Shown here: positions 1 through 64,000 of the stretch, piece by piece
Position numbering within the stretch: the first letter of the stretch is position 1
How the letters are laid out: each line of letters begins with the position of its first letter
DNA from: a virus
Lineage: Duplodnaviria > Caudoviricetes
Length of the DNA stretch: 64,000 nucleotides
Strand: one strand, 5' to 3'
Virus record (IMG/VR): IMGVR_UViG_3300047469_000103
Coordinates: 96,001 to 160,000 of that record
The notes under the pieces: model-generated
Told to the model about the DNA's origin: nothing
Database searches by the model: none
What the model saw: the letters and a program-made list of their open reading frames with translations, nothing else
Position numbers and translations under genes: made by a program

Positions 1-227
1 GGGAAAGTGTCCCAACCTTCCACCTTTTCGGGAACGGTGGTAAGGCTGGGGAAGTCAGGCGGTGATGGCGGCACAAAAGAAACGCTCAGACTTTTCTCTG
101 ATTTCTTTTTGACTTTTGTTACGCTGCCATCGGGATTGCGTCCAAGCTCTTTTGCAAGCTTGGCAATGCGCGCCTGTTCGCGTATTTTATCTTGCTTCTT
201 TTGCTGCTGTTGCTTACGCGTAAGCAT
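1..227 (-). CDS. Basic hypothetical protein, 5' part only (runs off window start)
   Basis: Not in ORF track; ATG at 227 after GGAGGCG RBS; reads MLTRKQQQQKQDKIREQARIAK... open to base 1. Confidence 0.75.
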   Translation of the reverse strand, partial: MLTRKQQQQKKQDKIREQARIAKLAKELGRNPDGSVTKVKKKSEKSLSVSFVPPSPPDFPSLTTVPEKVEGWDTF

Positions 228-240
228 ACAGCGCCTCCCT

Positions 241-471
241 TCAGTCGATATGGTCACTCATGCGCAGAATGATTTCGTCTGCCATTCCACGACTGCCATA
301 TTCTTTGCCGTCGATGGTTTGTGTACCTTGGCACGTGATGAACATCGACTGCACTTTGGCAACGCCCGCACTGACGATTTTACCCGGCAGTGTCAGCATG
401 TCAAAATCCAGATCGTCGCCAACAATAACCGGTACTTCTTTGTCGCCCACTTTCAGAATAACGTATTTCAT
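241..471 (-). CDS. Hypothetical phage protein (76 aa)
   Basis: ORF with GAGG RBS; MKYVI..PVI..SAG..C.G..SR pattern typical of small phage proteins. Confidence 0.8.
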   Translation of the reverse strand: MKYVILKVGDKEVPVIVGDDLDFDMLTLPGKIVSAGVAKVQSMFITCQGTQTIDGKEYGSRGMADEIILRMSDHID

Positions 472-478
472 AATTACC

Positions 479-721
479 TCAGTGCTGTGTGTGACTTGCC
501 CATTCTAACAAATCGGTCATTTCATCATAACCAATTTGCGCCGAGTTATGCGTTATGACAAAAGCGGAGTCTGTAAGCTCTGCAACGATTTCAAAAGTTC
601 CGGGTAGCTCTCGCGGAATCGCGACAACATAGAATCCGCCGTGCTTTTTGATATCGGTTGCGCGCACTGTGATATTGTCGAAAGCTTCCCGTTGCCGGGA
701 CGCGTATATCTTTGTAACCAT
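479..721 (-). CDS. Hypothetical protein (80 aa)
   Basis: Tiles with neighbours. Confidence 0.75.
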   Translation of the reverse strand: MVTKIYASRQREAFDNITVRATDIKKHGGFYVVAIPRELPGTFEIVAELTDSAFVITHNSAQIGYDEMTDLLEWASHTQH

Positions 722-783
722 AGCAATTCTCTTTCTACTCGTGTAGCCATCGTTATCCCCACGCCAATTGGCGGTGTTACAAA

Positions 784-1227
784 TTAAGAATAGCGGATGT
801 ATTGACGCGGTTGTGGATTACCTTCAACCACTTTGAAACGGTCGGAATTTTTATTGATCCAGTTGGAGAACGGCGTGCCCCAGCCGCGCATCTGGTCTTC
901 AGTGACCATAACCACTTTTGCGTTTGGCAGCGTTTCGATTACGTCGAACATCGTGAACGGTTTGTCCAAAGGCATTGCGAACGCCAGCGGATAAACTTCT
1001 TGAATTGCGACTTTTTCTTCGACTGGAACTACAACCGTTTTGCCGCCGCCGACACTGCCGGTATCTTTCACAGCTTGCAGGGTTGCACGTACTGCGTTTT
1101 CTTTGCTGTCGTGATGCAGTTCGATCAGGTCGGTCAGCGCATCGTCAAATTGCAGACCGGTTTCTTCGCCGTGCTTCAAAACAATTTGCAGATGTTTGTT
1201 ATTCAGGTCTACGAAAACTTTTGTCAT
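784..1227 (-). CDS. Hypothetical protein; C-terminal DUF1413-like winged-helix domain possible
   Basis: GGAG RBS; C-terminal FTMFDV...WGTPFSNWINKN...F...QY resembles DUF1413 pattern (by eye). Confidence 0.7.
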   Translation of the reverse strand: MTKVFVDLNNKHLQIVLKHGEETGLQFDDALTDLIELHHDSKENAVRATLQAVKDTGSVGGGKTVVVPVEEKVAIQEVYPLAFAMPLDKPFTMFDVIETLPNAKVVMVTEDQMRGWGTPFSNWINKNSDRFKVVEGNPQPRQYIRYS

Positions 1228-1275
1228 TTTCTATTGCTCCGAGTTACAGGGAATCCCAAAGGGACATTAGGCGGT

Positions 1276-1485
1276 TTACTTCGTCGGCGTGTCCACGTGT
1301 TCCCAATCCACTTTTAGGAGCCGCACTTTTAATAGGCGTGCGAGCTTCCGGCTTTCGGTTGGGTTGAACTGGCGCGCTCTGAGTCTGCTTTTGCATGTTA
1401 AAATCTGCGTCTCTTCAATTGCATAAATGTAAGTGCCGTTTGCTAGCACTGCCACGTATTTACAGTTTTCGTCGATGGTGTCCAT
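1276..1485 (-). CDS. Small protein (69 aa) of the dispersed A-x2-F/Y paralogue family
   Basis: Start moved to ATG at 1485 (GGAGG RBS); KYVAVLANGTYIY...T...RARQF. Confidence 0.75.
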   Translation of the reverse strand: MDTIDENCKYVAVLANGTYIYAIEETQILTCKSRLRARQFNPTESRKLARLLKVRLLKVDWEHVDTPTK

Positions 1486-1487
1486 GT

Positions 1488-1502
1488 GCCCTCCGAAGAG
1501 GC
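1488..1502 (-). promoter_or_regulatory. C(UUCG)G hairpin overlapping the GGAGG Shine-Dalgarno of 1276..1485
   Basis: Minus strand GCCTC-TTCG-GAGGGC directly before cacATG. Confidence 0.5.
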
Positions 1503-2150
1503 TTAGACCACAGTTGCGAACGATGCCATGCGTGCTTCTAACGTCTTTGCCCAAATGCGTTTAGCTGGTTCGGTGAACATCGTTTGGCTGTTAAGGAAAT
1601 CAACCTGTGCCTTTGCGAACTCGGGCGCGGTCATATTCATTTGCAATTCACCACGCAAGTCGTGCGCCAGCGTTTGGATGTGAAACGGTTCGATACTTTC
1701 CATCAAATCCGCATCGCGCAAAACTTCTTGCAGGATGCCGACCGGTTCAATCACGAACGGGTATTCCGTGCATTCGATCATCTTGGCAATGTCTTGAATG
1801 GCGGTACGCGTGAAGTAATCGAGAACAGGCGGTGCGATGAACAGATGCGCAATTGCGATTTTGATATTCGTGCGATCAGGACGTTTGCCGGTGTGGCCGA
1901 AGTCATGGAACAACGCGGCACAAATCAGCATTGCCAAATCACGCTGCAAACGCCAGCCGTTAGCGATCAACAATTCAACGCAGCGCAGCGCAGTACGAAC
2001 GCAGTGCGGCGGGTTGTGATACAGGTTGCCGTGTTCGTCGCCTTCCAGCAAAACGTACTCGTAAATTTCACGCATTTTCAACTGGTCGATAATTTCTTCG
2101 AACAGCGCCATGCGATAATCTGCGACGACTTGTAATTCCAGATTGCTCAT
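1503..2150 (-). CDS. HD-domain metal-dependent phosphohydrolase, cyclic-nucleotide phosphodiesterase-like
   Basis: YHNPPH, ALFHDFGHTG...N and LRDADL motifs match HD/class-I PDE architecture. Confidence 0.85.
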   Translation of the reverse strand: MSNLELQVVADYRMALFEEIIDQLKMREIYEYVLLEGDEHGNLYHNPPHCVRTALRCVELLIANGWRLQRDLAMLICAALFHDFGHTGKRPDRTNIKIAIAHLFIAPPVLDYFTRTAIQDIAKMIECTEYPFVIEPVGILQEVLRDADLMESIEPFHIQTLAHDLRGELQMNMTAPEFAKAQVDFLNSQTMFTEPAKRIWAKTLEARMASFATVV

Positions 2151-2609
2151 TTAGTTCACTCCAATGAATTGCATGTGTGCAATAACCAACTGACTAGCAG
2201 CGGCGCCAAGCAGCCAACCCAAACCCATCAGGCCGAATGTCCATTTAGTCGAACCGAATTCACGACGCGCCAATTTCCAGCGATTTGCTTGGGTCATCAA
2301 AATGCCGTCTTCGACTGGTGGCAAATAACTGGTCTTTTCGAAATGTTGCAAAACCGGAATGAGACTTTTCACTTGTGCCTGAGTCAAGTGCATGCGCGTG
2401 TTCATCATGACTTCCACACCTTCTGGAAATTCATACGGCGCCCAACCTTTGCCGGGGATCAAATGACGCGGATTCGATTCTTCAAAGCCCAGCCAGATAG
2501 CGCCGGGAAACGCCATGCTGCTTTCCTGAATGGAACACTCATTGTTGTAGTGATCCTCGAAAATAACTTTCACAAAACCGCGTTGTGTTTTGTCTGCTTC
2601 CAAATTCAT
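2151..2609 (-). CDS. Conserved phage protein (RGF..D.Y..CSIQESS..IWLG..RMHL family) with C-terminal hydrophobic tail
   Basis: Motif string seen directly; last ~25 aa hydrophobic (WTFGLMGLGWLLGAAASQLVIA). Confidence 0.8.
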   Translation of the reverse strand: MNLEADKTQRGFVKVIFEDHYNNECSIQESSMAFPGAIWLGFEESNPRHLIPGKGWAPYEFPEGVEVMMNTRMHLTQAQVKSLIPVLQHFEKTSYLPPVEDGILMTQANRWKLARREFGSTKWTFGLMGLGWLLGAAASQLVIAHMQFIGVN

Positions 2610-2785
2610 TTCATACCCTCAAGTTTGGCACGCCCCGGATACATGAAATACATCATGCCCATTTGCATAAACGACGTGAGTGCGTGGCCCCAACGCGCTG
2701 TGAGCAATTCCGAAAGCATCACAACAAACAATCCCCAAAACGTCGCGGAGTAAATGTGAAACCACGTGACGTTAGGCCATCGCAT
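2606..2785 (-). CDS. Small membrane protein (59 aa)
   Basis: ATG at 2785 with GAGG upstream; hydrophobic FWGLFVVMLSELL; upstream extension in the track overlaps the next gene. Confidence 0.6.
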   Translation of the reverse strand: MRWPNVTWFHIYSATFWGLFVVMLSELLTARWGHALTSFMQMGMMYFMYPGRAKLEGMK

Positions 2786-3413
2786 TTGATGCGACCTCGA
2801 CGATATGCGCCAGCCTTGCCCGCAACGCTTCTTGCTCTTCAGGACTGACTTCAACCGGTGCCATATCCGCAGCCATTTTCTGCGCGTCTTCTTTCGCTTC
2901 TTCGCGCTCGTGATAATCGCGTGCCGATTTGATGAATTCTTTTTTCCAGTTCGCAAACACTTCCGAGCGGGAACCGACTTCGTTTACGATGCGTAGGCCG
3001 GGGCCAATCATGCGCTTCAGTTTGCGTTTCACCGTGGCGATATCTTTGGAACTGTTCCAGTATTTTCCGCGCACAGTGCCTTGCAGATGTTCGTCTTCTA
3101 CAACCAACAGGTAATCGTAGAACGCGACGAAACGCTGGCCTTTCGCAACGCGCTGATATTCCATGTAGGTCGTCACGTCGAAATCGAAATAATCAGCCAG
3201 TTCGTATTCGTCAGGCGAACTGTAGCAGTAGCCGTTCTTCGACATGAACGACACTTCGTTGATTTCAACTTTCTTGATTACCAGTGTCGCTTTGGCACCA
3301 CGAAACAGTTTGCGAAATTCCGGCATAATCTGAATGAGGTTGCGTTTGTAGCCGTACATATCCCAACCCGGATACTGGTCGGAAAACTCACAAATCTTTT
3401 CAATGCCCGCCAT
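2772..3413 (-). CDS. Hypothetical phage protein (213 aa)
   Basis: MAGIEKICEFS...MYGYKRNLIQ start typical of a large-phage family; tiles. Confidence 0.8.
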   Translation of the reverse strand: MAGIEKICEFSDQYPGWDMYGYKRNLIQIMPEFRKLFRGAKATLVIKKVEINEVSFMSKNGYCYSSPDEYELADYFDFDVTTYMEYQRVAKGQRFVAFYDYLLVVEDEHLQGTVRGKYWNSSKDIATVKRKLKRMIGPGLRIVNEVGSRSEVFANWKKEFIKSARDYHEREEAKEDAQKMAADMAPVEVSPEEQEALRARLAHIVEVASNAMA

Positions 3414-3849
3414 TTGCTCTTACCTTAACAATTCTTTTGATTTCGCCAGCCAACAAAAAACCAGCAATGATGATAACTACCAGCAGACCAATGACGCCGA
3501 ACAACCCGTAGAAAAAACCTATCGACGTGTGTTCACGTTTGTCGATGCTGTACGGCCACAAAACCTCAATTGGTTTATTTCCGTCACGTTCGAATTGACG
3601 ATACAAACTATCGCCAATGCTGTCACTGAAATGCAACCCGGTTTCTCTGTCGATGAAATAACCGTATGTGTTGTAGTAGTGACTCGACTTGTGTTGCGTG
3701 TGTTGCGCTTCGGTGTCAATCATCCGCGCATATCGCATAACTTTTTCGTTGCGGTGCTGGCCTTCCATCACCATCCACACGCAACCCCACGCAGCGAGTT
3801 TCAGCGCTACGATAATCAGCAGCGAATAAATAATTCGTTTGCGTGTCAT
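3400..3849 (-). CDS. Two-TM membrane protein (149 aa)
   Basis: ATGA overlap with upstream stop at 3846; hydrophobic segments at both ends. Confidence 0.8.
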   Translation of the reverse strand: MTRKRIIYSLLIIVALKLAAWGCVWMVMEGQHRNEKVMRYARMIDTEAQHTQHKSSHYYNTYGYFIDRETGLHFSDSIGDSLYRQFERDGNKPIEVLWPYSIDKREHTSIGFFYGLFGVIGLLVVIIIAGFLLAGEIKRIVKVRANGGH

Positions 3850-4073
3850 TTGCGCCCGCTCGTGTCTACCTTGCGATGCTTCCACAGAGCGCCGGTGTAT
3901 TCCAATTGCTTCGCGACTTCTTTGCGCGATCCTTTGTAGCCTTTGACGATTGTGTTCACGGCTTCGACATGCGATTTCGTTTTGCGAAGTTTCGTGTATT
4001 CGTCGAGCCAGTATTCACCCGGACGATTGCGCGTCATCTGTTCGTGCGGCGCAGTTTTCAAAATGTAATTCAT
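3846..4073 (-). CDS. Hypothetical protein (75 aa)
   Basis: Coupled overlaps both sides. Confidence 0.75.
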   Translation of the reverse strand: MNYILKTAPHEQMTRNRPGEYWLDEYTKLRKTKSHVEAVNTIVKGYKGSRKEVAKQLEYTGALWKHRKVDTSGRK

Positions 4074-4417
4074 GCGGTTGCTCGCAGGTCGTCTTCCATT
4101 TCAGCGCCGCGCTTAAAAAGCACGATGTATTCTTTCTGCGATTGAATGTCGCGCAGCTTCATACGACGGGTCGTGGTGCCGGTGCGTGGCTTGTACGAGG
4201 TTTCAACACTCATGAGTTTCAGCCACTCGAAATCGTTACGCAATTTCGAATCAATTTCTTTTGCCAGTGCATTCGAATACGACTGGCGCTCAGTGTAGCC
4301 AAGCATCTTGAAAAACGAATTCGTGCCGATGATGTACGTGTTTGGAATGTTGCAAGAATCCACGTTCATCAGATGGACAACGTTGCCAGTGCGTTCGATC
4401 TTGTGCAGGGCTTTCAT
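4070..4417 (-). CDS. Hypothetical protein (115 aa)
   Basis: Tiles. Confidence 0.75.
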   Translation of the reverse strand: MKALHKIERTGNVVHLMNVDSCNIPNTYIIGTNSFFKMLGYTERQSYSNALAKEIDSKLRNDFEWLKLMSVETSYKPRTGTTTRRMKLRDIQSQKEYIVLFKRGAEMEDDLRATA

Positions 4418-4418
4418 T

Positions 4419-5282
4419 TTATTTGTACTCCGAACCGATAATGTCGAGTTGTTTACGCAGTGCCTTGCGGCGTTTCTTGTGCTGCTTCAAAAGCTCTTTA
4501 CAGATTGCTTCGTGTTTCTTGCCCGCCTCGTGCAGACGCTTATAGCCGAAGTGCAGCGAAACATATTCGCGACCTTCTGGCGTTTCGAACTGCACCATTG
4601 TATGGACGTATTCCGCCATAGCCAATTCTGTGCGCGTCTTGCCGCAGCGATGGCCGAAGCCTTCAGGAATACTGTCGATTGTCAGCAGCGGATTGATTTG
4701 CATCTTTTCCGCGTTTTTCATCAGTTCCTTAAAACGCGTAGGCCAATCAATCGTTGCTTCGAAATCATATTCCACACGAATGTCATCGTCAGCGTGTCCA
4801 ACGATTCCGTCGCCCTTACCTAATCCGCGTGGCAGGTCGAAAAACATCGGTGTAGGCATAGACAACATTCGGTCAATTGCTTGCCGCTGGTGATCGTACA
4901 TTTTATACGGAAAATTCGGTGTTGAAATTCCAAGTACGTGCGGAATCGAACTAGGGAAACCTTGTGTGAGCGCCTTGCCATGTACCACGTCGAAATAACC
5001 GGGCGGATAATCGAATGACATTTCGTCGTCGTGTCCGTGCTTCAACAGGAAATCTTCACGCGTTTGTTCGCGCATCTTTTTCCACTGCTCGCGCTGTTCG
5101 TCAGTCTGCGTCAGGTCTTCGTGTTTACCATCGGCGCCAATCAAACCGATGTAATCAATAAAGCGTGGTTCTGGAATTCCCGCTTCCCGCCGCAGACGTG
5201 ACTGTTCTTGTCCCTTCAAGTATTCCGCAGAGATATCAGCAACGCGGGAAGAAAAGTCGGACGATTTATTGCTGTCAGTCAT
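4419..5282 (-). CDS. Mosaic hypothetical protein with relic SF2-helicase Q-motif/Walker A-like segment
   Basis: YDHQRQAIDRML...DLPRGLGK and a second RCGKT; no further helicase motifs. Confidence 0.75.
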   Translation of the reverse strand: MTDSNKSSDFSSRVADISAEYLKGQEQSRLRREAGIPEPRFIDYIGLIGADGKHEDLTQTDEQREQWKKMREQTREDFLLKHGHDDEMSFDYPPGYFDVVHGKALTQGFPSSIPHVLGISTPNFPYKMYDHQRQAIDRMLSMPTPMFFDLPRGLGKGDGIVGHADDDIRVEYDFEATIDWPTRFKELMKNAEKMQINPLLTIDSIPEGFGHRCGKTRTELAMAEYVHTMVQFETPEGREYVSLHFGYKRLHEAGKKHEAICKELLKQHKKRRKALRKQLDIIGSEYK

Positions 5283-5452
5283 TTCGTTTTATCCTGAACA
5301 ATTTTGCCAGCCTTCTGAATGAGTGCTGCGCGTTTCTTTACGGGAATCGCCTCATACTCTTCATTCAAGGCTTTCACGATTTGTTTAGCATTGCGCCCGC
5401 TCTTCATGTACTGAATGAGTCGGCAGGCAACGTCTTCGGCGGTAACGGTCAT
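5279..5452 (-). CDS. Microprotein (57 aa), not in ORF track
   Basis: MTVTAEDVACRLIQYMKSGRNAKQIVKALNEEYEAIPVKKRAALIQKAGKIVQDKTK; fills the gap exactly with ATGA overlap. Confidence 0.75.
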   Translation of the reverse strand: MTVTAEDVACRLIQYMKSGRNAKQIVKALNEEYEAIPVKKRAALIQKAGKIVQDKTK

Positions 5453-5456
5453 AACG

Positions 5457-5843
5457 TTAAACCTTGTAGTAGTCGCGCAGCTTCGCGATACCTTTGCGGA
5501 AAGTGTCGGTGTACATTTCCACGCGGTTCGGGCGTTCCAGCACGTCGAAACACATTTTGAATTCGTCGGTCGGAACTTGCGCCAGCTTCACAACGGTGTA
5601 CGGCAGTTCGCCGGGAACCAGACGCGAAGTGATTTCTTTTTCCACTGCGCGAATTGCGATTTCGATAACTTCAGAAACCGAATCGCTGGTGTGCGCGTTG
5701 CCGTTGAAATTGAAATGGTTCAAACCGTTTTCTTGTGTCAGGAAATCGGCTGGCTGGCCCGCGCCGTTTTTGTTCTGGTGCGGAGTGCCGATGAACAGGG
5801 TATCAACGATATCGAAAAAACCAGATGCAAAATGGTTGCTCAT
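5457..5843 (-). CDS. Hypothetical protein (128 aa)
   Basis: Start set at TAATG junction (5843), GAAGG RBS. Confidence 0.75.
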   Translation of the reverse strand: MSNHFASGFFDIVDTLFIGTPHQNKNGAGQPADFLTQENGLNHFNFNGNAHTSDSVSEVIEIAIRAVEKEITSRLVPGELPYTVVKLAQVPTDEFKMCFDVLERPNRVEMYTDTFRKGIAKLRDYYKV

Positions 5844-6361
5844 TATTTTACCTTCTTTTTCAGTTCTGTGAGTTTGTGGTCGCGGCACGCTTTCCAAGGA
5901 TCAACGCCGCGCATGCTGTCGCGAAACTTCGTCAGCAGAATTCCGTATTGATCTGCGCCTTTTCCGTTTTTACCGGTGGCCCAAAATTCATCCCATTCGC
6001 CTTTGTGCGAAAGCCGCGCTCTACCGGTTGCCAACAACGCAGCCAGACGATGCGGGTTTTGCATATACGATTCACGAATGGAAATTTCGTGGTTCTTCAA
6101 ACGTTCGGTGTCGTAGGCATCAACCGGAATGCCGCCTGCTTTCTTCGAACCGAAGTGTTTCATTTTGTACGGATCGAATGCCAGCAGAATCTTGTTGCGC
6201 AGGTCGTCACTTTTCTTACTCAGCTTTCGGAACTGGTAGAATTGTTCCTGACATTTCCACATGCGGCCTTTGTAGTAAAACGGCGCGGGCCACATGGCGC
6301 TAAAGATTTCGTTTTCATACGAGTTGAACTCGATTACCTTCTGCTTTTCCTTCGCCATCAA
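5843..6361 (-). CDS. NADAR (YbiA-like) family protein
   Basis: PAPF...W..EQFYQ..K, K..G, QNP...LLATG, D.FW..G...G...G.LL..R motifs of NADAR. Confidence 0.85.
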   Translation of the reverse strand: MMAKEKQKVIEFNSYENEIFSAMWPAPFYYKGRMWKCQEQFYQFRKLSKKSDDLRNKILLAFDPYKMKHFGSKKAGGIPVDAYDTERLKNHEISIRESYMQNPHRLAALLATGRARLSHKGEWDEFWATGKNGKGADQYGILLTKFRDSMRGVDPWKACRDHKLTELKKKVK

Positions 6362-6621
6362 AAAGTCCTGTTGTGGATTTTGTTGTAGGTCTTCACCAGC
6401 ACGAACGCGCCGCTAGTCCATAGTGAATAATCAGTTACCCACTTTTCCAGTTCTGCGATTGCAGCGGCTTCGGAACGGAAACCGTTGAAACCGTTCAAGT
6501 CGGCTTTGTCATAATGCGGGCCTTGCTGTTCCGGCTCAACCAAACGTCCGTCATCCTCAAGCACGCGCCACCAGTAGGTAATTGCCAATACTGGATTTTC
6601 TTCAGGCATCTGTGCCGACAT
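6358..6621 (-). CDS. Hypothetical protein (87 aa)
   Basis: Tiles. Confidence 0.75.
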   Translation of the reverse strand: MSAQMPEENPVLAITYWWRVLEDDGRLVEPEQQGPHYDKADLNGFNGFRSEAAAIAELEKWVTDYSLWTSGAFVLVKTYNKIHNRTF

Positions 6622-7252
6622 AAACGTATTCCTTATTTTTCAAATCAACGCTGACGTGAATTTCTTTTTCTGCCATCTTGTCGATAGCCGCCAACAGTTT
6701 CGGACTCAATTGCAGTCTGCGAATTTCCGGTTCTTTTGTTGTGTCACCATCCGGCCAGACTTTGCACAATTGCGTATTACTGACAACGCCACGCGGGTAC
6801 GAACACGGTTGCGGTTCTGCTGCTGACGTGCGCCCGGTTTCCACGCGTTTAATGCGGCCTACCGATTGTTGAAAGTCAGCAGGTGAAAAACCATTAGCCG
6901 GGAAATGGAACGACTTCGGACGCGGTTTGTACACGCCGAACTTTATCGAATCTTTCGGCAGATTATCCATCGAAGGAATACTGCTGCGGAACGTTTGGCG
7001 AACCGTTTTGCAATGCAGCATCGGCATGCGCCTTTGCAGACGTTTTCGCGACCAATCCCATTTATCGACCAGCCACGAATCCATCGGGTCATCGTGGTTT
7101 GAATACGTGCCGTCAGCATAAAACGTGAGCGATTGAATTTTGCTGTTCACGTAGCATTCACATTCTGCATAAGTTGCAAAACGTTTCGAGCGAATCACGT
7201 GAACGGGTCGAATGAAAACGTGAACCATTTGTCCGGCTTTTGGCAATTTCAT
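6602..7252 (-). CDS. Hypothetical protein with isolated helicase motif VI-like segment
   Basis: FSPADFQQSVGRIKR (QxxGRxxR). Confidence 0.75.
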   Translation of the reverse strand: MKLPKAGQMVHVFIRPVHVIRSKRFATYAECECYVNSKIQSLTFYADGTYSNHDDPMDSWLVDKWDWSRKRLQRRMPMLHCKTVRQTFRSSIPSMDNLPKDSIKFGVYKPRPKSFHFPANGFSPADFQQSVGRIKRVETGRTSAAEPQPCSYPRGVVSNTQLCKVWPDGDTTKEPEIRRLQLSPKLLAAIDKMAEKEIHVSVDLKNKEYVYVGTDA

Positions 7253-7903
7253 TTAGTCACCGTAACTGTCATTGCTGCTGTTGCTTGAGGCCGGTTCCGA
7301 AGGCGATTCACGCGATGGTTCCGGTTCCGACCGGGAAGGCGTGTAGCAGCTTTCCACAGGCGTTTCACGGTGACTTGCTGTACTGGCTACACATTCGGAA
7401 AACGAACGCGCATTTTCTTCACGGTCGCCGCCTGCTTCAACTGCACCCATACGCGGAATGCTTTTGAGAGATTCCACAAAATCATCGTCGGCTTGATTTC
7501 CCGCGAACGCAGACGACATTCCAATTGCAGAAGCCACCATTACCAAATCGTCTACGGTGCGATCTTGCGGCGTTGCAGGTTGCGAATATTGCGTTGCGAA
7601 ACGATGGTCACGTGCCGTTTGCAATTCGGTGCGTTGGCGTGCGCGGTTGCTATCAATTTCAGCAGGCGATTTACCGCGATGGCCTTTGTAGGGCATTGCC
7701 ATTTCTTTTGGCATACCTTCTACGCGTGGCCGTACTGGCTTTTCAACGAACCCCGGAAGACTCGGTTTAATTCGGTTGATATGGCCCAGCGCAACGTCGA
7801 GTGTATGCTCGCCCGGTGTCGGTTTGGTTTCTTCCACAACCGGATCAACTTTTACGGCTTTCGGTTTGATGCGAAACAGCCATTTGAAAAATGCTTTAAT
7901 CAC
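7253..7903 (-). CDS. Hypothetical protein with Ser/Glu/Pro-rich low-complexity tail
   Basis: C-terminal SRSEPEPSRESPSEPASSNSSNDSYGD. Confidence 0.8.
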   Translation of the reverse strand: MIKAFFKWLFRIKPKAVKVDPVVEETKPTPGEHTLDVALGHINRIKPSLPGFVEKPVRPRVEGMPKEMAMPYKGHRGKSPAEIDSNRARQRTELQTARDHRFATQYSQPATPQDRTVDDLVMVASAIGMSSAFAGNQADDDFVESLKSIPRMGAVEAGGDREENARSFSECVASTASHRETPVESCYTPSRSEPEPSRESPSEPASSNSSNDSYGD

Positions 7904-8364
7904 CGCTCTTTCCTCAACAGGTCTTCTTCGATTTGGTCACGCAGAGTCTGCATATATTCCGGCGAAGTGAGACGCGCAACAGACGCCTTCAATTCTTCGT
8001 TATCTTCACGCAGCTTTCGGTTTGCGGTTTTCTGCGAGTCGGTGATAGCGCGCATGTTGCTGACGCTTTGCAGCAGACTTTTAATTAGCAGAATGTACGG
8101 GCCGAGAACTTTCGAATTCTTGAATTTCTTCGCTTCTTTTTCGAAGTCTTCAAGCGGCAACATTTCGATTTCGCCATCCAGCGGTTTAACGTGTGTGCGT
8201 CGATGCGACTTCACAGCGTTACGCCCGAACGCGTCAACGATTGGCTTGGCTGATTCGCCGGTCGTTGCGTCTACAATTTGATTACCGTGATCTTGCAGCA
8301 CCGACGATTGGATATTGCCGTTGCCGTCGATGGAAATAACCGTGTCTTGCGGTTCGTTGCTCAT
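7900..8364 (-). CDS. Hypothetical protein, C-terminal coiled coil
   Basis: Tiles; heptad-like C-terminus. Confidence 0.8.
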   Translation of the reverse strand: MSNEPQDTVISIDGNGNIQSSVLQDHGNQIVDATTGESAKPIVDAFGRNAVKSHRRTHVKPLDGEIEMLPLEDFEKEAKKFKNSKVLGPYILLIKSLLQSVSNMRAITDSQKTANRKLREDNEELKASVARLTSPEYMQTLRDQIEEDLLRKER

Positions 8365-8380
8365 TTAATTGTACCCTTCT

Positions 8381-8410
8381 AACGAGGCGCCCGGTTAAGG
8401 ACGCCCCGCA
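8381..8410 (-). repeat. Intergenic GC hairpin with TTAACC loop, copy 1 of 2
   Basis: Plus strand AACGAGGCGCCCGGTTAAGGACGCCC; near-identical to 15053. Confidence 0.75.
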
Positions 8411-8414
8411 CAAA

Positions 8415-9233
8415 TTAATCGGAGGTGTAACGGCGATGTTCCAGCAAGTCACTCGACAAAGGAACGTCGGCAGTGCTGACCAGATGGAACGCAAAAATCT
8501 TCGACCAGTTTTCGAATGTTACGTGCGGATACGCATCGCTCAATTCGTTCAACGGCACAGCCGGAATAAAGTCGAGTGCGGCTTCGCGATTGCCGATGGT
8601 TACGCCTTCGCGCAATTTCAAACGCATTGCCACACCGAGGTGCAGACGACCAACGTTGTCGCTGTTGTCGAAAATCAAACCTTCGAAGTGCAGCGATGCC
8701 AAATTGGCAAAGTCTTGCACGGTTGCAATCAAACGCTCTTCTGGCGTGCCTTCGTTTTCGAACGCTTGGAACTTCACGCCGTCAACAAAGAACGTCATTT
8801 CTTCGAACGCTTCACGGTAAACGTTTTCGATGATGCTGGCTTCCATATTGATTACGGAACCACGCTCACCGCTTTCCAGAATGTACGTGCAGATATCCAC
8901 GAAATCCATATGACCGCCGGGGCACAGCGAACCACGGCCCTGCAAATCGGATTCACCGTTACCCTCACGCGAACGCAGATATGGGTTAACGATGTTTTGG
9001 CCTTCGTGATTTTCCACAATGAAATAATTCAACCATTGTGCAACGTCGCGATTACCTTTGTACGACTCACCCCAGTGAACCGCTTCGTCGAGGTTCTGAC
9101 GCTGGCGAATTACGATGCCTTCCTGAATGGTGTGCAGGAATTCAGCGAAGTCAACACGATTGAAACCTTGTTGAATGCCAGTGCGTTGCAGAACGTCGCG
9201 TGCGATGCCGAGAATGAATTCAGGGTATTTCAT
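8415..9233 (-). CDS. Nudix-fold protein (YmaB-like, non-canonical Nudix box)
   Basis: E..L.GRGSLCPGGH, REAFEEM, GLIFDNSDNVGRLHLGV; start at 9233 after GGAG RBS. Confidence 0.75.
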   Translation of the reverse strand: MKYPEFILGIARDVLQRTGIQQGFNRVDFAEFLHTIQEGIVIRQRQNLDEAVHWGESYKGNRDVAQWLNYFIVENHEGQNIVNPYLRSREGNGESDLQGRGSLCPGGHMDFVDICTYILESGERGSVINMEASIIENVYREAFEEMTFFVDGVKFQAFENEGTPEERLIATVQDFANLASLHFEGLIFDNSDNVGRLHLGVAMRLKLREGVTIGNREAALDFIPAVPLNELSDAYPHVTFENWSKIFAFHLVSTADVPLSSDLLEHRRYTSD

Positions 9234-9244
9234 TTTGTTGCTCC

Positions 9245-9277
9245 GTAAATAGGCGCTATTGCCTAACACCTATTTAC
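9245..9277 (-). promoter_or_regulatory. 11-bp intergenic hairpin ending next to the RBS of 8415..9233
   Basis: GTAAATAGGCG / CACCTATTTAC inverted repeat (one G-U on the minus-strand RNA), 11-nt loop. Confidence 0.6.
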
Positions 9278-9285
9278 AGTTTTCT

Positions 9286-9732
9286 TTAGCACGGACGTAG
9301 GCGTTTGCGGATGGTGCCCGTGCGCAAGCGGAAATCGTCTTCTTCCAAAAACCGGATAAGGTCGGAGTTATTAACGATTCGCATACGAGGGCCATCTTTC
9401 AAATCCAGCGCCGTGCAGCTTGGCATGTCGATGTAAACCCAAACGACTTTGCCTGCATGCCGCTCTTTGATTTGTGCAATTATTTCGTCAGCGTCGAAAC
9501 GTTGGAAAATGCTGTAGACCATCAACGTTTGATTGGCGAACTTTAACTTCACCGTTTCTTCGCCGTAGGAATGAACAAGACGCGCAACCACGTTTTCCAG
9601 CGACAGTTCGTCATTCAGAAAAATCTGAACAAAGTTTGAACCGCCTGCATCATTCATAAGAGTGCGCAGCGTTGCGTCTGTTGCACCAGCACCGGGTTTT
9701 GCAATCAACATCAAATCAGGATCAAACAGCAT
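9286..9732 (-). CDS. Degenerate DnaB/RecA-like P-loop protein
   Basis: LIAKPGAGAT (Walker A Lys to Ala), IFLNDELSLENVVARL (DnaB motif-like), VYID (Walker B-like). Confidence 0.7.
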   Translation of the reverse strand: MLFDPDLMLIAKPGAGATDATLRTLMNDAGGSNFVQIFLNDELSLENVVARLVHSYGEETVKLKFANQTLMVYSIFQRFDADEIIAQIKERHAGKVVWVYIDMPSCTALDLKDGPRMRIVNNSDLIRFLEEDDFRLRTGTIRKRLRPC

Positions 9733-10159
9733 TTTGGTCTACCTTGATTATTGAATCAACGAACACCGTCACGGTATCGACGTTGCGCATGATGTAACGG
9801 ATGGTGTCGCTTTTCAGTTTGAACGGCAGACCGAACGGGGCGCCTGAATATTCATCGCTGCTCGGAATCTCGTGGTGAATGAAATGACCGGGCATGTAGA
9901 AAACCACATGCACACGGTCGAAGCCGTCATTGTGTTCACGGAAATAATTAATCTTTTCCGAAACCGAACCAACACCAATACAGGTGACGGCCCAGTGGTG
10001 AATGTTGAATGCCTTCAGCGGCCACGGCGCATGGTCTTCGTGACGCACGCAATAAATCATCGCCTCTTTCCGTGCGTAACGTTCTTTGTGGAATTTCTCC
10101 ATAATGAACTTCGCGCTTTCTTCGTCGCTGTTATCGACAACGTTGAATGAACGGATCAT
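9722..10159 (-). CDS. Hypothetical protein (145 aa)
   Basis: Coupled between the two DnaB-like genes. Confidence 0.8.
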   Translation of the reverse strand: MIRSFNVVDNSDEESAKFIMEKFHKERYARKEAMIYCVRHEDHAPWPLKAFNIHHWAVTCIGVGSVSEKINYFREHNDGFDRVHVVFYMPGHFIHHEIPSSDEYSGAPFGLPFKLKSDTIRYIMRNVDTVTVFVDSIIKVDQNAV

Positions 10160-10950
10160 GGCTTGAACCCCTCTCCCAAATCCACGCCTTTCAACGCATC
10201 ACGCAGACCGTCGAGAATTGGCGTTTTCGATTTCTCGCCTTTTTCTTTGGCTGCCATTTCCAGTGCGATACGCGTCGGCAGTGTGGAAGCCCCGGCGTGC
10301 GTTGGTACGCTGATAATCGCAAAGTCACCCGGACGCAAACCTTTCTCCAACGCGCTATTCAGTTCCGGCAATCCCGTTTTCAGTTTGCCGTATTTCAAAA
10401 ACAATTCGTTGTACATTTCTGCATACGAATTTGTGAACTCGCGATCAGGATAAACGAATTGCAGATTTTTCAACTGGTCTTGCACTTCTTCCAGAACATC
10501 GTCGATTGCGTCTTGATGCGCACCGGCACGTTTCAAGTCGTCGATATGCAGAAGCGTTTGCGCTTTGTAGTGGCCGAACAGTTCCGGGTCGTCACCTTTA
10601 CGGTCAGGCAACGCGATACGCTGTGTGACCGCCTGAGAGCGCATAGGAACGACGGAAACGAAATCAATTGCCGCCGATGCACCGCCGCCGTAACCGGCCC
10701 GCCGCAGGGCATCCAGTTCGTCGTAGCCTTGAGCCAAGTCGAGGCAGCTTTGTCGCCAGAAAATCCAGTAGGAACGCTTGACTTCGATTTTGACGCAGCC
10801 TTCGTCCATGAGTTGCATCATGATTTTCAGGTCGTTGTAAACGCGCACCGGATCAAGCTTTTCGTTTTCTGCCGTGATGCTCTGTTGACCGAGAAGCGTA
10901 GCGGCAGTTTCCAGCAATTCACGATACTGTTCTTTCGTCTTTGCAGTCAT
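10156..10950 (-). CDS. Protein ending in a truncated, degenerate DnaB-like ATPase segment
   Basis: LKTGLPELNSALEKGLRPGDFAIISVPTHAGASTL matches DnaB TG..LD...GGL.PG.LII.A..S.GKT but with K to A. Confidence 0.75.
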   Translation of the reverse strand: MTAKTKEQYRELLETAATLLGQQSITAENEKLDPVRVYNDLKIMMQLMDEGCVKIEVKRSYWIFWRQSCLDLAQGYDELDALRRAGYGGGASAAIDFVSVVPMRSQAVTQRIALPDRKGDDPELFGHYKAQTLLHIDDLKRAGAHQDAIDDVLEEVQDQLKNLQFVYPDREFTNSYAEMYNELFLKYGKLKTGLPELNSALEKGLRPGDFAIISVPTHAGASTLPTRIALEMAAKEKGEKSKTPILDGLRDALKGVDLGEGFKP

Positions 10951-11690
10951 TCGAAAATCCCCATCATGACGTTTTTCTCACCGCGCGAAATTTGCACCAC
11001 GTAATAAACTACATCGTCTTTCACGCAGGGCAGTTGCACACCGTACATTTTCAGAAGCGCCGGGTCAGCGGCAACGTAGGAGCGAACAGTTTTCAACAAC
11101 GCAAAGCAGAAGGCATCCGAGCGCTCCAGATAATTGATCGGGGCGTAACTCTGTTCCGGGTCGTGCGGTTTGAACCGTTCCGCAAAGTATTTATTGAACT
11201 CAGTAAGCTTCGGCAACCACTGGCGTTTCTCACCACAGAACTTTTCACGTGTGCCGCTTTCTTGGTGAATTTCACGGCGGCGCATTTCGTCACTGTTCAC
11301 GCAGTCGAATTGGTAATAGGCGTAAATGCTCAGATACCCGGAACGCCACTCGTGCTGGTCTGGAACAAAGCAGGCGTTTTCCCCGAGTGCGAAAATAACT
11401 TCCGGCACATCGAAGCCTTCCACGCCTTTCCGCCAGCGTCGAATTTCTTTCGTGACCATCAGGAAATCTTTCAGGTGGCCGAGATTCGTTTCGGTGAATT
11501 TGTACCGACCGAATGTGTGGTTCGGAATAAAGTCGTAATGGACGACCGCGTTACCGGCGATTACGAAACCGGTTTTGTTAATGCGTAGTGACAGGCCGTC
11601 GAACGCGTATTCCATGCCGTGCTTTGTTTCGCACGACAGGAAAGACAATTCAGGATCAGCCAGCAATTCAATAAACTGTTCGCGTACCAT
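10947..11690 (-). CDS. Hypothetical protein (247 aa)
   Basis: Tiles. Confidence 0.8.
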   Translation of the reverse strand: MVREQFIELLADPELSFLSCETKHGMEYAFDGLSLRINKTGFVIAGNAVVHYDFIPNHTFGRYKFTETNLGHLKDFLMVTKEIRRWRKGVEGFDVPEVIFALGENACFVPDQHEWRSGYLSIYAYYQFDCVNSDEMRRREIHQESGTREKFCGEKRQWLPKLTEFNKYFAERFKPHDPEQSYAPINYLERSDAFCFALLKTVRSYVAADPALLKMYGVQLPCVKDDVVYYVVQISRGEKNVMMGIFE

Positions 11691-11692
11691 TT

Positions 11693-12442
11693 TTATTCCC
11701 CCGCAGCCACTGCCACGCCTTTGTTTTCAGTCAGCACATATACGCTGTACGCGCCGTCAATGTTCGGTGGCAATGGGTGTTCACTTTTGACGGTGTAATG
11801 TTGCACCGCTGGCACCAGCATGAGACGACCGCACGCCAATTGATCGCCGTACAAATGCACCATTTCGTTCTCGCTAAAAATGCTGCCGATTGGCGATTCG
11901 TCTTGGCCTTCTTGAAACTTGAAATGGTTCTTACGGATTTTGTCGCTGGATTGGAAATCCCAATTGTCCAGCACGTAGGAATGACGGGTAACGAAAATGT
12001 ACAGCGCCGTTTCGTTCGGGCGTTCCACTTCGTTGTAAATCAGCACGCTCATTTCTTCCGCGCAGTTTTCAGGCTGTGCAATTTTCTCATATCCGTTCGG
12101 GATACTCGACGTGATGATAAACCACGCTGGCAACTGGTACAGCTTGCGCACGTGATCCTGATAATGCGCAATGCACAGCGCACGTTTAATGCTGTGCATC
12201 ATTGCTTCCAGCTTTTCTTTTTCAGTGTGCGTTACGCAGCGATACCACGTAGGCACCACGTAATCTTGATGGCCGTCTTTCGACAGTTCTTCAATGGAAA
12301 AAGATTTCGCGTTGAACGTGAAGCGCACACCTTCGATTGTGTAAATCGCTTTCTTCGCGTGTTGAATGTGTTCGCAGGTCAGGCCACGAGTGCGGACATA
12401 ATCCTGCACAAAGATTTCGGCGGTTACAGTGTCGTCACGCAT
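11693..12442 (-). CDS. Hypothetical protein (249 aa)
   Basis: TAATG coupling. Confidence 0.8.
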   Translation of the reverse strand: MRDDTVTAEIFVQDYVRTRGLTCEHIQHAKKAIYTIEGVRFTFNAKSFSIEELSKDGHQDYVVPTWYRCVTHTEKEKLEAMMHSIKRALCIAHYQDHVRKLYQLPAWFIITSSIPNGYEKIAQPENCAEEMSVLIYNEVERPNETALYIFVTRHSYVLDNWDFQSSDKIRKNHFKFQEGQDESPIGSIFSENEMVHLYGDQLACGRLMLVPAVQHYTVKSEHPLPPNIDGAYSVYVLTENKGVAVAAGE

Positions 12443-13542
12443 TATTCAAATCTCCCGATTACTTTCTCGCAATTATCAATGAATTTTGGAAGGCCGGTGT
12501 AGCCGTGGCAGCGTATCAGATATTCAGTGTTGAATGCGATCCACGCCATTTCTGCATACGCACCGAAAACCCCGTCGTGCAGCGACAGATTAAATTCGAT
12601 GCCGTCGCCATTTGTGATGCGGAATACTTTCGTTTCGCTTGGCGCAGTCTTGACGCACTGGCGTTCGATTTGCACGTTGGTCAAACCTTGAACCATCAAC
12701 GCCATTTTGGATTGCAGATTGGAGTGCGGAATTGCATCGTTTTCTTTTTCTTCGCGCACTTCTTTCTGGTGCAATTCTGCTTCCAGCGCTTCCAGCAACA
12801 ACGGTAGTGCCGTGGATTCTTTGCGAGCGGTTTTCGAATTACCCATCGCCATCCATTTAACACGAACGTGCTGGTCACTAATTGCGATTCGCGAATCACC
12901 AATCATGAAAATCGTCAGGCCGTCGTTATCCTCGACAGTCAGCGAATCAATTTCCAGCAGATTTACATCCGCGAAGTTTTGCACGTAGGCAGTTGCACGC
13001 GCACGCAATCCGACCGGCTCTTTGTAATCGACAATCATGTGATTCCATTTATTCACAAGCTTGGAGAAAACATCGCGACGGAAACCGTGACGACATGCGT
13101 TAATCGCTTCGCAAATGTCTTCTGCGTATTGGTGAATTCGATCCGGTTGGAAGCCGTAAATCTCTTCCAGTTGTGGGCGCGATTCTGGCCGAGGTTTAAC
13201 CAACATAACGCCGCTGGCAATCGACAGGCCGCGCAGCTTACCCGCTACAAAGTCCTGTAGTGGCTTCAGACGCGTTCCAATGTGGATAAACGCCTTGGCT
13301 TCAGCGAAACCGTTAGAACCGTCTGTAGTGCCGTGGAAGCGCTCAGCGAGCCACAGCGCCAATTGGTGGCTGACAAACTTCTGATCGTACTGCGCAACGC
13401 TACCAACTTCGGCAGGTTCAATCGTGCCGTACTGGTGTTCACTCACACGCCCGAACTGATCGACCAAACGATAACGAAACGATGGCGCGTTATCAGCAGG
13501 CATGCCGATTGTGATTTTGTAGAATTCATCAAAGCGTGTCAT
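12442..13542 (-). CDS. Hypothetical protein (366 aa)
   Basis: ATGA coupling. Confidence 0.8.
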   Translation of the reverse strand: MTRFDEFYKITIGMPADNAPSFRYRLVDQFGRVSEHQYGTIEPAEVGSVAQYDQKFVSHQLALWLAERFHGTTDGSNGFAEAKAFIHIGTRLKPLQDFVAGKLRGLSIASGVMLVKPRPESRPQLEEIYGFQPDRIHQYAEDICEAINACRHGFRRDVFSKLVNKWNHMIVDYKEPVGLRARATAYVQNFADVNLLEIDSLTVEDNDGLTIFMIGDSRIAISDQHVRVKWMAMGNSKTARKESTALPLLLEALEAELHQKEVREEKENDAIPHSNLQSKMALMVQGLTNVQIERQCVKTAPSETKVFRITNGDGIEFNLSLHDGVFGAYAEMAWIAFNTEYLIRCHGYTGLPKFIDNCEKVIGRFE

Positions 13543-13940
13543 GAATTTTTATCCCGATGGTCTTGTTTAAGTTTCGTGCGAAGTTCTGTCGCTTCGACTA
13601 ACTTGCGTTCCCAATTTTTCTCATAGGTGTTGTCGTTTCCGATATGCACCATTTGAGGTTTCCCGGTTGCGGGATTGCAGACGGCGAAACGATGCTTTGT
13701 CTGCCGTCCGTCTTTGACTTTGTAATAAGTGATGCCGACGATATTTAAACTCTTCTTGTTGCTGCGTACATGCGTTTCGTCTTTGCGCATGTGGACGGCA
13801 TTTTCTAATTCTCGTTCTGCTGCGGCATACGATAAGTCAGAACCGCCGTAGTCCTTGTCGTAGAATTTGCGGCGGGTTACTTCGACTGTGCTGGGTATGT
13901 ACCAGCCCGTTTGGCTCAGGTTACGCTTTATTTTCTTCAT
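13539..13940 (-). CDS. AP2-like DNA-binding domain protein (no HNH domain)
   Basis: GW...RKFYDKDYGG...AAA and second ..VGIT...F...GK... half resemble bacterial/phage AP2-domain proteins. Confidence 0.6.
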   Translation of the reverse strand: MKKIKRNLSQTGWYIPSTVEVTRRKFYDKDYGGSDLSYAAAERELENAVHMRKDETHVRSNKKSLNIVGITYYKVKDGRQTKHRFAVCNPATGKPQMVHIGNDNTYEKNWERKLVEATELRTKLKQDHRDKNS

Positions 13941-14566
13941 GACTTGGCATAATAAATTCTCGTCTCAGAAGCTGGAATAACAGCACGGTTGAAATCGCCA
14001 CTGTCCACGATGATTAATCCGTGGGCGATAACGTCTTGATGAAAGCATGTGGCGTCTGTTTTATTTTCAAAACGCACCACATAGGAATTTTCAGAAACCG
14101 GTGCGAGAAAATACGTGGTCGCACTCAGTTTCAAAAGGTTGCGGCGCATATCAAGGCTAACCGCTGGCGTTTGTGTTTCTGCGTAGGCGAACCGGCGCGA
14201 TTCGGGAACGTGGTCTACGTCTACGTTGAACATCTGTAGAATCTCGCCGCGCTTCTTCTGGCTGATTACAGACGTACCGCGTACCCATTTGCCCACAGTG
14301 TCATGCGATGCAATAGGCGACAGGTCTACGCCTTTTTGCAGCAGTTCCAGAATGTGAAAAGCGTACAGCGCCAAACGCCATTCATCTTGGAACGATTTTA
14401 AATTGCTGATCGCTTTTACTTCAGCCTGTGTCGGGAGAAACAGACCGGTCGCGTATGCGTTCAAAGTCGCTTCAGCTTGTACGGCAGTCCAACCCATTGC
14501 CGCTGCCAAACTATCAACGATCAAACGATTGCGCGCCATTGCACCAATCGAAGAATAAAACATCAT
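13937..14566 (-). CDS. XRE-type HTH protein
   Basis: SHDTVGKWVRGTSVISQKKRGEILQMFNVD. Confidence 0.7.
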   Translation of the reverse strand: MMFYSSIGAMARNRLIVDSLAAAMGWTAVQAEATLNAYATGLFLPTQAEVKAISNLKSFQDEWRLALYAFHILELLQKGVDLSPIASHDTVGKWVRGTSVISQKKRGEILQMFNVDVDHVPESRRFAYAETQTPAVSLDMRRNLLKLSATTYFLAPVSENSYVVRFENKTDATCFHQDVIAHGLIIVDSGDFNRAVIPASETRIYYAKS

Positions 14567-14590
14567 AGCAATTCCTTGTAAGGGCGATTT

Positions 14591-15040
14591 TTAAACCAGC
14601 TTGAATGAGTCACGAATATTTTTCGTGAACTGTTCTTCCATCCATGCCGTGTCTTGGATGTTGCGGAAAATCCAAACGTAGTTGCCGTTGGCCGTTCGGT
14701 AATCCTCAATCGAAGTCGGGCGACATTTTCCAGCAAGCAGCGTAGAGAAATTTATTATTTCCTCGACGTGTGCAGCCATTTGGAATTCGTCGCGTTCTTC
14801 TTCTGCTAGCGGAATATTCGTGCGGTTGAATACCACAACGAAAGTCAGGTCGTTAATCGTGTACGAATCGTCAGCCATGCGAAACAGGAAAGGGTGTAGT
14901 TCGCCTTCCTCCACATGCTTGCCGATTAAATCAATCCGGCCATTATAATAATTCCCGGCCTGATCCATGTTGTGGCCGATTAGCTGAAAGAAATCTTTAT
15001 GCTCCAGAATATGCGGCGACATTGCTGCGACGTAAATCAT
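14591..15040 (-). CDS. Hypothetical protein (149 aa)
   Basis: GGAGG RBS. Confidence 0.8.
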   Translation of the reverse strand: MIYVAAMSPHILEHKDFFQLIGHNMDQAGNYYNGRIDLIGKHVEEGELHPFLFRMADDSYTINDLTFVVVFNRTNIPLAEEERDEFQMAAHVEEIINFSTLLAGKCRPTSIEDYRTANGNYVWIFRNIQDTAWMEEQFTKNIRDSFKLV

Positions 15041-15052
15041 AAAGCCTCCAAC

Positions 15053-15075
15053 AACGGGCGCCGGTTAAGACGCCC
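15053..15075 (-). repeat. Intergenic GC hairpin with TTAACC loop, copy 2 of 2
   Basis: Plus strand AACGGGCGCCGGTTAAGACGCCC. Confidence 0.75.
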
Positions 15076-15082
15076 ACTGCAA

Positions 15083-16564
15083 TTAGATGTAGAATTTCAG
15101 CAGAATGCGATGGTCGTCGGCGTCTTCGTCGTCGTCTTCGCGGAAATACTGATTATTCAAATCCAGCGTAAATACGCCGTTGTCATCGGACACACGCACA
15201 CCCGATTGGAACAGCGCTTTACGCAAATCAGGATTCAGGCCGTCGCGGAAAGATTGCGCAGATGAACCGCTCGCCACGTACACAGCAGGGAACGCTTCGT
15301 CGGTGCTGGCGAGCATTGCCGAGAATTCATAATCCATGATTTCGAATGTCAGCAAATCGAATTGGTCTTTCGCCGTGCTGTCGAGTTTCGAATAATGCAG
15401 ACCACGCAGACGCGTACCGAAAGTGCGCAGGAATTGCGAATTGGTCATTGGTGTTTTGTCGCGAGTCACTGCGGCGTAAACATGTTCCAAATCGAAAAAC
15501 GAATCCACGCAATTCGGCGCGTTGCTGTCGGTCGCTACGCCTTTGTTGTCAGCCAGCAATTGATCGCCGGGACGGAAACCGCAACCGCTCAGAATGTCGT
15601 CGAAACGTGCGCCGGACATTGTGTTGAAGAAGTCCAGAATTTTGTCTGCGCTTTCTGCGTAATCGTGCGTGTCTGCCGTCAATTCACAACGACCGCCACT
15701 GCTGCGCGTTTCCGCAACGGTGATGGTGTCGATATTCACGCGAGCGGTGAACACTTCGCACGCCAAAACAAATGTCGGTTCCTGATCGTCGCCTTCTGCC
15801 GTAATGGTGAATGTCAGCGGCCACAATTCCATCATCACCCGCGCACCGATGGAATGCACAACGTCGTGATAATACTCGTGCGCTGCGCCATCAATCATGT
15901 CGCAAATTTCTTCGTGCTGAATTGCCAGCGTAGAAACGCGTTCCAGTTGCGATTTGTTGAATGGGCAACTGTTGTCGTCGAATGGCGATTTCTTTTTGCC
16001 GGGAATGCGGCGACGGTCAATGTCTTCGTCGTCTGTTTCACGTTCGACTTTTCGCACGACGGGTTTTGTCGCTTTAATAGGAACCGCCACCACTTTACCG
16101 CCAGCGCCTTTCATCAGTCGTGTTTTCGGTGCATCGCGTTCGGCAGCTTCACGTTTTGCTGGTGCCCGATAAACGTTGTTCAAAACGCGTGGATCGAAAT
16201 TAAAATAGGTTTCGAATTTCTCGGCCATGTCACCACTGATCGTAGCCTTTTCATTCAGCCAACGAGTCACCGTGCGTTTATCGACGATGCCGTACAATTC
16301 GTCCATCTGTTCATCGGACAAACGCGCACGGATGTTGTACGCGACCACAGCACGCTCATAATTGAAATGCACGTTGCCGTTTTCACCGTCGAAAGCTTTT
16401 TCCATCTTTACCAGCATGTCTTTAGTCAGCAACGTGAGGTTGCCGACACTGACGTATTCTTTGTACAGGTCAGCTTCGTGGCCTTTGAATCCGGCTTCAT
16501 TGCAGAATTCATTAAGATCGTCAAAATGCAAATCCAGTTCTTGCCACAGATTTTGAAACGACAT
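15083..16564 (-). CDS. Large XRE-HTH-containing protein (493 aa)
   Basis: VDKRTVTRWLNEKATISGDMAEKFETYFNFD; AAGGAG RBS; largest gene in window. Confidence 0.8.
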   Translation of the reverse strand: MSFQNLWQELDLHFDDLNEFCNEAGFKGHEADLYKEYVSVGNLTLLTKDMLVKMEKAFDGENGNVHFNYERAVVAYNIRARLSDEQMDELYGIVDKRTVTRWLNEKATISGDMAEKFETYFNFDPRVLNNVYRAPAKREAAERDAPKTRLMKGAGGKVVAVPIKATKPVVRKVERETDDEDIDRRRIPGKKKSPFDDNSCPFNKSQLERVSTLAIQHEEICDMIDGAAHEYYHDVVHSIGARVMMELWPLTFTITAEGDDQEPTFVLACEVFTARVNIDTITVAETRSSGGRCELTADTHDYAESADKILDFFNTMSGARFDDILSGCGFRPGDQLLADNKGVATDSNAPNCVDSFFDLEHVYAAVTRDKTPMTNSQFLRTFGTRLRGLHYSKLDSTAKDQFDLLTFEIMDYEFSAMLASTDEAFPAVYVASGSSAQSFRDGLNPDLRKALFQSGVRVSDDNGVFTLDLNNQYFREDDDEDADDHRILLKFYI

Positions 16565-16576
16565 TTTTACAACTCC

Positions 16577-17392
16577 TTACAGGGATTTATCGGCAAGCTC
16601 TTTAGCAGCCAAGTCAGCGAAACGAGGATCAATTTCACACAGGTGACGCAGCACGCGTTTAGGGAAATCCAAAATGGAAACTTCCCCGGTGTACAATTCT
16701 TTGTCAGTGCGGCGACCGGAATTCATGTCGTGGAAATAAAGCATTTCACCAACAGTCATTTCGTAGTGGCGCACAATTCCGAAATTCGGCAGCGCTTCAC
16801 GAACGGTTTGCCAAAGGTCATCGTCACAGCGGCCATGTTCACACGCGTCGAAATCATCATCGTTCTTTACGATCTTCGTCATACGTGCGCGGCCATACTG
16901 CTCAACAGCGCGATTAAAGCAGTGAGCGCGGAATTCACGCAGCGCCCAATATTTCACAGTTGCAGGCCACTCGCCGGTTTCGTCTGCAATGATTTGAATT
17001 TGCTCAGGCGTCGGCAATCGACCGGCGTTATGCTTGAACAATTTCTCACGCAGCTTAGGCAGCGGCATTTCCTGCAAATTGGAACGGTACATTTTCACGA
17101 ACGCGGTAAACGGTGCGCCCGATTCAGCAGGTTCAACGTATTCGTTAATCGTCGCAACGTAAGAACGGTTGCTGTTGAATTTCTTGCCGCTAATCATCCA
17201 CACGCGGCCCAAACCTTTTTCGATAACTTCCAGCAGTGCCCACACGTTCGGGCATTTTTGGTTGAACAGCATATTTGCTTCGTCACGGCTAAGCGCGAAA
17301 ACATGCGCTTCCATTTTCTTGACGACGTTTTCAGTCTTCAAGGTGAACACGTATTGGTAATGACGCATTGTCGCGGTAGTGTGCAAAGCCAT
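16577..17392 (-). CDS. Hypothetical protein (271 aa)
   Basis: AGGA RBS; tiles. Confidence 0.8.
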   Translation of the reverse strand: MALHTTATMRHYQYVFTLKTENVVKKMEAHVFALSRDEANMLFNQKCPNVWALLEVIEKGLGRVWMISGKKFNSNRSYVATINEYVEPAESGAPFTAFVKMYRSNLQEMPLPKLREKLFKHNAGRLPTPEQIQIIADETGEWPATVKYWALREFRAHCFNRAVEQYGRARMTKIVKNDDDFDACEHGRCDDDLWQTVREALPNFGIVRHYEMTVGEMLYFHDMNSGRRTDKELYTGEVSILDFPKRVLRHLCEIDPRFADLAAKELADKSL

Positions 17393-17421
17393 TTGGATTT
17401 CCTAGTGAGGTCGTTTTAACG

Positions 17422-17682
17422 CTAATTGGATTCTGCAATGCGCAGAGTATTCAGAACGGTGTCACCGAAGCCTTTATAGCTACGGTCGGTTTCGCACAGC
17501 ACATCGTAGGCTTTCGAATGCACGGCAACCGTTACCGGTTCAATGCAGTGATGGCCGACATGTACGAAAACTTTAATTGTCCTACGGTCAAACCGTTCGC
17601 GAGACAACCGAACGGAATAGCCAAGAAAGATAAAGAGTGCAGAAAGAAGCAGGGAACGAATAATCATTGCGCCACCATCCAT
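17422..17682 (-). CDS. Small protein with N-terminal membrane anchor
   Basis: LLLSALFIFLGYS. Confidence 0.7.
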   Translation of the reverse strand: MDGGAMIIRSLLLSALFIFLGYSVRLSRERFDRRTIKVFVHVGHHCIEPVTVAVHSKAYDVLCETDRSYKGFGDTVLNTLRIAESN

Positions 17683-17930
17683 AGAAAGATAAGAGCGAAG
17701 AGAACCACGTTTCCGCGTTCTATTTTCGAAGTGAGGGAATCTGTATTCCTACCAACGAACGCGAAACCGATTAGACAAGCGATCAAACCAACGCCGCCAA
17801 TCAACAGGCTGTGCGATTTGAACGCCAAGTAAAACCATAACAGCAACGACAGGACAACAACGATTAGCGAATGAGGCCGTTTAATCGTTGCGGTGCTGGC
17901 CGGTAATGCGGTGCGTTTCATTGTACCCAT
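17664..17930 (-). CDS. Three-TM small membrane protein; first gene after promoter P18.0
   Basis: Hydrophobic segments; conserved leader box upstream. Confidence 0.8.
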   Translation of the reverse strand: MGTMKRTALPASTATIKRPHSLIVVVLSLLLWFYLAFKSHSLLIGGVGLIACLIGFAFVGRNTDSLTSKIERGNVVLFALIFLWMVAQ

Positions 17931-17934
17931 GACG

Positions 17935-17961
17935 AAACTTCCTTTGATCCGTGAGCGTTAG
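17935..17961 (-). promoter_or_regulatory. Conserved leader/RBS box (CTAACG-CTCACG-gatc-AAAGGAAGTTT)
   Basis: Same box at 37150, 58256, 63265. Confidence 0.8.
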
Positions 17962-17990
17962 AATTGCAGGCAGCCGGGGGCCGAAGACGC

Positions 17991-18019
17991 ATCATCGCAT
18001 CCCCGGCCCGTGGTGTCAA
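17991..18019 (-). promoter_or_regulatory. sigma70-like promoter P18.0
   Basis: TTGACA-17 nt-GATGAT. Confidence 0.7.
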
Positions 18020-18038
18020 CCCTAGCGCCCCTTCAAGA

Positions 18039-18497
18039 TCAAGGGGTTACGACAGCATCCAGCAACGGAGCTTTAAGGGCTTTCCGTGCGGCAACCAACG
18101 CATGGGCCAGCACATCGCGTTGAACTGGCGTAAGCAATTCCGCCAGATTCGAATCAATGGGAAACCATTCACGCTTGCGCAATTGGAACTCTTCCCAATC
18201 CACATACGAAAGGAACGAACCGAGGAAATAAATTTCCCGCTGAATGCGTGGCGCGTTGCCTTCGTATTCCGGGTAATGTGCATCCGCATCGAAAATCTTT
18301 TCGCCCACGGTTACAGCGATACCCGCTTCCTCTTTCATTTCCTTGACGGCATTTTCTTCTGGCGTCAAACCTTCTTCCAGACCGCCTTTAGGGAAAACCC
18401 ATTTGCCCGGCAATTTCAGAGAAGTGACCAAAAATACTTTGGACACGTCTTCGTTGAACATTACGATGCCGGAAGTGGTGCGAGTGGCTTGGCTCAT
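18039..18497 (-). CDS. Nudix hydrolase
   Basis: WVFPKGGLEEGLTPEENAVKEMKEEAGI fits the Nudix box GX5EX7(R/K)EUXEEXGU. Confidence 0.9.
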   Translation of the reverse strand: MSQATRTTSGIVMFNEDVSKVFLVTSLKLPGKWVFPKGGLEEGLTPEENAVKEMKEEAGIAVTVGEKIFDADAHYPEYEGNAPRIQREIYFLGSFLSYVDWEEFQLRKREWFPIDSNLAELLTPVQRDVLAHALVAARKALKAPLLDAVVTP

Positions 18498-19294
18498 TTT
18501 TTAGTCTCTGTATTGATTACTTGGAATTCGCAGGAGAATGCGTAAAGTGGTGCGCCCATACTTCCGTCCACGATTAGCATGTCAACGTATTTGCCGTTAA
18601 CGTCGCGGGGCGGAAATGTACGCAAGACAATAAACTCATTGCCTTTGTCGTCTTCGAGGAACGTGCCCTCTTCCAACGTATTTTCATAAGAGCGCAATTG
18701 CTCGAAATTCTTTCGCAGCATCATGCGTGTTGCGCTTTTCGTTTGTTCCGGGTCGATGATGAAATGCGTGCCGTGCCACTGCCGTTTGCATCCGGGGATT
18801 TTGTAGAAAATCAACCCTTCGGCATTCTGTTGCAGGTCGTGAGCTTTCACTACAGAACGAACGCCGTTACGCATTAGCACCGACAGCCATTTAACCGCTT
18901 CCAGTTTGGAGTAGTGGTTAATCCGGCGCACGTCGCGAATATCCAGTTCACCGTAATTCGCCACGTAGATTTCGTTCGGCGCAATGCTGGTAATCAGTTC
19001 ACCGTAATCGTGAGGCAGAATGGAAAAACCGACGACGTTGAATTCAGTTTCGTTTTGATTCGGAACCGGTTTGTTGTAACCGGGGCGCACGCCAGTAATG
19101 ACCATGTGAATATCGTCGATCTTGGCGTGACCGTCGCCCTTGCGCATGCAGATAATTTGCTGCTGCTTCAACAACAGAGATTTAATCTGCTCCATTGTCG
19201 GTTGCATGATCGTTGTTACGATGCTCGGTTTGTTCGTAAAAGGATTCGTGCCGTTGCTGCTACTGGCACTAATGATGCGCATAGTCTCGCTCAT
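18494..19294 (-). CDS. Hypothetical protein (266 aa)
   Basis: ATGA coupling. Confidence 0.8.
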   Translation of the reverse strand: MSETMRIISASSSNGTNPFTNKPSIVTTIMQPTMEQIKSLLLKQQQIICMRKGDGHAKIDDIHMVITGVRPGYNKPVPNQNETEFNVVGFSILPHDYGELITSIAPNEIYVANYGELDIRDVRRINHYSKLEAVKWLSVLMRNGVRSVVKAHDLQQNAEGLIFYKIPGCKRQWHGTHFIIDPEQTKSATRMMLRKNFEQLRSYENTLEEGTFLEDDKGNEFIVLRTFPPRDVNGKYVDMLIVDGSMGAPLYAFSCEFQVINTETKK

Positions 19295-19617
19295 TTTGTG
19301 TCATCCTTTTTCGATGTGCTGTTGTTGATAAACGTGTCCGCTGCTTTCGCGAATGCAGTATCCAGAATGAGGCTGTTAATCAGCGCCGACGTTGCTGGAT
19401 TGCTCATAAGCATTTTTTCGTTTTCTTCGTCGGTGAATTCGTCCCAACCTTTGCCGGTGCGAATTTCCATCGCTTCGATCATGTGGCCGTTAACCTTTAC
19501 ATGGTCGGCCAACGCGGTGCGGTAATCCTGTTCGGTTTCGTCGTGAAAAGCTTTACGGAATTTGTGAATGACGGAAGCGTCTTCTAACGACTTCATATCA
19601 GGAAATGATTGTGGCAT
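19291..19617 (-). CDS. Hypothetical protein (108 aa)
   Basis: GGAGCAACAAAATG leader (same as at 9233). Confidence 0.8.
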   Translation of the reverse strand: MPQSFPDMKSLEDASVIHKFRKAFHDETEQDYRTALADHVKVNGHMIEAMEIRTGKGWDEFTDEENEKMLMSNPATSALINSLILDTAFAKAADTFINNSTSKKDDTK

Positions 19618-19636
19618 TTTGTTGCTCCATAAATAT

Positions 19637-19655
19637 TCCGCTTAGAATGTGCGGA
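19637..19655 (-). promoter_or_regulatory. Intergenic hairpin TCCGC-ACATTCTAA-GCGGA
   Basis: Inverted repeat in spacer; shares CATTCTAA with the 52.5/56.3 kb elements. Confidence 0.45.
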
Positions 19656-19674
19656 GGGGGTTTGTTGCGGGTTG

Positions 19675-20451
19675 TTATGCGTGCCAAACGTCAGCGTCGA
19701 AATTCTGCGCCAACAGATGGCGAACATGCTCAGCCATCCAGACGTTTAAATCGTTATTGTGGAATTCAAAAACTACGTTCAAGCCACGTTCGTATTTGTA
19801 ATTCGCTGGTGTCTGGAAATCGTCAGGTACAGAGAACGTCAGTTTGTGTTCGTAGTCCATCAGCCACTGCGACGGCGCCAGTGCGAACAGGCGAATGTGT
19901 TTACCGGCGTTAAAGATTTTCTCGAAAGCACTGATCGCAATTTCGTTGAAAATTTGCTGACGAACTTTCGCCTCTTCAATTGGGGCGAGATATTCGGCAA
20001 TTGCCAGTCTGTTGTTCTTGTGCCAGCGTTTCATGCTGACGATCATGGAAGCAACTGCGGTCAATTCATACGGACGCTTTTGATACGGCCCGATACCTGC
20101 GGGTAAAAGTGCCACGTCTCTTTGCGGCCCCCAAATTCCCAAATAGGAAATTCCAGCATCGTGCAGAACGTCCCGTTGGTTATCGGTGGCACGGTTCCAC
20201 GTAAAACGATCCATCAGGTGACGGACTGCGTAAATGGTTTGCATGTGGCCGATATTTCGCGTCGTTTGAATTTCGTTGAACGAATCAATAATGCTACGCG
20301 CTTCCCGGTCGGCTTCTCCGCACTTGCTGTCGAAGTTGTAAACCCCATCGACGAAAACTTTCATGCGGTCGGTTGTGTCTGCGAGAGCTTCGTCACGGTC
20401 AAAATAAATCACCGGTTTCGGAAACTCAAGAATCAGATTGGCGTCTCTCAT
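19675..20451 (-). CDS. Hypothetical protein (258 aa)
   Basis: Tiles. Confidence 0.8.
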   Translation of the reverse strand: MRDANLILEFPKPVIYFDRDEALADTTDRMKVFVDGVYNFDSKCGEADREARSIIDSFNEIQTTRNIGHMQTIYAVRHLMDRFTWNRATDNQRDVLHDAGISYLGIWGPQRDVALLPAGIGPYQKRPYELTAVASMIVSMKRWHKNNRLAIAEYLAPIEEAKVRQQIFNEIAISAFEKIFNAGKHIRLFALAPSQWLMDYEHKLTFSVPDDFQTPANYKYERGLNVVFEFHNNDLNVWMAEHVRHLLAQNFDADVWHA

Positions 20452-20828
20452 ATCAGGTTATGCTCTTCTAGCACGCGTATGATTTCTGCGTGTGCTGCCG
20501 TTTGAATTCGCTTGGCACGGCGACTCTTTTTCTCGATGCGCGCCAACTCAAGTTTTTTCTTCATCATGCGATCATGCAAAAGCATTCCGGCAACCCATCC
20601 AGCCCCGGCACCGAACGCACCTAAAAGCATGATGTATGGGTTTTCGCTTTTCGCTGCCTGAATGCTCATGGTCAACGTAACGAGCATTTCCAAAGCACTC
20701 ATAACAGTGCCACCGGTAAACGCCATGCGCTTGTGATTTCCTGCAACGGATTTATTCTGAAACCCGCGAAGAAGCGTCGTCGTGAACAGGACTGCTGCGG
20801 TGCCCAGCACCAATATTAGTTCGTGCAT
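20448..20828 (-). CDS. Three-TM membrane protein (GFQxKxV family), paralogue of 52952..53251
   Basis: LLRGFQNKSV...VMSALEML...GAGAGWVAGMLLHD. Confidence 0.8.
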   Translation of the reverse strand: MHELILVLGTAAVLFTTTLLRGFQNKSVAGNHKRMAFTGGTVMSALEMLVTLTMSIQAAKSENPYIMLLGAFGAGAGWVAGMLLHDRMMKKKLELARIEKKSRRAKRIQTAAHAEIIRVLEEHNLI

Positions 20829-20958
20829 TTAATTCCCCCACTAGGCGATCAAGATTTGCCTTGCTGTCGATTTTTGTTTCGGGTGTAAAGTGAGCGATAA
20901 TCGACAGCGTGGCAATCATGAATAATGCACAGACCATGCTACGATTCCAGCTACGCAT
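20752..20958 (-). CDS. Small membrane/secreted protein (68 aa), tail overlaps next gene
   Basis: Hydrophobic MVCALFMIATLSIIAHF; fills the gap 20829-20950. Confidence 0.55.
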   Translation of the reverse strand: MRSWNRSMVCALFMIATLSIIAHFTPETKIDSKANLDRLVGELNARTNIGAGHRSSPVHDDASSRVSE

Positions 20959-21535
20959 CTTTAAAGCTTACGCTTATGTAATTGAACTGCGTCGGCCCGG
21001 TGAAAGTCATGTCGAGAATAACCGCAATAATTTCACGGTACGCTTGCTTCAGCCACATGTCGTAATCGGTGTACGAACTTTCCAATTCGTTCATCAAATA
21101 ACTACACGCGTTCGACATGAATTCCAGCATCGTGCGAGCTACGTTGTTCGGGTCTTCTTTGGTCGTGACGGTGAACGTGACGTGTTGCATTCCGTCGTAG
21201 AGATAATTCTGTTTTACAGTATTGAACGCGTAGGAGAAAAGACGACCGATTCTTTTCATGTTCGTCGCATGCGCGCTGCGTTCGTCAATGTCCAGCACAC
21301 CCAAATGCTGTTCCTGTGTGGCGCGATGCGTCATCTGCATAATCGCCCCGAATAATTCGAAGCGGAAAAAGTTTGCGACTGCGCCGTCAGGATCGGGCGT
21401 TGGCATATCACGGAAAGCACGCTGCGGGTCTTTGTACTGATTGGCAAGTTCACGCACGAAACAGTTGAAATCAATCGTGACCTTTTTCACACGCGAACAT
21501 GCCGGGCCTTTGAGAATTTCATTTAGCGAAGTCAT
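20951..21535 (-). CDS. Hypothetical protein (194 aa)
   Basis: Tiles. Confidence 0.8.
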   Translation of the reverse strand: MTSLNEILKGPACSRVKKVTIDFNCFVRELANQYKDPQRAFRDMPTPDPDGAVANFFRFELFGAIMQMTHRATQEQHLGVLDIDERSAHATNMKRIGRLFSYAFNTVKQNYLYDGMQHVTFTVTTKEDPNNVARTMLEFMSNACSYLMNELESSYTDYDMWLKQAYREIIAVILDMTFTGPTQFNYISVSFKDA

Positions 21536-21807
21536 TGCGCGACCATCCCTTTGTGCTTAACCAGCATGGTATCGGGAATGCACTGGAACTGACGATAGCC
21601 GTCAATGATCCAGCACGTCGCGTTCATTTCGTCGTCGTGGAAACGTTCGATTCGACTGTTCGAAGTTTTACCGATTTGCACGGCGATAACTTTTTCACTG
21701 GTGGGCGTAGTGTTTCGCATGGCATTGGTAGCAGCGGATTCGCCTGTGTTGAAGTCGCCGCAACCGGCCAGCAATGCAAAAGCAATCAAAACAATTTTAG
21801 TTTTCAT
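21532..21807 (-). CDS. Lipoprotein (91 aa)
   Basis: MKTKIVLIAFALLAGC lipobox; C-terminal RFHD.E...TCW...C. Confidence 0.85.
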   Translation of the reverse strand: MKTKIVLIAFALLAGCGDFNTGESAATNAMRNTTPTSEKVIAVQIGKTSNSRIERFHDDEMNATCWIIDGYRQFQCIPDTMLVKHKGMVAQ

Positions 21808-22252
21808 CTTTGACTTCCTGTGCTTTTTCAAGAATACCTTTTTCGATAGCGTCCATGTAGGCGTCAACACTATCTGCGAACGAATGCGCTTCGGCCTGTG
21901 ACGTAAACGTGGTGGCAAAGGCCAATCCCCATTCACGCGTGGAGTCGATGCTAATTGATTTCGGGATCAGACGGACATAGTGAAAACCCATGTCGAAAAA
22001 TACCCAAGTCCATTTGCTGTTCGGTCGGCTGCTTTCGTATTTCGGCGTACCCGGAACACGCGAATTGTCACCTTCCAATCCAAGCTGCTTTTTCTGACGA
22101 TCACCCATTTCAGTAAGGGCAATTCGGTACTCAGTTATTTCGGTCGCGCAAACGATTCTGTTGCAACACTCGCTGATAAAATGCGGGACTGTATAATTCT
22201 GCAATTTCTGGTTGCAGTACGGGCAGTGGAACTCGGCTGGCTGTGCGAACAT
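21797..22252 (-). CDS. Zn-ribbon protein (CPYC...CC)
   Basis: Cys motifs at N-terminus. Confidence 0.75.
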   Translation of the reverse strand: MFAQPAEFHCPYCNQKLQNYTVPHFISECCNRIVCATEITEYRIALTEMGDRQKKQLGLEGDNSRVPGTPKYESSRPNSKWTWVFFDMGFHYVRLIPKSISIDSTREWGLAFATTFTSQAEAHSFADSVDAYMDAIEKGILEKAQEVKDEN

Positions 22253-22382
22253 TATTTTCTCTCACTGTCAGATTATTGCCTGCGCCGCAATTCCAGCAGC
22301 GCAGTTCAACATTAGAGGTGGTGTAAAGCATGAGCATTTCCGGGGAACAACTCAGGCGTCTATTACATTGCTTGCAGTTCAA
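22131..22382 (-). CDS. Zn-ribbon protein (CKQC...CWNC), long tail overlapping next gene
   Basis: Two CxxC; ATGA coupling to upstream gene. Confidence 0.65.
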   Translation of the reverse strand: MNCKQCNRRLSCSPEMLMLYTTSNVELRCWNCGAGNNLTVRENNVRTASRVPLPVLQPEIAELYSPAFYQRVLQQNRLRDRNN

Positions 22383-22738
22383 TCTTTCACACGGAACCTT
22401 AGCTCGAAAATCCAGAATTTCCGTACAGTGTATTTAGGTGGCGGCGGCAAAGCTTTTTCGGGAGGGATTTCAATTCCAGATTCCACGACAGCCTTATTGA
22501 AACGGGCCAGCGCATCTGTGCCAAATCCAGCAATGGCATTTTCGAGAAGTTCGATTTTTTCTTTGTGTTGTAGAAGTGCAGTCGTACATTCTGCGAAGCT
22601 GTTCAACCGCGTGCGTCCGCGACAACCACGAGGCAACTGGCCCTGCAATTCGCACAGGCGCAAATACAACGTGTGTTCCCTTGAGGCCGCTGCTTCTACG
22701 AACTTGCGTGCATCCGCCAAACTGGCCGCTTCTTTCAT
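22379..22738 (-). CDS. Hypothetical protein (119 aa)
   Basis: Tiles. Confidence 0.75.
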   Translation of the reverse strand: MKEAASLADARKFVEAAASREHTLYLRLCELQGQLPRGCRGRTRLNSFAECTTALLQHKEKIELLENAIAGFGTDALARFNKAVVESGIEIPPEKALPPPPKYTVRKFWIFELRFRVKD

Positions 22739-23235
22739 TGTGCAATCCCATTCTTTTCGAGTGCATCAACGACCAGCGTATGCAGGCCCGGTTCACTTTG
22801 CAGGAAATCTAAACCTTTGTGAGTGAAGAACATCCGCTCGTGGTCGGTCGGCTGCACACTGGCGTTCGTGTGCAAAACAAACACGATGTAAACTTTTCCG
22901 TTTTCACGCATCAATTTACCGCAGGGGATGAAATCCACAAACGGCAGTTCTTCGCGAATTGGAATTTCCAACAACAATCGGAATTTGTGTGCGTCATCAA
23001 CTTTGATGTGGTGTTGCTTCAACAGGTGCGAGTAGCTGAACCAATGTTGCCCGGCTGGTTTGCGACGGAACGAAAAGCTTTTGAAAACAGCATCCGCATT
23101 TGTCACGCCTTCCAGTAGCAAGAAAGGCTCGGTTGCGTCACGGTCGTGAATGTTTTGACGGTAATCCAAACCCGCAATGTGCAGACCGCTTTCGAGCCTT
23201 GTTACTTGGACAATGATTGCGCCAGAAATTTCCAT
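22735..23235 (-). CDS. Hypothetical protein (166 aa)
   Basis: Tiles. Confidence 0.8.
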   Translation of the reverse strand: MEISGAIIVQVTRLESGLHIAGLDYRQNIHDRDATEPFLLLEGVTNADAVFKSFSFRRKPAGQHWFSYSHLLKQHHIKVDDAHKFRLLLEIPIREELPFVDFIPCGKLMRENGKVYIVFVLHTNASVQPTDHERMFFTHKGLDFLQSEPGLHTLVVDALEKNGIAQ

Positions 23236-23249
23236 TTTTATTTACTCGA

Positions 23250-23570
23250 TTACTTGATGATGTATTTGGCCGCGATGGAGTGGGCCGTTTTGAGGGTGTC
23301 GGTGAAATCAAAACTCGGTTGCTGCTTGCGCTCTGAGTCACGCGCCATTTCAATTTCTTGCAGCATGTGCTGTATCTCTTTGTCCAGTTCCTTGACGTTC
23401 TTCATTCCCTCTTCAACAGACCAGAAATTGTAATACCAATCTCCCGTTGCGCCGAGGCGATCCGCATATCCGCCAATCTCTGCGCGGAGATTACAAAGCC
23501 CTTCCAGATGGAAACGCATGGATGTGCAAATATCATTTAATTCCGTGAGTGCTTCTTCCTTGGTTTTCAA
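23250..23570 (-). CDS. Hypothetical helical protein (106 aa; TTG start)
   Basis: TTGA overlap with upstream stop. Confidence 0.7.
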   Translation of the reverse strand: MKTKEEALTELNDICTSMRFHLEGLCNLRAEIGGYADRLGATGDWYYNFWSVEEGMKNVKELDKEIQHMLQEIEMARDSERKQQPSFDFTDTLKTAHSIAAKYIIK

Positions 23571-23875
23571 TCCGTTTCTTCCTCTTCTTCTTCTTCGTCT
23601 GACGGCAGGTCAAACTCTTCTGCAAACTCTTCCAGAATAGACATGGCCCGACGTTCCTTCGCATCATACAAACGTGCGTCCGTATCGCGAATTGCTGCGA
23701 CGGTTTTCTGTGCATGCGAAAGGCATGTGACCAGCGACGGTTCGTCTTCCAGCGACGTAGGGTAGAAGCGTTTGATTTTCTTCCTTGAGTCCAGCGCCTG
23801 CAATTCGTCTTCACGCTCTTTCAGCTTGAGCGCTAGATGGGTGCAGATAAATACAGCGCGAGAAATAACACTCAT
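23567..23875 (-). CDS. Hypothetical protein (102 aa), acidic tail
   Basis: Start set at 23875 (AGGA upstream). Confidence 0.7.
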   Translation of the reverse strand: MSVISRAVFICTHLALKLKEREDELQALDSRKKIKRFYPTSLEDEPSLVTCLSHAQKTVAAIRDTDARLYDAKERRAMSILEEFAEEFDLPSDEEEEEEETD

Positions 23876-23879
23876 GTTT

Positions 23880-24350
23880 TCATTGTCCTGCATCGTAAGC
23901 GTAAATCTTGAAATGATCGGTGCCATCGAAATAACGCGCTTCACCTTTATCGGTTTTACGCAGACCGACTTTGCATACGATCACTTCACCAGTCGCAAAG
24001 AAAATCCAATGCGGTGTGCCTTTGTTGTCCACGTAGTAACCGGCTGCGTGAACCATTTCATCAAAACGACGACGCCACTGTTCGATGCTTTCGTTTTTGG
24101 TGCGTGCGTATTTCTTGTCGTTTTCTGCTTTTACCCAACGATCATCAGGTTCGATTTTCAACGCCGGGTGATTGCTCATGGAATCGTTTTTCACAACGTC
24201 CCAAATGGCGGTTTCATGATCCGAATGATTGTAGCTATAAACCAGCGAAATATCTTCTGCGCGCCACTTATCAACGAACGTCACAAGCTCGTGCATGGAC
24301 AGGCCACCGGCCCGGTCGTGACCAACGCAAAGCTGATCTAAAGATTTCAT
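23880..24350 (-). CDS. Hypothetical protein (156 aa)
   Basis: ATGA coupling. Confidence 0.8.
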   Translation of the reverse strand: MKSLDQLCVGHDRAGGLSMHELVTFVDKWRAEDISLVYSYNHSDHETAIWDVVKNDSMSNHPALKIEPDDRWVKAENDKKYARTKNESIEQWRRRFDEMVHAAGYYVDNKGTPHWIFFATGEVIVCKVGLRKTDKGEARYFDGTDHFKIYAYDAGQ

Positions 24351-24508
24351 TTTTTAATGCTCCCAAGGATTTTCGAAATACTGTTCGGCCAACCTTTCGT
24401 TCCCCGCGCACACATAACGCCCTGTTTACATTTCGGGCATTTGTTGCCTGCATCGGTTTTATAATCGTGGTGTCCGCAGTAGTCGCATTTACAGTTGGTA
24501 AGTCCCAT
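24347..24508 (-). CDS. Zn-ribbon microprotein (53 aa), not in ORF track
   Basis: MGLTNCKCDYCGHHDYKTDAGNKCPKCKQGVMCARG...; GGGGA RBS; ATGA overlap. Confidence 0.8.
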   Translation of the reverse strand: MGLTNCKCDYCGHHDYKTDAGNKCPKCKQGVMCARGTKGWPNSISKILGSIKK

Positions 24509-24514
24509 TTACAG

Positions 24515-25027
24515 TTAATCCCCTATGCGTGTGAAAACCGTTTGCTCCGACGAACCGGTCTGCCCGAAACCTGCACGCCCTTCAGTAAACACGCACGTCA
24601 TCAGCGACGGAATCTGATCGTAAATACCCGGCAGATATTTGTCGAAATGTACGCAGTGCAAAATGCGCAACTTTTCGTAAGCCTGTTTGCTCGGGCCAGT
24701 CAGACGCAGTTTGAAATTGCGCACGGCTGAATCCACTTCGCAAATATCAATCCAACCTTGCGTGAACATCTTCTCGACTTTATCGACGAGGTTCGTCAGT
24801 TGCTGCACCGACCAAACATCATCGGTATTCAACGGCTCGGGAAAGATAATCTGATCCGTAATGCGATGGCGTTTCATCGTTTTGATTTCACGCACACCCG
24901 GACGCCCCGGAACGCTCTGCGCTTTCATTGCACCGAACAACTGCGACAGTGCGTCCATTTGCTCAGCGGTGAAAGTTGATTGTTGTTCCGGTTTCTTTTT
25001 CCACAATGTAAGGCCGAGAACTTTCAT
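24515..25027 (-). CDS. Hypothetical phage protein (170 aa)
   Basis: IDICEVD...AYEKLRILHCVHFDKY. Confidence 0.8.
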   Translation of the reverse strand: MKVLGLTLWKKKPEQQSTFTAEQMDALSQLFGAMKAQSVPGRPGVREIKTMKRHRITDQIIFPEPLNTDDVWSVQQLTNLVDKVEKMFTQGWIDICEVDSAVRNFKLRLTGPSKQAYEKLRILHCVHFDKYLPGIYDQIPSLMTCVFTEGRAGFGQTGSSEQTVFTRIGD

Positions 25028-25341
25028 ATTTTCTTCCCGTCGTGGATAAACACATTGGCGATGAATTTCGACAGTTGTTTATGTGCCCACTCGTTTGCCA
25101 TAGCGCGAACATCCACGCTGTAATCGTTTGGCGATTCGAAGCAGGTTTCAGCCAGTGCCGTTTCCGAGTGTTCGAACAGTTTGATTTTTACCACTACCGA
25201 ATTTGTCGCGCCGTCGAAGCGTCCGTCAACGAAAAGAAATCCGTTCGACAATCGGTAATCGTCATCGAGGCCGCGTTCCCAGTAAGGCGTGAAATTCTCT
25301 TTCAGTTCTCGGGCGGCTCGTTGTTCGCGGCGTTCCGTCAT
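25024..25341 (-). CDS. Hypothetical protein (105 aa)
   Basis: Tiles. Confidence 0.8.
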   Translation of the reverse strand: MTERREQRAARELKENFTPYWERGLDDDYRLSNGFLFVDGRFDGATNSVVVKIKLFEHSETALAETCFESPNDYSVDVRAMANEWAHKQLSKFIANVFIHDGKKI

Positions 25342-25344
25342 TTC

Positions 25345-25560
25345 TCAATCTCCAGTGTGAACTTCAAACAGGTCTTTCAGTTTGGAAAAATCACATTTAC
25401 ACACGCCCTCAATTGCTTCCTTGATTTCCACTGCGCCGTGACCTTTGGCTTCGAGGATTTCAGTGATTGCAATTTTCAAACGTGTGCGTTCATTCAAGGC
25501 GCGCCATGCGCCCTGATCCAACATGTGTTTCATGCCTTTGTTAAACGACTCGATGCTCAT
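25345..25560 (-). CDS. Hypothetical protein (71 aa)
   Basis: Start set at 25560 (GGA RBS). Confidence 0.7.
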   Translation of the reverse strand: MSIESFNKGMKHMLDQGAWRALNERTRLKIAITEILEAKGHGAVEIKEAIEGVCKCDFSKLKDLFEVHTGD

Positions 25561-25810
25561 TTGTTTTTCCGCCTGACCAGAAAACACCGCATCCGCATGT
25601 CGCACAGCCCATGTACCAGATGCGATATTTTGGATCGCTATTCCACGTTTCGACAAACTTGCCTGTGTGGCCTTTTACGCACGTGTACGTTTGCGCCGAC
25701 TGCCGTGGCTCTTTCTTAACTGTTTGCATATCGAATAGCCCGTAACCAGTATCGGCAGGAAGTTCATGAACAACATGAACAGAATAAATAACTTCATCAT
25801 TCGGGGTCAA
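25541..25810 (-). CDS. Cys/His-containing small protein (89 aa)
   Basis: CxxGH and CxxC motifs. Confidence 0.7.
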   Translation of the reverse strand: MTPNDEVIYSVHVVHELPADTGYGLFDMQTVKKEPRQSAQTYTCVKGHTGKFVETWNSDPKYRIWYMGCATCGCGVFWSGGKTNEHRVV

Positions 25811-26150
25811 ATTCCTCCACAGCGCTTTCGCTGACTACCAACAAAATGTCGAGGCCGAGATTGGCTGCGAACATCACCATGCGCGCCAGTGGCACACTAC
25901 CCTTTCCGCTAATGACGTTGTACAGATCAATTTTGGAAATGTCGTATTTGTTTTGAATGGCGATGTTGTCGAGTTTGCCTTTCCCGGTCAGCGAAGCAAG
26001 CTTGGCATTAATCGCGTCACGCAACTGCGCCTGCATTTCTTGTACGGCAACTTTACCCTTTACGAAATCAACCACTTTTAACCCCTTCACGCTGCAAGAT
26101 AGATAAGAAGCTCTGACGAACCGTTTGGATCGTCTCCGAGTTATTATCAT
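25797..26150 (-). CDS. XRE-type HTH protein
   Basis: IAIQNKYDISKIDLYNVISGKGSVPLARMVMFAANLGLDI. Confidence 0.7.
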   Translation of the reverse strand: MIITRRRSKRFVRASYLSCSVKGLKVVDFVKGKVAVQEMQAQLRDAINAKLASLTGKGKLDNIAIQNKYDISKIDLYNVISGKGSVPLARMVMFAANLGLDILLVVSESAVEEFDPE

Positions 26151-26430
26151 TTACAGTTTTCAGGAATGTATGTAGCTCTTCCATCAACGTTGCAGACGCA
26201 ATCGAAATGTCACGCAAGCGAATGCCTTGGGTCAGAATAACTTCAGCCGGGATCGTCTGATACTGCGTGTTGCGAACCATGCCTTCCGGTGCGTTGTCGT
26301 AAGGCACAACCATTACGCACGGGTCTTGATAAATCTTCGAATATTGCTGGTGCAATTCCGAAACCCGATTCAGCAGATAACGCAGATGATCGGCGCGTTC
26401 TTGCACGTTCATTTCTTCTAGCTTTTTCAT
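26068..26430 (-). CDS. Hypothetical protein (120 aa), 83-nt overlap with next gene
   Basis: ATGA coupling upstream. Confidence 0.7.
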   Translation of the reverse strand: MKKLEEMNVQERADHLRYLLNRVSELHQQYSKIYQDPCVMVVPYDNAPEGMVRNTQYQTIPAEVILTQGIRLRDISIASATLMEELHTFLKTVNDNNSETIQTVRQSFLSILQREGVKSG

Positions 26431-27449
26431 TCCATTGGGCTTCCGCTAGCTTTCCAGAAATGCGCGGCTGCCGTTTGTGCTTCTTCGACACTCGACACAC
26501 GGAAACGGAACAGCACGCCAGCAAGGAGCGCTTGACCGGCATACGCGTTGTTAATGTTCAACCGCACTTCATACAACCAACGCGGAACGCTACCATCACG
26601 CGGATAGTTTTCGATGCCGAACAGATCGAAGAAATGCAGATTGATTTTGTACGCACGCTCTTCGCCTTCGTACATCCATTTCTGCATCATGCCGCCCAAT
26701 TCGTTTTCCATAGGCTTCGGCGTATTTGGGAACTGGTAGAAATTGAAACCGGCTTTCGAAAACTGTTCGTACAGCGGTTCGTTTTGCAGGGACTCAAGTT
26801 GTTCCTGAGTCGGAGGATTAATGCCCATGTTTTTCTCCAGTGCCGGAATGACCAAACCAATGCGCCCAGCGAAGGGAACAATTTCGGATTCAATTTCACG
26901 CAGCGCGTCAGTGTAGGAAACGCCAGCGCGTTGTTTGATTGGCAAATACTCGCCCGTGTCGGGGTGCCGTTCGTAAACAGCTTCCGCGTTCAATTCCCAC
27001 GTCAACGGAATCGCGGAGCTATTCAGGGATTTGTGATCGCGCTCGAAACAAACCACGAAATGATCGTCGGAAATTTCCGGCAGTTCGCGAATGCGATTGT
27101 TCATTTCGATACACTGGTGCGGCGTCAGTTTCATCGTGCTTTGCGCATCGGTGTAAGGCCGACGTTTACTGAATACCAGAAAGAACCGACGTGCTTTACC
27201 CACTTCGATTTGGAACGGCGCAATCTGATTGAAAATGTTGCACAGTGCTTCCTGAATATTCAGGGCCAGACCATGCGTTTCAATCACGTCGATCAACGCG
27301 TTAATTTTCGCAGTGTTATCCGCCGCGAATTTGATTGCGTCCGGCTTCAGTTCAAAACGGATTTGCCAGTATTGTTTTTCCACACGCAGATGCAGACAGA
27401 AGCGACCACGAGAATCGCGACTGCTGCACAGTGCATATTTACGTTTCAT
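26427..27449 (-). CDS. Hypothetical protein (340 aa)
   Basis: Tiles. Confidence 0.8.
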   Translation of the reverse strand: MKRKYALCSSRDSRGRFCLHLRVEKQYWQIRFELKPDAIKFAADNTAKINALIDVIETHGLALNIQEALCNIFNQIAPFQIEVGKARRFFLVFSKRRPYTDAQSTMKLTPHQCIEMNNRIRELPEISDDHFVVCFERDHKSLNSSAIPLTWELNAEAVYERHPDTGEYLPIKQRAGVSYTDALREIESEIVPFAGRIGLVIPALEKNMGINPPTQEQLESLQNEPLYEQFSKAGFNFYQFPNTPKPMENELGGMMQKWMYEGEERAYKINLHFFDLFGIENYPRDGSVPRWLYEVRLNINNAYAGQALLAGVLFRFRVSSVEEAQTAAAHFWKASGSPME

Positions 27450-27999
27450 CGGAGTTCACCAGTGTGTGCAATTCCCCGGCTGCTTTCAGGCGACGGATTT
27501 CACTCAGGGATTTATTGTATTTTGCGGCCAGTTCTTTCACCGTGCCTTCTGGCGCCGGTTTGTGCTGCGAGTTGAAATTGGCCCGCACTTCAGCTTCACG
27601 CTTTTTCACTTCGCGTTGCATACGGTCGCGACGTTTGAACATCGGCTCATTGGCAACGTCGCCTTCGTGCAAAAACGATTCGGCCATTTTCGCAATTTCG
27701 CCCATCGACATGGTTTCGAAAAGCTTGCCGACCAGTGCAAGGCGCGCACGGGTTTTCAAATCGTCGAGGGACAAAGTGATACCCGGTGCAAACAGCGCCA
27801 GTTGATCTTCCGGGTTATTCAAATCGGGATATTTCTCTTCGTTCAACGACCAGTAAATCGCCATACGAATTTCAGCGTCACCGTGACCGGCTGCAACTTC
27901 ACGAGCGAATTGATTTCGGCCTTCGTGAATATCGAAATACAGCGCTACGCCAACGCGGGTGCGTTCTTCTACCGAGTAATCGCGTTCCATACCGCTCAT
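27439..27999 (-). CDS. Hypothetical protein with C-terminal HTH-like segment
   Basis: GTVKELAAKYNKSLSEIRRLKAAGEL. Confidence 0.8.
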   Translation of the reverse strand: MSGMERDYSVEERTRVGVALYFDIHEGRNQFAREVAAGHGDAEIRMAIYWSLNEEKYPDLNNPEDQLALFAPGITLSLDDLKTRARLALVGKLFETMSMGEIAKMAESFLHEGDVANEPMFKRRDRMQREVKKREAEVRANFNSQHKPAPEGTVKELAAKYNKSLSEIRRLKAAGELHTLVNSDET

Positions 28000-28850
28000 T
28001 GTGCTTTTTCCTTTTCCAATTCTTTCATGAAGCCACGCATTTCAGGCATGTCGCTGCAACCTTCGCCATCCAATTCAACCGCGTGGTCATCCGACAAATT
28101 GTTGTGTTCGTAAACCATGTAAAACAATTCGCGAATTGCGTCAGTTGGCGTGTCGGCAATCGGCGCTTTAACTTCCGTGGTGTCGGACATGTTCTCGTTG
28201 TAGTGGAACAGGAAAGTGCCCGCAACCTGATATTTGTAATCGTGCAGGTTGGAGAAATCAACCGACACAACCAATTCTTTTTCGAACATGGCTTGCAGAA
28301 CTTCTTTCGCCAGTTCCGCACCGACGTTCGGCAACATTGCAGGCATGCCGTAGAAACGCGTCACGTTCAGATTGAGTCGAATTTTCATATTCGATTCGTA
28401 TTCTTCAACTTCCAGTTCTGCTGTCAGCTTACCGAGACGGATTTTGTGCTGGCGCTTGATGCTGGTCAGCGAGTCCGACAGTTTGTTCAACGCTTCGGAA
28501 ATGCCACCGAGAAGACTGGAAGGCGATGCGAAACGAATCAGGTCGTCAGCAACGTGGCCCACGGTCAAACGGTTAAGCTCACGTGCGCTCAAATCCAGTG
28601 TTGCCAATTCCGTATTATCAACATCGACAAATTCGGAAATTGTGAATTCCATCGGCGTGCCGATTTCAGGTTCTTTCGGCGCTGGTGGTACAACTGGTTT
28701 ACGACGACGTGGGCCGCGTACTGGCTTGCCGTCGTTATTCGCGGTTGCAGCTTCTTCAATCAAACGTTTTTGTACCAAACCTTTTTTACCGGCTTTCTTC
28801 GGCTCAGCTTTTTTCACGGCTGGTTTCTTTGCGTCTTTCTTAGCGGTCAT
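27996..28850 (-). CDS. Hypothetical protein with histone-like Lys/Ala/Pro N-terminus
   Basis: MTAKKDAKKPAVKKAEPKKAGKKG. Confidence 0.8.
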   Translation of the reverse strand: MTAKKDAKKPAVKKAEPKKAGKKGLVQKRLIEEAATANNDGKPVRGPRRRKPVVPPAPKEPEIGTPMEFTISEFVDVDNTELATLDLSARELNRLTVGHVADDLIRFASPSSLLGGISEALNKLSDSLTSIKRQHKIRLGKLTAELEVEEYESNMKIRLNLNVTRFYGMPAMLPNVGAELAKEVLQAMFEKELVVSVDFSNLHDYKYQVAGTFLFHYNENMSDTTEVKAPIADTPTDAIRELFYMVYEHNNLSDDHAVELDGEGCSDMPEMRGFMKELEKEKAQ

Positions 28851-29200
28851 GGTGCAGCCTTATCTTTCAGATGATTATTCAATGCGAAGAACGTAAGCTT
28901 GCGCGCCCGATGTTTGGCAGCGTCTTCGATAGCCTGTTCCAGCATGATGTTGAAATGGTGTTCTACGCGTTGTTCCAGTTTGGCAATCAACGTGTTTTCG
29001 TCAAACAACTTTTCGATAATGCTTTCGACCTTTTCGCGAATTTGCGCACGGCCCAAACCTTCCTTGATGCCGTAGCGCGGCACGGCAAAGAATGAGCCGA
29101 GTTGTTCTTTCACTTGAGCGGTTCGGGTTTTGTCCGCAAGCTCTTGGGCCTGCTTCAAAACTTCCGAATCATTCAGCGTAATTTTCAGAACCGTTTCCAT
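28847..29200 (-). CDS. Hypothetical helical protein (117 aa)
   Basis: Start at TAATG junction 29200. Confidence 0.75.
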   Translation of the reverse strand: METVLKITLNDSEVLKQAQELADKTRTAQVKEQLGSFFAVPRYGIKEGLGRAQIREKVESIIEKLFDENTLIAKLEQRVEHHFNIMLEQAIEDAAKHRARKLTFFALNNHLKDKAAP

Positions 29201-29682
29201 TACCAATTGTCCTTGAAGGACGAAATCAGTGTTTCGAAAAGCAGCGGGGCCAAACCTTGCTGCGTTGGGTAATTCGACCGGTGCAAATTGTGCAGGCACT
29301 CAGGGCCGTGACCAGTGCCGTCACCGATTTTGAATTCGTAATGCGAGGTGTTCGGAATGATCGTAACCCAAATAACCCGATTTTCGCGACCGGCATTATT
29401 GCTGCGCCAAATCATGGAAATTGGAGTGAGTGCCGTTCCGCTGACTGGATCGTGTGCGTAAAACATCGGCGCCGTGAAACCGTATTGCATGACGTTGACC
29501 ATAAGCGAATCCATCGCTTCGCACGATTCACGCGTCGGCGCAGCATCGCCGTAGTCTGCGTAAATTCCGTTGTGCCATGCCTTGTGCATGTCGTTGTAGA
29601 AATCGTAATACTGGCGCTGCACAAAGCGCGCTTTTTGTGTGAAGTCGATTTGCTGTGAAGGATCGCGTTCGCCGTAGCTCAT
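29200..29682 (-). CDS. Hypothetical protein (160 aa)
   Basis: Tiles. Confidence 0.8.
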   Translation of the reverse strand: MSYGERDPSQQIDFTQKARFVQRQYYDFYNDMHKAWHNGIYADYGDAAPTRESCEAMDSLMVNVMQYGFTAPMFYAHDPVSGTALTPISMIWRSNNAGRENRVIWVTIIPNTSHYEFKIGDGTGHGPECLHNLHRSNYPTQQGLAPLLFETLISSFKDNW

Positions 29683-29683
29683 T

Positions 29684-29980
29684 TTATTTCTCCGAAGTCC
29701 AGTGGCCGCATTTGCGCATTGCTTCGCCCCACTCGTGATTGTGATAGCCAGACGAATTCAGGCACGAATCAAAAGCATCGCACAATTCATCAAACGTTTC
29801 GATTTCCCGCTCTTCGTCGTAGCGCATTCTCAAATGCAGCGTACCGCCTTTGGTAGCACGGGCGTGGATATGACTTTTTGCGCCAGTCTTCAGGTCGTAG
29901 TCCAGACCTTTTTCGTCGTAACTGATTTCAATGGTCACGCCGAGTCTAAGCAGTTCCGCAACAATCGGGTGCAGTTCCAT
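29684..29980 (-). CDS. Hypothetical phage protein (98 aa)
   Basis: GGAGG RBS. Confidence 0.8.
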   Translation of the reverse strand: MELHPIVAELLRLGVTIEISYDEKGLDYDLKTGAKSHIHARATKGGTLHLRMRYDEEREIETFDELCDAFDSCLNSSGYHNHEWGEAMRKCGHWTSEK

Positions 29981-29991
29981 ACATCCTCCGT

Positions 29992-30420
29992 TTACAGTTT
30001 GTTGTCGTGCATTGTGACGTGCAATTTAATGTCACGCTGCAACGCGGCTTCACGTTCGCGCCGGATACGCCCGCAGGCATTCATCAGGATTTGTTCAATC
30101 TGCGCGTCACAGGCCGAATGGAAATTCATATTTGTCGTTTTGTCTTTCGGATCAATCAACACGCCGAACCGATTTATGCGGCCCTTGATGATGCGGTCTT
30201 TCAGATGGATACGTGCGCGAATATTTTCAGGCAGAATGTGCCCGTTCGAAACTGCCAGACGGAATGCGTCGTAAGCCAGTTCGTTTACCAGATGGATCGA
30301 AGCGTCGGTGCAGTCATAATACTGCTTCGGTAATTCCACCGACTCCGCGTCGGACAGCGCGTTCACAGCGTACTCCGAGACTTCCGGGCATTCCGGCGTG
30401 TGCAGATGAATTGTAATCAT
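29992..30420 (-). CDS. Hypothetical protein (142 aa)
   Basis: Tiles. Confidence 0.8.
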   Translation of the reverse strand: MITIHLHTPECPEVSEYAVNALSDAESVELPKQYYDCTDASIHLVNELAYDAFRLAVSNGHILPENIRARIHLKDRIIKGRINRFGVLIDPKDKTTNMNFHSACDAQIEQILMNACGRIRREREAALQRDIKLHVTMHDNKL

Positions 30421-30688
30421 TATCCAATTCCGTATTTATGTATTTGAACGCGTCGTCGATATAGTGGAAAACTTGTCGCGCTCCGGCGATTCCGTGATTC
30501 AACAATTCGACTCGATACAGCCGATAACGAGGCCGCAACCACGTGCCGTAGAAAACGGTTTCCGTAATTAGCACGCCTCGACTATTTTTGTCAGGGCCAA
30601 TCAGTAATTCGTGCAGACAATCTTTGCCACGCCAATATGTGCGCAGCGCTGCAACAGCCGGTTCGTCGTCAACGTATAGAACCGTCAT
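30314..30688 (-). CDS. Hypothetical protein, tandem paralogue of 30721..31047 (start uncertain)
   Basis: W.G..C.H...P..N.RG...G.WLRP...Y shared with upstream gene. Confidence 0.65.
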   Translation of the reverse strand: MTVLYVDDEPAVAALRTYWRGKDCLHELLIGPDKNSRGVLITETVFYGTWLRPRYRLYRVELLNHGIAGARQVFHYIDDAFKYINTELDNDYNSSAHAGMPGSLGVRCERAVRRGVGGITEAVL

Positions 30689-30720
30689 TTCTTTGTAGAA
30701 AAGTGAAAAGTATTTGAACG

Positions 30721-31047
30721 TCAGCAGCCAGCGAATGATGGGCCAATGGGTTTTCTTTGCCTGTTCAAAATCACTTGTAGGTCGCAAAGCAAATCCTCCA
30801 CGTCGCCATAGAATTTGTACAACCGAGTATTCAGGTTGCGCAAGCAATAGCGCGTTTCTTTCGGGCGCAGAAATCCACCCTTTTGAATTTCAAAAAGCTC
30901 GTAGTGAATCCCACGAACATTTTCAATTGGGTCGAACGTGAACCGGTGTTCACACGCTCCGATTCCATCGCGCCATGTGCGGTGTTTGATTTGGTATCCT
31001 ACCAGCGTATCTTGCAACTTCGATTTAATGCGAGAAAAACGGAACAT
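30721..31047 (-). CDS. Hypothetical protein (108 aa)
   Basis: AAGGA RBS. Confidence 0.8.
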   Translation of the reverse strand: MFRFSRIKSKLQDTLVGYQIKHRTWRDGIGACEHRFTFDPIENVRGIHYELFEIQKGGFLRPKETRYCLRNLNTRLYKFYGDVEDLLCDLQVILNRQRKPIGPSFAGC

Positions 31048-31064
31048 GTGAAAATCCTTTTCAG

Positions 31065-31304
31065 TTAGACCAGTCCAGCCATTTGCGCGACGATTGCGCG
31101 ATACAGCGCACGGTGCGGATTCAACGACAACGCTTGCGCCTGCATGGTTGCCACGCCTTCGTCAGCGTAGTGCATTGCGTGTGCGCCTTTGCGTGTAGTC
31201 TCCACGCCGCCGATGCGAATCACCGCAACGTATTCACCAGTTTGTTCGTGACGAATTAAAAACAAATGTACTTCACGTTCTTCAGCCATAATAATCTGCA
31301 CCAC
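31065..31304 (-). CDS. Small protein, A-x2-F/Y paralogue family
   Basis: LFLIRHEQTGEYV...T...HAMHY...VA. Confidence 0.75.
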   Translation of the reverse strand: MVQIIMAEEREVHLFLIRHEQTGEYVAVIRIGGVETTRKGAHAMHYADEGVATMQAQALSLNPHRALYRAIVAQMAGLV

Positions 31305-31542
31305 GTTTGGTTGAACAATCCATAACAGCCGTGAAACCGGGTATCAGAAAACCAACACGCAATTCGCGAATGTCACCGCCGAGTTCACCGATACCGACAA
31401 TTTGCTTTTCTGCAATTTCAGGTTCTTGAAACTGCATGGCGTGTTGCCAATGCTCAGTGCCGAGAAGTTCACCCGGACGAATTACAGACAGCATTAGCGC
31501 GTCGTTAATTCGAATCACGTAGACCGCTCTAGGCTCACTCAT
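31282..31542 (-). CDS. Small protein (86 aa), A-x2-F/Y paralogue family
   Basis: Start at ATGA junction 31542; YVIRI...T...HAMQF...IA. Confidence 0.75.
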   Translation of the reverse strand: MSEPRAVYVIRINDALMLSVIRPGELLGTEHWQHAMQFQEPEIAEKQIVGIGELGGDIRELRVGFLIPGFTAVMDCSTKRGADYYG

Positions 31543-31739
31543 ACGAAATTGCTCAACCGGACAGGGAACCATTCACCATCGCCAACTTTCATTTCCACCA
31601 GTGGCGGCGCTTTGGCGAATTCACATTGCTTGTGTGCGTCACGGCATGCGTCTGCAATGCTCATGAATTCACACGCTGCGCTGCTGCCCGGTGGCGTTAC
31701 GCGGGCTTTAACTTCTACGCCTTGATCTTCGGTGTTCAT
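31539..31739 (-). CDS. Hypothetical protein (66 aa)
   Basis: Coupled both sides. Confidence 0.7.
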   Translation of the reverse strand: MNTEDQGVEVKARVTPPGSSAACEFMSIADACRDAHKQCEFAKAPPLVEMKVGDGEWFPVRLSNFV

Positions 31740-32353
31740 GCTTGCGTAATCCCTTCAAAACAGCCGTGACGTTTCATGGACTCGATAAACGCTTTGTGTG
31801 GCATCAGGAAGCGCATAAAACAATGCGTACCTTTGAAATCTTCCACCGGCGTGAATCGGTCTTCTTCCTTTTCCGAATCGAACGTCGTCCGCGAATAATA
31901 ATGCGGGTTCCATGCGTCGGTGATTTCTTTCATGCACTGATCGAAATATGCGTGATCTTTTTCGTTGCCCTGATACAGCACGAAAGAGAAATCGACATAC
32001 TGCACCGGACTAACGTTTTCGTAATCTAGTTCAATGCGATAACTCATGCGCCCACCATCCGCCAAATGCGCTTCTGGAATATGCACAGAAGTGGTGGTGC
32101 TGAAATACGTGTGATACGCACCGTTGCGATTGAAGCGAACGCCCGCGTGTTTTAATTCGCCGTCGTTAATTTGCCAGACCGAAGGGCCACACATATCATG
32201 TGCCAGTTTGAAGCCGAAATAAATCTGCTGCATTTCAGGTTCCCACGTATTCACCGGGCCAAAGCCACGGTCGGGCATACCGACTGCTTTTGCATATTTG
32301 TTTTCGAATTCGCGCTGCAACGCTTCCGTGTTCATGATCTTTTTCATTTGCAA
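31736..32353 (-). CDS. Hypothetical protein (205 aa)
   Basis: Tiles. Confidence 0.8.
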   Translation of the reverse strand: MQMKKIMNTEALQREFENKYAKAVGMPDRGFGPVNTWEPEMQQIYFGFKLAHDMCGPSVWQINDGELKHAGVRFNRNGAYHTYFSTTTSVHIPEAHLADGGRMSYRIELDYENVSPVQYVDFSFVLYQGNEKDHAYFDQCMKEITDAWNPHYYSRTTFDSEKEEDRFTPVEDFKGTHCFMRFLMPHKAFIESMKRHGCFEGITQA

Positions 32354-32979
32354 TCGTCCTGTTCGTCTTCCGCTTCGTTCATCATGCGCAGCGTCGATAG
32401 AAGCTCTTCACGGCCTGCTTTGATACCGGGATTGCCGCCCGCTGCTTCCCACGCTTCCTGCACGCTTACATGGTCGCTCATGGCTTCCTGATACCCAAAC
32501 CAACGCTCAGCAATTACCGGGTCGCTATCAACGCCTCCGGTGTGCTGTGAGGACAATTCGTAAACCGTGTAACCGTGGCGAATCATCGCCTGTTCGAATC
32601 GCTGGCGCGTACTAAGTTTCGAGCCGACCAAACGTTTTACATAAACGTCTTGAAACGGGTAATAGCCATAACGCGAAAGTGCGTCACGCAGAATTTTATT
32701 ATGCACCTGTTCAACGCGCACATAATGATAATTCAGGTAGACCGCATATTCTTCCAGCGCCGTCAGGAATTCTTTGAAGCGGCCTTTGTTCTGGAATGCA
32801 GGATTAACGTCGATACGGGAAATTGCCGCCGCACGCATACGCATTTCGTTTTCCGCGTTGATGTATTCACCGGATCGCAGATACACAACGATGGGGCCGG
32901 TTTTGAATTCCACACTGCGCGGCAAACGCGATTCGGATTGTTCCGCGAGAAACGTTTTGATTTCGACAGGCAAGTTCAT
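32344..32979 (-). CDS. GNAT-like acetyltransferase fused to a small C-terminal domain
   Basis: ISRIDVNPAFQNKGRFKEFL...V.N..L...L..YGY acetyl-CoA-binding pattern. Confidence 0.75.
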   Translation of the reverse strand: MNLPVEIKTFLAEQSESRLPRSVEFKTGPIVVYLRSGEYINAENEMRMRAAAISRIDVNPAFQNKGRFKEFLTALEEYAVYLNYHYVRVEQVHNKILRDALSRYGYYPFQDVYVKRLVGSKLSTRQRFEQAMIRHGYTVYELSSQHTGGVDSDPVIAERWFGYQEAMSDHVSVQEAWEAAGGNPGIKAGREELLSTLRMMNEAEDEQDDCK

Positions 32980-33227
32980 TTGTTCTTATTCCTTTTGCGC
33001 ATTTCACGAATGAGGCGATGCCGGGTTGGCAGCCAATTGATGCCCATTACTTCCACGTAAAAATCGTGGCTCATAAAAACGGTGCCGGGGGCAGTCTCGA
33101 AATCACCGTTCATAAACACTTTCGTTTCTTTTGGTGCGCTCATGAGAAATTCCAAAGCGCGTTGTGTTGCTTCTACAACATCTGACGTGCTGGCGCGGGC
33201 GTGGCCGATATGCGGGTCAGTAATCAT
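32976..33227 (-). CDS. Hypothetical protein (83 aa)
   Basis: Coupled both sides. Confidence 0.75.
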   Translation of the reverse strand: MITDPHIGHARASTSDVVEATQRALEFLMSAPKETKVFMNGDFETAPGTVFMSHDFYVEVMGINWLPTRHRLIREMRKRNKNK

Positions 33228-33478
33228 TTTCTTCTACTCACTTGGCGCATTTTCTTTTTGATTTTACGCGTAGCACGTTTGGCGTTGATGTTTTTCGGGC
33301 GACGATAAACGCCACCTTTGCGCGGCTTGGATTCTGTGCGCCACGTCGGCGTCGGTGCGAGCAATCCACCCATAACATTACCGATTGAAATTGTCTGCGC
33401 CATCAGCAAAGCCGCCATCATGTTGCGCCCACGAAAACCCGTGCGGTACGCGTTTAGTGCAGACGATTCGCTAAACAT
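33224..33478 (-). CDS. Small basic protein (84 aa)
   Basis: AAGGAAG RBS; Arg/Lys-rich C-terminus. Confidence 0.75.
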   Translation of the reverse strand: MFSESSALNAYRTGFRGRNMMAALLMAQTISIGNVMGGLLAPTPTWRTESKPRKGGVYRRPKNINAKRATRKIKKKMRQVSRRK

Positions 33479-33921
33479 TGAAGCACTTCCTTATGAACGA
33501 TTTGGTAAATGTCGAAAAAGGCCCGATTGAAACCGCCGTGACCTAAACCCGGTGACGAAAGCGAAACGGTGAATTTGCCTTCTTTCATTTCGCCGGAATA
33601 ATGCCCGGTGTATTTGCCCCGGTCGCGCTGACGCTTTACGTCGCCATGCGTGAAACGATACGCCCAGCCAGTCGGCAACTCAGGCATAACAAACGTCGCG
33701 TTTAAATCTGCGTCGTTGTACATCAGCGTATAGGTGGTCACGTGCGGACTGTAATCAATATTGCCCCACGTCATTTGCACGCCTGCATCGTCTTCCGCCT
33801 GAAACAATTTCGTCAGCAGCGATTTATATTCGTCTGGCGTCATTTGTAGTTCGGCAGCAATCTCGTGCCAAGGGCCGCTAAGCTCTTCGGCTATACGCTC
33901 TTCAACCGATAAATATTTCAT
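33454..33921 (-). CDS. Hypothetical protein (155 aa)
   Basis: Start at 33921 (GAGG RBS). Confidence 0.75.
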   Translation of the reverse strand: MKYLSVEERIAEELSGPWHEIAAELQMTPDEYKSLLTKLFQAEDDAGVQMTWGNIDYSPHVTTYTLMYNDADLNATFVMPELPTGWAYRFTHGDVKRQRDRGKYTGHYSGEMKEGKFTVSLSSPGLGHGGFNRAFFDIYQIVHKEVLQCLANRLH

Positions 33922-33934
33922 GATGCGCCCTCGC

Positions 33935-34234
33935 TTATTTGCGGGATTGTTTACGCGCCTTCTTTTCTGCTTTGCGTTTGGCGCGTTTCTTTGCAGCACC
34001 GGGAACACCGCCGACAATCGACAGGTAACGGAAACTGTCAGTGCCTTTTACACGCTGGCGGAAATCTCCCATATGCACGTCACCGCGCAAACGTTCCAGA
34101 ACAGTTTTTTCATTCCGCTCCATGTTGAACAGCAATTGGCTTTTACCGAAGCTGTTAGAACCGCCGACAATTATAACGTCTTTGTTCTGCACTTCGCTTT
34201 TAGAAATGTCAGTCGTCGCAGTAATAATTTCCAT
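33935..34234 (-). CDS. Small basic protein with isolated P-loop-like segment
   Basis: IIVGGSNSFGKS; KKRAKRKAEKKARK tail. Confidence 0.7.
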   Translation of the reverse strand: MEIITATTDISKSEVQNKDVIIVGGSNSFGKSQLLFNMERNEKTVLERLRGDVHMGDFRQRVKGTDSFRYLSIVGGVPGAAKKRAKRKAEKKARKQSRK

Positions 34235-34236
34235 TG

Positions 34237-34917
34237 TTACGGTGCCTCTGTGATTTCGAGTTCGTGAGTGAGGATATAAACGAATGGCATGCGATACGGT
34301 TTGCGATCTTTCACAATTACCGTATCTGCGAGAATTGCCGAAACCCTTCCCTCTTTTATGTGCATGTCGTTTACCGATTTCATCGACCGACCATTTAACA
34401 CGACGGCGATTCGCACCACGTCACCAACGCGCAATTCTTTGTCGATGGTTGTGGAGAAATCAGCAGGCCGACTCATTACCGAATAAACCAGATTCAGAAA
34501 GGTTGGATTCGGACTGAAGTACACGTCGTTTTTGATATCGTGCCACAGCGCAAAATTCATGTCGGCGCCGAAGTATTCTTTCAGTTGGCGCTTGCCGTCG
34601 AAGACCTTCTGCATTTCGTCATTCAGCGAAGGCCCGTAGGAGTCCAGCAGAGACGTTCTAAGCAGTGCGTACATCGTTTGCCCTTGCATGAACCGCCGTC
34701 CTTCCATAGCGGGCTTAGAAGGGGTCGCACGTAGGGCCACAAGCGAATAGCTTTCACCGTTTGCGATGTTCGTCCGCGTCCGGTTGTTTGCGTCAGGGAT
34801 GGCGCCGAGTTCGAATTCAGAACTGCCCATATAATCGTAACCGAGCAATTCGCCCAAACCAGCAGACTCCGCACGGTAACGCGCATTTACGCGTGCCAGC
34901 AAATATGGAATGTACAT
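34237..34917 (-). CDS. Conserved phage protein (DYMGSSEFE motif)
   Basis: GYDYMGSSEFELGAIP. Confidence 0.8.
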   Translation of the reverse strand: MYIPYLLARVNARYRAESAGLGELLGYDYMGSSEFELGAIPDANNRTRTNIANGESYSLVALRATPSKPAMEGRRFMQGQTMYALLRTSLLDSYGPSLNDEMQKVFDGKRQLKEYFGADMNFALWHDIKNDVYFSPNPTFLNLVYSVMSRPADFSTTIDKELRVGDVVRIAVVLNGRSMKSVNDMHIKEGRVSAILADTVIVKDRKPYRMPFVYILTHELEITEAP

Positions 34918-35321
34918 TACTTGGCATCCTCTTCGTCTAATTCTAAATCGTCGCTTTCTTGAAATTGGTCAGGCACATATTTCGGACTGACAAATTTTCC
35001 GAAGACGGTGTAATTGTTGTAGCCTTTAAATTGTCCGCCCTGCAACGTAATTGTCTGCGAACCATTTTGCCAGCCGAGCATGTGCCACCACGCACTGAAA
35101 AACATTTTGAATTTGAATTTGCGTGGCTTCTCTTGCGCAGCGCCAACTTTAAAACGGAACCGCGTGAAACTACAGGCACGCGCAAACGCACATGCAATTT
35201 CCCACACCGTTTCATACAGCACGCGCAGAATGTAATAGGCCAACACAAAAGCAGTGACGCAGCCCAGTGCAGCAGCCAGCAGGAAAGTGAACGAAACGTC
35301 AGGCCAAAGATTATTTAACAT
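34917..35321 (-). CDS. Membrane protein (134 aa), similar to 61813..62220
   Basis: N-terminal TM; W.G...W/F...(Y/K) C-terminal segment. Confidence 0.8.
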   Translation of the reverse strand: MLNNLWPDVSFTFLLAAALGCVTAFVLAYYILRVLYETVWEIACAFARACSFTRFRFKVGAAQEKPRKFKFKMFFSAWWHMLGWQNGSQTITLQGGQFKGYNNYTVFGKFVSPKYVPDQFQESDDLELDEEDAK

Positions 35322-35326
35322 TTAAT

Positions 35327-35812
35327 TCACCACTGAATGCCGGGATGGGAAATGCCGACGCGTGCTTTGTCTTTCAAACGCCCCAGCCGCGCCAATTCCT
35401 GAATGTACACATAATCGACACCCGGCAACGGAAGCTGCTGCGCATCGTGGCGGCGATCCAGACTCACTTTCGAATCCAATTCTTTTTCGAAACGGTCGAG
35501 CGCTTCCCACAAATCAGGAACCACGCAAATCGAAATGTGATCGTGATTCGTGAACTGCGCCCAACGTACCGCCGCACGAATTGTTTCGACGACTTGCACA
35601 GTGATGGACATTTCGCCGTCTTCGCCAATGCACGGGCCAGCAATTTTGCTACCCATGATCGTATAGTCGAATTGTTGCACGCGGCCTTTTACCAGATGAT
35701 TCAGGCGTTGCACCAAATCAGGAATTTGGTCGCGCAGAGAATCGACGTTCACGCACTCGACAGGAATAACGCCCAGTGCTTTTTGATGGCCTACAGAAAC
35801 TGCGATGTACAT
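35327..35812 (-). CDS. Hypothetical protein (161 aa)
   Basis: AAGGAG RBS. Confidence 0.8.
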   Translation of the reverse strand: MYIAVSVGHQKALGVIPVECVNVDSLRDQIPDLVQRLNHLVKGRVQQFDYTIMGSKIAGPCIGEDGEMSITVQVVETIRAAVRWAQFTNHDHISICVVPDLWEALDRFEKELDSKVSLDRRHDAQQLPLPGVDYVYIQELARLGRLKDKARVGISHPGIQW

Positions 35813-35821
35813 AAATGCTCC

Positions 35822-36112
35822 TTAAATGGCCGAGCCAATTTTAGTTTTTTGATTATCCCTTTCGTGACGCAGAATTGCAGTCGGGCCGAAACCGGGGTCA
35901 GGGTGTTTGATGTAGTGCAGAAAACGTTCGACGGCGACAACCGGAATGCCGTCTTTAAATTCGACAGACTCACACGTGCTTTCCACACGCTTAATCATGT
36001 CGAGTTGATTATCGCAGAAATTTCTCAACCAGAAATAACGACGGATAATCCAGAACAGATAACACGCAGCGCAAAACTCAACAACCATGCGGAAAATTTC
36101 AAAGGGTTCCAT
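35822..36112 (-). CDS. Small protein with N-terminal TM (96 aa)
   Basis: GAGG RBS; hydrophobic N-terminus. Confidence 0.75.
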   Translation of the reverse strand: MEPFEIFRMVVEFCAACYLFWIIRRYFWLRNFCDNQLDMIKRVESTCESVEFKDGIPVVAVERFLHYIKHPDPGFGPTAILRHERDNQKTKIGSAI

Positions 36113-36114
36113 CG

Positions 36115-36237
36115 TTAAATCCTCTTAGGGTCAGGTTCTTCAATGCACGACAGCGCGTAGGAAACGGCGCCGATAATAAAAGAAAGAGCAACGACGCATC
36201 CTGCGAATTGCAGCGTCAATAACAAAGGCGATTCCAT
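36115..36237 (-). CDS. Single-TM microprotein (40 aa), not in ORF track
   Basis: MESPLLLTLQFAGCVVALSFIIGAVSYALSCIEEPDPKRI; TAGGA RBS. Confidence 0.65.
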   Translation of the reverse strand: MESPLLLTLQFAGCVVALSFIIGAVSYALSCIEEPDPKRI

Positions 36238-36247
36238 ATCGTTTTAA

Positions 36248-36284
36248 TTGTCCTACAGGCAAGCGGAGCCGAAGCCCCGCCGCA
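36248..36284 (-). promoter_or_regulatory. UUCG hairpin followed by CCTGTAGGACAA box
   Basis: GCGGCGGGGC-TTCG-GCTCCGCTTGC then CCTGTAGGACAA; same 12-mer at 41932. Confidence 0.6.
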
Positions 36285-36293
36285 TGGTAAAAG

Positions 36294-36590
36294 TTAAACC
36301 GGGTACGACATACAAACGACAGCAAGACGTTTGCGTTTCAAATGCTGAATACTGCCGTGGCCGTCCACAATAACGAAAGGCACATCGGTACAGGCTTCGA
36401 TGCGATCAATGAGAGATTGCACCGTCGCGCTGTTATTCAGCGAGCGTTCCCAAATGTACGGTTTGCATTTGGTCGATGCTGGCGCACGGAAAACAATGCG
36501 CAGACATTCCTGTTCGTACACGGCCATTTCGATCAGGCCGAGTTCGCTGGTCAGTTCGTGCAATTCCGGTGCTGGCTTTTTATCGCTCAT
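36294..36590 (-). CDS. Hypothetical protein (98 aa)
   Basis: ATGA coupling. Confidence 0.75.
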   Translation of the reverse strand: MSDKKPAPELHELTSELGLIEMAVYEQECLRIVFRAPASTKCKPYIWERSLNNSATVQSLIDRIEACTDVPFVIVDGHGSIQHLKRKRLAVVCMSYPV

Positions 36591-37144
36591 TTGCGGTTCG
36601 CCTCGTTCTTGTCCAGATTTGCAGCGTTGCGAATCAGCATATTACCGGAATGACCACGGACGGTTTCCATTTCGGTCTGGCGGTAAATGTAGATACACAG
36701 GTCGCAAAGCTTTTTACCGGTGATAAGCATGTGGCTGATATCCTCGACGAATTTATCACGCGTCAGGGTATGGAAACGATGTTCTGCTTCAGCCGGTTCA
36801 CTTTTCACGGCCAGCGTAACGCCGATGGTATCGAAAATCAGTTTCTCGAAATCCGCCGTTGTGATCGTCCAGCTATTCGGAATGATCGACGGTTTGTCGT
36901 CTACAGGTTTCGGTGCTTTTCCACCTTCCAGCCATTTGCCGGTTTCGATCAACTGTTCGATTCCGTCAAACCACGCATTGAGCTTTTTGTCTTCGTCGTC
37001 GAGCGACACTTCGACTTTGCCTTCTGCGAAAACGGTGCCGTGACAGCAAACGTTATTCAGCGCGATTGCAAAACGATGCGGCCCAACTTCTTTAATCAAC
37101 GCCGACAGAACGGATTCAGTTACAGCGTTCGCTTTAGTGCCCAT
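36587..37144 (-). CDS. Hypothetical protein (185 aa); first gene after P37.2
   Basis: Conserved leader box upstream. Confidence 0.85.
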   Translation of the reverse strand: MGTKANAVTESVLSALIKEVGPHRFAIALNNVCCHGTVFAEGKVEVSLDDEDKKLNAWFDGIEQLIETGKWLEGGKAPKPVDDKPSIIPNSWTITTADFEKLIFDTIGVTLAVKSEPAEAEHRFHTLTRDKFVEDISHMLITGKKLCDLCIYIYRQTEMETVRGHSGNMLIRNAANLDKNEANRK

Positions 37145-37149
37145 AATTC

Positions 37150-37170
37150 AAACTTCCTTTAAAGCGTGAG
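37150..37170 (-). promoter_or_regulatory. Conserved leader/RBS box (CTCACG-cttt-AAAGGAAGTTT)
   Basis: Seen directly. Confidence 0.8.
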
Positions 37171-37204
37171 TGTTGTAGTAGCGGCCAATCAAAGACCAGC
37201 CGCC

Positions 37205-37233
37205 ACAATACCATTCGTCGCCCTACCAGTCAA
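37205..37233 (-). promoter_or_regulatory. sigma70-like promoter P37.2
   Basis: TTGACT-17 nt-TATTGT with TG extended -10. Confidence 0.8.
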
Positions 37234-37528
37234 GCCGGGGGTGTGGGTCGAAGTAGGAGAACGCCCCAGCGGCAGCCCATACGGCAGCGGCAGGCGTAGA
37301 GGTGGTTAGGCCGGTCGTAGCGCCTTCCCGGTTGTACGTTCGATTCACGCATGCGCCTTTATGCGAAAGGTCACATTTCAAAATCAAAACGCCCGTATCC
37401 CAAAGCGAAAGAGTCCAACCTGCATCATGTTCAATCGTCGATGAAATAAGCCCGCGATTAATTGCGCACGCTTCCGCATCTTTAATCATCTGTTCGGTTT
37501 GCAGGCGTTCCAATTTTGTCTGGCGCAT
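37223..37528 (-). CDS. Hypothetical protein (101 aa)
   Basis: AAGGA RBS; TAG stop overlaps the promoter spacer. Confidence 0.75.
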   Translation of the reverse strand: MRQTKLERLQTEQMIKDAEACAINRGLISSTIEHDAGWTLSLWDTGVLILKCDLSHKGACVNRTYNREGATTGLTTSTPAAAVWAAAGAFSYFDPHPRLDW

Positions 37529-37537
37529 ATCTAGTCC

Positions 37538-38041
37538 TTAATCTGCTCGCTGCAATACTTCAGCCATTTCCATTTCGATGGCTTCGTATCGCTCATTCAT
37601 TACAGTCACGTCGTTTTGTAAATCGCCGTTCTGCTTTTTCAGTTCTTCGATTTGCTCGTGCAGCGCCACAATTTCATCGCGCTGTGTCTCGATGCACTCT
37701 GCCTTATTTCGTACCGTTTGGTCACGACGACCAACACGCGCAGCCAACACTTCGTTATCTTGCTGTAGGCGCGTGACGCTTAATGCTTGTCGGTTAATCG
37801 TTTGGTCACGACGACCGATGCGCTGATTCAGTTTGTCGATGTACGCATTCTTTTGTGCGCAGACTTTTTCTACGCGCAGAACGTGTGCCTTCAGCGTTTC
37901 GATGCGTTTGTTTTTGCTTGCGTGAATTCGAACGATGCGGCGTTCACAGTATTTCCACACAGCTTCGCCTTGTTTGTTTGGTTCGGCGTGTTCTCGCATT
38001 CCGGCAAGCGCAACATTACGACCGTGGTATTCTTTATTCAT
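37538..38041 (-). CDS. Coiled-coil protein with internal 28-aa repeat
   Basis: GRRDQT twice; 18-nt direct repeat at 37715-37732 and 37799-37816. Confidence 0.8.
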   Translation of the reverse strand: MNKEYHGRNVALAGMREHAEPNKQGEAVWKYCERRIVRIHASKNKRIETLKAHVLRVEKVCAQKNAYIDKLNQRIGRRDQTINRQALSVTRLQQDNEVLAARVGRRDQTVRNKAECIETQRDEIVALHEQIEELKKQNGDLQNDVTVMNERYEAIEMEMAEVLQRAD

Positions 38042-38831
38042 TTGTCAGCCCCAGCAGCGTGTGGATTTCTGCGAATTTGTTGTTCGCGAAAGTATATTTG
38101 TTGTGCTGCTTTTCTTTGTTGGCGCGTTGTGGAACATCCACCGATTTGTGATGATCGAAAAGACCGCGCAGCGTTGTGGTGTAGGTCAGTTCCGGTTCGT
38201 TGAAAAACGCCCACTCATACATCCGCACAATCAGGTTCGTGTGTGGATCGTGCTTGCCGGAAATGTAGTCTTGGATGTTCAGCTTTGGCATTACGCCGAG
38301 TTCCAATTGCAGCGCGGTGAAAACGTAACGGAAAATCTGGCGTTTACGTTTCGCACGTTCTTCGTCGTCGGTCGATTCTTCGTACTGCTTTTTCAGCGTG
38401 TGCAAACTGCCAACACAGGAACGGAACATTTCGCGAGCGTCGAAGTAATGGTGACACACTTCCTGCAAGCAGGTGTACACGTTGTTGTATTTGAAATTGA
38501 GGTTGTTGCAGCCGCCACCAACAACTTCGAAAATTGGCAGATTGGATTGCGTGCAAAGGCGCAGCGCTTTTTCCAGCGAAAAGAATTGCACGTCGGACGG
38601 AACCTGATTACCAGCGGCGTCAGTGAACGGAAACTTTTCTTTGTGCGTGGCACGTGGATAAGTGTTCAAGTCCAACTTTTTGTCGATGCCGATTACGGTG
38701 AAATCGAAGTCACTCAAATCGGTATGGGTGCCCCACGAACGCGAGCCAGTTTCTGCGATTACCAGCGGCGTGATTTCCAACCGGTGGCGCAGAGTTTGTT
38801 CTAACAAAACACCGTCATGTTGCTGATTCAT
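38034..38831 (-). CDS. Nucleotidyltransferase (RlaP/YcgL-like, Pol-beta superfamily)
   Basis: ETGSRSWGTHTDLSDFDF (GS..G...SDxD), DVQFFSLEK.L.L...SN..IFE. Confidence 0.85.
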   Translation of the reverse strand: MNQQHDGVLLEQTLRHRLEITPLVIAETGSRSWGTHTDLSDFDFTVIGIDKKLDLNTYPRATHKEKFPFTDAAGNQVPSDVQFFSLEKALRLCTQSNLPIFEVVGGGCNNLNFKYNNVYTCLQEVCHHYFDAREMFRSCVGSLHTLKKQYEESTDDEERAKRKRQIFRYVFTALQLELGVMPKLNIQDYISGKHDPHTNLIVRMYEWAFFNEPELTYTTTLRGLFDHHKSVDVPQRANKEKQHNKYTFANNKFAEIHTLLGLTNE

Positions 38832-39220
38832 TTTGCGTCCCGTTGGATTTCTGCGTGAGTGTGCAATTCAGGTTTCGGTTCGGCGCTGCCGAGAGTCATT
38901 GCGCGATAACGTTCCAAATCTGCTTCGCGTGCAATGTCCCACAGGTTTTGTGAAACGGTGCGCGATTTGAACAGTTTCAGTTTCATGCCTTCGCAGATAA
39001 AGATTGCTTCGGCCACTTCGTAATAAGGCTTCGGCAATTTCTCGCATTTAACTTTCATCACAACGCGGTTGCCGATGCTGTACGCGTTGTCACCGAGGAA
39101 ACCCGCGTAACGAACAATTTGATCCGGGGTAACAACTACGTCCGGCGCTTCCATTGCAGCTTTGTCGGCAACTACACGCAGAGCCGCAGCGTTGAAGAAA
39201 ATCAGAATAAAAGTGTTCAT
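38828..39220 (-). CDS. Hypothetical protein (130 aa)
   Basis: Start set at 39220 (GAGG RBS). Confidence 0.75.
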   Translation of the reverse strand: MNTFILIFFNAAALRVVADKAAMEAPDVVVTPDQIVRYAGFLGDNAYSIGNRVVMKVKCEKLPKPYYEVAEAIFICEGMKLKLFKSRTVSQNLWDIAREADLERYRAMTLGSAEPKPELHTHAEIQRDAK

Positions 39221-39221
39221 G

Positions 39222-40040
39222 TTAACCCTCGGAATCCAAATGAAGTTTGGCAGCAAGTTCTGTAAGCGAGCCGGTAATTACATGCGGGGTTTTCGTCTGC
39301 GCATGCACAACCGTGACTTCGATTTCATCGTGGAAATCAGAAAGCGGATACGGGTCAATCATGCGCTCGACGATGTAGGTTCCCACAATGTCGTCAACAA
39401 CCATAACCACAGCACCGGCGCGGGCGATTTGCGAAACGATTTTGTTCTCGACAAAAACCGATTCCATTTGCTGTTCGGTCAGGGCCAGAATGTTGTCGTA
39501 CATAACGCCGTAATCTTTCACTTCACGGAACAATTGCACCGGCTTATTTTTCGCGTTGATCGACGGGCCGAGGTATTGCAAACGCGCTGGCGCTTCGACA
39601 ACGTGTAACGTGTGATTGGTAAACGACGGACAGGAAATATCGTTCACCAAAAGATACGTTTGGTTGCGCAGCAGTTCCAGCGACACAGAACAGTTTTGTG
39701 CAATGTTGCGCATCGGCGTGCGGATTTCATCGTAACCGGTGATATGCACGTCTTCGAAATTCAACATCGTTTTCGCAAGGATCATGCTGTCGGTATCGCC
39801 ACGGCTGGAAAGATTCAGCGAATCTGAATTGCCCCAGCAAGTAAATGGGAAACCTTCGCTGCAAAAACCAGCAGAAACAACCTTGACGTTTTCAACCGGG
39901 GTGCTGAAGTTTGCAGCTACGCACGGCACCAATGCTTCGGCCATCATCGCATGCACCAAATGATCGTGGTGCATCACGCCGACTTCGACAAACATGTTTG
40001 CACCTTTTGGCAAACGTACTTGGAAAATTTCGTATTTCAT
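39222..40040 (-). CDS. Hypothetical protein (272 aa)
   Basis: ATGA coupling. Confidence 0.8.
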   Translation of the reverse strand: MKYEIFQVRLPKGANMFVEVGVMHHDHLVHAMMAEALVPCVAANFSTPVENVKVVSAGFCSEGFPFTCWGNSDSLNLSSRGDTDSMILAKTMLNFEDVHITGYDEIRTPMRNIAQNCSVSLELLRNQTYLLVNDISCPSFTNHTLHVVEAPARLQYLGPSINAKNKPVQLFREVKDYGVMYDNILALTEQQMESVFVENKIVSQIARAGAVVMVVDDIVGTYIVERMIDPYPLSDFHDEIEVTVVHAQTKTPHVITGSLTELAAKLHLDSEG

Positions 40041-40336
40041 TTTGGCACCGATACGAGGGTGATTTTTGGAATCAGTTGGAAATGCACGCGGCGGCAGTAA
40101 TACGCTTCCCCGTCACGCACTTCAATTCCGTCGAGATACGTCAGGTTGATTGCCGTCATATTTTTACTTTGTTCAAGTCGTAAAATGGCGGCATTAATAT
40201 TTCCATTTGCGCGACGCTTGTAGTTCTCCAGTCGCGTCAGGATGTAGGAGTTGTCAGCGTCCGGCCCGCCAGAAATATCGTCACCGATTTTGATGCTGTG
40301 CTGGCGCGATTGCAGCGGTAGGTTTTCACGAAACAT
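40037..40336 (-). CDS. Hypothetical protein (99 aa)
   Basis: GGGAG RBS. Confidence 0.75.
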   Translation of the reverse strand: MFRENLPLQSRQHSIKIGDDISGGPDADNSYILTRLENYKRRANGNINAAILRLEQSKNMTAINLTYLDGIEVRDGEAYYCRRVHFQLIPKITLVSVPK

Positions 40337-40613
40337 TTTTCTTCTCCCGCATGAAAACCCAATTACCTAGCGGCCTGATAATCAGCGGTGAACCCATGAT
40401 TACCAGCCAGACAATTTGAAACTGGAAACCGTAGGAATCCCAACGCGGCCCCATACGTCCGAGTTCCGGCCAATCGAGGAAATCCAGCGTGAGCATTACA
40501 GCCGATGGGATTGCATACAGGGTAGACCAGACGATTAGCCACTTCGCACGACGGCGAAGACCTTTCCATTTTGCTTTCAGGAATTTAATCAATTTATTTC
40601 TCCAGCTTCCCAA
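40326..40613 (-). CDS. Two-TM membrane protein
   Basis: Two hydrophobic stretches. Confidence 0.75.
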   Translation of the reverse strand: MGSWRNKLIKFLKAKWKGLRRRAKWLIVWSTLYAIPSAVMLTLDFLDWPELGRMGPRWDSYGFQFQIVWLVIMGSPLIIRPLGNWVFMREKKNVS

Positions 40614-41284
40614 CGCTTAAACAAGTCATACAAACCTGCCGGATGATAAACCATGCTGACTTCCCAATTGTTGAAACGCTCACGCCACGTTTCTAACGGC
40701 TGGTACAAATCACCGGCACGCAGGAATTCTTTTGCGTACTCACACCAGAACATGATGCGCCCATCCGTGTGTACGAATGCAGTGAAAAACAAATCGTCCC
40801 ATTTGATAACCGCACCGCCCACCATTTCAGGCAAGTGGAAGTTTGGTTGGTGCGCAATGCACAGCGGTTCGTATTGTGCCCGTCCCTCTGCAATCAAATC
40901 TTTTTCTTTCTTGATTTCCCCGATGCGCATTGGCACCGTGGTATAGCTACGTTTTTCACCATCGGGCGGATTCATGTTTTCCTGAATCGCTGCGAGAATT
41001 GCATGCGGCATTTTCTCGCTAAGCATCGCCTGAAACACCAACGCACCTTCTTCAGTAAAGTACGTGTTTTCTACATCGCCGCCGTGAACGTATTTCACCA
41101 GTAGCAATTGTTTGGTTTTACCGTCCGAGCCTGTCCCGAAATATTGGACAATACCGAAGTCGCCCTCTTCCCCGTCCACGTACACATAATCGTCGTGGTT
41201 GGTTTCGAGCGTATCTTCCCACGCTTCAATCGGTGCCTTTAAAAGATGCACCAAAGCGTTACCGAATTCAGTTGAACCGAGCAT
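40589..41284 (-). CDS. Hypothetical protein (231 aa)
   Basis: AGGGA RBS. Confidence 0.8.
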   Translation of the reverse strand: MLGSTEFGNALVHLLKAPIEAWEDTLETNHDDYVYVDGEEGDFGIVQYFGTGSDGKTKQLLLVKYVHGGDVENTYFTEEGALVFQAMLSEKMPHAILAAIQENMNPPDGEKRSYTTVPMRIGEIKKEKDLIAEGRAQYEPLCIAHQPNFHLPEMVGGAVIKWDDLFFTAFVHTDGRIMFWCEYAKEFLRAGDLYQPLETWRERFNNWEVSMVYHPAGLYDLFKRWEAGEIN

Positions 41285-41293
41285 GATATGTCC

Positions 41294-41566
41294 CTATGGT
41301 TTTAACAGAAGAAATTCGACCTTCACCAGAACCGCTGGCTTGTCTTTACGCACCACAAAACTTTCGTGATGAATGCGATCAATTGCACGGCGCCCGGTTT
41401 CTTTTTCCAGCTTCGCGATTGCTTCATTCACTTTATGCAAAGCGCTTTCACGACAGTAGCGAACCGACTCCGCGAGACTGCTGATTGTTTCCTGCCGACC
41501 TACACGCTCTTGCATAGGCAGATGCACCGTATATTGACGGCTGTACAATTCGTTTTTATCAAACAT
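41294..41566 (-). CDS. Hypothetical protein (90 aa)
   Basis: Tiles. Confidence 0.75.
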   Translation of the reverse strand: MFDKNELYSRQYTVHLPMQERVGRQETISSLAESVRYCRESALHKVNEAIAKLEKETGRRAIDRIHHESFVVRKDKPAVLVKVEFLLLKP

Positions 41567-41569
41567 AAA

Positions 41570-41920
41570 TCACCAATCCGATGGATGCCAGTATTCCAGA
41601 TTGCTTTTCAGCTTAGTCATTTCTTCCGGGTAGATGCCGCGCTTTTCTGCCAGTTCGAAAATCTCTTTCTTTACCTGTGCAGTCAGTTCTTTACGCTTCT
41701 TGAATTCCGGGTCGTAGGTGCAGACTTTCGCCAGACCAACTTTCATGAAATTCGGAGTGAATTCATAACGCGCACCACACTGGAAAGTAATCGACTCGTT
41801 CCAGTGACCACAGGTGTGCAATTCCCACTTGCGAGTTTCTTTTACGGTGCTGTTGCCGCACTTCAGGCAGCAGGTGATTTCCGAAATCCGTTTGATGCCA
41901 ATACTGTAATCAGTTTGCAT
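41570..41920 (-). CDS. Zn-binding hypothetical protein (116 aa)
   Basis: CLKCG...HTCGH...FQCG. Confidence 0.8.
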   Translation of the reverse strand: MQTDYSIGIKRISEITCCLKCGNSTVKETRKWELHTCGHWNESITFQCGARYEFTPNFMKVGLAKVCTYDPEFKKRKELTAQVKKEIFELAEKRGIYPEEMTKLKSNLEYWHPSDW

Positions 41921-41931
41921 AATTCTTTTCC

Positions 41932-41975
41932 TTGTCCTACAGGGAAAGGGCGAAGGAAAAATCCCCCGCCCCTTT
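41932..41975 (-). promoter_or_regulatory. GC hairpin followed by CCTGTAGGACAA box
   Basis: GGGGCGGGGGA-TTTT-TCCTTCGCCCT then CCTGTAGGACAA. Confidence 0.6.
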
Positions 41976-41977
41976 TG

Positions 41978-42298
41978 TCAGTCCAGCACTACGCCGTTTT
42001 GAATGCGCACATGTTCACGGTAGAAAATCGCCGTGTAGAGAAAACCGGGCCACGCAATCAGAGTCCCGACAAAACCGCCAACAATCAAACCTGCATATTT
42101 CGAAGTATCTGCATCTTTGAAGAGGGCGTAATTCGGAATCATTGTGCGGGCACGTTCTGCTGCGTGAGCTTTCGACGTACCAGAAACCAGAATGGCTTCA
42201 CCGGCGCCGTAGCTTGCAATGCGGGCAATTGCTTTCTGCGAAACAAACGCAGAAGTTACAATGCCGATTACGAGATACCACAGGACGAATACGAGCAT
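41978..42298 (-). CDS. Two-TM membrane protein (106 aa)
   Basis: TAATG coupling to the LemA-like gene. Confidence 0.8.
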   Translation of the reverse strand: MLVFVLWYLVIGIVTSAFVSQKAIARIASYGAGEAILVSGTSKAHAAERARTMIPNYALFKDADTSKYAGLIVGGFVGTLIAWPGFLYTAIFYREHVRIQNGVVLD

Positions 42299-42873
42299 TA
42301 GTAAAGCCCGCCGTCAGTGCCAGTCTTGAACGATTCTGCCGACTTGTCATTCAGCAGAACTTTGAAATCATCAGTGTCGCCATTACAGCCGGTGTGCAGA
42401 GTAGGCAGACCGAAGAAACTCAGGATCGGGCCATGCGGGAAATTGCGGGAAATATCACACGCGTTACGTTTGCGATCTACCAGCATTTTTTCCGACTTCA
42501 GGAATTCGGTACGACCGCTATCAATGATGTTCATGATTTTGGTGTACAGTTCCGGCGACGGCGCAACGTTGTGTTCTTTCAACATTGTGACCATCGGGTT
42601 TTTCCCATCGTTACGACTGTGAATCTGTTCGTTAACGGTGGCCTTGATATCGTCTACGCTCATGCCGCGAATGCCGATGGTTTCTTTAACCTTCTGGCTG
42701 ATATTCGACAGCGTGGTTTGACGGCTTTCGTTCGCTGCGACAATTCCGTTTTCCAGCTTCACGAAATTATTGCGGATGCCCACGGCCCAAATGATCGTAA
42801 CGATCAGCAGACCAATGAAAGCGAGGCTGATAGCACCGCCAATACCGATTGCACCACGTTGATTGCGTTTCAT
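42298..42873 (-). CDS. LemA-like protein (N-terminal TM plus helical bundle)
   Basis: TM then NNFVKLENGI.A...., ELY..I..II.SGR.EF...E..L.D.K......FP..PI pattern. Confidence 0.7.
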   Translation of the reverse strand: MKRNQRGAIGIGGAISLAFIGLLIVTIIWAVGIRNNFVKLENGIVAANESRQTTLSNISQKVKETIGIRGMSVDDIKATVNEQIHSRNDGKNPMVTMLKEHNVAPSPELYTKIMNIIDSGRTEFLKSEKMLVDRKRNACDISRNFPHGPILSFFGLPTLHTGCNGDTDDFKVLLNDKSAESFKTGTDGGLY

Positions 42874-42899
42874 GATTTTCCTTAATGAGTATTTTGCGT

Positions 42900-43955
42900 T
42901 TATACGAATCGACGGCGACGATAGCCGTAGCCACGTCTTCCGAACTTCTCGCTATATGCCTTTACAGTTAATCCCATGCAGGCCAACAGCAGGAACGTAC
43001 CGAGGATTTCCACCCAAAGCGGCGCGCTGTATTCGGATTCAAGGAAGTCGTATTGACGCAAATCTTCCCGTTCAAAATATGGCAGCGATAATTCAATCGC
43101 GCCAAGCAATTCACCAACGTCATAGGCGCCGAGCTTTCCAGCTTTTTCGGTCAGCACCATATTGAAGTCGGCCATTTCTTCGTTACGTTTCGTGTTGGTC
43201 GAACGGCTGAAGACTTCCGCTTTCTGCACCACGTTATCAGTGAGATAAAGTGTCAGAACAACATCGTTCTTTTTTCCGCCAGTCCACTTGTTCCGTAACG
43301 CATCGGAAAAGCCTACATCTTTCACCGCGTCCACAACGCAAACAATTACGTTCGCACCACGGAACGGCCCCCAGTCCCTTTGCGCAACTGCAAGTTTTCC
43401 AGAAAGTTCGTCGCTCGCCACAATTCGCGAAAGCCCACGATCCACTTGGAAGCCGTTGTAGATACTTGGATACTCAGGCAACCAACCGGTGTACTGATCT
43501 TGTTTATTCAGCATTACGGTTTGTTCACTAACGTACTGAAAATTCAGAAAACGTTTCGTGGTTGCGTAAGCATCGCCTAGCGCCGTGAACTTGTAGATTT
43601 CCGGCTCATTGGATTTCGAATACGTGTGTTCCGAATACGCATCGTCATCAATGTTGGAAATCACCGACCATTTCCACCGGGGAATTTGTCGGGTACAAGT
43701 TTTCGATTTGCCGTGAGAATCCGTGCCGCAACTGTACGTTTCCGTTTCAGGATCATACGTGCGTTTCTTCGCGACGACTGCGCCCGAAAGCAATTCTACA
43801 TCCGAGGCTTGAGCATACAGAGCGCCATAATAAAAACCCACGGCAACAATGATGCCCACAGCCCCGGCCAGAAGTGCTTCGATTGCATCACGTCGCCACG
43901 CAAAAAGCGCGACAGCAGCAACCATTGCGATTGCCGTATACATGATGATATCCAA
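42900..43955 (-). CDS. Membrane protein with periplasmic TPM-like domain
   Basis: Two N-terminal TMs, NVIVCV...LRNKWTGGKKNDVVL, C-terminal TM and basic tail. Confidence 0.7.
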   Translation of the reverse strand: MDIIMYTAIAMVAAVALFAWRRDAIEALLAGAVGIIVAVGFYYGALYAQASDVELLSGAVVAKKRTYDPETETYSCGTDSHGKSKTCTRQIPRWKWSVISNIDDDAYSEHTYSKSNEPEIYKFTALGDAYATTKRFLNFQYVSEQTVMLNKQDQYTGWLPEYPSIYNGFQVDRGLSRIVASDELSGKLAVAQRDWGPFRGANVIVCVVDAVKDVGFSDALRNKWTGGKKNDVVLTLYLTDNVVQKAEVFSRSTNTKRNEEMADFNMVLTEKAGKLGAYDVGELLGAIELSLPYFEREDLRQYDFLESEYSAPLWVEILGTFLLLACMGLTVKAYSEKFGRRGYGYRRRRFV

Positions 43956-43960
43956 AACTT

Positions 43961-44434
43961 TTATTCCTCAGAAACGCCCGGTTTACGAACGATTACGTCG
44001 CCATATTCCAGCGCAGCATTCCACGCTTCTACCGTGTTATACGCACTGGTGCCGACGAACAGTGCGTTACGGGTTTCACGATCAAACAGCATGAACGTGT
44101 CTTCGTCGAGGAAACTAACGGTGAAATAACCGTCTTGGAATTTGAACACTTGCCCGCCGCGAATGATGTACAGCGGCAAACCTTTTTCGATATCGAACGC
44201 TTCGTTTTTCAGACGCATGCGCAACGCAGCTTCTTTCACAATCGGCCACGGAACAACTTCGCCTTTTTCGTCACAAACCAACTGGTGTTCGAAGTAGCCG
44301 TCGCCATCACCGAAACCGCGAATGATTTCGTCGGCGTAATTGGTGCTGGTCATTGGCACGCAGCCGGAATCATACAGCGCGTAAGCAATGGCTTCTTTGT
44401 CGTCGAGGGTCAGCAGATTGCGTTCGGTGTTCAT
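43961..44434 (-). CDS. Hypothetical protein (157 aa)
   Basis: TAATG coupling. Confidence 0.8.
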   Translation of the reverse strand: MNTERNLLTLDDKEAIAYALYDSGCVPMTSTNYADEIIRGFGDGDGYFEHQLVCDEKGEVVPWPIVKEAALRMRLKNEAFDIEKGLPLYIIRGGQVFKFQDGYFTVSFLDEDTFMLFDRETRNALFVGTSAYNTVEAWNAALEYGDVIVRKPGVSEE

Positions 44435-44661
44435 TATTGAATGCTCCAGAAACCGTGAGTGTCCACGTTGAAAGTTGTGTCGTATTGTTTGAGTGTTTCG
44501 ATTGCTTTGTTTGCACTTTCTTCCGACCGGAAATGCGCAGCCTCTTCCTTATTGTCGGTTGTCATCACGCCGTCACGATTGGAAGCGACGTAATAGAAAA
44601 TGCGGCCCTGTTCCGGCACATAAGTTCCTAGCACAAAAAGCTGATCCATTACCGCCTCCAA
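44434..44661 (-). CDS. Small protein, A-x2-F/Y family; tandem paralogue of 44649..44873
   Basis: LFVLGTY...FYY...G...T...EEAAHF....A. Confidence 0.8.
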   Translation of the reverse strand: MEAVMDQLFVLGTYVPEQGRIFYYVASNRDGVMTTDNKEEAAHFRSEESANKAIETLKQYDTTFNVDTHGFWSIQ

Positions 44662-44873
44662 TTCGTTGTCGGTACAACTTTGAAATTCACGCCCATTGCA
44701 TGCAGCGGTTTTGCAGCACCTTCGGCAGCTTGTAGCGTCAGGTAATGCGCTGCGTCTTCGGTTTTGTTAGAACACAGCAAACCATTCTCACCGCTCAGGC
44801 CACAGAAATAAAACGTGTCATCGTGGTCGGAACGATAGGCGCCGAGAATGTACATCTGCACCAATTCAGTCAT
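44649..44873 (-). CDS. Small protein, A-x2-F/Y family
   Basis: MYILGAY...FYF...G...S...EDAAHY....A. Confidence 0.8.
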   Translation of the reverse strand: MTELVQMYILGAYRSDHDDTFYFCGLSGENGLLCSNKTEDAAHYLTLQAAEGAAKPLHAMGVNFKVVPTTNWRR

Positions 44874-45319
44874 GGCAAAACTTCCGGTTCAAAATCATCT
44901 AATTCCACATAGCGAACCAGCGTACACAAATAACACTTGCGGCCTTTTTCATCAGTGCGTGACGCGTGGTGATTGCCGTAGCCGTTCCAGTGTTCCCACC
45001 CGTCAGCCGCGAGTTTTGCCGGAACCTTTACACCGCTTTTCCTTTCGAGCAATTTGTACGACATTGTTTCGCGTCGTTTGCCATAATGGCCCATACCGCG
45101 TTCGTCGAATTCGATTTTACACGGACGATCCATCAGATTGCCCAACGCGAGCATTAATTCGGCTGCGTCAATTTGCACATCCAACAAACGAAAGCCGGTC
45201 AGGTTGTCTTTTACAGAAATTCGAAATGCGGTTTTGCCATCGTCGGATTCTGCACTGCGCCCGATGCTTAACGTTGTTGGGGATTCCTTTTCAAGAATCC
45301 GTTTAATCGTGCGACTCAT
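44870..45319 (-). CDS. Hypothetical protein (149 aa)
   Basis: ATGA coupling. Confidence 0.8.
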   Translation of the reverse strand: MSRTIKRILEKESPTTLSIGRSAESDDGKTAFRISVKDNLTGFRLLDVQIDAAELMLALGNLMDRPCKIEFDERGMGHYGKRRETMSYKLLERKSGVKVPAKLAADGWEHWNGYGNHHASRTDEKGRKCYLCTLVRYVELDDFEPEVLP

Positions 45320-45543
45320 TTCGACTGGCCCGGTTTGTAACCTTCTGGCAAATCATCCCACGCGAGAATTTCCACTTCTTCCCAATGGCCCATCCAATCT
45401 TGATACCAGCCAGTTTGGCGAGCGCCGTTCGGGTGTGTGAATTTCGCACGTTCAACTTCACCGTTTTTCAACGTCACCAGATACCAACCGTAATTCTCCG
45501 GCAACGTTTTTTCATACGGCATTTTCCAGTTTGCAATTGCCAT
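45316..45543 (-). CDS. DUF551-like small protein (75 aa)
   Basis: W....LPE..G.YLVT...G.V....F....W......V.AW..LPE; start 45543 (GGTG RBS). Confidence 0.75.
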   Translation of the reverse strand: MAIANWKMPYEKTLPENYGWYLVTLKNGEVERAKFTHPNGARQTGWYQDWMGHWEEVEILAWDDLPEGYKPGQSK

Positions 45544-45544
45544 G

Positions 45545-45757
45545 TCACCACCCTGAAATGATGTAGCAGTTATCGTCGAGTTTTGGTTCGACTTTAAACC
45601 CGCCCTTTTCCAAATCGTCAATCAGCGTTTGGTTGATCTTGTCAGCCTGCCACGCGATTTGTGATTTGCCACCGATGCCCGCCTCTTTCATGCGCTGGTA
45701 AAGATCGCGATAATTCGGGGACGATTTGATGCACGCTTTCAGTTCCACGAGAGTCAT
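45545..45757 (-). CDS. Hypothetical protein (70 aa)
   Basis: GAGGA RBS. Confidence 0.8.
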   Translation of the reverse strand: MTLVELKACIKSSPNYRDLYQRMKEAGIGGKSQIAWQADKINQTLIDDLEKGGFKVEPKLDDNCYIISGW

Positions 45758-45811
45758 AAAATGTCCTCTATCATTAGACCATCAAAAGTCTATGTAGTTC
45801 ATTTACAGTTT

Positions 45812-46558
45812 TTATTCGTACTGGATACCGTGAGCGTCCAGTACAGCTTTTACTTCGTTTAGTGCTTCCTGCCGTACCGATGCTTCCCGTGGCGTACTGC
45901 CGAGACTGTGCGCTACAGGAAGTTGCAGTTTTTTACGACCGAAGTTTTCGTCACGCTTGCCGACCATCGCGTGGTAAATAGCGTCAATCAGTTTCGGGTC
46001 GTTAAGGTCTTGACCACTTGCGTTTGCCAGTGCGTTAAAACCGGCTGTGCGCATTTCGTCAGTGACTTGGAAAGCAAACGGCGCATTCCATTCACGTTCA
46101 ACAATTGTCGCAGCGCTGTCGGTCAGGTGGCGCAGTTGTTCCGTGAGTTCGTAGGCTTTGTCTTCGATGCCTTTCATGGCATTTTCAAACAGAACTTTTG
46201 CTTGGCGTTTTACCGCCGCTTCGAAATCACTCAGGCCACTTTTCTGTGCGCGGTATTCCAGCATGCGACCGGAAAATTCCGAACACATGTCTTCCAGCGT
46301 TTCGATAAGAATCGGCACGTCGTTAAGCTGGATGGAAATGCGCAGTTTTTCCAAATCCCAATCGGGCCTTTCCGAAAGTTCTTTCAGCACGCCAGCTTTG
46401 ACGTAACCTAGCAGAATCACTTCCAGAAATTGCCGACCACCATCCGCAGCTTTGCGGTCGAGGTCACGCATTTTTACTTCTTCGTAAACAGGCACGTCAC
46501 GGATGAATTGATCGGTGTGTGCGCAGCCGTGAATCTTTGCTTTCAGTGGAGTCGTCAT
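45812..46558 (-). CDS. Mosaic hypothetical protein (248 aa)
   Basis: ATGA coupling. Confidence 0.8.
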   Translation of the reverse strand: MTTPLKAKIHGCAHTDQFIRDVPVYEEVKMRDLDRKAADGGRQFLEVILLGYVKAGVLKELSERPDWDLEKLRISIQLNDVPILIETLEDMCSEFSGRMLEYRAQKSGLSDFEAAVKRQAKVLFENAMKGIEDKAYELTEQLRHLTDSAATIVEREWNAPFAFQVTDEMRTAGFNALANASGQDLNDPKLIDAIYHAMVGKRDENFGRKKLQLPVAHSLGSTPREASVRQEALNEVKAVLDAHGIQYE

Positions 46559-46986
46559 GCTTTTTTCTCACGCACGTTAGTGACGATTTTCATCAGGCCC
46601 ATGAATTCGAAATTGGAATCCGATTCGCAGCGATAAACAATCAGTTTCCATTCCGGGTGCTGTTCGACATGTTCAAGCGCATCGAGCATCATTTTGTCGC
46701 CGGGAATGTACGGCCACGAATTGGAAAACTCGCCAGTTGCATTGTTGAACCAAACGGCTTTTTCGTCTGGCTGCAATTTCAGGTATTCCGACAAAGCACG
46801 CATCAAATTTTCGTAGCTTTCGTCATAGTCGATGTGCGTGTAACCGGGCGGCGGCTCTGTGCCTTTTGGGTGCGAACGCGGGAACCAGTAATCATGCTTG
46901 ATCGAACCGGGTGTGACTCCCGGTGATTCATATTCGTAGGCGTAGATAGGCACCAACGAACGCAACTTATCCCAATCAATTTTCAT
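46555..46986 (-). CDS. Hypothetical protein (143 aa)
   Basis: GAGGT RBS. Confidence 0.8.
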   Translation of the reverse strand: MKIDWDKLRSLVPIYAYEYESPGVTPGSIKHDYWFPRSHPKGTEPPPGYTHIDYDESYENLMRALSEYLKLQPDEKAVWFNNATGEFSNSWPYIPGDKMMLDALEHVEQHPEWKLIVYRCESDSNFEFMGLMKIVTNVREKKA

Positions 46987-46993
46987 GACAACC

Positions 46994-47698
46994 TCACGGA
47001 ATAAAAATGTTGGTGTTCAACCCGTGCTGTTCGATTTTCACAGCAGTGACCGGGTGAATCAAACCGAATGCTTCAGGGCGCAGACAGTCGAGGATTTGAC
47101 CGGCAACATATGCACGGTAAGTTTCCAGATTGTATTCGTCCAGTTTGTCAGCACCGGCCCACTGATTACGCACGTAACCGAACTCGTGTAGCATGCGGAT
47201 AAATTCCGCTTTATCCCACGTGACGCCCCGATTGTCGCTGGCGTCAGAAGCAATGCGCAGCAGTTCCCAAATGTTGCGTGCCAAATCGCCTTCCGGTTGG
47301 GTCAGACCGTCGCGTTTTTGTGCAGGGAAATCTTCGTTCAAATGCACAGTCAATTGCCACATAACTGCGTCCATGCGTTCTTGGTTTTTCACCAGACGCG
47401 CAGCGGATTCCGCAGCCTGTGCAATTCCTTCCGGTGACTTGCGATATTTCTCACTGGCTTCGTTCATCATCACTTTGAATTCGTCCCACACTTTATTCAC
47501 GTCGGAACCTTGCACGATTTCAACAGTGTGTTCATTGAATTTCAGCGTGGCGGAAATCGACGGACGCCCGTTAGAAGCACGGTCGTAATTGTGCAGTTTC
47601 AGGTATTCGATGATTTCGATAACTGTCGGACGAAAACTGTCGCCACCGCAAGCGTCGAAATGGTGAACATGTTCGTCTTTTTTGAATACGGTAGCCAT
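46994..47698 (-). CDS. Hypothetical protein (234 aa)
   Basis: TGATG coupling. Confidence 0.8.
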   Translation of the reverse strand: MATVFKKDEHVHHFDACGGDSFRPTVIEIIEYLKLHNYDRASNGRPSISATLKFNEHTVEIVQGSDVNKVWDEFKVMMNEASEKYRKSPEGIAQAAESAARLVKNQERMDAVMWQLTVHLNEDFPAQKRDGLTQPEGDLARNIWELLRIASDASDNRGVTWDKAEFIRMLHEFGYVRNQWAGADKLDEYNLETYRAYVAGQILDCLRPEAFGLIHPVTAVKIEQHGLNTNIFIP

Positions 47699-47922
47699 CA
47701 GCGTTTAATCCTTGCTTGTTGGAGAATTTGACCGGCTTCGTATTGCAGGTCTTCCCATTGGCGAGTCGCAGCGCGTTCGGCTTCGCTCAGTTGATTGTCA
47801 CCACCCAATTTAATGCGGCGGTTTTCTTGCGCGTCACGAATGCCCATCAGCGCTTGCGCAGCGAACGCGTAATTCGCTTCTGCAATTTTCAACGCGTTTT
47901 CTTGTTCCGTCGTCATGGTCAT
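47698..47922 (-). CDS. Hypothetical helical protein (74 aa)
   Basis: Start at ATGA junction 47922. Confidence 0.75.
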   Translation of the reverse strand: MTMTTEQENALKIAEANYAFAAQALMGIRDAQENRRIKLGGDNQLSEAERAATRQWEDLQYEAGQILQQARIKR

Positions 47923-48365
47923 TTCCACATGTAAGTTGCAGGATAAGAACCGGATGTTTTCTTGCCCAGTTCGTTTGCGTAGTACAGACGAATTGCATCG
48001 CAACGCCAATCCCACTGTTTATGCTTCAGCAGGTCGGCCAGAACTTTTTGCAGGAACGGCAGCAGCGAACCTTTGTCGTCGAAAAGGAAGTCGTGAATTT
48101 CCATTAAGCGTTCGTGTTCGTGTTGCTGATCGGGCGCCATCGCCTTCCATGTTGAAAGGTCGTAATAGGTGCGGTGCGGATCGTAGTTAAGTGGGAAATT
48201 CCCGTTTGCATCGAATGCACTTTCCAGCGCTTCCATAACCGGGTCGTAAACGGCCAGCATCATTTCCCGGTCGTACATAAAACCGTCGTCACGAATGCGC
48301 TCAGTTAATTCGCGAGTAATCGCTTTGAAATTGTTGTCGCGGCTGCGTTGCATTTTACGACTCAT
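47919..48365 (-). CDS. Hypothetical protein (148 aa)
   Basis: GGAGG RBS. Confidence 0.8.
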   Translation of the reverse strand: MSRKMQRSRDNNFKAITRELTERIRDDGFMYDREMMLAVYDPVMEALESAFDANGNFPLNYDPHRTYYDLSTWKAMAPDQQHEHERLMEIHDFLFDDKGSLLPFLQKVLADLLKHKQWDWRCDAIRLYYANELGKKTSGSYPATYMWK

Positions 48366-49030
48366 TTGTCATCCTCCGGCACTACGCCTTTGCGCAAATC
48401 ACGCGCAGCTTTGAACGTCTTGTGCATTTCATCAGACATGGTTCCGCATGCCCTGTGCAGGTCGTCGCTCATTGCAGACAAACCGTCAGACATGCGGCCA
48501 ACCGAATCGAAAATACTGTCGAATTGCTTTTGCATTTCCGGCGTCATGTTTCCGCTGGTGTACGTGTGCGTTTCTTTGTAGTGGTACGCCGCAGCTTCTT
48601 CGAGAATTTCTTCTTTTGTTTTCTCGCTCGCTTCTGGTTTCGGTTCTTCTTTTTCTTTCGGCCACACGCCGATGTGGAAAGCGAACGTAAGGAACTGGAA
48701 CACTAACACGCGCATCGTTTTCCCGCGCATGGTGCCTAGTTCGAAATATTGCGTACATTTACGCCCGTCGCGGTTGATGTAAAACAGCGGCGTCATGCTG
48801 AAACGAAAACGCATGTAGAACTTGCCGAGACGCAGCACGTAGGCCGGGTCGTCGTGCATCAGTCCAATGAGAAAAACAAAGCATTGCGAAATCAGGAAGA
48901 TCGAAAAGCCGATGTAGAAACTTTCATTGTCCCCACCAATTCCGAAAATCGGCAAGGAGATAAATGTGCCCGTGCAGAGAATCAGCAAAAGCACACTGGC
49001 GATTTGTCTTTCCGTTCGAATAATTGTCAT
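48362..49030 (-). CDS. Membrane protein (222 aa)
   Basis: Two N-terminal TMs; GAGG RBS. Confidence 0.8.
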   Translation of the reverse strand: MTIIRTERQIASVLLLILCTGTFISLPIFGIGGDNESFYIGFSIFLISQCFVFLIGLMHDDPAYVLRLGKFYMRFRFSMTPLFYINRDGRKCTQYFELGTMRGKTMRVLVFQFLTFAFHIGVWPKEKEEPKPEASEKTKEEILEEAAAYHYKETHTYTSGNMTPEMQKQFDSIFDSVGRMSDGLSAMSDDLHRACGTMSDEMHKTFKAARDLRKGVVPEDDK

Positions 49031-49037
49031 GTCTGCC

Positions 49038-49892
49038 TCACAGAGCCATGATGTTTAAAAAGTGGCTTTCGATAGTGGCGTTCATTACTTCACTGTCGCA
49101 CAAACCAAACGTAGAGTTTTGCAATTGTTCCAGCGCTTGAGCGTTCACCAGAACAACGTCGTGCATGCCGACAACCAGACACGTTAACGCGGCACCGTTG
49201 CAGTCGATAACAGCATCGGGCAAACCGACGAATACAGACGGACTCAACGGGATTCCTTTGTCGGGATAAACACGCGCTTTAATGTCGATTGTTACGGCGT
49301 GCGTAAAACCTTTCTTCCAGCTTTCGCTGCGTCGATGATTCAGCAGCAAATCAATCATGCAACGGCCCCGTAGGAGACGCACACGAGGTTGCACAACCGG
49401 GTGCAATGGTTTCTTTGTGACAAATACAAACTTCGCCGTGAAGCGCAGATGATAGCCCCGCTCCAGCATCACCAGACTGCACGCTGTATTGAATTCGTCG
49501 TTTGTGTTGGGCCAGATAGTGGCGATATTACGAAACGTCGCAGGCGACAGCACAAGGCCGTTCGGGGCAGCGCTTTTCATCAGGTCAACCAACCGGTCAC
49601 AAATGTTCCGAGTCAGCGCGGGCCACTGTGTTTTGTCCACGTCAATAATTGGAATTTGCGAAACCGTTACGCCGCCGATACCGAACGTGATTTTGTAGCC
49701 TTTGCTTTTCATCAGTTCGCGCATGGTGCGTTTGAATGCGTGGTCATGTTCGTAACCGGTAATGACTTTCGCCGCGACTGCATTGAAAAGCGTCAGCGGG
49801 AAATGATACGGCTTCATTCCGCGCTGTTTGATCGAGTTGATTAAATCCGCAGCAAGCTGTTTGTACTCGGGTGAAAAGTCGCACTTATTCAT
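49038..49892 (-). CDS. Protein with an internally duplicated ~65-aa domain
   Basis: F...M...GY.I.F....V.V repeated (FKRTMRELMKSKGYKITF / FNTACSLVMLERGYHLRF). Confidence 0.8.
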   Translation of the reverse strand: MNKCDFSPEYKQLAADLINSIKQRGMKPYHFPLTLFNAVAAKVITGYEHDHAFKRTMRELMKSKGYKITFGIGGVTVSQIPIIDVDKTQWPALTRNICDRLVDLMKSAAPNGLVLSPATFRNIATIWPNTNDEFNTACSLVMLERGYHLRFTAKFVFVTKKPLHPVVQPRVRLLRGRCMIDLLLNHRRSESWKKGFTHAVTIDIKARVYPDKGIPLSPSVFVGLPDAVIDCNGAALTCLVVGMHDVVLVNAQALEQLQNSTFGLCDSEVMNATIESHFLNIMAL

Positions 49893-50130
49893 CGAAAGTC
49901 CTTAGTTCATTTCCGTGGGTGTCCACGTGTGCTTCTTTACAGTAACGGTGAAAGCTGTCGCGGGCTTCTGCACTGCGTTTGTTTGCGTAGTCGGTGCCAA
50001 AGCGGGCAACCCAATCGTCGTAGATTTTCGTTCCGGGTTGACGGCGCAAATACGTGTCGCAATTATCGTGGAACTGCGCACGCAAGCGGCGGATTGCTTC
50101 AGCCTGTTTTTGTTTCTTGCTCTTCGCCAT
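49885..50130 (-). CDS. Hypothetical protein (81 aa)
   Basis: Start set at 50130 (GAGGG RBS). Confidence 0.75.
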   Translation of the reverse strand: MAKSKKQKQAEAIRRLRAQFHDNCDTYLRRQPGTKIYDDWVARFGTDYANKRSAEARDSFHRYCKEAHVDTHGNELRTFDE

Positions 50131-50440
50131 TGCCGTTCCCTCGGGTGAATTCAAATGTTGGTTCGATCAAACGCATCACCGCAACTTTCTGATTAAAACG
50201 TTCGGTGTAAACGTCCATGATTTCTTTGTGACGGATCGTGATTTTCTGAATCGCCCCGTTCACGTTTGCAGCGCTAGAGCCGCACTGTTCAAATGCGGCT
50301 TTCTGCGACATGCCGTCAACCATCACCAGATACGCGGCCCGTGTTGCTTTGTCTTCCATATTGCCGCGCATCTGTTTAACGATCAGTCGAAATTCTGCGT
50401 CCGACAAAGTGATGTGATCGTTACGGTTCCATCTAGCCAT
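50099..50440 (-). CDS. TrfB/KorA-like HTH transcriptional repressor
   Basis: LSDAEFRLI..MRG....AAYLVMVDGMSQKAA....G.SAANVNGAI matches TrfB/KorA pattern. Confidence 0.7.
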   Translation of the reverse strand: MARWNRNDHITLSDAEFRLIVKQMRGNMEDKATRAAYLVMVDGMSQKAAFEQCGSSAANVNGAIQKITIRHKEIMDVYTERFNQKVAVMRLIEPTFEFTRGNGNGEEQETKTG

Positions 50441-50876
50441 TCTTGAACTCCAACAAATTCATTAATTTCAAAAGCGTTTCGATATCTTTTATGCCCAGTT
50501 CCTGCACAGCTTTCATAGCGCGGTAATAGCGTTGCAGTTGCGCCGGGTCGAGCGATTCCAGAAAATCACGCACCTTCTTTTCTGACGTAACATTCTTTCG
50601 TAAAGTCTTTTCTTTCGGCGTCACCGGATCGAGCATGAAACAACATTCAGGCATCGTGATATGGTACGGGCGCTTTTCATTCCACGGCCTGTACTTATCG
50701 TTTTCGCCATCCAATTCATGCGCGGGACAAAGCACGTAACAACCGGCGTGATTCAACTCGGGTTCGACCACAAAAAGATGCTGGCCTGCATACTCGCTGA
50801 ATAAGTAGTGATCGCGCTTCATGCCCATTTGCATTGCGGATTTTATTAGAACGCGTGTTCCATGCTCAATGCTCAT
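50433..50876 (-). CDS. Hypothetical protein (147 aa)
   Basis: ATGA coupling. Confidence 0.8.
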   Translation of the reverse strand: MSIEHGTRVLIKSAMQMGMKRDHYLFSEYAGQHLFVVEPELNHAGCYVLCPAHELDGENDKYRPWNEKRPYHITMPECCFMLDPVTPKEKTLRKNVTSEKKVRDFLESLDPAQLQRYYRAMKAVQELGIKDIETLLKLMNLLEFKNG

Positions 50877-51169
50877 TTCTTTTTCCTCGGTTTCTTGTAA
50901 GGAACGTCAGCGGCACGACACAGAATTTTGTAGAGAGTGTCACCTTTTTTCAGAAGGCCCGCATCCAGAAGTAGTTGTGAATTTTCCACCAACTTCATTT
51001 CGAAAACGCCCACAGCCAAATCGCGACTGTGTTGGCGACGGCGTTTAATTCTTTCCAGTTCATTATCGGTTGAATCCAGAACCTTTTCCGCTGCTGTTTT
51101 TTCTCTGCGCCGTTCGCTGTACCCATAACTATTGGAACCGTTAAGAGCCATCGCGTGACGCATCATCAT
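50873..51169 (-). CDS. Hypothetical basic protein (98 aa)
   Basis: Start at ATGA junction 51169. Confidence 0.75.
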   Translation of the reverse strand: MMMRHAMALNGSNSYGYSERRREKTAAEKVLDSTDNELERIKRRRQHSRDLAVGVFEMKLVENSQLLLDAGLLKKGDTLYKILCRAADVPYKKPRKKK

Positions 51170-51579
51170 ACCGCCGAAGGAACCACCCACCATGTCACCT
51201 CTTTACGCGGATCGTTAATAGGATAAACAGTGCGATGTTCGGCAACCTGAATTGTCGGTTTTTCTATAACGCCACGCGCACGGTTTTTACGAAACCACAT
51301 TGTCGCTGCGCTGGTCACACGCCCGATATCGAGGCCGACAAAAGCAAGGTGCAGGCAAGCTTCGTCATCACGCGAATACGCACGAAACACCCCGATGCAA
51401 GCGCGGCCTTCGTATTGGCAAATCTGCCAGCCGCCTTCTGGATCGACCGCAATCAAATCCGGGTAAAGTGCTTCGTAAGTTTTCAGAAATTCTCCGACTT
51501 GCAATCCGCCGAATTCTTTCTTGATTACTTCGATGTGAAAATGTTGATGCGCGGAAAAAGCTTCGTAACCGAAATCCAT
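51166..51579 (-). CDS. Hypothetical protein (137 aa)
   Basis: GGGAG RBS. Confidence 0.8.
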   Translation of the reverse strand: MDFGYEAFSAHQHFHIEVIKKEFGGLQVGEFLKTYEALYPDLIAVDPEGGWQICQYEGRACIGVFRAYSRDDEACLHLAFVGLDIGRVTSAATMWFRKNRARGVIEKPTIQVAEHRTVYPINDPRKEVTWWVVPSAV

Positions 51580-52152
51580 TTAATTCTCCCCGTCAACGTG
51601 CGTCAGCACTGGCTTTGCAGAAACCCGGCGCTGCGTTTCGTAAATGTCTTCGAATTCCGACCAGTCGAGCGGATCGAGTTCTTGTTTCTCTTCGTTCCAT
51701 TTACCATCAAACGGACAATTAACAACCGTGGTCATCCACCAACCCACAGCAGGACTCGCTGACGGGTTTTTCATTTCTACATCTTTTGCTTTGTTTTCGA
51801 GGTGGCCCGCAATCATGAACCAGTGGAACGAGTGGCCGGGAATAGGCGGAAAATCAACGATGAATTTACGAATGTCTTGCGCAGCTTCCGCGTAGTCTTG
51901 TGCCATCAAAATAACTTTGTCGAACGTCATCATCAGCACGGCGCGATGGTGCTTTGCGATTGCGGGATTGTAGGCAAGCTTCCACAGGCGCGAAATGTCA
52001 GCGAGTTCCGAGTAACCGTATTCGCCAGCGCCCAAATAATGCTGCGCCATGCTGTTCCACACGGGGATCATTGCGCCGTAACTATTTTTCATTGCGATCA
52101 GAGTTTCGAAACGCTCACCGGGCCACACTTTCAACATTACACAATCAGTCAT
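51580..52152 (-). CDS. Hypothetical phage protein (190 aa)
   Basis: KNSYG....W..M...YL...LWKL..LMMTFD. Confidence 0.8.
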   Translation of the reverse strand: MTDCVMLKVWPGERFETLIAMKNSYGAMIPVWNSMAQHYLGAGEYGYSELADISRLWKLAYNPAIAKHHRAVLMMTFDKVILMAQDYAEAAQDIRKFIVDFPPIPGHSFHWFMIAGHLENKAKDVEMKNPSASPAVGWWMTTVVNCPFDGKWNEEKQELDPLDWSEFEDIYETQRRVSAKPVLTHVDGEN

Positions 52153-52153
52153 T

Positions 52154-52450
52154 TTATTTTCCGTCGTCGAAGGTTGTGGTCACGACCAGATAAGCGCCTT
52201 TCATTTCGGGAGATTTCGCTTTCGGTTTACCGTGAACGATTTCCCATTTGTGGTTTACTTCCGAAGCGGCGTCGGCTTCGAATTGCTTGGCGTATTTCTT
52301 TGCGTGGATTACATACAGCGCCTGCAATTGATCGTCGATGTTGAACTGCGTGTGGTACAGGGTTTCCGGTCGGCCTTCGTTGTCGAAGTTAACGCGGATT
52401 TCTGTGCTGGTGCGCATTTCGATAAAGCTTTGAACAGTTTGCATTGCCAT
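52154..52450 (-). CDS. Hypothetical protein (98 aa)
   Basis: GGAG RBS. Confidence 0.8.
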   Translation of the reverse strand: MAMQTVQSFIEMRTSTEIRVNFDNEGRPETLYHTQFNIDDQLQALYVIHAKKYAKQFEADAASEVNHKWEIVHGKPKAKSPEMKGAYLVVTTTFDDGK

Positions 52451-52475
52451 GAGTTTTTCTCCGGTCTGATTTCAC

Positions 52476-52503
52476 TCCAAAGCGCACTCGTGAGAATGCG
52501 CAG
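52476..52503 (-). repeat. Conserved intergenic hairpin, TCAC loop (copy 1 of 3)
   Basis: Minus strand CTGCGCATTC-TCAC-GAGTGCGCTTTGGA. Confidence 0.85.
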
Positions 52504-52508
52504 GAAAG

Positions 52509-52619
52509 TTAATCGTCTTCGCCCGTGTCTGGAATGTCACCGCTTTCGTCTTGTTCGCAGTCTTCGCATTCAACTTCTTCGCGGTCTATTCCGTGTGGAC
52601 ACCAAATCGAATCTTCCAT
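52509..52619 (-). CDS. Acidic Cys/His microprotein (36 aa), one CxHG..CxxC repeat; not in ORF track
   Basis: MEDSIWCPHGIDREEVECEDCEQDESGDIPDTGEDD; GAGGA RBS. Confidence 0.75.
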   Translation of the reverse strand: MEDSIWCPHGIDREEVECEDCEQDESGDIPDTGEDD

Positions 52620-52629
52620 CTTTTATTCC

Positions 52630-52968
52630 TCAGTCGTGGAAGTGTCGCCATTCAGCCGCTTCAAGTCCGCGCTGATAGGATTCGTCCAGCGCCGCGCCGC
52701 ACTCCATACATTCGTCGGCGGGCATGTCGTGCATGCAGTAATCGCCGCTGTCGCATTCGGCTTCTAAACGCGCCTCGTGTTCGTCGTCGCACGCGTCACA
52801 TTCACCAACTACGTGATGCTTGCAGGCCCGTGCAATTTCAGGCGGCGTGCAAATTTCGCAGTGCAGGTAATGCACACCATGTCCGCAAATATCGTCGCCC
52901 GGTTCCATGTCGCAAATGTCGCAGTTACCGCACGGTTCTTCGTTGGTGCATTTAGCAAATTCCATCAA
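52630..52968 (-). CDS. Cys/His-rich acidic repeat protein (metallothionein-like)
   Basis: Three CxH-x4-6-CxxC units plus an N-terminal C..CxxCxxC; GAGGA RBS. Confidence 0.8.
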   Translation of the reverse strand: MMEFAKCTNEEPCGNCDICDMEPGDDICGHGVHYLHCEICTPPEIARACKHHVVGECDACDDEHEARLEAECDSGDYCMHDMPADECMECGAALDESYQRGLEAAEWRHFHD

Positions 52969-53251
52969 CCTTTTCCTCGCTGCCTTTTCTCTTTTTCAAA
53001 ATGAAGTAATCGTGAAACATGATTGAGCTAATCATACCACCAGCAGCCGCGAAGCCCGAAACAAACGCGTACCAGTAATTGCCGTCGATGATGATTTTTG
53101 CGTAGCCACCAATCAACAGCAATTCCATGACGTTCATCACGTAAGACGTGCCCGCGATATGCCAGCGCAAATCATGATTCACATTCTTGTGCTGGAAACC
53201 TTTAACGAAAACCGAAATAAAGGTTCCAGCGAATGCGAGCGCGAAAATCAT
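52952..53251 (-). CDS. Three-TM membrane protein (GFQxKxV family), paralogue of 20448..20828
   Basis: VFVKGFQHKNV...VMNVMELL...GFAAAGGMISSIMFHD. Confidence 0.8.
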   Translation of the reverse strand: MIFALAFAGTFISVFVKGFQHKNVNHDLRWHIAGTSYVMNVMELLLIGGYAKIIIDGNYWYAFVSGFAAAGGMISSIMFHDYFILKKRKGSEEKVDGIC

Positions 53252-53460
53252 TTACCGCGAAGCTCGTTATAAACTTTGACGTACTCGTGGTGCAGAAGCA
53301 CAAGCTGATTTTGCAGGTCGTGTTCTTCTTCCGTCAGTTTATATTCGACGGCGTAAAAAGCTTTGCGACGATCAGACGCCACCTTCAGCGCTTCGATCAT
53401 TTCGTAAGCGAACCTTACGTTGCCTTCGGCTTGGCGCAAGGCCAGTTCATGCGGAGACAT
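53248..53460 (-). CDS. Small helical protein (70 aa)
   Basis: GAGGT RBS. Confidence 0.75.
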   Translation of the reverse strand: MSPHELALRQAEGNVRFAYEMIEALKVASDRRKAFYAVEYKLTEEEHDLQNQLVLLHHEYVKVYNELRGK

Positions 53461-53665
53461 TGCAACCTCTCAATTCCAGTTTGTTTGCGGCCTTCTTGAA
53501 CGACTTCACAGCGTTATTCAACGTGACGCGGTGCAAGTGTTGCGGTTCGACAAGTTCGTGACCTTTAGCGGCCTTGTAGGCGTGCTGGTACGACTCTTTT
53601 ACAGTATCGCGCACAGATTGCAGGGCGAAACCGTTGAAGCTCGAAACGTCGTTGGCAATGTTCAT
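53447..53665 (-). CDS. Hypothetical protein (72 aa)
   Basis: Start at ATGA junction 53665. Confidence 0.7.
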   Translation of the reverse strand: MNIANDVSSFNGFALQSVRDTVKESYQHAYKAAKGHELVEPQHLHRVTLNNAVKSFKKAANKLELRGCNVSA

Positions 53666-54408
53666 ACGGTGACTTCCTGAGTAGGTGCGGCGTGGACAAG
53701 GGAAACGGATTTGGTAGCGGTGATTTTGTAATCGTACCAACCGGGCAAATGTTTCATCACGCCCGGTTCTTTGTGACTGTCGAACATATGCGGCGTGCTG
53801 CTGATAAACAAACCAGAAGCTTTTTCGAATTCCGCGATAATGTGATCGTGCCAACGCTCAAGCATGCGCGCTTCTTTTTCGTTGGTTTCAACTTTGTCGC
53901 TGAAAACCGGCGATGCGTTGCCTTTGAATTCTTCAATCGACCGGCGCATGTGTTTCAGTTCGCGGATCAAATCGTAGGTTTCGTAAAGCTCAGTGAAATC
54001 CGGCGTGTCGAAGTGCCGTTTGATTTTGCTGTACGCCAGAAGGTTTTCACCGATGTTGCGATGCGTGACATTTACGTCGAGACGAAATAGGCCGTCGCCA
54101 TTGTCATTCATCTGGCCGTAATGTGCGATTGGATATTGGTTGTGCCACACGTGACCATTTTCAGCAGTCAGAACAAAACCGTCGTTTTTCTTTTCGTCGC
54201 TGGCGTTGTCCCACTCACCCGGAACTTTGTGATGCTCTTTCACGACCAGCTTTTGGAATTCCAGACGCGGGTAAATTTCTGCGCCTTCGTCGATTTGCTG
54301 GTGGCATTCGTCACGCCACGGAACAAAGCGCGAGAACGCCGGGTAAAACATATTCTTGCGAATGTGTGCGAACAGAGTCCAGATTTCTTCCCCGATTTCG
54401 TAGCGCAT
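53662..54408 (-). CDS. Conserved phage protein (248 aa)
   Basis: HKVPGEWD...DGFVL...W.NQYP..HYGQ. Confidence 0.8.
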   Translation of the reverse strand: MRYEIGEEIWTLFAHIRKNMFYPAFSRFVPWRDECHQQIDEGAEIYPRLEFQKLVVKEHHKVPGEWDNASDEKKNDGFVLTAENGHVWHNQYPIAHYGQMNDNGDGLFRLDVNVTHRNIGENLLAYSKIKRHFDTPDFTELYETYDLIRELKHMRRSIEEFKGNASPVFSDKVETNEKEARMLERWHDHIIAEFEKASGLFISSTPHMFDSHKEPGVMKHLPGWYDYKITATKSVSLVHAAPTQEVTV

Positions 54409-54710
54409 TATTTATTCCCTTTTTGAGTAGGTTGGTCTAGGCGTTCAACCGCAATTCGCATTGCGATGTTTTTCAATCGTTCTTGCATGAGTTCAACAAA
54501 CCGCATGTTGCCGTATGACGCTAAAACAATTCGGTTTACATCAGCGCCGGGAAATTCAGTAGCGGCGAGAAATCCGTACTGGTAATACACAATGGAGCCA
54601 TCGTTCTGTTCTTGGGAAACGCACGGAGCGAGAATGGCGTTTACCAAATCATTTGTCATCGAATCCAAATCAACGCCTAGTGCGTTTTCCAGCAGAGTGA
54701 GTGTCAGCAT
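54408..54710 (-). CDS. Hypothetical protein (100 aa)
   Basis: Start set at 54710 (GAGGT RBS); the track's TTG start lies in the hairpin element. Confidence 0.75.
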   Translation of the reverse strand: MLTLTLLENALGVDLDSMTNDLVNAILAPCVSQEQNDGSIVYYQYGFLAATEFPGADVNRIVLASYGNMRFVELMQERLKNIAMRIAVERLDQPTQKGNK

Positions 54711-54741
54711 TGCGTAAACCTCGTAGGGACGTTTCAGTAAT

Positions 54742-54769
54742 TCCAAAGCGCACTCTTTCGAATGCGCAG
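54742..54769 (-). repeat. Conserved intergenic hairpin, GAAA loop (copy 2 of 3)
   Basis: Minus strand CTGCGCATTC-GAAA-GAGTGCGCTTTGGA. Confidence 0.85.
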
Positions 54770-54782
54770 AAGAATTAAAGAA

Positions 54783-55238
54783 TCACACGCGTTTGCCGTT
54801 TTTGTCGAGGCGATAAATGCGCGTGGTTTGCAGCGGCGGTATGCCTTGCGTTTCGTTGAAGTGAAGTTCTGCGCAGGCCATTACAGCGAAAGCGTAGCAA
54901 CGCGGATACTGCCCAGCGCCACTGTGAGGCCCGTAGAGCGACGTAAAGCCAATCCCGTCGCCCATCGTAACCGTTACGCCTCTTTCGTGCCCTACGGCGC
55001 TCATGCGAAGTTTCAGCGCAAGCATAACCGTATGCGATTGGTCTTTGTACGGGTTGAACTCCATCGGACAACCGCCTGCCAGTTCAAAACCGGGCGGCGT
55101 GTAGAATGCCCGAATCGAATGATCGCTCATTCTTGAAAACGGGCCTTCCAGTTCGCACAGTTCCGCACACGCAATCAACAACGCCGAGGCGCCGGGTTCT
55201 TCTTTGATTACGATGTTGCACCAAACCTGCTTTTTCAT
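54783..55238 (-). CDS. Hypothetical protein, possibly NinX/DUF2591-like
   Basis: FNPYKD.....LALKL.M.V...YAFAVM.CA. Confidence 0.7.
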   Translation of the reverse strand: MKKQVWCNIVIKEEPGASALLIACAELCELEGPFSRMSDHSIRAFYTPPGFELAGGCPMEFNPYKDQSHTVMLALKLRMSAVGHERGVTVTMGDGIGFTSLYGPHSGAGQYPRCYAFAVMACAELHFNETQGIPPLQTTRIYRLDKNGKRV

Positions 55239-56206
55239 TTCTTCGCCTTTTGCAATTTGTCGTAGGCTGAAATCGACAGACCGGCGCGACGTGCTTCGTT
55301 CAATTGCGCGATACGCAATGTCAGGTGTTGCAAATCCTGCATTACGCCTTCGTGAATCTTTTCGTCAGCGACCGACCATTTCTTCGGATCAATTTTACCG
55401 ACCGGCTTTTTATTCGCGTCGGTGAAATCTTTCAGCGTCTGCACATGCTCAGGCAGTTTCGGTCTGCGGCCAGTCCGTGCGGCTTTTACTTTGCCGTCGT
55501 TAATGGTTTTCGCAACCTGTGCAACGATTGGCCCTTTCGGATTAATCGCTTCCGAAATCAGCGCCAAATCGTTCTGGCCTTTTACGCGTGGCGGGCGTTT
55601 CGGAATTGGCTTCGCGGCCAGTTGCGCTTTAGTCGGCTTGCCGGTTTTGATTTCCGGCGATTCCGCTGCAATTTGCGCGATGGTTTTACCGACCGTCTTT
55701 TCTTCGCGACCGTGCATTTGTTGAATGGCGCGATTCCAGCCGAAACCGTCAGCAGCTTTTTTGCCCAGCTTCGTCAGCGCGTAGCCAAACGATTTCTTCG
55801 CTTGTACGGTTACGTGTTGCATCAACAGCGCGTCGATAGAACCGTGGAAATGCTGCGAAACGATTTTTAGGCAAGTATCGAAATCGTCGCCGTTTACCTT
55901 CGCGGTAATTGCTTCGCGATCTTTCAGGCTTACACGGGAAGCTTTACCGGCCTGTACGTTTTCGGTTTCGATAGCCTTGAGCAATTTCGCTGCGGACGCG
56001 TAGCTTTTCACTACAGCGAAACGAGCAGGCGCTTTGCCCGGTGCCATCGACACAAACGCATGCGCGCCCGGTGCCATTGCCAGAAGCGAAATCGAAGCGA
56101 CTGGATTTTCTTTTTTGGTGTCGAGCAGGTTATAGATGGTCACAGCACCTTTTGCGAAAACGAGTTTGTGCTGGGGGAACATTACACGAGCGTCGGACTG
56201 TTTCAT
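55235..56206 (-). CDS. Basic Lys/Ala/Pro-rich protein (323 aa)
   Basis: AAGGAAG RBS. Confidence 0.85.
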   Translation of the reverse strand: MKQSDARVMFPQHKLVFAKGAVTIYNLLDTKKENPVASISLLAMAPGAHAFVSMAPGKAPARFAVVKSYASAAKLLKAIETENVQAGKASRVSLKDREAITAKVNGDDFDTCLKIVSQHFHGSIDALLMQHVTVQAKKSFGYALTKLGKKAADGFGWNRAIQQMHGREEKTVGKTIAQIAAESPEIKTGKPTKAQLAAKPIPKRPPRVKGQNDLALISEAINPKGPIVAQVAKTINDGKVKAARTGRRPKLPEHVQTLKDFTDANKKPVGKIDPKKWSVADEKIHEGVMQDLQHLTLRIAQLNEARRAGLSISAYDKLQKAKK

Positions 56207-56247
56207 TTTGTACTTCCTTTTTGATGAATTCGGATTTTACTCGGCTA

Positions 56248-56268
56248 CGCACTCGTTAGAATGCGCAG
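56248..56268 (-). repeat. Conserved intergenic hairpin, TAAC loop (copy 3 of 3)
   Basis: Minus strand CTGCGCATTC-TAAC-GAGTGCG. Confidence 0.85.
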
Positions 56269-56278
56269 CGATAGTGGG

Positions 56279-56641
56279 TCAGAATTCTTGCAGTGTTGCA
56301 GCGATATCATGCGGGATCAAATACATTTCGCATTCGTCCGACATGGTAGTCAGGCTAACCAACGTGCCGTGCAATTCGCGCAATTCACGCGTGGCGGTCA
56401 TGTAGCGGCTGTACGATTCGTTCGTCAGGCCACCGGCCAAATCAGTGACCAGCAATGCGGTTTGTGCGAACGCATTTTTCAGCGCCAGCATTACGTCGCA
56501 TTTCTTAACGTCGTTGATTTCGTCGTATTCGATTTTCCAGAAAGCATCTGGCACGTTGTCCAGCGAACGCACGGTATCGAACAAATCATATTGCATGGTG
56601 GTAATGCGACGGCCCGGTGCGCAGATATATAACCAACTCAT
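56279..56641 (-). CDS. Hypothetical protein (120 aa)
   Basis: Start at ATGA junction 56641. Confidence 0.75.
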   Translation of the reverse strand: MSWLYICAPGRRITTMQYDLFDTVRSLDNVPDAFWKIEYDEINDVKKCDVMLALKNAFAQTALLVTDLAGGLTNESYSRYMTATRELRELHGTLVSLTTMSDECEMYLIPHDIAATLQEF

Positions 56642-56811
56642 TTGTCTTGTTTCCTTTTCTCTTCGGCAATCATTGCCTTTGTTTGAAATGCGTCCCACTC
56701 TTCGGCGGTTACTTCCCGGCCACCGGCTGCGAGTTCTTCACGCAAACCGGATTCAGTAGTGGTGACGGCTTTTGACTGGTAACGGTCGTTTACGATCCAG
56801 TGCATTTTCAT
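56638..56811 (-). CDS. Microprotein (57 aa), not in ORF track
   Basis: MKMHWIVNDRYQSKAVTTTESGLREELAAGGREVTAEEWDAFQTKAMIAEEKRKQDK; ATGA overlap at both ends. Confidence 0.8.
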   Translation of the reverse strand: MKMHWIVNDRYQSKAVTTTESGLREELAAGGREVTAEEWDAFQTKAMIAEEKRKQDK

Positions 56812-57503
56812 TCAGACGGTTCCTGCGATTCGACGAATTCGTAAGTTTCGACATTCCGTTCGATGGTGAAATCTGCACCGAATTGATCGTCGAATACTTG
56901 ACCGATTTTAAACGCAGCGGCCAACTCACTATCGGCGTGAATTTGATGCGTTACACACACCAGCTTTTCGCCTTCAGGTTTAAACGTCAGGTCGAAAGCG
57001 TAATTCATGCCTTCGGTTTGTGCGACTTGAGCATTCGCCCAATCGAGCGCGTCATTCCACGACGTTTGCAGCAGCAGATAAACCGGCATCTGATAATCAA
57101 CCGGAACCACTGTGCAAGTTGCTTGAAAGATATTCAGCTTTTGGAATTTGCTGAAATCAATGTGCGTGGAAATATTCAGCGGCTGTTCGGCGGCAATTTC
57201 CGCATCGCTGTAATATACGAAACCACGACCACGACGGCGCACGTTTTTCAGTACGCCTTCAAATTCACCGAAGGTACGGAACCGGCCATCTTTGTAGCAC
57301 TTGATAACCTGCTGTTGCTTTCCGTCAATGGTGATATTGCGGCCCATCACTTCCGAAGCCATAACCATCGGGCGATTGATTTGTTGCGGTGCAACTTCTT
57401 CAGCGGCTTTTACAGCGGCATCGCTGGCTTCTTTGTCGTAGCTTGCTTCGTGCGCTTTCGCAGCGGCCAGAACGAACACAGCCAGTTGGTTTTGCGATTT
57501 CAT
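56808..57503 (-). CDS. Mosaic hypothetical protein (231 aa)
   Basis: GAGG RBS. Confidence 0.8.
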   Translation of the reverse strand: MKSQNQLAVFVLAAAKAHEASYDKEASDAAVKAAEEVAPQQINRPMVMASEVMGRNITIDGKQQQVIKCYKDGRFRTFGEFEGVLKNVRRRGRGFVYYSDAEIAAEQPLNISTHIDFSKFQKLNIFQATCTVVPVDYQMPVYLLLQTSWNDALDWANAQVAQTEGMNYAFDLTFKPEGEKLVCVTHQIHADSELAAAFKIGQVFDDQFGADFTIERNVETYEFVESQEPSE

Positions 57504-57541
57504 GATGTAGCCTCTTTCGGTCGATTTGGTTTACTACTGAC

Positions 57542-57563
57542 AAAACCCGCACGAGGCGGGTTT
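57542..57563 (-). terminator. Intrinsic terminator
   Basis: AAACCCGC-CTCGT-GCGGGTTTT on minus strand. Confidence 0.75.
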
Positions 57564-57574
57564 GTTTTCAGCGG

Positions 57575-57727
57575 TTACGTCGAGAGCGAGTCGATTAGTT
57601 CGTCCTCTTCCTCCCAACAGGAAATGTGAAGGGCTTCACCAAACGGGCCACGCTCGTTAGTGATTCCGCCACAATTACGGCAGCGGGATTCCCCATCATC
57701 AGGAATTTCTACGCGTTCGCTATCCAT
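57575..57727 (-). CDS. Acidic Zn-binding microprotein (50 aa), not in ORF track
   Basis: MDSERVEIPDDGESRCRNCGGITNERGPFGEALHISCWEEEDELIDSLST; GGAGG RBS. Confidence 0.75.
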   Translation of the reverse strand: MDSERVEIPDDGESRCRNCGGITNERGPFGEALHISCWEEEDELIDSLST

Positions 57728-58012
57728 TTAAATTTCCTCCGAGCGGTCTTCGATGAATTGTTGGCCGTCAAAATCGCACGGCATGAAACGATCAGTGCCG
57801 GGAACGCGTTTCTGAATCCGCGTAGGTTCGATTTCGTAAATGAAATCACCATCGCGCAATTCGATGCGGCACCACGGGTACGACTTGTGTTCGTCGAAAG
57901 AAGCCATCGCCTCTTCCAGCGTTTCGAACGAATCGCAGAACTTGCAATTCTCTTCGGTCATGCCGTCAGTGGTTTCGTACTTACCGGCTGCAACGCTGAA
58001 TTTCATGCTCAT
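57728..58012 (-). CDS. Hypothetical acidic protein (94 aa)
   Basis: Start 58012 (GAGGA RBS). Confidence 0.8.
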   Translation of the reverse strand: MSMKFSVAAGKYETTDGMTEENCKFCDSFETLEEAMASFDEHKSYPWCRIELRDGDFIYEIEPTRIQKRVPGTDRFMPCDFDGQQFIEDRSEEI

Positions 58013-58039
58013 GTTTATTTCCTCGTGGGGGCTTATTTC

Positions 58040-58063
58040 AAAAACCCGCAAGGGCGCGGGTTT
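58040..58063 (-). terminator. Intrinsic terminator
   Basis: AAACCCGC-GCCCTT-GCGGGTTTTT on minus strand; same stem as 57542. Confidence 0.8.
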
Positions 58064-58078
58064 ATTCGAAAGGGGATT

Positions 58079-58252
58079 TTATTTGCGTGGCGTAGTCACA
58101 AACGACTGCGCGATTTCTTCCAGTTGCTCAGCGCTAAGTTTCGGCGCGTCCGGGTAATACGTGTTCATTGCTGTTTCGTATTCCTCGCGGGTTATTAATC
58201 CGCTTGCTGCCAGTTCGTTGTATTCGTTTACCGGTAGCTCTTTAACGATCAT
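58079..58252 (-). CDS. Acidic microprotein (57 aa), first gene after P58.3; not in ORF track
   Basis: MIVKELPVNEYNELAASGLITREEYETAMNTYYPDAPKLSAEQLEEIAQSFVTTPRK; leader box upstream. Confidence 0.8.
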   Translation of the reverse strand: MIVKELPVNEYNELAASGLITREEYETAMNTYYPDAPKLSAEQLEEIAQSFVTTPRK

Positions 58253-58255
58253 CGC

Positions 58256-58276
58256 AAACTTCCTTTAATCCGTTAG
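58256..58276 (-). promoter_or_regulatory. Conserved leader/RBS box (CTAACG-gatt-AAAGGAAGTTT)
   Basis: Seen directly; leader also has hairpin CGGGCA-AGCCG-TGCCCG at 58288-58304. Confidence 0.8.
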
Positions 58277-58314
58277 GGTCGGAATCTCGGGCACGGCTTG
58301 CCCGTGTGACTTTC

Positions 58315-58342
58315 ATTGTACCTAAACGGCAAAAGGAATCAA
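58315..58342 (-). promoter_or_regulatory. sigma70-like promoter P58.3
   Basis: TTGATT-16 nt-TACAAT. Confidence 0.7.
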
Positions 58343-58620
58343 GCCCCCGTGTAACCTTCGATAACCGCCCCGTGCCAGTAGCGCCCGGTCAATAGCCAAC
58401 GCGTGTTGTCCGTGGCCCCTGTAGCGATGTGCAGCGCCTTTGCCTCTTCTTCTGTTAGAGGTTCTGACGCCTTGCCTTGCAAAAGGCGCTCGTGCGCTTT
58501 CTGTAGAACTTCATAGGCGCGTTTGTAACCGTCGCGTTTCAGTTCCCGGCGAATCTGCGCAAATCGTGTTGCGCTGCAATCGCCTACAATTCTGTTTCCT
58601 TGCCGCAGTCGAATTCTCAT
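58339..58620 (-). CDS. Hypothetical protein (93 aa)
   Basis: ATGA coupling. Confidence 0.8.
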   Translation of the reverse strand: MRIRLRQGNRIVGDCSATRFAQIRRELKRDGYKRAYEVLQKAHERLLQGKASEPLTEEEAKALHIATGATDNTRWLLTGRYWHGAVIEGYTGA

Positions 58621-59366
58621 GTCACCGATTCCATGTAGGTTTTGAAATCCCGCACATTTGGACTGGCGGGGAAAATAACAAAGTCATCCGATTCCTGAGA
58701 CTTGTTAAACGTGCCACTGAAATAAACGCCGTTCACTGTCGATAGGTCTTCGATGGTTGTGTTCGGCGTGCGCACCAAAATGAATTCCACGACCGGCGCG
58801 TAATGTTGCAGCGTGCATTGCAGAACGTGTAAATCGAAACCGACCATACATTCTACTTCGTGCGTCATGCGATCCAGCGTGAGGCATTTATGTTTCTTGC
58901 CGCGCCATTCGAAAACGCCCAGTCGCAGAATTAATTCCGCGTTGCAGTTTAAACCGGCTGGTAAATCATCCGTCGCCGGTTCGTTACGTTCCATTTTCAA
59001 ACGCATGGAAATGCTTTGCTTCTGAATGCCGTAAGCCAGCATTGTCAGCCACGGAATATTTCCCGTGATCGTGTTGTAAAACTGCGCGTCTGCAAAATCG
59101 AAATACACAACGTCGCTCACTGGCATTTTGTGTTGTGTATGTTTCCACACTGCCAACGCAAGATGCTTCGGTAAACGTAACGCCGTAGTCCAGCGACTAA
59201 CGCCGTGCAAACCAGCGCCGTACAGAATCGCGAAACCGCACGCCAGCACCAACAACACGCGGCCAATAAATGGCAGCACGTATTTAACAATGAGAAACGC
59301 GAATGCCAGAACTAGAAACGCAGTGATCCACGAATTAAGCTGGATGCTGGAAATGGTATTAAACAT
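58617..59366 (-). CDS. Membrane protein (249 aa)
   Basis: Two N-terminal TMs; GAGGT RBS. Confidence 0.8.
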   Translation of the reverse strand: MFNTISSIQLNSWITAFLVLAFAFLIVKYVLPFIGRVLLVLACGFAILYGAGLHGVSRWTTALRLPKHLALAVWKHTQHKMPVSDVVYFDFADAQFYNTITGNIPWLTMLAYGIQKQSISMRLKMERNEPATDDLPAGLNCNAELILRLGVFEWRGKKHKCLTLDRMTHEVECMVGFDLHVLQCTLQHYAPVVEFILVRTPNTTIEDLSTVNGVYFSGTFNKSQESDDFVIFPASPNVRDFKTYMESVT

Positions 59367-60042
59367 TTTTGTACCTCACTTGATCCTTGAGAAATTCGTC
59401 GTGGGTAATTGTCAGGCGAACCAGTGAAGCGGAACGGTCGTCTTTACCCACACCCGGAATTACCAGCGACGTTTTTACGTGCGTGTATTTGTGCTGCAAA
59501 ATCTGGCGGGCGAATTCCGCCGCTTCAGCACACGTCGTTTTAAAATCGTCTTCGTGCATGTCGAAATGCGGCATGGCGATAATGTCGATGTACTCGGCGC
59601 CGGTCGTGTGGTGATCCGTATAAACGATGTTGTCACCGTCCCACGCTTTCGGCCACAGACTGCCATTCGTGCGCACGTATCCAATTGACACGCCCGTATC
59701 TTGGCGACCGGGAGACGTGAATTCGAAGTCACCATAAAACACCGAAGTGCAGCGGTGAATTTCCAGCAGCTTTTCGCCCGGTTCGATTGGCGCCGGTTCG
59801 TGCTGGATTAATGGGAATTCAATAATGTTGCGCGTCAAATCTTGCGCAAGACAGAAACCTTGAAACAGGGTATCGAGACGCACGCCCGAATAACCGGATT
59901 CGGTACGCATGTCGGCGTAGACTTCGATGGCGCGGCAATTTAATTTGCTCATGGCCTTTTCGAATTTCTCACGATCCAACGCGAAATTCACTTTGCGCTG
60001 GTCTTCGGAGAGTTTGAATTTCGGAGGGAAAGAAATATTCAT
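59359..60042 (-). CDS. Hypothetical protein (227 aa)
   Basis: ATGA coupling. Confidence 0.8.
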   Translation of the reverse strand: MNISFPPKFKLSEDQRKVNFALDREKFEKAMSKLNCRAIEVYADMRTESGYSGVRLDTLFQGFCLAQDLTRNIIEFPLIQHEPAPIEPGEKLLEIHRCTSVFYGDFEFTSPGRQDTGVSIGYVRTNGSLWPKAWDGDNIVYTDHHTTGAEYIDIIAMPHFDMHEDDFKTTCAEAAEFARQILQHKYTHVKTSLVIPGVGKDDRSASLVRLTITHDEFLKDQVRYKNV

Positions 60043-60335
60043 TCGCGGTCTTCCTTGAAATCGTTTTTGTGACGGCGCTTGTATTCACCATAACCGCGAC
60101 TGCAATTTGCGATTATGTCTTCGTACCGGCCAATGGGATATGCGTCTGCCATTTCTGGCGGCATTTCGTATTCCTTCGCATACGCTTTTGCATTCTCTTC
60201 AGTGTCGAAGAAAATATGCACGCTGCGAGCGTTGGTGTAATCGTAGCCACCGGGGATATACCAGCGGCTGACGACGAATTTCGATGTGGGTTTTCTGTAC
60301 AGCGTGCCTTCGTGTTCCGTGGTGTACAGATTCAT
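60039..60335 (-). CDS. Hypothetical protein (98 aa)
   Basis: Tiles. Confidence 0.8.
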   Translation of the reverse strand: MNLYTTEHEGTLYRKPTSKFVVSRWYIPGGYDYTNARSVHIFFDTEENAKAYAKEYEMPPEMADAYPIGRYEDIIANCSRGYGEYKRRHKNDFKEDRE

Positions 60336-60337
60336 TT

Positions 60338-61063
60338 TTAAACCCCCAGCACTTTACGTTGGCGTGGAGTGAGTGCAGCGAGCGCTTCGGCCTTTTCTTT
60401 TTTCGCCTTGGCATCTTTGCGCTCTTTCGCTTTGCGTGCCTTGTCGGCTTTCTCGTGCGTTTCCCACCACGCGGCAACGTCACGCATGCGCGCATCTTTT
60501 GCATCGCTGTACAGCAATTTGTCGCGCTCTGCTTTTGGCAACGCGGTAATGATCGCGCACAGTTCGGTTTCGCAGCGTTCGTCCGAAGCGTAAATGTTTT
60601 TCTCTTCACGCTTGAGCCACGCAGGCACCGTCATTTCCAGACGCTTGCGTACAACGATTTGGTAACGCGCAGCATCGCGCAGTTTGATTTCTTTTTGGGT
60701 CGGTTCCATATGATCGCAATTGCAAGGCATGATTTTTCCCTCACGGACATTATTAACAAAAGTGACGACCGCGTTTTCGATAATGCGCAACGGGTCTTGT
60801 GTGTGCGTGCCTTCGTTCCAGATTTCAGGCGTACACGAAACTTCGAAATTAAATTCCACGCCCCGGCGTAGAAATCCAGTTACGCGGTTTGGGTTTCGGC
60901 GTTCGTGCGAATCCGTCATCCATTCCCACCGCCAGCCAATCGGCAATTCTGGCAATCGGAATTCGTATTTCTTGGGAATCTCTTTTCCCGTGACTGGCAC
61001 CTTTCCGCGCCAGCCGTAACGACCGTTCTTTAATCCGGTCGTCCATGCTTTTAGTGCGCCCAT
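60338..61063 (-). CDS. Hypothetical protein (241 aa), basic C-terminus
   Basis: GGAG RBS; PCNCDHMEP, CETELC. Confidence 0.8.
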   Translation of the reverse strand: MGALKAWTTGLKNGRYGWRGKVPVTGKEIPKKYEFRLPELPIGWRWEWMTDSHERRNPNRVTGFLRRGVEFNFEVSCTPEIWNEGTHTQDPLRIIENAVVTFVNNVREGKIMPCNCDHMEPTQKEIKLRDAARYQIVVRKRLEMTVPAWLKREEKNIYASDERCETELCAIITALPKAERDKLLYSDAKDARMRDVAAWWETHEKADKARKAKERKDAKAKKEKAEALAALTPRQRKVLGV

Positions 61064-61066
61064 GAA

Positions 61067-61327
61067 TTACTCCACAAACCACTCTTTGCCGTTCAACCAC
61101 ACGGCGCCTTTTTCTTCCAGCGTCTTTGCCATTTCGTCAGTAACGATGCAAAGTGTCGCTGGCCCTTCGACCGTGCTGTATTCAGCGTAAGAACCAGCGG
61201 CTTTAATTTCTGCGGCCTTCGCGTTGAACTGTTCTTTGGTTTTCGCCACCAAATAACCGTCGTGGCGATTTCCCCAACCAGCTTCATATTCACGGACGCT
61301 GTTGAAATACGCTACGTTCTGAGACAT
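61067..61327 (-). CDS. Conserved small phage protein (EYExGWG..DG motif)
   Basis: VREYEAGWGNRHDGYLV; AAGGA RBS. Confidence 0.8.
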   Translation of the reverse strand: MSQNVAYFNSVREYEAGWGNRHDGYLVAKTKEQFNAKAAEIKAAGSYAEYSTVEGPATLCIVTDEMAKTLEEKGAVWLNGKEWFVE

Positions 61328-61362
61328 ACAATTTTCCTTCTATTATGTTTCCTAGCATCCCA

Positions 61363-61386
61363 TTGCCTACCAACACGGATAGGCAA
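61363..61386 (-). promoter_or_regulatory. Intergenic hairpin TTGCCTA-N10-TAGGCAA
   Basis: 7-bp perfect inverted repeat in a spacer; no U-tract. Confidence 0.45.
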
Positions 61387-61401
61387 GTGGATAACGTCGG
61401 A

Positions 61402-61650
61402 TTAAAAATTTACATGCAGCGTGTGACTGATGAAAGAATAATTACCCGGCATCACGTCAGGATCAAGATTCAATTCGTCCGGGTCTACGTCCGGGTTGTA
61501 GATCATGGTTTCCGCCGAGAAATAAACCGGCGCCCACCAATCGTACAAATCGAAACAGGCGCAGTAGGTCATTTGGTCAGGCCCGCTATCAACGTCGAGA
61601 AACGCAGTAACAGCACCATTGCGACCATGCTTCACTTCGAAATTAAACAT
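61402..61650 (-). CDS. Hypothetical acidic protein (82 aa)
   Basis: GGGAG RBS. Confidence 0.8.
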   Translation of the reverse strand: MFNFEVKHGRNGAVTAFLDVDSGPDQMTYCACFDLYDWWAPVYFSAETMIYNPDVDPDELNLDPDVMPGNYSFISHTLHVNF

Positions 61651-61816
61651 CGTTCAAACTCCCTTTAGGCTTGAGCATGCGCGCCTTGCGCATGTACTCG
61701 TTTCGGTCTGCCAAGTATTCGGCAGCGGCCATAGTAAACCCGGCGTGTTTTGCTTTCAAGTAATACGTGTTCGCGTACCGGGCTTGATGCACGAGCCACC
61801 ACAGCGATTCGCTCAT
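61643..61816 (-). CDS. Microprotein (57 aa), not in ORF track
   Basis: MSESLWWLVHQARYANTYYLKAKHAGFTMAAAEYLADRNEYMRKARMLKPKGSLNDV; ATGA overlap. Confidence 0.75.
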   Translation of the reverse strand: MSESLWWLVHQARYANTYYLKAKHAGFTMAAAEYLADRNEYMRKARMLKPKGSLNDV

Positions 61817-62220
61817 ATGTCGTCTTCCATTGCTTGTTTGCGTTTGGCTTCGCGTTCCGCTCTACATTGAGCGTTGTAGATTTTCGAAGCCTTGCGATTA
61901 TATTCCTTCTTGAAATGCCAGCCGAAAATTCCGTACCAGCTAGACATATTGTTCGAAGTGCTTTGCATGCTGTTGCCGATGAACAGAAGCGGTTCAACAA
62001 AAATTGCACGCAGGATTTTAAGTGCGATGTGGCCCCAGTGCGCGCCACCTTTGTAATACAGCACGGCGTTATAAAGGCCGTAGCTCCAGCCGCGCAAAAG
62101 TGGGCGAGCAAGAAAACCGATGATAACCGGCGTCACGCAAAACCCGACGATCATGCAAGCGTATGCGTAAATCTGCACAGCCTTGGGCATGCCCATTAAT
62201 GTTGTGAAAATGGTTTCCAT
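61813..62220 (-). CDS. Membrane protein (135 aa)
   Basis: GAGG RBS; TM near N-terminus. Confidence 0.8.
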   Translation of the reverse strand: METIFTTLMGMPKAVQIYAYACMIVGFCVTPVIIGFLARPLLRGWSYGLYNAVLYYKGGAHWGHIALKILRAIFVEPLLFIGNSMQSTSNNMSSWYGIFGWHFKKEYNRKASKIYNAQCRAEREAKRKQAMEDDI

Positions 62221-62229
62221 GTTGCCTCC

Positions 62230-62502
62230 TTAACTGCGTGCGTCTTCGTGCAGCAGTTTCAATTCCTGCAATTTATCCGACAGTTCAATAAAGCCGTTGC
62301 CGGTGTGAACTTCGGTGCCGGTTGCAGTGACCATGTTCAACGTGAAGAATTCACGATCTGCAATTACGAGCGAGCCAACGAAAAACTCGTTGCGGTCAAC
62401 CTTGCGCGAAATGTTGTAAACCGCGCAACCGAGATAGCTGGCCGACGAAATGTTGATGTTAGGAGCGAACAGAGCTTTGACTGTGTTTCGTGAATGCAGC
62501 AT
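62230..62502 (-). CDS. Hypothetical protein (90 aa)
   Basis: GGAG RBS. Confidence 0.8.
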   Translation of the reverse strand: MLHSRNTVKALFAPNINISSASYLGCAVYNISRKVDRNEFFVGSLVIADREFFTLNMVTATGTEVHTGNGFIELSDKLQELKLLHEDARS

Positions 62503-62516
62503 GGTATTTCTCCGAA

Positions 62517-62657
62517 TTAGATTTTGGTGGCGCCGCGTGGTTTAGGTGCGTTCTTTTTACTGCGGTATTCCATGTAGCAGATTGCGAACATGATCGCAGC
62601 AACACCAGCCAGTACGGCGATTTCTTTTACGTGGCCGATTACGGTTACTTCGTACAT
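62517..62657 (-). CDS. Single-TM microprotein (46 aa), not in ORF track
   Basis: MYEVTVIGHVKEIAVLAGVAAIMFAICYMEYRSKKNAPKPRGATKI; fills gap. Confidence 0.7.
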   Translation of the reverse strand: MYEVTVIGHVKEIAVLAGVAAIMFAICYMEYRSKKNAPKPRGATKI

Positions 62658-62686
62658 TTTAAAACTCACTTCTTGAAAAAAGTTGA

Positions 62687-63103
62687 TTAGCAGATTTTGT
62701 AAGTGCCGGATTTCAGCAGGTCACGCATCACGTCGCGGGTCATCATTGCAGGGCCGTTTTCGTCACTGCGCAGATGCTGTACATAGTCGCCGTAATCAGG
62801 CCCGTGCATGATTACGAATTCAATGCTGTACGGTTCCGTGTTCGGGTCTGGATACTCCGCTTTGTGTTCCTTTCGGATTTTATCACAATGCGCGTTGTAG
62901 CCTTCCACGTCGGCGCCGATGTTCGTCAGATACACGAACGCCTTTTTGCCTTCTTCAGAAAGCATGCTGGTTTGTGATGCCAGCGTGTCGAAATGAAACG
63001 TCATACCAACGTCACCAATTCGCACCGTATCGCCTTCGCGCAATTCACCAATTAAATCTGGTGAAGCGGCAAGGTCGAGTACCATTCCTTTTAGCAGTGT
63101 CAT
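62687..63103 (-). CDS. Hypothetical protein (138 aa)
   Basis: Start 63103 (GAGGT RBS). Confidence 0.8.
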   Translation of the reverse strand: MTLLKGMVLDLAASPDLIGELREGDTVRIGDVGMTFHFDTLASQTSMLSEEGKKAFVYLTNIGADVEGYNAHCDKIRKEHKAEYPDPNTEPYSIEFVIMHGPDYGDYVQHLRSDENGPAMMTRDVMRDLLKSGTYKIC

Positions 63104-63114
63104 TTTATTGCACC

Positions 63115-63261
63115 TCAAACATTTTTACGGAAACGACGTTGAGCGTCCTGCAATTCTTTGGCGCGGTTTTCTTCAGCGGCAACTTGCTCGCTGTTCCACT
63201 GCCAAGTTTTGCGAGGCGAGTTCGAAACGGTAGTGCGGGATTGGACATTGAATGCGCGCAT
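63115..63261 (-). CDS. Microprotein (48 aa), first gene after P63.3; not in ORF track
   Basis: MRAFNVQSRTTVSNSPRKTWQWNSEQVAAEENRAKELQDAQRRFRKNV; leader box upstream. Confidence 0.8.
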   Translation of the reverse strand: MRAFNVQSRTTVSNSPRKTWQWNSEQVAAEENRAKELQDAQRRFRKNV

Positions 63262-63264
63262 TGG

Positions 63265-63285
63265 AAACTTCCTTTAAGGCGTGAG
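63265..63285 (-). promoter_or_regulatory. Conserved leader/RBS box (CTCACG-cctt-AAAGGAAGTTT)
   Basis: Seen directly; a second CTAACG at 63302-63307. Confidence 0.8.
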
Positions 63286-63323
63286 TTAAGAATCTATCAG
63301 GCGTTAGTGCCGATCTGGAATCA

Positions 63324-63352
63324 ATAGTGCCCGAATGCCAATAGGAAGTCAA
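63324..63352 (-). promoter_or_regulatory. sigma70-like promoter P63.3
   Basis: TTGACT-17 nt-CACTAT. Confidence 0.65.
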
Positions 63353-63367
63353 CGCGCAGAAACGACG

Positions 63368-63402
63368 AAAGGCCCACGGCCCTTATGACGGGGCGGTGAG
63401 CC
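63368..63402 (-). terminator. Probable intrinsic terminator upstream of P63.3
   Basis: AGGCTCAC..GCCCG-TCATAA-GGGC..GTGGGCCT then TTCGTCGTTT. Confidence 0.55.
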
Positions 63403-63408
63403 TATTCG

Positions 63409-63645
63409 TTACGTGCCGTATTGCAGGCGGTGACGGCCTTTCGCTTTGAGTTCGGCCTTTGTGTTTGGTACGCCCTTGATGGTGGCGCCCGTTTGCTTTG
63501 CGAAACCGTTAACCAGATGGTCTTCGAAATCTGCGAAGCGGCGCGCTTCCGTTTCTTTTGCCGACCAACTGAATTTGTAACCGTAGCCAGTTGCATACGA
63601 ATGCCCTGTCATGAACTTGCCGCGTTTCAATAGTAGTAGTGCCAT
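63409..63645 (-). CDS. Small protein, A-x2-F/Y paralogue family
   Basis: LLLLKRGKFM...FSWSAKETEARRF; AAGGGAG RBS. Confidence 0.75.
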   Translation of the reverse strand: MALLLLKRGKFMTGHSYATGYGYKFSWSAKETEARRFADFEDHLVNGFAKQTGATIKGVPNTKAELKAKGRHRLQYGT

Positions 63646-63659
63646 TTCGAAATCTCCCT

Positions 63660-63860
63660 TTAGGCGTCGATTGTAATTCCCACACGCCGACGATTTGTCA
63701 GCGATTCATTTTCTTCACGCAGCAAACGCGCCATACACTCTGCTTCAATTGCGCGTCGTTTCCATTTTGCTAATTCGATGGCCTGAATATAAACCAGACC
63801 GATTACGCACAAGCCACCGAACATTAAAAGTGCTGCTGCCATAATTTCCACGATACTCAT
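63660..63860 (-). CDS. Single-TM small protein with coiled-coil tail
   Basis: GGAGG RBS; hydrophobic N-terminus. Confidence 0.8.
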   Translation of the reverse strand: MSIVEIMAAALLMFGGLCVIGLVYIQAIELAKWKRRAIEAECMARLLREENESLTNRRRVGITIDA

Positions 63861-63897
63861 ACATCCTCCTAAATCCTTTCAGGGAACCGCATGCAAT

Positions 63898-64000
63898 TTA
63901 TTCCGCTACACAATCCAGTTTTGCAGTGGCCTTTGTTTCCGCTGCGGCTTGCAGTAAATCAGCGCGGAAGTGATCCGCGTTCTTTCCACACAGCGGTTGA
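63898..64000 (-). CDS. 3' end of a gene continuing beyond the window
   Basis: Open frame ...QPLCGKNADHFRADLLQAAAETKATAKLDCVAE then TAA. Confidence 0.6.
   Translation of the reverse strand, partial: QPLCGKNADHFRADLLQAAAETKATAKLDCVAE

Follow-up and report, generated by a model that had tools for sequence, protein, structure and literature searches.

Several promoters of one virus that all lead into the same short sequence raise the question of what this sequence does, and whether it is anything more than a ribosome-binding site. The DNA considered here, a stretch of 64 kb that is called the window in the following, is an early-gene region of a Lu11-like jumbo (giant) phage. The four promoters named by the initial annotation were recovered at their positions (Table 1), all of them conforming to a sigma70 pattern (TTGAC or TTGAT, N16-18, nAnnnT), and each precedes one copy of a 21-nt box of the form CTMACG-N4-AAAGGAAGTTT, for which no copy is expected by chance. 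The pattern CTMACGNNNNAAAGGAAGTTT has exactly four matches in the window, all on the minus (coding) strand, and 100 shuffles of the sequence gave none. Allowing up to three mismatches added no site in the window (0.47 expected), and a profile derived from 28 copies of other phages returned exactly four window sites with E values of 1.6e-6 to 4e-4, the next-best match having an E value of 0.19. The same profile search found no box at internal genes of the window, as had been claimed from inspection; the box is confined to leaders directly behind early promoters. The hexamer CTMACG alone is not enriched: the minus strand has 29 occurrences and the plus strand 16, where about 31 would be expected on each. 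In cassettes 1 to 4, numbered by coordinate, the box lies 35, 34, 38 and 38 nt behind the end of the -10 hexamer, and the ATG follows it after 4, 5, 3 and 3 nt; the fixed spacing described earlier was therefore found, but the promoter-box gap of 34-38 nt is tighter than the 35-60 nt originally given. The four sites are best explained as copies of an early-transcription cassette that belongs to a clade of Lu11-like jumbo phages.

Table 1. Parts of the cassettes in the window and the first genes behind them
Feature	Position	Strand	Sequence or product	Remarks
Cassette 1, predicted promoter	17991..18019	minus	TTGACA-N17-GATGAT	TGc (extended -10)
Cassette 1, weak 5' stem-loop	17966..17990	minus	CGGCC-CCC-GGCTG	predicted dG -7.4, z -0.7
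Cassette 1, leader box	17935..17955	minus	CTCACGgatcAAAGGAAGTTT	pattern and profile match
Cassette 1, first gene	17664..17930	minus	88 aa, hydrophobic, MGTMKRT...	box-linked orthologues in HRDY3 and Lu11
Cassette 2, predicted promoter	37205..37233	minus	TTGACT-N17-TATTGT	TGg (extended -10)
Cassette 2, 5' stem-loop	37180..37204	minus	GGCGGCTGGTC-TTT-GATTGGCCGCT	predicted dG -15.5, z -3.7
Cassette 2, leader box	37150..37170	minus	CTCACGctttAAAGGAAGTTT	pattern and profile match
Cassette 2, first gene	36587..37144	minus	185 aa, MGTKAN...	box-linked orthologues in G001 and HRDY3
Cassette 3, predicted promoter	58315..58342	minus	TTGATT-N16-TACAAT	
Cassette 3, 5' stem-loop	58283..58311	minus	core CGGGCA-AGCCG-TGCCCG	predicted dG -11.4
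Cassette 3, leader box	58256..58276	minus	CTAACGgattAAAGGAAGTTT	pattern and profile match
Cassette 3, first gene	58079..58252	minus	57 aa	
Cassette 4, predicted promoter	63324..63352	minus	TTGACT-N17-CACTAT	G001 orthologue TTGACG-N17-CATAGT
Cassette 4, 5' stem-loop	63296..63314	minus	ATCGGC-ACTAAC-GCCTGAT	predicted fold; about +10 to +28 of the predicted transcript
Cassette 4, leader box	63265..63285	minus	CTCACGccttAAAGGAAGTTT	pattern and profile match
Cassette 4, first gene	63115..63261	minus	48 aa, pI 11.3, MRAFN...KTWQWNS...AQRRFRKNV	
Fifth, decayed cassette	61656..61759	minus	TTGAAA-N17-TACTAT, hairpin GCTGCC..GGCAG, CTCAAG-CCT-AAAGGGAGTTT-gaacgATG	ATG at 61650, 5 nt on

In total, 58 distinct copies of the cassette were collected from no fewer than 15 genomes or contigs of related giant phages, including Lu11, HRDY3, an IMG/VR relative of 312 kb and about a dozen other contigs, and its parts follow each other in the order promoter, GC stem-loop, aCACTCAC(G/A)-N4-WRRG(G/T)AAGTTT and ATG. 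The relative G001 carries 12 copies, HRDY3 nine and Lu11 eight, with 0-2 matches in reversed-pattern controls; a scan of IMG/VR gave 23 stretches in 15 contigs, mostly of about 300 kb, and the cassette does not occur in PaBG, Dickeya AD1 or Erwinia Y3. Every copy points the same way with respect to transcription, and 57 of the 58 have a TTGAC promoter (N16-18, nAnnnT, in many cases with a TGn extended -10), the -10 hexamer of which ends 33-39 nt upstream of the box in 55 cases. Two cassettes in the GenBank record of Lu11 carry a feature "promoter, similar to TTGACA(N15-17)TATAAT", but this annotation covers the promoter hexamers only and leaves out hairpin and box, and we found no published description of this leader.

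How selection has acted can be seen from seven orthologous pairs of cassettes, in which 107 of 119 box letters (90%) are identical, compared to 54% of the letters in N4, 48% in the 12 nt upstream and about 38% in the promoter spacer. The box of cassette 4 and its G001 orthologue, for example, agree in 17 of 17 box letters and in only one of the four N4 letters, and close relatives of this cassette differ at variable positions only. Positions T2, A4, C5, G14, A16, G18, T19 and T20 show no change in 58 of 58 copies, a figure that is partly built in because most copies were found with the box itself as the query, the mismatch-tolerant and profile searches being the cleaner controls. The invariant parts are TCAC and AAGTT, whereas the Shine-Dalgarno (SD) core between them changes, with positions 11-13 and 15 differing among copies (AAAGG, TAGGG, AGAGG, AAGGT); other genes of the phage mostly use GGAG, GAGG or AGGA. 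The assertion that the box goes well beyond an SD sequence is thereby supported, as the letters that are fixed are not those that pairing with the anti-SD would be expected to keep. These comparisons support strong purifying selection on the box letters in the relatives, and judged by this conservation the leader is a real regulatory signal, because it has been kept almost letter for letter in the genomes and contigs named above.

A role in translation initiation is nevertheless predicted from the sequence, since UAAGGAAGU matches eight of the nine positions of UAAGGAGGU, the textbook partner of the anti-SD at the 16S 3' end, and an ATG follows at a suitable spacing, 0-6 nt after the box, in 50 of the 58 copies, so that the ribosome alone explains much of the 3' half. 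The remaining eight boxes lack an ATG in the 6 nt behind them but keep their promoter-fixed place. Orthologous leaders in G001, HRDY3 and Lu11 contain about 190 nt more leader between box and gene, and in the window's own lineage (L061 6153) about 95 nt, with another hairpin and a decayed box, separate the ATG from it. These eight boxes all retain TCAC and AAGTT, and GGT occurs in the SD core of four of them compared to two of the 50 others (Fisher p 0.002, with copies that are not independent). That the box is kept without a nearby start codon indicates more than a ribosome site and links it to the transcript's 5' end, which argues that something else than the initiating ribosome, or something in addition to it, recognizes the box. 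No known property of the ribosome would account for a CUCAC that lies 8 nt ahead of the SD sequence and never varies.

Folding predicts a hairpin at the 5' end of the transcript and a box region that is largely unpaired. The hairpin is present in most copies with variable loops, and it shows weak covariation, with 63% paired cells compared to 59% in shuffles and with 33 of 500 shuffles reaching the observed score. The stem-loop of cassette 3 fits the family consensus GGGCA-N4-6-TGCCCG, the TCGGCA..TGCC hairpin of cassette 4 recurs in four G001 cassettes, and the HRDY3 orthologue of cassette 2 has another hairpin sequence at the same place. A predicted terminator-like structure is found in HRDY3 and one IMG/VR phage, where the AAGGGAAGU half of the box pairs with a ACUUCCCUU that lies further downstream and precedes a U-run; any ligand on the box would block this pairing. 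Rfam families gave no match in the window at gathering scores and none at the five cassette loci at E values up to 1.

We think that the box may serve as a common RNA operator for one putative factor that handles all early operons, a tentative reading with a probability of roughly 0.4. The phages of this clade use the host RNA polymerase, and the first element of the cassette is the sigma70 promoter TTGACA with a frequent extended -10. A GC stem-loop with the above consensus then opens the predicted transcript, followed by 8-12 unpaired nucleotides that end in ACA and by CUCAC(G/A)-N4-WRRG(G/U)AAGUUU at about +28 to +52, with the first start codon usually 3-5 nt on. We infer that the box acts as RNA and has its set place at the 5' end of each early transcript, where its purine core would also serve the first cistron as ribosome site, while the invariant CUCAC and AAGUUU flanks, probably together with the hairpin, would form one operator. 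A single sequence-specific trans-acting factor, presumably an early phage protein, could in this way control all early operons jointly, and two forms would fit: the leader may be cut or occluded to end early expression, or the factor may be loaded onto the transcription complex. As early transcripts precede any phage protein, the cassette must also function without the phage factor.

In marking early ribosome sites and treating a temporal class of mRNAs alike, such an operator would be similar to the T4 systems RegB and RegA, which the initial annotation had put forward as models. Its promoter-proximal, conserved box beyond the SD sequence was borne out, but these two candidates were not, as their profiles had no match in G001, HRDY3 and Lu11. 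RegB cuts GGAG, and RegA sites are AU-rich and overlap the AUG of many internal genes. The box contains GGAAG, GGGAAG or GGTAAG and never GGAG; the RegB family PF10715 had no match in the three genomes, and the control genomes gave none either. The RegA family PF01818 was likewise without a match in these genomes, and the box stops short of the ATG and was found at none of the internal genes. Only the promoter-proximal leader is marked here, unlike in the RegA system, and the promoter-fixed box is kept also without a start codon, which favors whole-transcript control over a RegA-type repression of one cistron. Profiles for CsrA, NusG and S1 found nothing in G001, HRDY3 and Lu11 either, and an S21 profile gave a sub-threshold match only, in G001. 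A CsrA/RsmA site with its GGA motif, (A/U)CANGGANG(U/A), in every copy was also rejected, as only 13 of the first 32 boxes contain CACGGA, the SD half reads GGU in six boxes, and no CsrA gene was found in the phages.

Nearly as likely as the RNA operator is a leader that acts purely in cis, with the host 30S subunit as the sole ligand of a stem-loop and docking site, which would give immediate strong translation of the first cistron and shield long polycistronic mRNAs from RNase E and Rho. The anti-SD complementarity, the ATG spacing and the predicted unpaired box behind a 5'-terminal hairpin all fit this, the cassettes head operons of 5-21 kb, and such a leader would be functional at time zero and require no phage protein. 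It would resemble STAB-SD and other 5' stabilizers (cryIIIA; ompA stem-loops), in which a stem-loop and an SD-like sequence lie at or close to the 5' end, and the eight boxes far from a start codon have the STAB-SD layout, but there the SD core is weakest. Stabilizers of this type need only a good SD sequence or hairpin, whereas here the SD core varies and the CUCAC and AAGUUU flanks are the invariants across at least 15 genomes or contigs. The core is moreover most relaxed (GGU) where 30S docking would be its only function. While 5' stem-loops and bound ribosomes impede RNase E, a 5'-end scanner (review PMC7509114), in agreement with a protective leader, AGUUU also fits the RNase E preference RN|WUU (PMC7509114), which would be odd for a stabilizer.

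The box could also lack a function of its own, if the cassettes are mainly recombination linkers and it is maintained by gene conversion and by hitch-hiking with a good promoter and ribosome site; as a variant, it could be a DNA operator to which a repressor or roadblock binds downstream of the promoter. In T4-type phages, PeSLs consist of sigma70 promoters and stem-loops that mediate module shuffling (Arbiol et al. 2010, PMC2839356). Similarly, our promoter and stem-loop units lie at the borders of small early modules, often behind a terminator hairpin, and some cassettes have upstream terminator-like hairpins; the early gene order is scrambled between the window lineage and G001, with the module of the small basic protein in a different operon. 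In PeSLs the terminator stem-loop lies upstream of the promoter and conservation extends across it (PMC2839356), whereas the block conserved here is downstream of the promoter, in the transcript, and is position-specific rather than tract-wise. We consider such linkers unlikely, since conversion tracts would not skip four letters and N4, like spacer and the 12 nt upstream, has diverged to about 50% identity within and around a box that is kept at 90%; also orthologous cassettes keep lineage-specific hairpins and thus have not been homogenized. The asymmetric site, its single orientation and the SD sequence inside it point to RNA and not to a DNA operator. A nut-like element, in which hairpin and box recruit an antitermination factor to the host RNA polymerase, appears rather improbable to us, although a strictly promoter-proximal hairpin and linear box at +28 to +52 head long early operons, as do lambda nut sites with N. 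The factor would let polymerase read through internal terminators, and a canonical terminator (57563-57541) lies 750 nt behind the 58.3-kb promoter with no recognizable promoter of either class in the next 12 kb; the terminator-forming variant in HRDY3 and the IMG/VR phage would also fit. The candidate factor would be the tiny, very basic, arginine-rich 48-aa protein behind cassette 4, whose gene comes first after a cassette in every box-bearing lineage examined, among them G001, HRDY3 and several IMG/VR contigs, and is also present in Lu11. It was not found in PaBG or Y3, but a protein this small is difficult to recognize in distant phages, which makes its co-occurrence with the box a weak argument. 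Against a nut-like role, the lambda boxA consensus CGCTCTTTA occurs in none of the aligned leaders, the hairpin loops vary and give no conserved boxB-type loop of the kind bound by the arginine-rich N protein, the element includes the SD sequence at a rigid ATG spacing unlike that of nut sites, and profile searches of G001, HRDY3 and Lu11 revealed no NusG-like gene.

Two further details had been noted at the outset. The second CTAACG at 17956 and 63302 is present, but it is not kept in the orthologous G001 cassettes. The proposed link of the box to UCAC/UAAC hairpin loops is unsupported, as it rests on two loops, C(UCAC)G at 52.5 kb and C(UAAC)G at 56.3 kb, of a three-copy family whose third member at 54.7 kb has the loop C(GAAA)G and which is absent from G001. 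Behind cassette 3, the 57-aa gene and the next ORF (58051-57728) together correspond to a single 155-aa gene of HRDY3. A fifth, decayed cassette of the window had been overlooked; it matches by position an intact G001 cassette (55117), and a promoter is thus able to persist without an intact box.

The initial annotation had claimed that four sigma70 promoters of the window feed one shared leader box, and this could be confirmed: within the 64 kb of the window there are four matches to CTMACG-N4-AAAGGAAGTTT, each on the minus strand, and 100 dinucleotide-preserving shuffles produced none. Allowing up to three mismatches yielded no additional site in the window. The plausible genes of the window, about 130-140 in number, are tightly packed and all lie on the minus strand, and the boxes occupy some of the few real intergenic gaps, 34-38 nt behind the promoter and 3-5 nt before the ATG. 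Two of the four predicted promoters possess a TGn extended -10 element, and in all four leaders a stem-loop can be folded between promoter and box, a few nucleotides past the predicted start site. For the genes that come first behind the cassettes, Pfam and PHROGs searches were uninformative. The second CTAACG copies that had been noticed in two leaders do exist, but they are not kept in the orthologues.

Features of the window and of related phages (window coordinates unless a genome is named)
Feature	Position	Strand	Details
Cassette 1, box	17935	minus	pattern search; predicted promoter TTGACA-N17-GATGAT
Cassette 2, box	37150	minus	pattern search; predicted promoter TTGACT-N17-TATTGT
Cassette 3, box	58256	minus	pattern search; predicted promoter TTGATT-N16-TACAAT
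Cassette 4, box	63265	minus	pattern search; predicted promoter TTGACT-N17-CACTAT
Fifth cassette	61759-61656		weaker promoter, decayed box CTCAAG-CCT-AAAGGGAGTTT
48-aa protein	63115-63261	minus	pI 11.3, WQW motif, RRFRK tail; first gene behind cassette 4
57-aa ORF	58079-58252	minus	with the adjacent 107-aa ORF matches one 155-aa HRDY3 gene
107-aa ORF	57728-58051	minus	with the adjacent 57-aa ORF matches the same HRDY3 gene
Intrinsic terminator	57541-57563	minus	canonical, AAACCCGC-CUCGU-GCGGGUUUUG
Three-copy intergenic hairpin	52476-52512, 54742-54778, 56241-56277	minus	GCGCAUUC-(UCAC/GAAA/UAAC)-GAGUGCG(C/U)
493-aa protein	15083-16564	minus	weak helix-turn-helix: HTH_3 E 6e-4; phrog_8 transcriptional regulator E 4e-3
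aAACTGTAAAT, six exact copies	45809, 26157, 24515, 24495, 9280, 1466	minus (coding strand)	Lu11 'middle/late' motif
Long structured leader (~250 nt) with the 613-aa gene behind it	G001 238,905-236,803	minus	loci L008/L025; intact box at start, decayed second box at end
Long-leader counterparts	HRDY3 ~148,490; Lu11 ~117,400

A megablast of the window against phage records gave no match, and protein searches point to Lu11 and HRDY3, two Pseudomonas phages, as relatives, and to PaBG as a more distant one. The IMG/VR contig G001, which comprises 312,325 bp with terminal repeats, is collinear with the window at a patchy nucleotide identity of 65-90%. It carries 12 box copies (up to three mismatches; reversed-pattern control one forward, one reverse), and HRDY3 and Lu11 carry nine and eight, respectively (up to one mismatch; control zero in both). 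No box was found in PaBG, and the few pattern matches in Dickeya phage AD1 and Erwinia phage Y3 all lack promoter and ATG. A stricter 16-base version of the box hit 23 stretches, which are spread over 15 IMG/VR contigs of mostly about 300 kb, and profile searches of their flanks added copies that had not been chosen by the pattern. Three more cassettes were found on a Logan contig of the window's lineage that reaches 10 kb past the window end.

Altogether, 58 distinct box copies were collected, most of them by searching with the box itself. A TTGAC-type promoter is present in 57, with the -10 hexamer ending 33-39 nt before the box in 55 of these, and an ATG follows 0-6 nt past the box in 50 of the 58, so that the unit from -35 to ATG has a fixed geometry. 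Conservation extends beyond the search pattern to a CA directly 5' of the box (aCACTCAC) and to the hairpin arms GGGCA and TGCCCG about 10 nt upstream. When a profile was built from the copies of other phages only, it picked out precisely the four sites of the window, clearly set apart from the next match. Conservation in relatives, which had been suggested as a check, thus speaks for the box, and it does so also in seven pairs of cassettes that synteny and similarity of the first gene mark as orthologous: the 17 box letters are 90% identical, compared with 54% for the N4, 48% each for the 12 nt upstream and the 3 nt after the box, and about 38% for the promoter spacer. As the cassettes are near-random wherever they are free to diverge, the box is held by selection and not by recent copying. 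A genome-specific homogenization of the SD half was considered, as all four window copies read AAAGG, and was dropped because three cassettes of the same lineage just past the window end read AAGGG, AGGGT and AAGGAAC. When crudely delimited intergenic regions of G001 were examined for enriched k-mers, the late promoter was recovered and the box was missed, since spurious ORFs masked the cassettes, and a promoter-plus-hairpin scan that required perfect stems proved too strict.

The 16S rRNA anti-SD sequence is well established, and eight of the nine positions of UAAGGAAGU, in the box's 3' half, agree with a perfect complement to the 16S 3' end, at a suitable distance from the ATG. The earlier claim that the box exceeds a Shine-Dalgarno site nevertheless holds: in the 58 copies the letters that never change (T2, A4, C5, G14, A16, G18, T19, T20) lie in TCAC and AAGTT, whereas the intervening purine core comes in several versions (AAAGG, TAGGG, AGAGG, AAGGT). 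The remaining window genes mostly have GGAG, GAGG or AGGA sites. Furthermore, eight of the 58 boxes have no adjoining start codon. At three orthologous loci of G001, HRDY3 and Lu11 the box stands at the usual distance from the promoter. From there the leader continues for about 190 nt, after which come a second box that has decayed, an ordinary GGAG site and a conserved gene. One intact box in the window's lineage has, about 95 nt further on, another hairpin, a decayed box and the start codon (ATG) of a gene for 492 aa. A GGT core is found in four of the eight boxes without start codon as compared with two of the other 50, with TCAC and AAGTT untouched; the p value of 0.002 for this difference overstates the case, because the copies are related. 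The long leader of about 250 nt has no match in Rfam; the conserved protein encoded behind it has 613 aa and consists of some five small repeat modules, linkers rich in Lys and Ala, and an extended acidic region.

The main predicted structure of the leaders is the 5' hairpin, with a mean dG of -10.3 kcal/mol and z below -1.5 in 16 of 32 leaders, and most of the box region is predicted to be free of pairing (mean unpaired probability 0.4-0.8). It is mainly the sequence of the hairpin that is conserved; formal covariation is weak, and an Rfam search returned no family. A pseudoknot or switch between NGUG of the hairpin loop and CACN of the box would be possible in about 14 of 32 copies and was not supported, and covariation would be invisible for such a pairing because the box side never varies. 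An ACU/AGU helix closing the box, which appears in some MFE folds with just 3-4 bp, was likewise not supported. In HRDY3 (282,093; locus L044, 1501-1575) and in an IMG/VR contig (L068, 5583), AAGGGAAGU of the box pairs with a downstream ACUUCCCUU followed by a U-run. This terminator-like hairpin lies directly behind the promoter and fronts the orthologue of the operon at 58.2 kb behind cassette 3, which makes it a candidate attenuator or a candidate small RNA of about 75 nt. Taken together, the invariant flanks, the variable core, the boxes without ATG and the terminator-like variant link the box to the predicted 5' end of the transcript and not to the start codon, and they indicate that CUCAC and AAGUUU are presumably recognized in a way that is not accounted for by anti-SD pairing.

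We therefore tentatively favor, at a probability of roughly 0.4, the view that the box is a common RNA operator for one sequence-specific factor that acts on whole early transcripts. Such a factor could shut off, cleave or occlude these transcripts, or it could be loaded onto the transcription complex. This reading accounts for the invariant flanks, for the promoter-fixed place without ATG and for the attenuator variant. As to the RNA-binding protein that the initial annotation had proposed, the box evidence favors recognition, but profiles for RegB and RegA, as well as for CsrA, NusG and S1, had no match in G001, HRDY3 and Lu11, and an S21 profile gave a sub-threshold match only, in G001. A CsrA/RsmA site was rejected, since GGA occurs in the upstream half of only 13 of 32 boxes and no CsrA gene was found; UCACGGAU resembles the RsmE site of hcnA. 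It is nearly as likely that the leader acts in cis only, through ribosome docking and 5' protection in the style of STAB-SD elements or 5' stem-loop stabilizers. Ribosomes and stem-loops are obstacles to RNase E, which starts scanning at the 5' end (PMC7509114), and a cis-only leader would be functional at time zero. However, it leaves CUCAC unexplained, the SD core is weakest exactly where docking would be the sole job, and AGUUU agrees with the RNase E preference RN↓WUU.

Antitermination of the nut type is improbable in our view, as boxA is absent, the hairpin loops are variable and box and ribosome site overlap, even though a canonical terminator lies 750 nt behind the 58.3-kb promoter with no recognizable promoter of either class in the next ~12 kb, and a strongly basic protein is encoded first behind cassette 4. 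The same low standing is given to a more specific idea, in which the hairpin and the CUCAC...AAGUUU box would be the loading site of an N-like jumbo-phage system: the 48-aa protein would bind every early leader and switch host RNA polymerase or transcript fate for all early operons at once, and the HRDY3-like terminator variant would be a factor-controlled attenuator. It is similarly unlikely that the box is a recombination linker or a DNA operator. The early gene order is strongly different between the window's lineage (contig L061, 1-10000) and G001 (43-57 kb), which is consistent with shuffling as described for PeSL cassettes (PMC2839356), but conversion tracts could not produce position-specific conservation inside the box.

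The element would work like the targets of RegB and RegA or like nut, but it lacks the defining sequence features of each of these phage early-mRNA control systems, and the same holds for its likeness to 5' stabilizers. For two Lu11 cassettes, GenBank has the promoter annotated and lacks the hairpin and the box; our literature search found no description of this leader. On sequence grounds we file the element as a putative clade-wide early promoter-leader cassette with a bipartite RNA box. Lu11-like phages, with genomes of about 300 kb, are not known to have an RNA polymerase of their own, and tens of kilobases of these genomes consist of early genes of unknown function. A 45-nt leader that is common to every early operon and kept in 15 or more genomes or contigs gives experiments a definite point of entry, as it marks early transcription units and predicts either one common regulator or one common RNA-protection device. 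Lu11 and Pseudomonas putida are a cultivable pair for direct tests. If a factor binds the leader, the result would be a new phage system that controls early mRNAs as a whole class; if none binds, the 5' hairpin and the ribosome-docking box would make a compact, portable expression module for Pseudomonas.

In every box-bearing lineage examined (the window, G001, HRDY3 and several IMG/VR contigs), the gene for the 48-aa arginine-rich protein stands first behind a cassette. Searches in PaBG and Y3 did not find the protein, and it belongs to no Pfam or PHROG family. The small-basic-protein module resides in another operon in G001 than in the window's lineage, and cassettes lie at the module borders. 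The 155-aa HRDY3 gene would be either split in the window or fused in HRDY3. The 493-aa protein is the only window gene with any regulatory hint.

A link between the box hexamer and the UCAC and UAAC loops of intergenic hairpins, as had been suggested, was not borne out. The hairpin occurs in three copies with identical stem and flanks and without a U-tract, only the tetraloop differs and reads GAAA in the copy at 54.7 kb, the family was not found in G001, and CTMACG is not enriched in the window overall. The simplest reading is that these are interchangeable stable tetraloops and not a shared protein site.

The PaBG paper describes phage sigma-factor genes for this group of phages (PMC7412058). 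Annotated in the Lu11 record are 'early' promoters of sigma70-like type and, as a distinct class, a 'middle/late' motif. A relation of the box to the latter (Lu11 example CTGTAAATAGGAAGT) was rejected, as the consensus of 25 sites goes no further than aAACTGTAAAT and the letters behind it are not conserved. Among the window copies of this motif, two stand in tandem, 20 nt apart, at 24.5 kb, and G001 carries 19 exact copies.

Follow-up and report, generated by a model that had tools for sequence, protein, structure and literature searches.

In phage T7, the RNase III processing sites R0.3-R1.3 lie between early genes: they are repeated, related hairpins in the spacers of polycistronic early messages made by the host RNA polymerase, placed past a stop codon and ahead of the next ribosome-binding site, and their irregular helices of at least ~20 bp are processed by a host enzyme of low sequence specificity. 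In T4-type phages, the PeSL (promoter-early stem-loop) cassettes, reportedly described by Arbiol et al. in 2010, are repeated stem-loop modules with a sigma70 early promoter; they border small early genes that are lineage-specific, and their places change from one relative to the next. The boxB of lambda nut and the HK022 put site (PMC9378689) are few-copy cis-acting RNA hairpins of early phage operons; boxB is read via its loop, and put is described as a two-stem, bulged and promoter-adjacent element of ~70 nt, which sets it apart from the hairpins considered here (PMC9378689). Type I-C CRISPR repeats and the RNA anti-CRISPR RacrIC1 (Camara-Wilpert et al. 2023, PMC10651486) combine a hairpin with an irrelevant loop of 4-5 nt and a tail of 11-12 nt to GAAAY; some I-C repeats are 37 nt long with stems of ~10 bp, and RacrIC1 shares a transcript with the gene that it follows (PMC10651486).

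The window, by which we mean the whole stretch of 64,000 nucleotides that was analysed (positions 96,001 to 160,000 of the IMG/VR virus record IMGVR_UViG_3300047469_000103), carries three hairpins that resemble each of these systems in part. With the T7 sites they share repetition, early spacers, transcription by the host RNA polymerase and the place between stop codon and ribosome-binding site, but their helix measures 9-11 bp and contains an invariant step of three pairs, which makes RNase III an unlikely reader. Like RacrIC1 they are solitary, intergenic, phage-borne and placed directly past an open reading frame. Compared with an I-C repeat, however, their stem is 3 bp longer, which shifts the tail, the tail itself differs by substitutions or indels, and the conserved positions lie in mid-stem and not at the stem base and the UGG after it. 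They also differ from I-C repeats and RacrIC1 in that they occur in 3-6 copies per genome over 4-18 kb, and an array with a matching repeat was not found.

Hairpin copies in the window

Three minus-strand copies of CTGCGCATTC-N4-GAGTGCG lie between open reading frames at spacings of 1.5-2.3 kb. Copy 1 (52480..52503, core 52500-52483) reads CTG-CGCATTC-TCAC-GAGTGCG-CTT, copy 2 (54746..54769, core 54766-54749) reads CTG-CGCATTC-GAAA-GAGTGCG-CTT and copy 3 (56244..56269, core 56265-56248) reads G-CTG-CGCATTC-TAAC-GAGTGCG-TAG-C. These places, the 24 flanking and stem bases identical between copies 1 and 2 (CTGCGCATTC and GAGTGCGCTTTGGA) and the U.G wobble common to all three copies had been given in a preliminary description of the locus and are confirmed here. 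The 14 fixed bases match exactly at these three sites of the window; with up to two mismatches there are seven matches against a shuffle mean of 0.86, a count that none of 100 dinucleotide shuffles reached, and four of the seven are either the three copies read on the other strand or an unrelated site. The helix of copy 1 consists of 8 bp (GCGCAUUC/GAGUGCGC), one U.G wobble included; copy 2 has, beyond an internal loop, the outer helix TAATTC/GAATTA; and the helix of copy 3 has 11 bp with a G.U and a U.G wobble within it.

The strand that folds well is the mRNA-sense strand of the genes. The fold z-scores of the three copies are -2.6, -3.5 and -3.9 on the sense strand and -1.1, -1.8 and +0.1 on the antisense strand. 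R1, a covariance model of the hairpin family, scores the copies at 33.9 bits (E 8e-6), 32.3 bits and 37.1 bits, respectively, that is 32-37 bits in sense against 13-19 in antisense, and the U.G and G.U pairs exist on the mRNA-sense strand only.

The 7-bp core starts 8-17 nt past a stop codon, and 32-41 nt separate it from the next ATG, with a Shine-Dalgarno sequence present. As the preliminary description also held, each copy follows a stop codon and is devoid of a U-tract; a terminator scan calls none of them terminator-like. The genes directly 3' of the copies, all on the minus strand, belong to no recognisable families: a 98-aa gene after copy 1 (52154..52450) has no Pfam or PHROG match and no homologue in Lu11 or G002, a 100-aa gene after copy 2 (54408..54710) has no Lu11 or G002 homologue, and a 323-aa gene after copy 3 (55235..56206) has none in cultured phages, Lu11 or G002. 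The copies sit within long early units driven by sigma70-like promoters. The nearest upstream one, TTGATT-16-TACAAT (58315..58342, minus strand), belongs to the early unit with the hairpins; from 58.3 kb to the hairpins no further sigma70-like promoter was found, and neither a sigma70 nor a late promoter was found at the hairpins themselves.

Known RNA families gave no Rfam match: there was nothing relevant at E <=5 in the 50-60 kb part of the window, and among 14 related loci none rose above the gathering threshold. A literature search with the sequence words returned primers only.

The hairpin family in Lu11/PaBG-like giant phages

A covariance model was built, as the preliminary description had suggested, and the window and its relatives were scanned with it. 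R1 finds three copies in the window, six in Lu11, five in G002 (a 314-kb metagenomic phage from IMG/VR), five in HRDY3 and 2-3 in PaBG, with hardly any further match in ~1.3 Mb; Lu11, PaBG and HRDY3 are Pseudomonas phages. Near-identical cultured relatives were found neither for the window nor for the small contigs. Nineteen homologous copies from these five related giant phages, the window included, could be aligned. In this alignment 93% of the cells are paired, compensatory changes are seen at 6 of 10 pairs, and the covariation score of 0.343 (0.137 for shuffles) was reached by none of 500 shuffles. Helix length is 9-11 bp across the family. Three consecutive stem pairs, C-G / A-U / U.G, are invariant in 19/19 copies, and the outer pairs covary freely. 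Protein identity between the family phages is just ~25-60%, yet the hairpin core is identical, which argues for purifying selection on the sequence and hence for a sequence-specific reader.

Every copy has the orientation of its flanking genes and lies 2-16 nt past a stop codon and 29-53 nt ahead of a Shine-Dalgarno sequence with ATG; the 3-6 copies of a genome are spread over 4-18 kb of one region. The copy positions are non-orthologous among relatives, a pattern also compatible with a mobile cassette boundary.

The preliminary description had proposed that loop shape, GNRA-like or UMAC-like, is under selection, and this proposal is refuted by the homologues. The 19 loops include TCAC, GAAA, TAAC, GATG, TAGC, TTTT, GCGA, TCTT, TAAG, CACG, TGGC, CAAC, GAG and AGCAAT, among others, and two further copies have loops of 10 and 22 nt. 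Loop length thus ranges from 3 to 22 nt, and there is no common sequence. Such freedom in sequence and length excludes reading of the loop, and equally a dimeric DNA operator, whose spacing would be fixed. The broader idea, that the element works as RNA and that a protein or nuclease reads it, survives, since only the sense strand folds well, the stem covaries and the copies are co-oriented with the genes; the constraint lies in the stem and tail instead of the loop. Two other links drawn earlier are not supported: the supposed weaker relative at 19637-19655 has no covariance-model match even at E <=10, and CT(A/C)ACG, said to connect the hairpins with promoter leaders, has 29 occurrences on the minus strand, where ~31 are expected, so that its recurrence in the leaders is uninformative.

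A 3' tail resembling (U)GGAKUGAAAY is kept in the family: TGGAGTGAAAT in copy 1 (52469..52479, minus strand), TGGAATTACTGAAAC, a long tail form, in copy 2 (54731..54745, minus strand) and CGAGTAAAAT in copy 3 (56234..56243, minus strand). In nine copies a TGAAAY-like word stands at a fixed distance of 10-11 nt past GAGTG; in several copies the tail is variable, as at 274.9 kb in Lu11 and in copy 1 of PaBG.

A pan-phage family was considered and rejected. The pattern GCGCATTC-N4-GAGTGCGY is present in 99 stretches of IMG/VR, where two perfect-stem controls gave 25 and 20; ~16 of the 99 represent a single protein-coding motif, many are generic hairpins, and the independent groups come to ~35, about the chance level for a non-palindromic 8-bp stem. 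No family is claimed past the Lu11/PaBG lineage. A TGG(G)A tail is common to a few other phage groups (G004-like, L095-like and L004). A high-copy host REP element was likewise rejected, as only 50 single-copy matches exist in 241 million metagenome records.

The explanation that we favour, tentatively and at a little below an even chance, is a cis-acting RNA module that is confined to Lu11/PaBG-like giant phages and of which the window has three copies. The family is probably an RNA site for a predicted protein reader. The module, a helix with a single-stranded 3' tail, stands between the cistrons of long early operons; its loop is irrelevant, and the sequence read would be the C-G / A-U / U.G step in mid-helix together with the tail. 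A sequence-specific RNA-binding protein or endoribonuclease may recognise the wobble helix together with the tail, either on the nascent or on the mature early transcript, and this recognition would punctuate the polycistronic early mRNA by processing or stabilisation: the upstream cistron would receive a 3' end capped by a protective hairpin, and the downstream cistron, often lineage-specific, a defined 5' end. The analysis establishes the structure, strand, conservation pattern, positions and family distribution of the hairpin; its action as RNA, its reading by a protein and the outcome in processing or stabilisation are inferred. Points against this explanation are that no candidate reader protein was found, that the neighbouring genes belong to no recognisable families, that neither a Cas5d-like nor a Cas6-like RNase turned up in Lu11, G002 or G004, that RNase III needs a helix longer than 10 bp, that the copy positions are non-orthologous and that the tail varies in several copies.

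Alternative readings of the hairpins

The hairpins could instead be mimics of type I-C CRISPR repeats, solitary units that serve as RNA anti-CRISPR decoys like the Racr. On this account the early-mRNA hairpin with its handle-like tail would occupy Cas5c or subunits of Cascade in the host and keep them away from real crRNAs. By sequence, the type I-C repeat of the Bacillus type comes closest to the hairpins. Copy 1, CGCATTC-TCAC-GAGTGCG-ctt-TGGAGTGAAAT, agrees with the B. halodurans I-C repeat, CGCACTC-TACAC-GAGTGCG-TGGATTGAAAT (PMC5135824), at 13/14 stem positions and, against the crRNA 5' handle TGGATTGAAAT, at 10/11 tail positions, which makes the decoy a serious rival. In an I-C repeat a 7-bp stem with a loop of 4-5 nt passes directly into the 11-nt handle UGGAUUGAAAY; in copy 1, with its 4-nt loop, the tail match comes 3 nt later, and copies 2 and 3 match at 7/11. 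The C-to-T variant that yields the U.G pair is also found in real Bacillus I-C arrays and, in solitary form, in Prevotella, Bacteroides and Paenibacillus genomes. Among 45 same-stem hairpins, a likeness to TGGATTGAAAY of at least 8/11 is seen in 6 (0.8 expected) and of at least 7/11 in 17 (5.0 expected), neither count being reached in 1000 shuffles, and TGG lies within 5 nt of the stem end in 12 (1.4 expected). The window copies are solitary and intergenic, and a Cas5d or Cas6 is encoded in none of Lu11, G002 and G004, as befits solitary units.

Several observations speak against the decoy. R2, a covariance model of the I-C repeat, aligns the stem-loop alone (13-17 bits, E ~1-8); the window copies score 17.3, 16.5 and <13 bits with E >=1 and align at model positions 3-22, so by sequence and structure score they do not group with I-C repeats. 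Neither IMG/VR nor 241 million metagenome records yielded a CRISPR array with such a repeat. Lu11 and the other contigs are absent from the SRUFinder tables searched; SRUFinder accepts an element only if its BLAST bit score against a known repeat reaches 41.1. The PaBG copies are unlike the GCGCCC-stem type I-C repeat of X. citri; the I-C repeat of P. aeruginosa is of the same GCGCCC-stem type, and P. putida, the host species of Lu11, is not known to carry CRISPR often. Cas5c is indifferent to the loop, as the decoy would allow, but reads the stem base and U22-G23-G24 after it (PMC8524198), whereas in the hairpin family mid-stem is invariant and the stem base covaries. Taken together, we consider the decoy possible, though on the unlikely side. 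Less likely again would be a system between the two, in which the phages have their own punctuation of early mRNA, with the invariant C-A-U/G-U-G wobble helix and the GGAKUGAAAY tail read in a Cas5c-like manner by a sequence-specific endoribonuclease or RNA-binding protein, and the hairpin shares ancestry with type I-C/I-G repeats or acts as a decoy for them.

A leaky attenuator or terminator, or a block to 3'-exonucleases, would need no specific reader, and the identity of the copies would then reflect recent duplication or gene conversion. The place right past stop codons is typical of terminators and of REP-like stabilisers, and other phages (L073, L088, L124) have hairpins in which this 8-bp stem is joined to a T-run. 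Chance alone should put a given 8-bp stem into tens of phage hairpins, as the 25 and 20 stretches of the perfect-stem controls illustrate. The window copies, however, have no T-run and are absent from the list of the terminator scan; in place of a U-tract they continue with the tails CTTTGGAG, CTTTGGAA and TAGCCGAG. Duplication within a genome does not explain why the C-G/A-U/U.G step is constant across five phages at 25-60% protein identity while neighbouring pairs covary. A U.G wobble in 19/19 copies is unneeded for stability, and the conserved tail is left unaccounted for. We therefore regard this explanation as quite unlikely.

It is improbable that the element acts as DNA, either as a middle-class promoter for a phage-modified RNA polymerase, with TGAAAC as a -10-like word, or as a PeSL-like joint of cassette recombination. 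The constant GAGTG-TGAAAY distance in nine copies would suit a promoter, as would the lack of a sigma70-like promoter from 58.3 kb to the hairpins and an annotated middle/late promoter that one Lu11 copy adjoins. The non-orthologous positions, and window copies directly 5' of genes without Lu11 or G002 homologues, recall PeSL cassettes; the window hairpins, in contrast to these, carry no sigma70 promoter. Compensatory changes (6/10 pairs) and wobbles on the sense strand only are not expected under recognition of double-stranded DNA, and an arm spacing of 3-22 nt does not fit an operator of a dimeric protein. The tail is unlike the late promoter AAAACTGTAAATA of the family phages, and there are only 3-6 copies per genome in a single region. 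A promoter hairpin as in N4 would form on the template strand, on which the wobbles turn into A.C mismatches; this candidate was rejected, as the coding strand folds better and the window has no open reading frame for a giant virion RNA polymerase.

A boxB-like site, with a GNRA-like loop fold read by an N-like antiterminator, could draw on the GAAA loop of copy 2 and on a long operon with the hairpins 3' of two terminators, but it is hardly credible: the homologous loops are unrestricted in sequence and length, the copies lie deep within the operon after the twin terminators and not ahead of them, unlike boxB and put, and there is no conserved boxA-like partner.

Meaning for the giant Pseudomonas phages

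Should the hairpins be CRISPR-repeat mimics, RNA anti-CRISPRs would reach giant lytic phages, and also forms so divergent that present repeat-similarity searches miss them. Gene expression is hardly known in the Lu11/PaBG giant Pseudomonas phages, of which Lu11 and PaBG are two cultured members, and the hairpin offers a conserved, testable cis-element of their early operons, with a defined mutational target in the invariant three-pair step and its U.G wobble. With a phage or host protein as its reader, it would provide a new handle on the processing of early mRNA.

Three intergenic hairpins and their genomic setting

The window carries about 139 small genes in an unbroken array, all on the minus strand and with few spacers, and each of the three hairpins occupies one of these spacers. 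The common arms CTG-CGCATTC and GAGTGCG enclose the loops TCAC in copy 1 (core 52500-52483, minus strand), GAAA in copy 2 (54766-54749, minus) and TAAC in copy 3 (56265-56248, minus). This arrangement, a common stem with differing 4-nt loops, was reported in the preliminary description and was confirmed by a pattern search: these copies are the only exact matches in the window, and the observed count was reached by 0 of 100 shuffles. Copies 1 and 2 additionally agree in 24 non-loop bases, the CTTTGGA tail included. As also described, each copy follows a stop codon, which ends 8-17 nt before the core, and lacks a U-tract: no T-run was found after the three hairpins, and they are absent from the terminator scan list. 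A Shine-Dalgarno sequence with ATG stands 32-41 nt downstream. RNA folding gave z = -2.6, -3.5 and -3.9 for the sense strand of copies 1-3, compared with -1.1, -1.8 and +0.1 for the antisense strand.

No close cultured phage was found for the window at the DNA level. The giant Pseudomonas phages Lu11, PaBG and HRDY3 have proteins 45-48% identical to the one encoded at 42900-43955, and an all-against-all protein comparison indicated that the window is collinear with Lu11 from 279 to 228 kb (minus strand) and with G002, a 314-kb IMG/VR phage, from 136 to 205 kb. The matching Lu11 region is a long leftward early unit starting at annotated sigma70-like promoters; the nearest sigma70-like promoter in the window lies at 58342-58315. 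Two classical terminators just upstream of the hairpin region (58040 and 57542, minus), 500 nt apart, have the same AAACCCGC...GCGGGTTTT stem.

Other recurrent words were noticed in the same genomes. AAAACTGTAAATA is labelled a "putative middle/late promoter" in the Lu11 record and resembles a T4-type late promoter (TATAAATA-like). Lu11 contains about 35 copies of it, G002 11 and the window two (9279 and 1465, minus); by this reading the window genes are mostly non-late. CCTGTAGGAC (41930-41945 and 36250-36262, minus; also in contigs L011, L201, L207 and L213) sits after strong terminator-like hairpins, 15-20 nt upstream of a start codon, and in an unrelated group of ~40-kb phages such a hairpin is preceded, at a distance of about 5 nt, by CCTGTAGGCCAAT; this may be another promoter-like word. 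A leader cassette, C(T/A)(A/C)ACG..T.AAAGGAAGTTT, is common to 58250-58290, 37142-37180 and 17928-17965 (minus), immediately upstream of three start codons and each time after a long GC-rich hairpin. The CT(A/C)ACG core, thought earlier to link such leaders to the hairpins, is not enriched (29 occurrences versus ~31 expected).

Conservation of the helix in Lu11/PaBG-like phages

The exact pattern CTGCGCATTC-N4-GAGTGCG was found in 12 IMG/VR contigs including Lu11, with all sites intergenic. A covariance model, R1, was built from 16 copies of this pattern and run against whole genomes, a scan which the preliminary description had suggested and which detected homologous copies in the relatives: besides the three in the window (52.5-56.3 kb, minus), there are six in Lu11 (278.9, 277.4, 274.9, 272.6, 268.2 and 5.4 kb, all minus), five in G002 (130-139 kb), five in HRDY3 (271-285 kb) and two or three in PaBG (18.3 and 18.8 kb, with a weaker match at 56.2 kb). 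The site at 19637-19655, supposed to be a weaker relative, is not picked up by R1 and forms a different hairpin (4-5 bp stem, 9-nt loop).

In an alignment of 19 short-loop copies, paired cells amounted to 93% and compensatory changes were present in six of ten pairs, with lower-stem variants such as CTGCG/CGCAG, CTGCC/GGCAG, CTAGC/GCTAG, ATAGG/CCTAT, CTGCA/TGCAG and AAGGG/CCCTT. The covariation score was 0.343 against 0.137 in shuffles, none of 500 reaching it. Because of these compensatory changes, the helix is real and under selection. Its middle appears to be read by sequence: the three-pair step C-G, A-U, U.G is the same in all 19 copies, whereas the pairs on either side of it covary and the phage proteins are only 25-60% identical. 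The loops have nothing in common, being 3, 4, 5 or 6 nt long in the aligned copies and 10 and 22 nt in two Lu11 copies. Thus the proposal that a GNRA-like loop shape is under selection did not hold, as the loops of homologues vary freely in sequence and length (3-22 nt). Most copies have a tail 3' of the helix (for example TGGAGTGAAAT, CTGGATGAAAC, CTGAGTGAAAC, CAGGATGAAAC, TGGGATTACAAC and TGGGATTGTACC), with a TGAAAY-like word 10-11 nt after GAGTG in nine copies and the long form GGNTTGYACTGAAAC in four.

Copy positions are not orthologous: in Lu11 and G002, for instance, copies follow the gp383 homologue, but none follows that homologue in the window (61067-61327). The genes directly downstream of the window copies (copy 1: 98 and 190 aa; copy 2: 100 aa; copy 3: 323 and 151 aa) have no Lu11 or G002 homologues and belong to no known family, the 190-aa gene matching a PHROG family of unknown function. 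Thus the hairpins lie at the upstream border of lineage-specific genes, as would fit either a regulatory module gained together with these genes or a joint made by recombination. The two genes next upstream of copy 1 (52509-52968, minus) encode a Cys/His-rich protein of 111 aa and its one-repeat sister of 36 aa, neither with a Pfam or PHROG match.

Likeness to type I-C CRISPR repeats and the search beyond the lineage

The tail is reminiscent of the 5' handle of type I crRNAs, and therefore the hairpins were compared with real repeats, namely the type I-C repeats of X. citri, GTCGCGCCCTCACGGGCGCGTGGATTGAAAC (PMC9504256), and B. halodurans, GTCGCACTCTACACGAGTGCGTGGATTGAAAT (PMC5135824). The latter agrees with copy 1 in 13 of 14 stem and 10 of 11 tail bases, and a 3-nt insertion on each side gives copy 1 the longer stem. 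Among 45 same-stem hairpins from many phage contigs, tails matching TGGATTGAAAY in at least 8 of 11 positions occurred six times versus 0.8 expected (0 of 1000 shuffles), and TGG directly after the stem 12 times versus 1.4. One may argue that the hairpins are decoys mimicking type I-C repeats, like the RNA anti-CRISPRs (Racrs): some I-C repeats have 37 nt and stems of ~10 bp, the proven RacrIC1 shares its transcript with an upstream gene (PMC10651486), and Cas5c is indifferent to the loop, reading the stem base and U22-G23-G24 (PMC8524198). However, the hairpins are invariant in mid-stem and covary freely at the base, which is the opposite of Cas5c reading, and a separate covariance model of I-C repeats aligns with the stem-loop alone (13-17 bits, E ~1-8). 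Additionally, no array with the hairpin's repeat was found in IMG/VR or the metagenome collection, the PaBG copies are unlike the GCGCCC-stem type of I-C repeat, and Cas5d or Cas6 genes were not found in Lu11, G002 or another viral contig, G004. The likeness is striking but unproven; the hairpin is not classed as an I-C repeat, and mimicry of I-C repeats stays the main rival reading, though a rather unlikely one.

Within real Bacillus arrays, the C-to-T change behind the U.G wobble is found as a minor variant, and genomes of Prevotella, Bacteroides and Paenibacillus have it in solitary copies. Such 5'-arm variants (GTCGCATTC...) recur in four independent I-C arrays (L065, L066 and L067 from Bacillus; L252, a 206-kb viral contig). 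Solitary canonical repeats, GTCGCATTC-N5-GAGTGCGTGGATTGAAAY, are present in L062 and L063 (Prevotella and Bacteroides MAGs) and L064 (Paenibacillus cymbidii) with no second repeat within 8 kb; they are candidates for solitary repeat units or for crRNA-like loci with a regulatory role.

A relaxed scan for the 8-bp stem matched 99 IMG/VR stretches, versus 25 and 20 for two perfect-stem controls. After one protein-coding motif (~16 contigs) was dropped and related contigs were collapsed, about 35 independent groups were left, which is close to the control prediction for a non-palindromic stem, and therefore a pan-phage family is not established. The outer pairs covary among these hairpins, as expected of any hairpin. 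A TGG(G)A tail is common to a few unrelated groups (G004-like, L095-like and L004), which may be true relatives. In the dropped motif, found in ~16 related viral contigs, the same 20-nt word falls within a coding region for an AT-hook-like ...FGRRI(H/Q)xSAPIEKARGRPG..., and it inflates naive hairpin counts (listed contigs: L069, L078, L085, L086, L097, L117, L123, L128, L133, L135, L139, L147, L149, L154). In L113, an AT-rich 19-kb contig of an unrelated phage, three copies of AAGCGCATTC-N4-GAGTGCGCTT occupy successive spacers (10699, 11913 and 12693) in the same layout as in the window: a stop codon precedes each, and a second, variable hairpin and then AGAGGG-ATG come after it.

Proposed role on the early transcript

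Three observations assign the functional form to the sense strand, most simply the mRNA: the wobble pairs, the asymmetry of folding, and the orientation that every copy shares with the genes. A dimeric DNA operator is excluded, because the spacing of the arms varies. Evidence from loop, helix, strand and spacing leads us to read the hairpin with its tail as a cis-acting RNA module, which a sequence-specific protein would recognise on the early transcript. The earlier observation is confirmed and its interpretation partly supported: an RNA hairpin with a sequence-specific reader is retained as the favoured explanation, and the loop as the thing read is not. The hairpins separate cistrons within a long early transcript, with a stop codon immediately before them and a ribosome binding site shortly after; this position suggests that the polycistronic early mRNA may be processed or stabilised at the hairpin, a role likened to that of the RNase III sites in the T7 early operon. 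Overall, the hairpin is a structured cis-element that is strand-specific and present throughout the lineage; its pattern of conservation is unusual, and its function is testable in two cultured phages.
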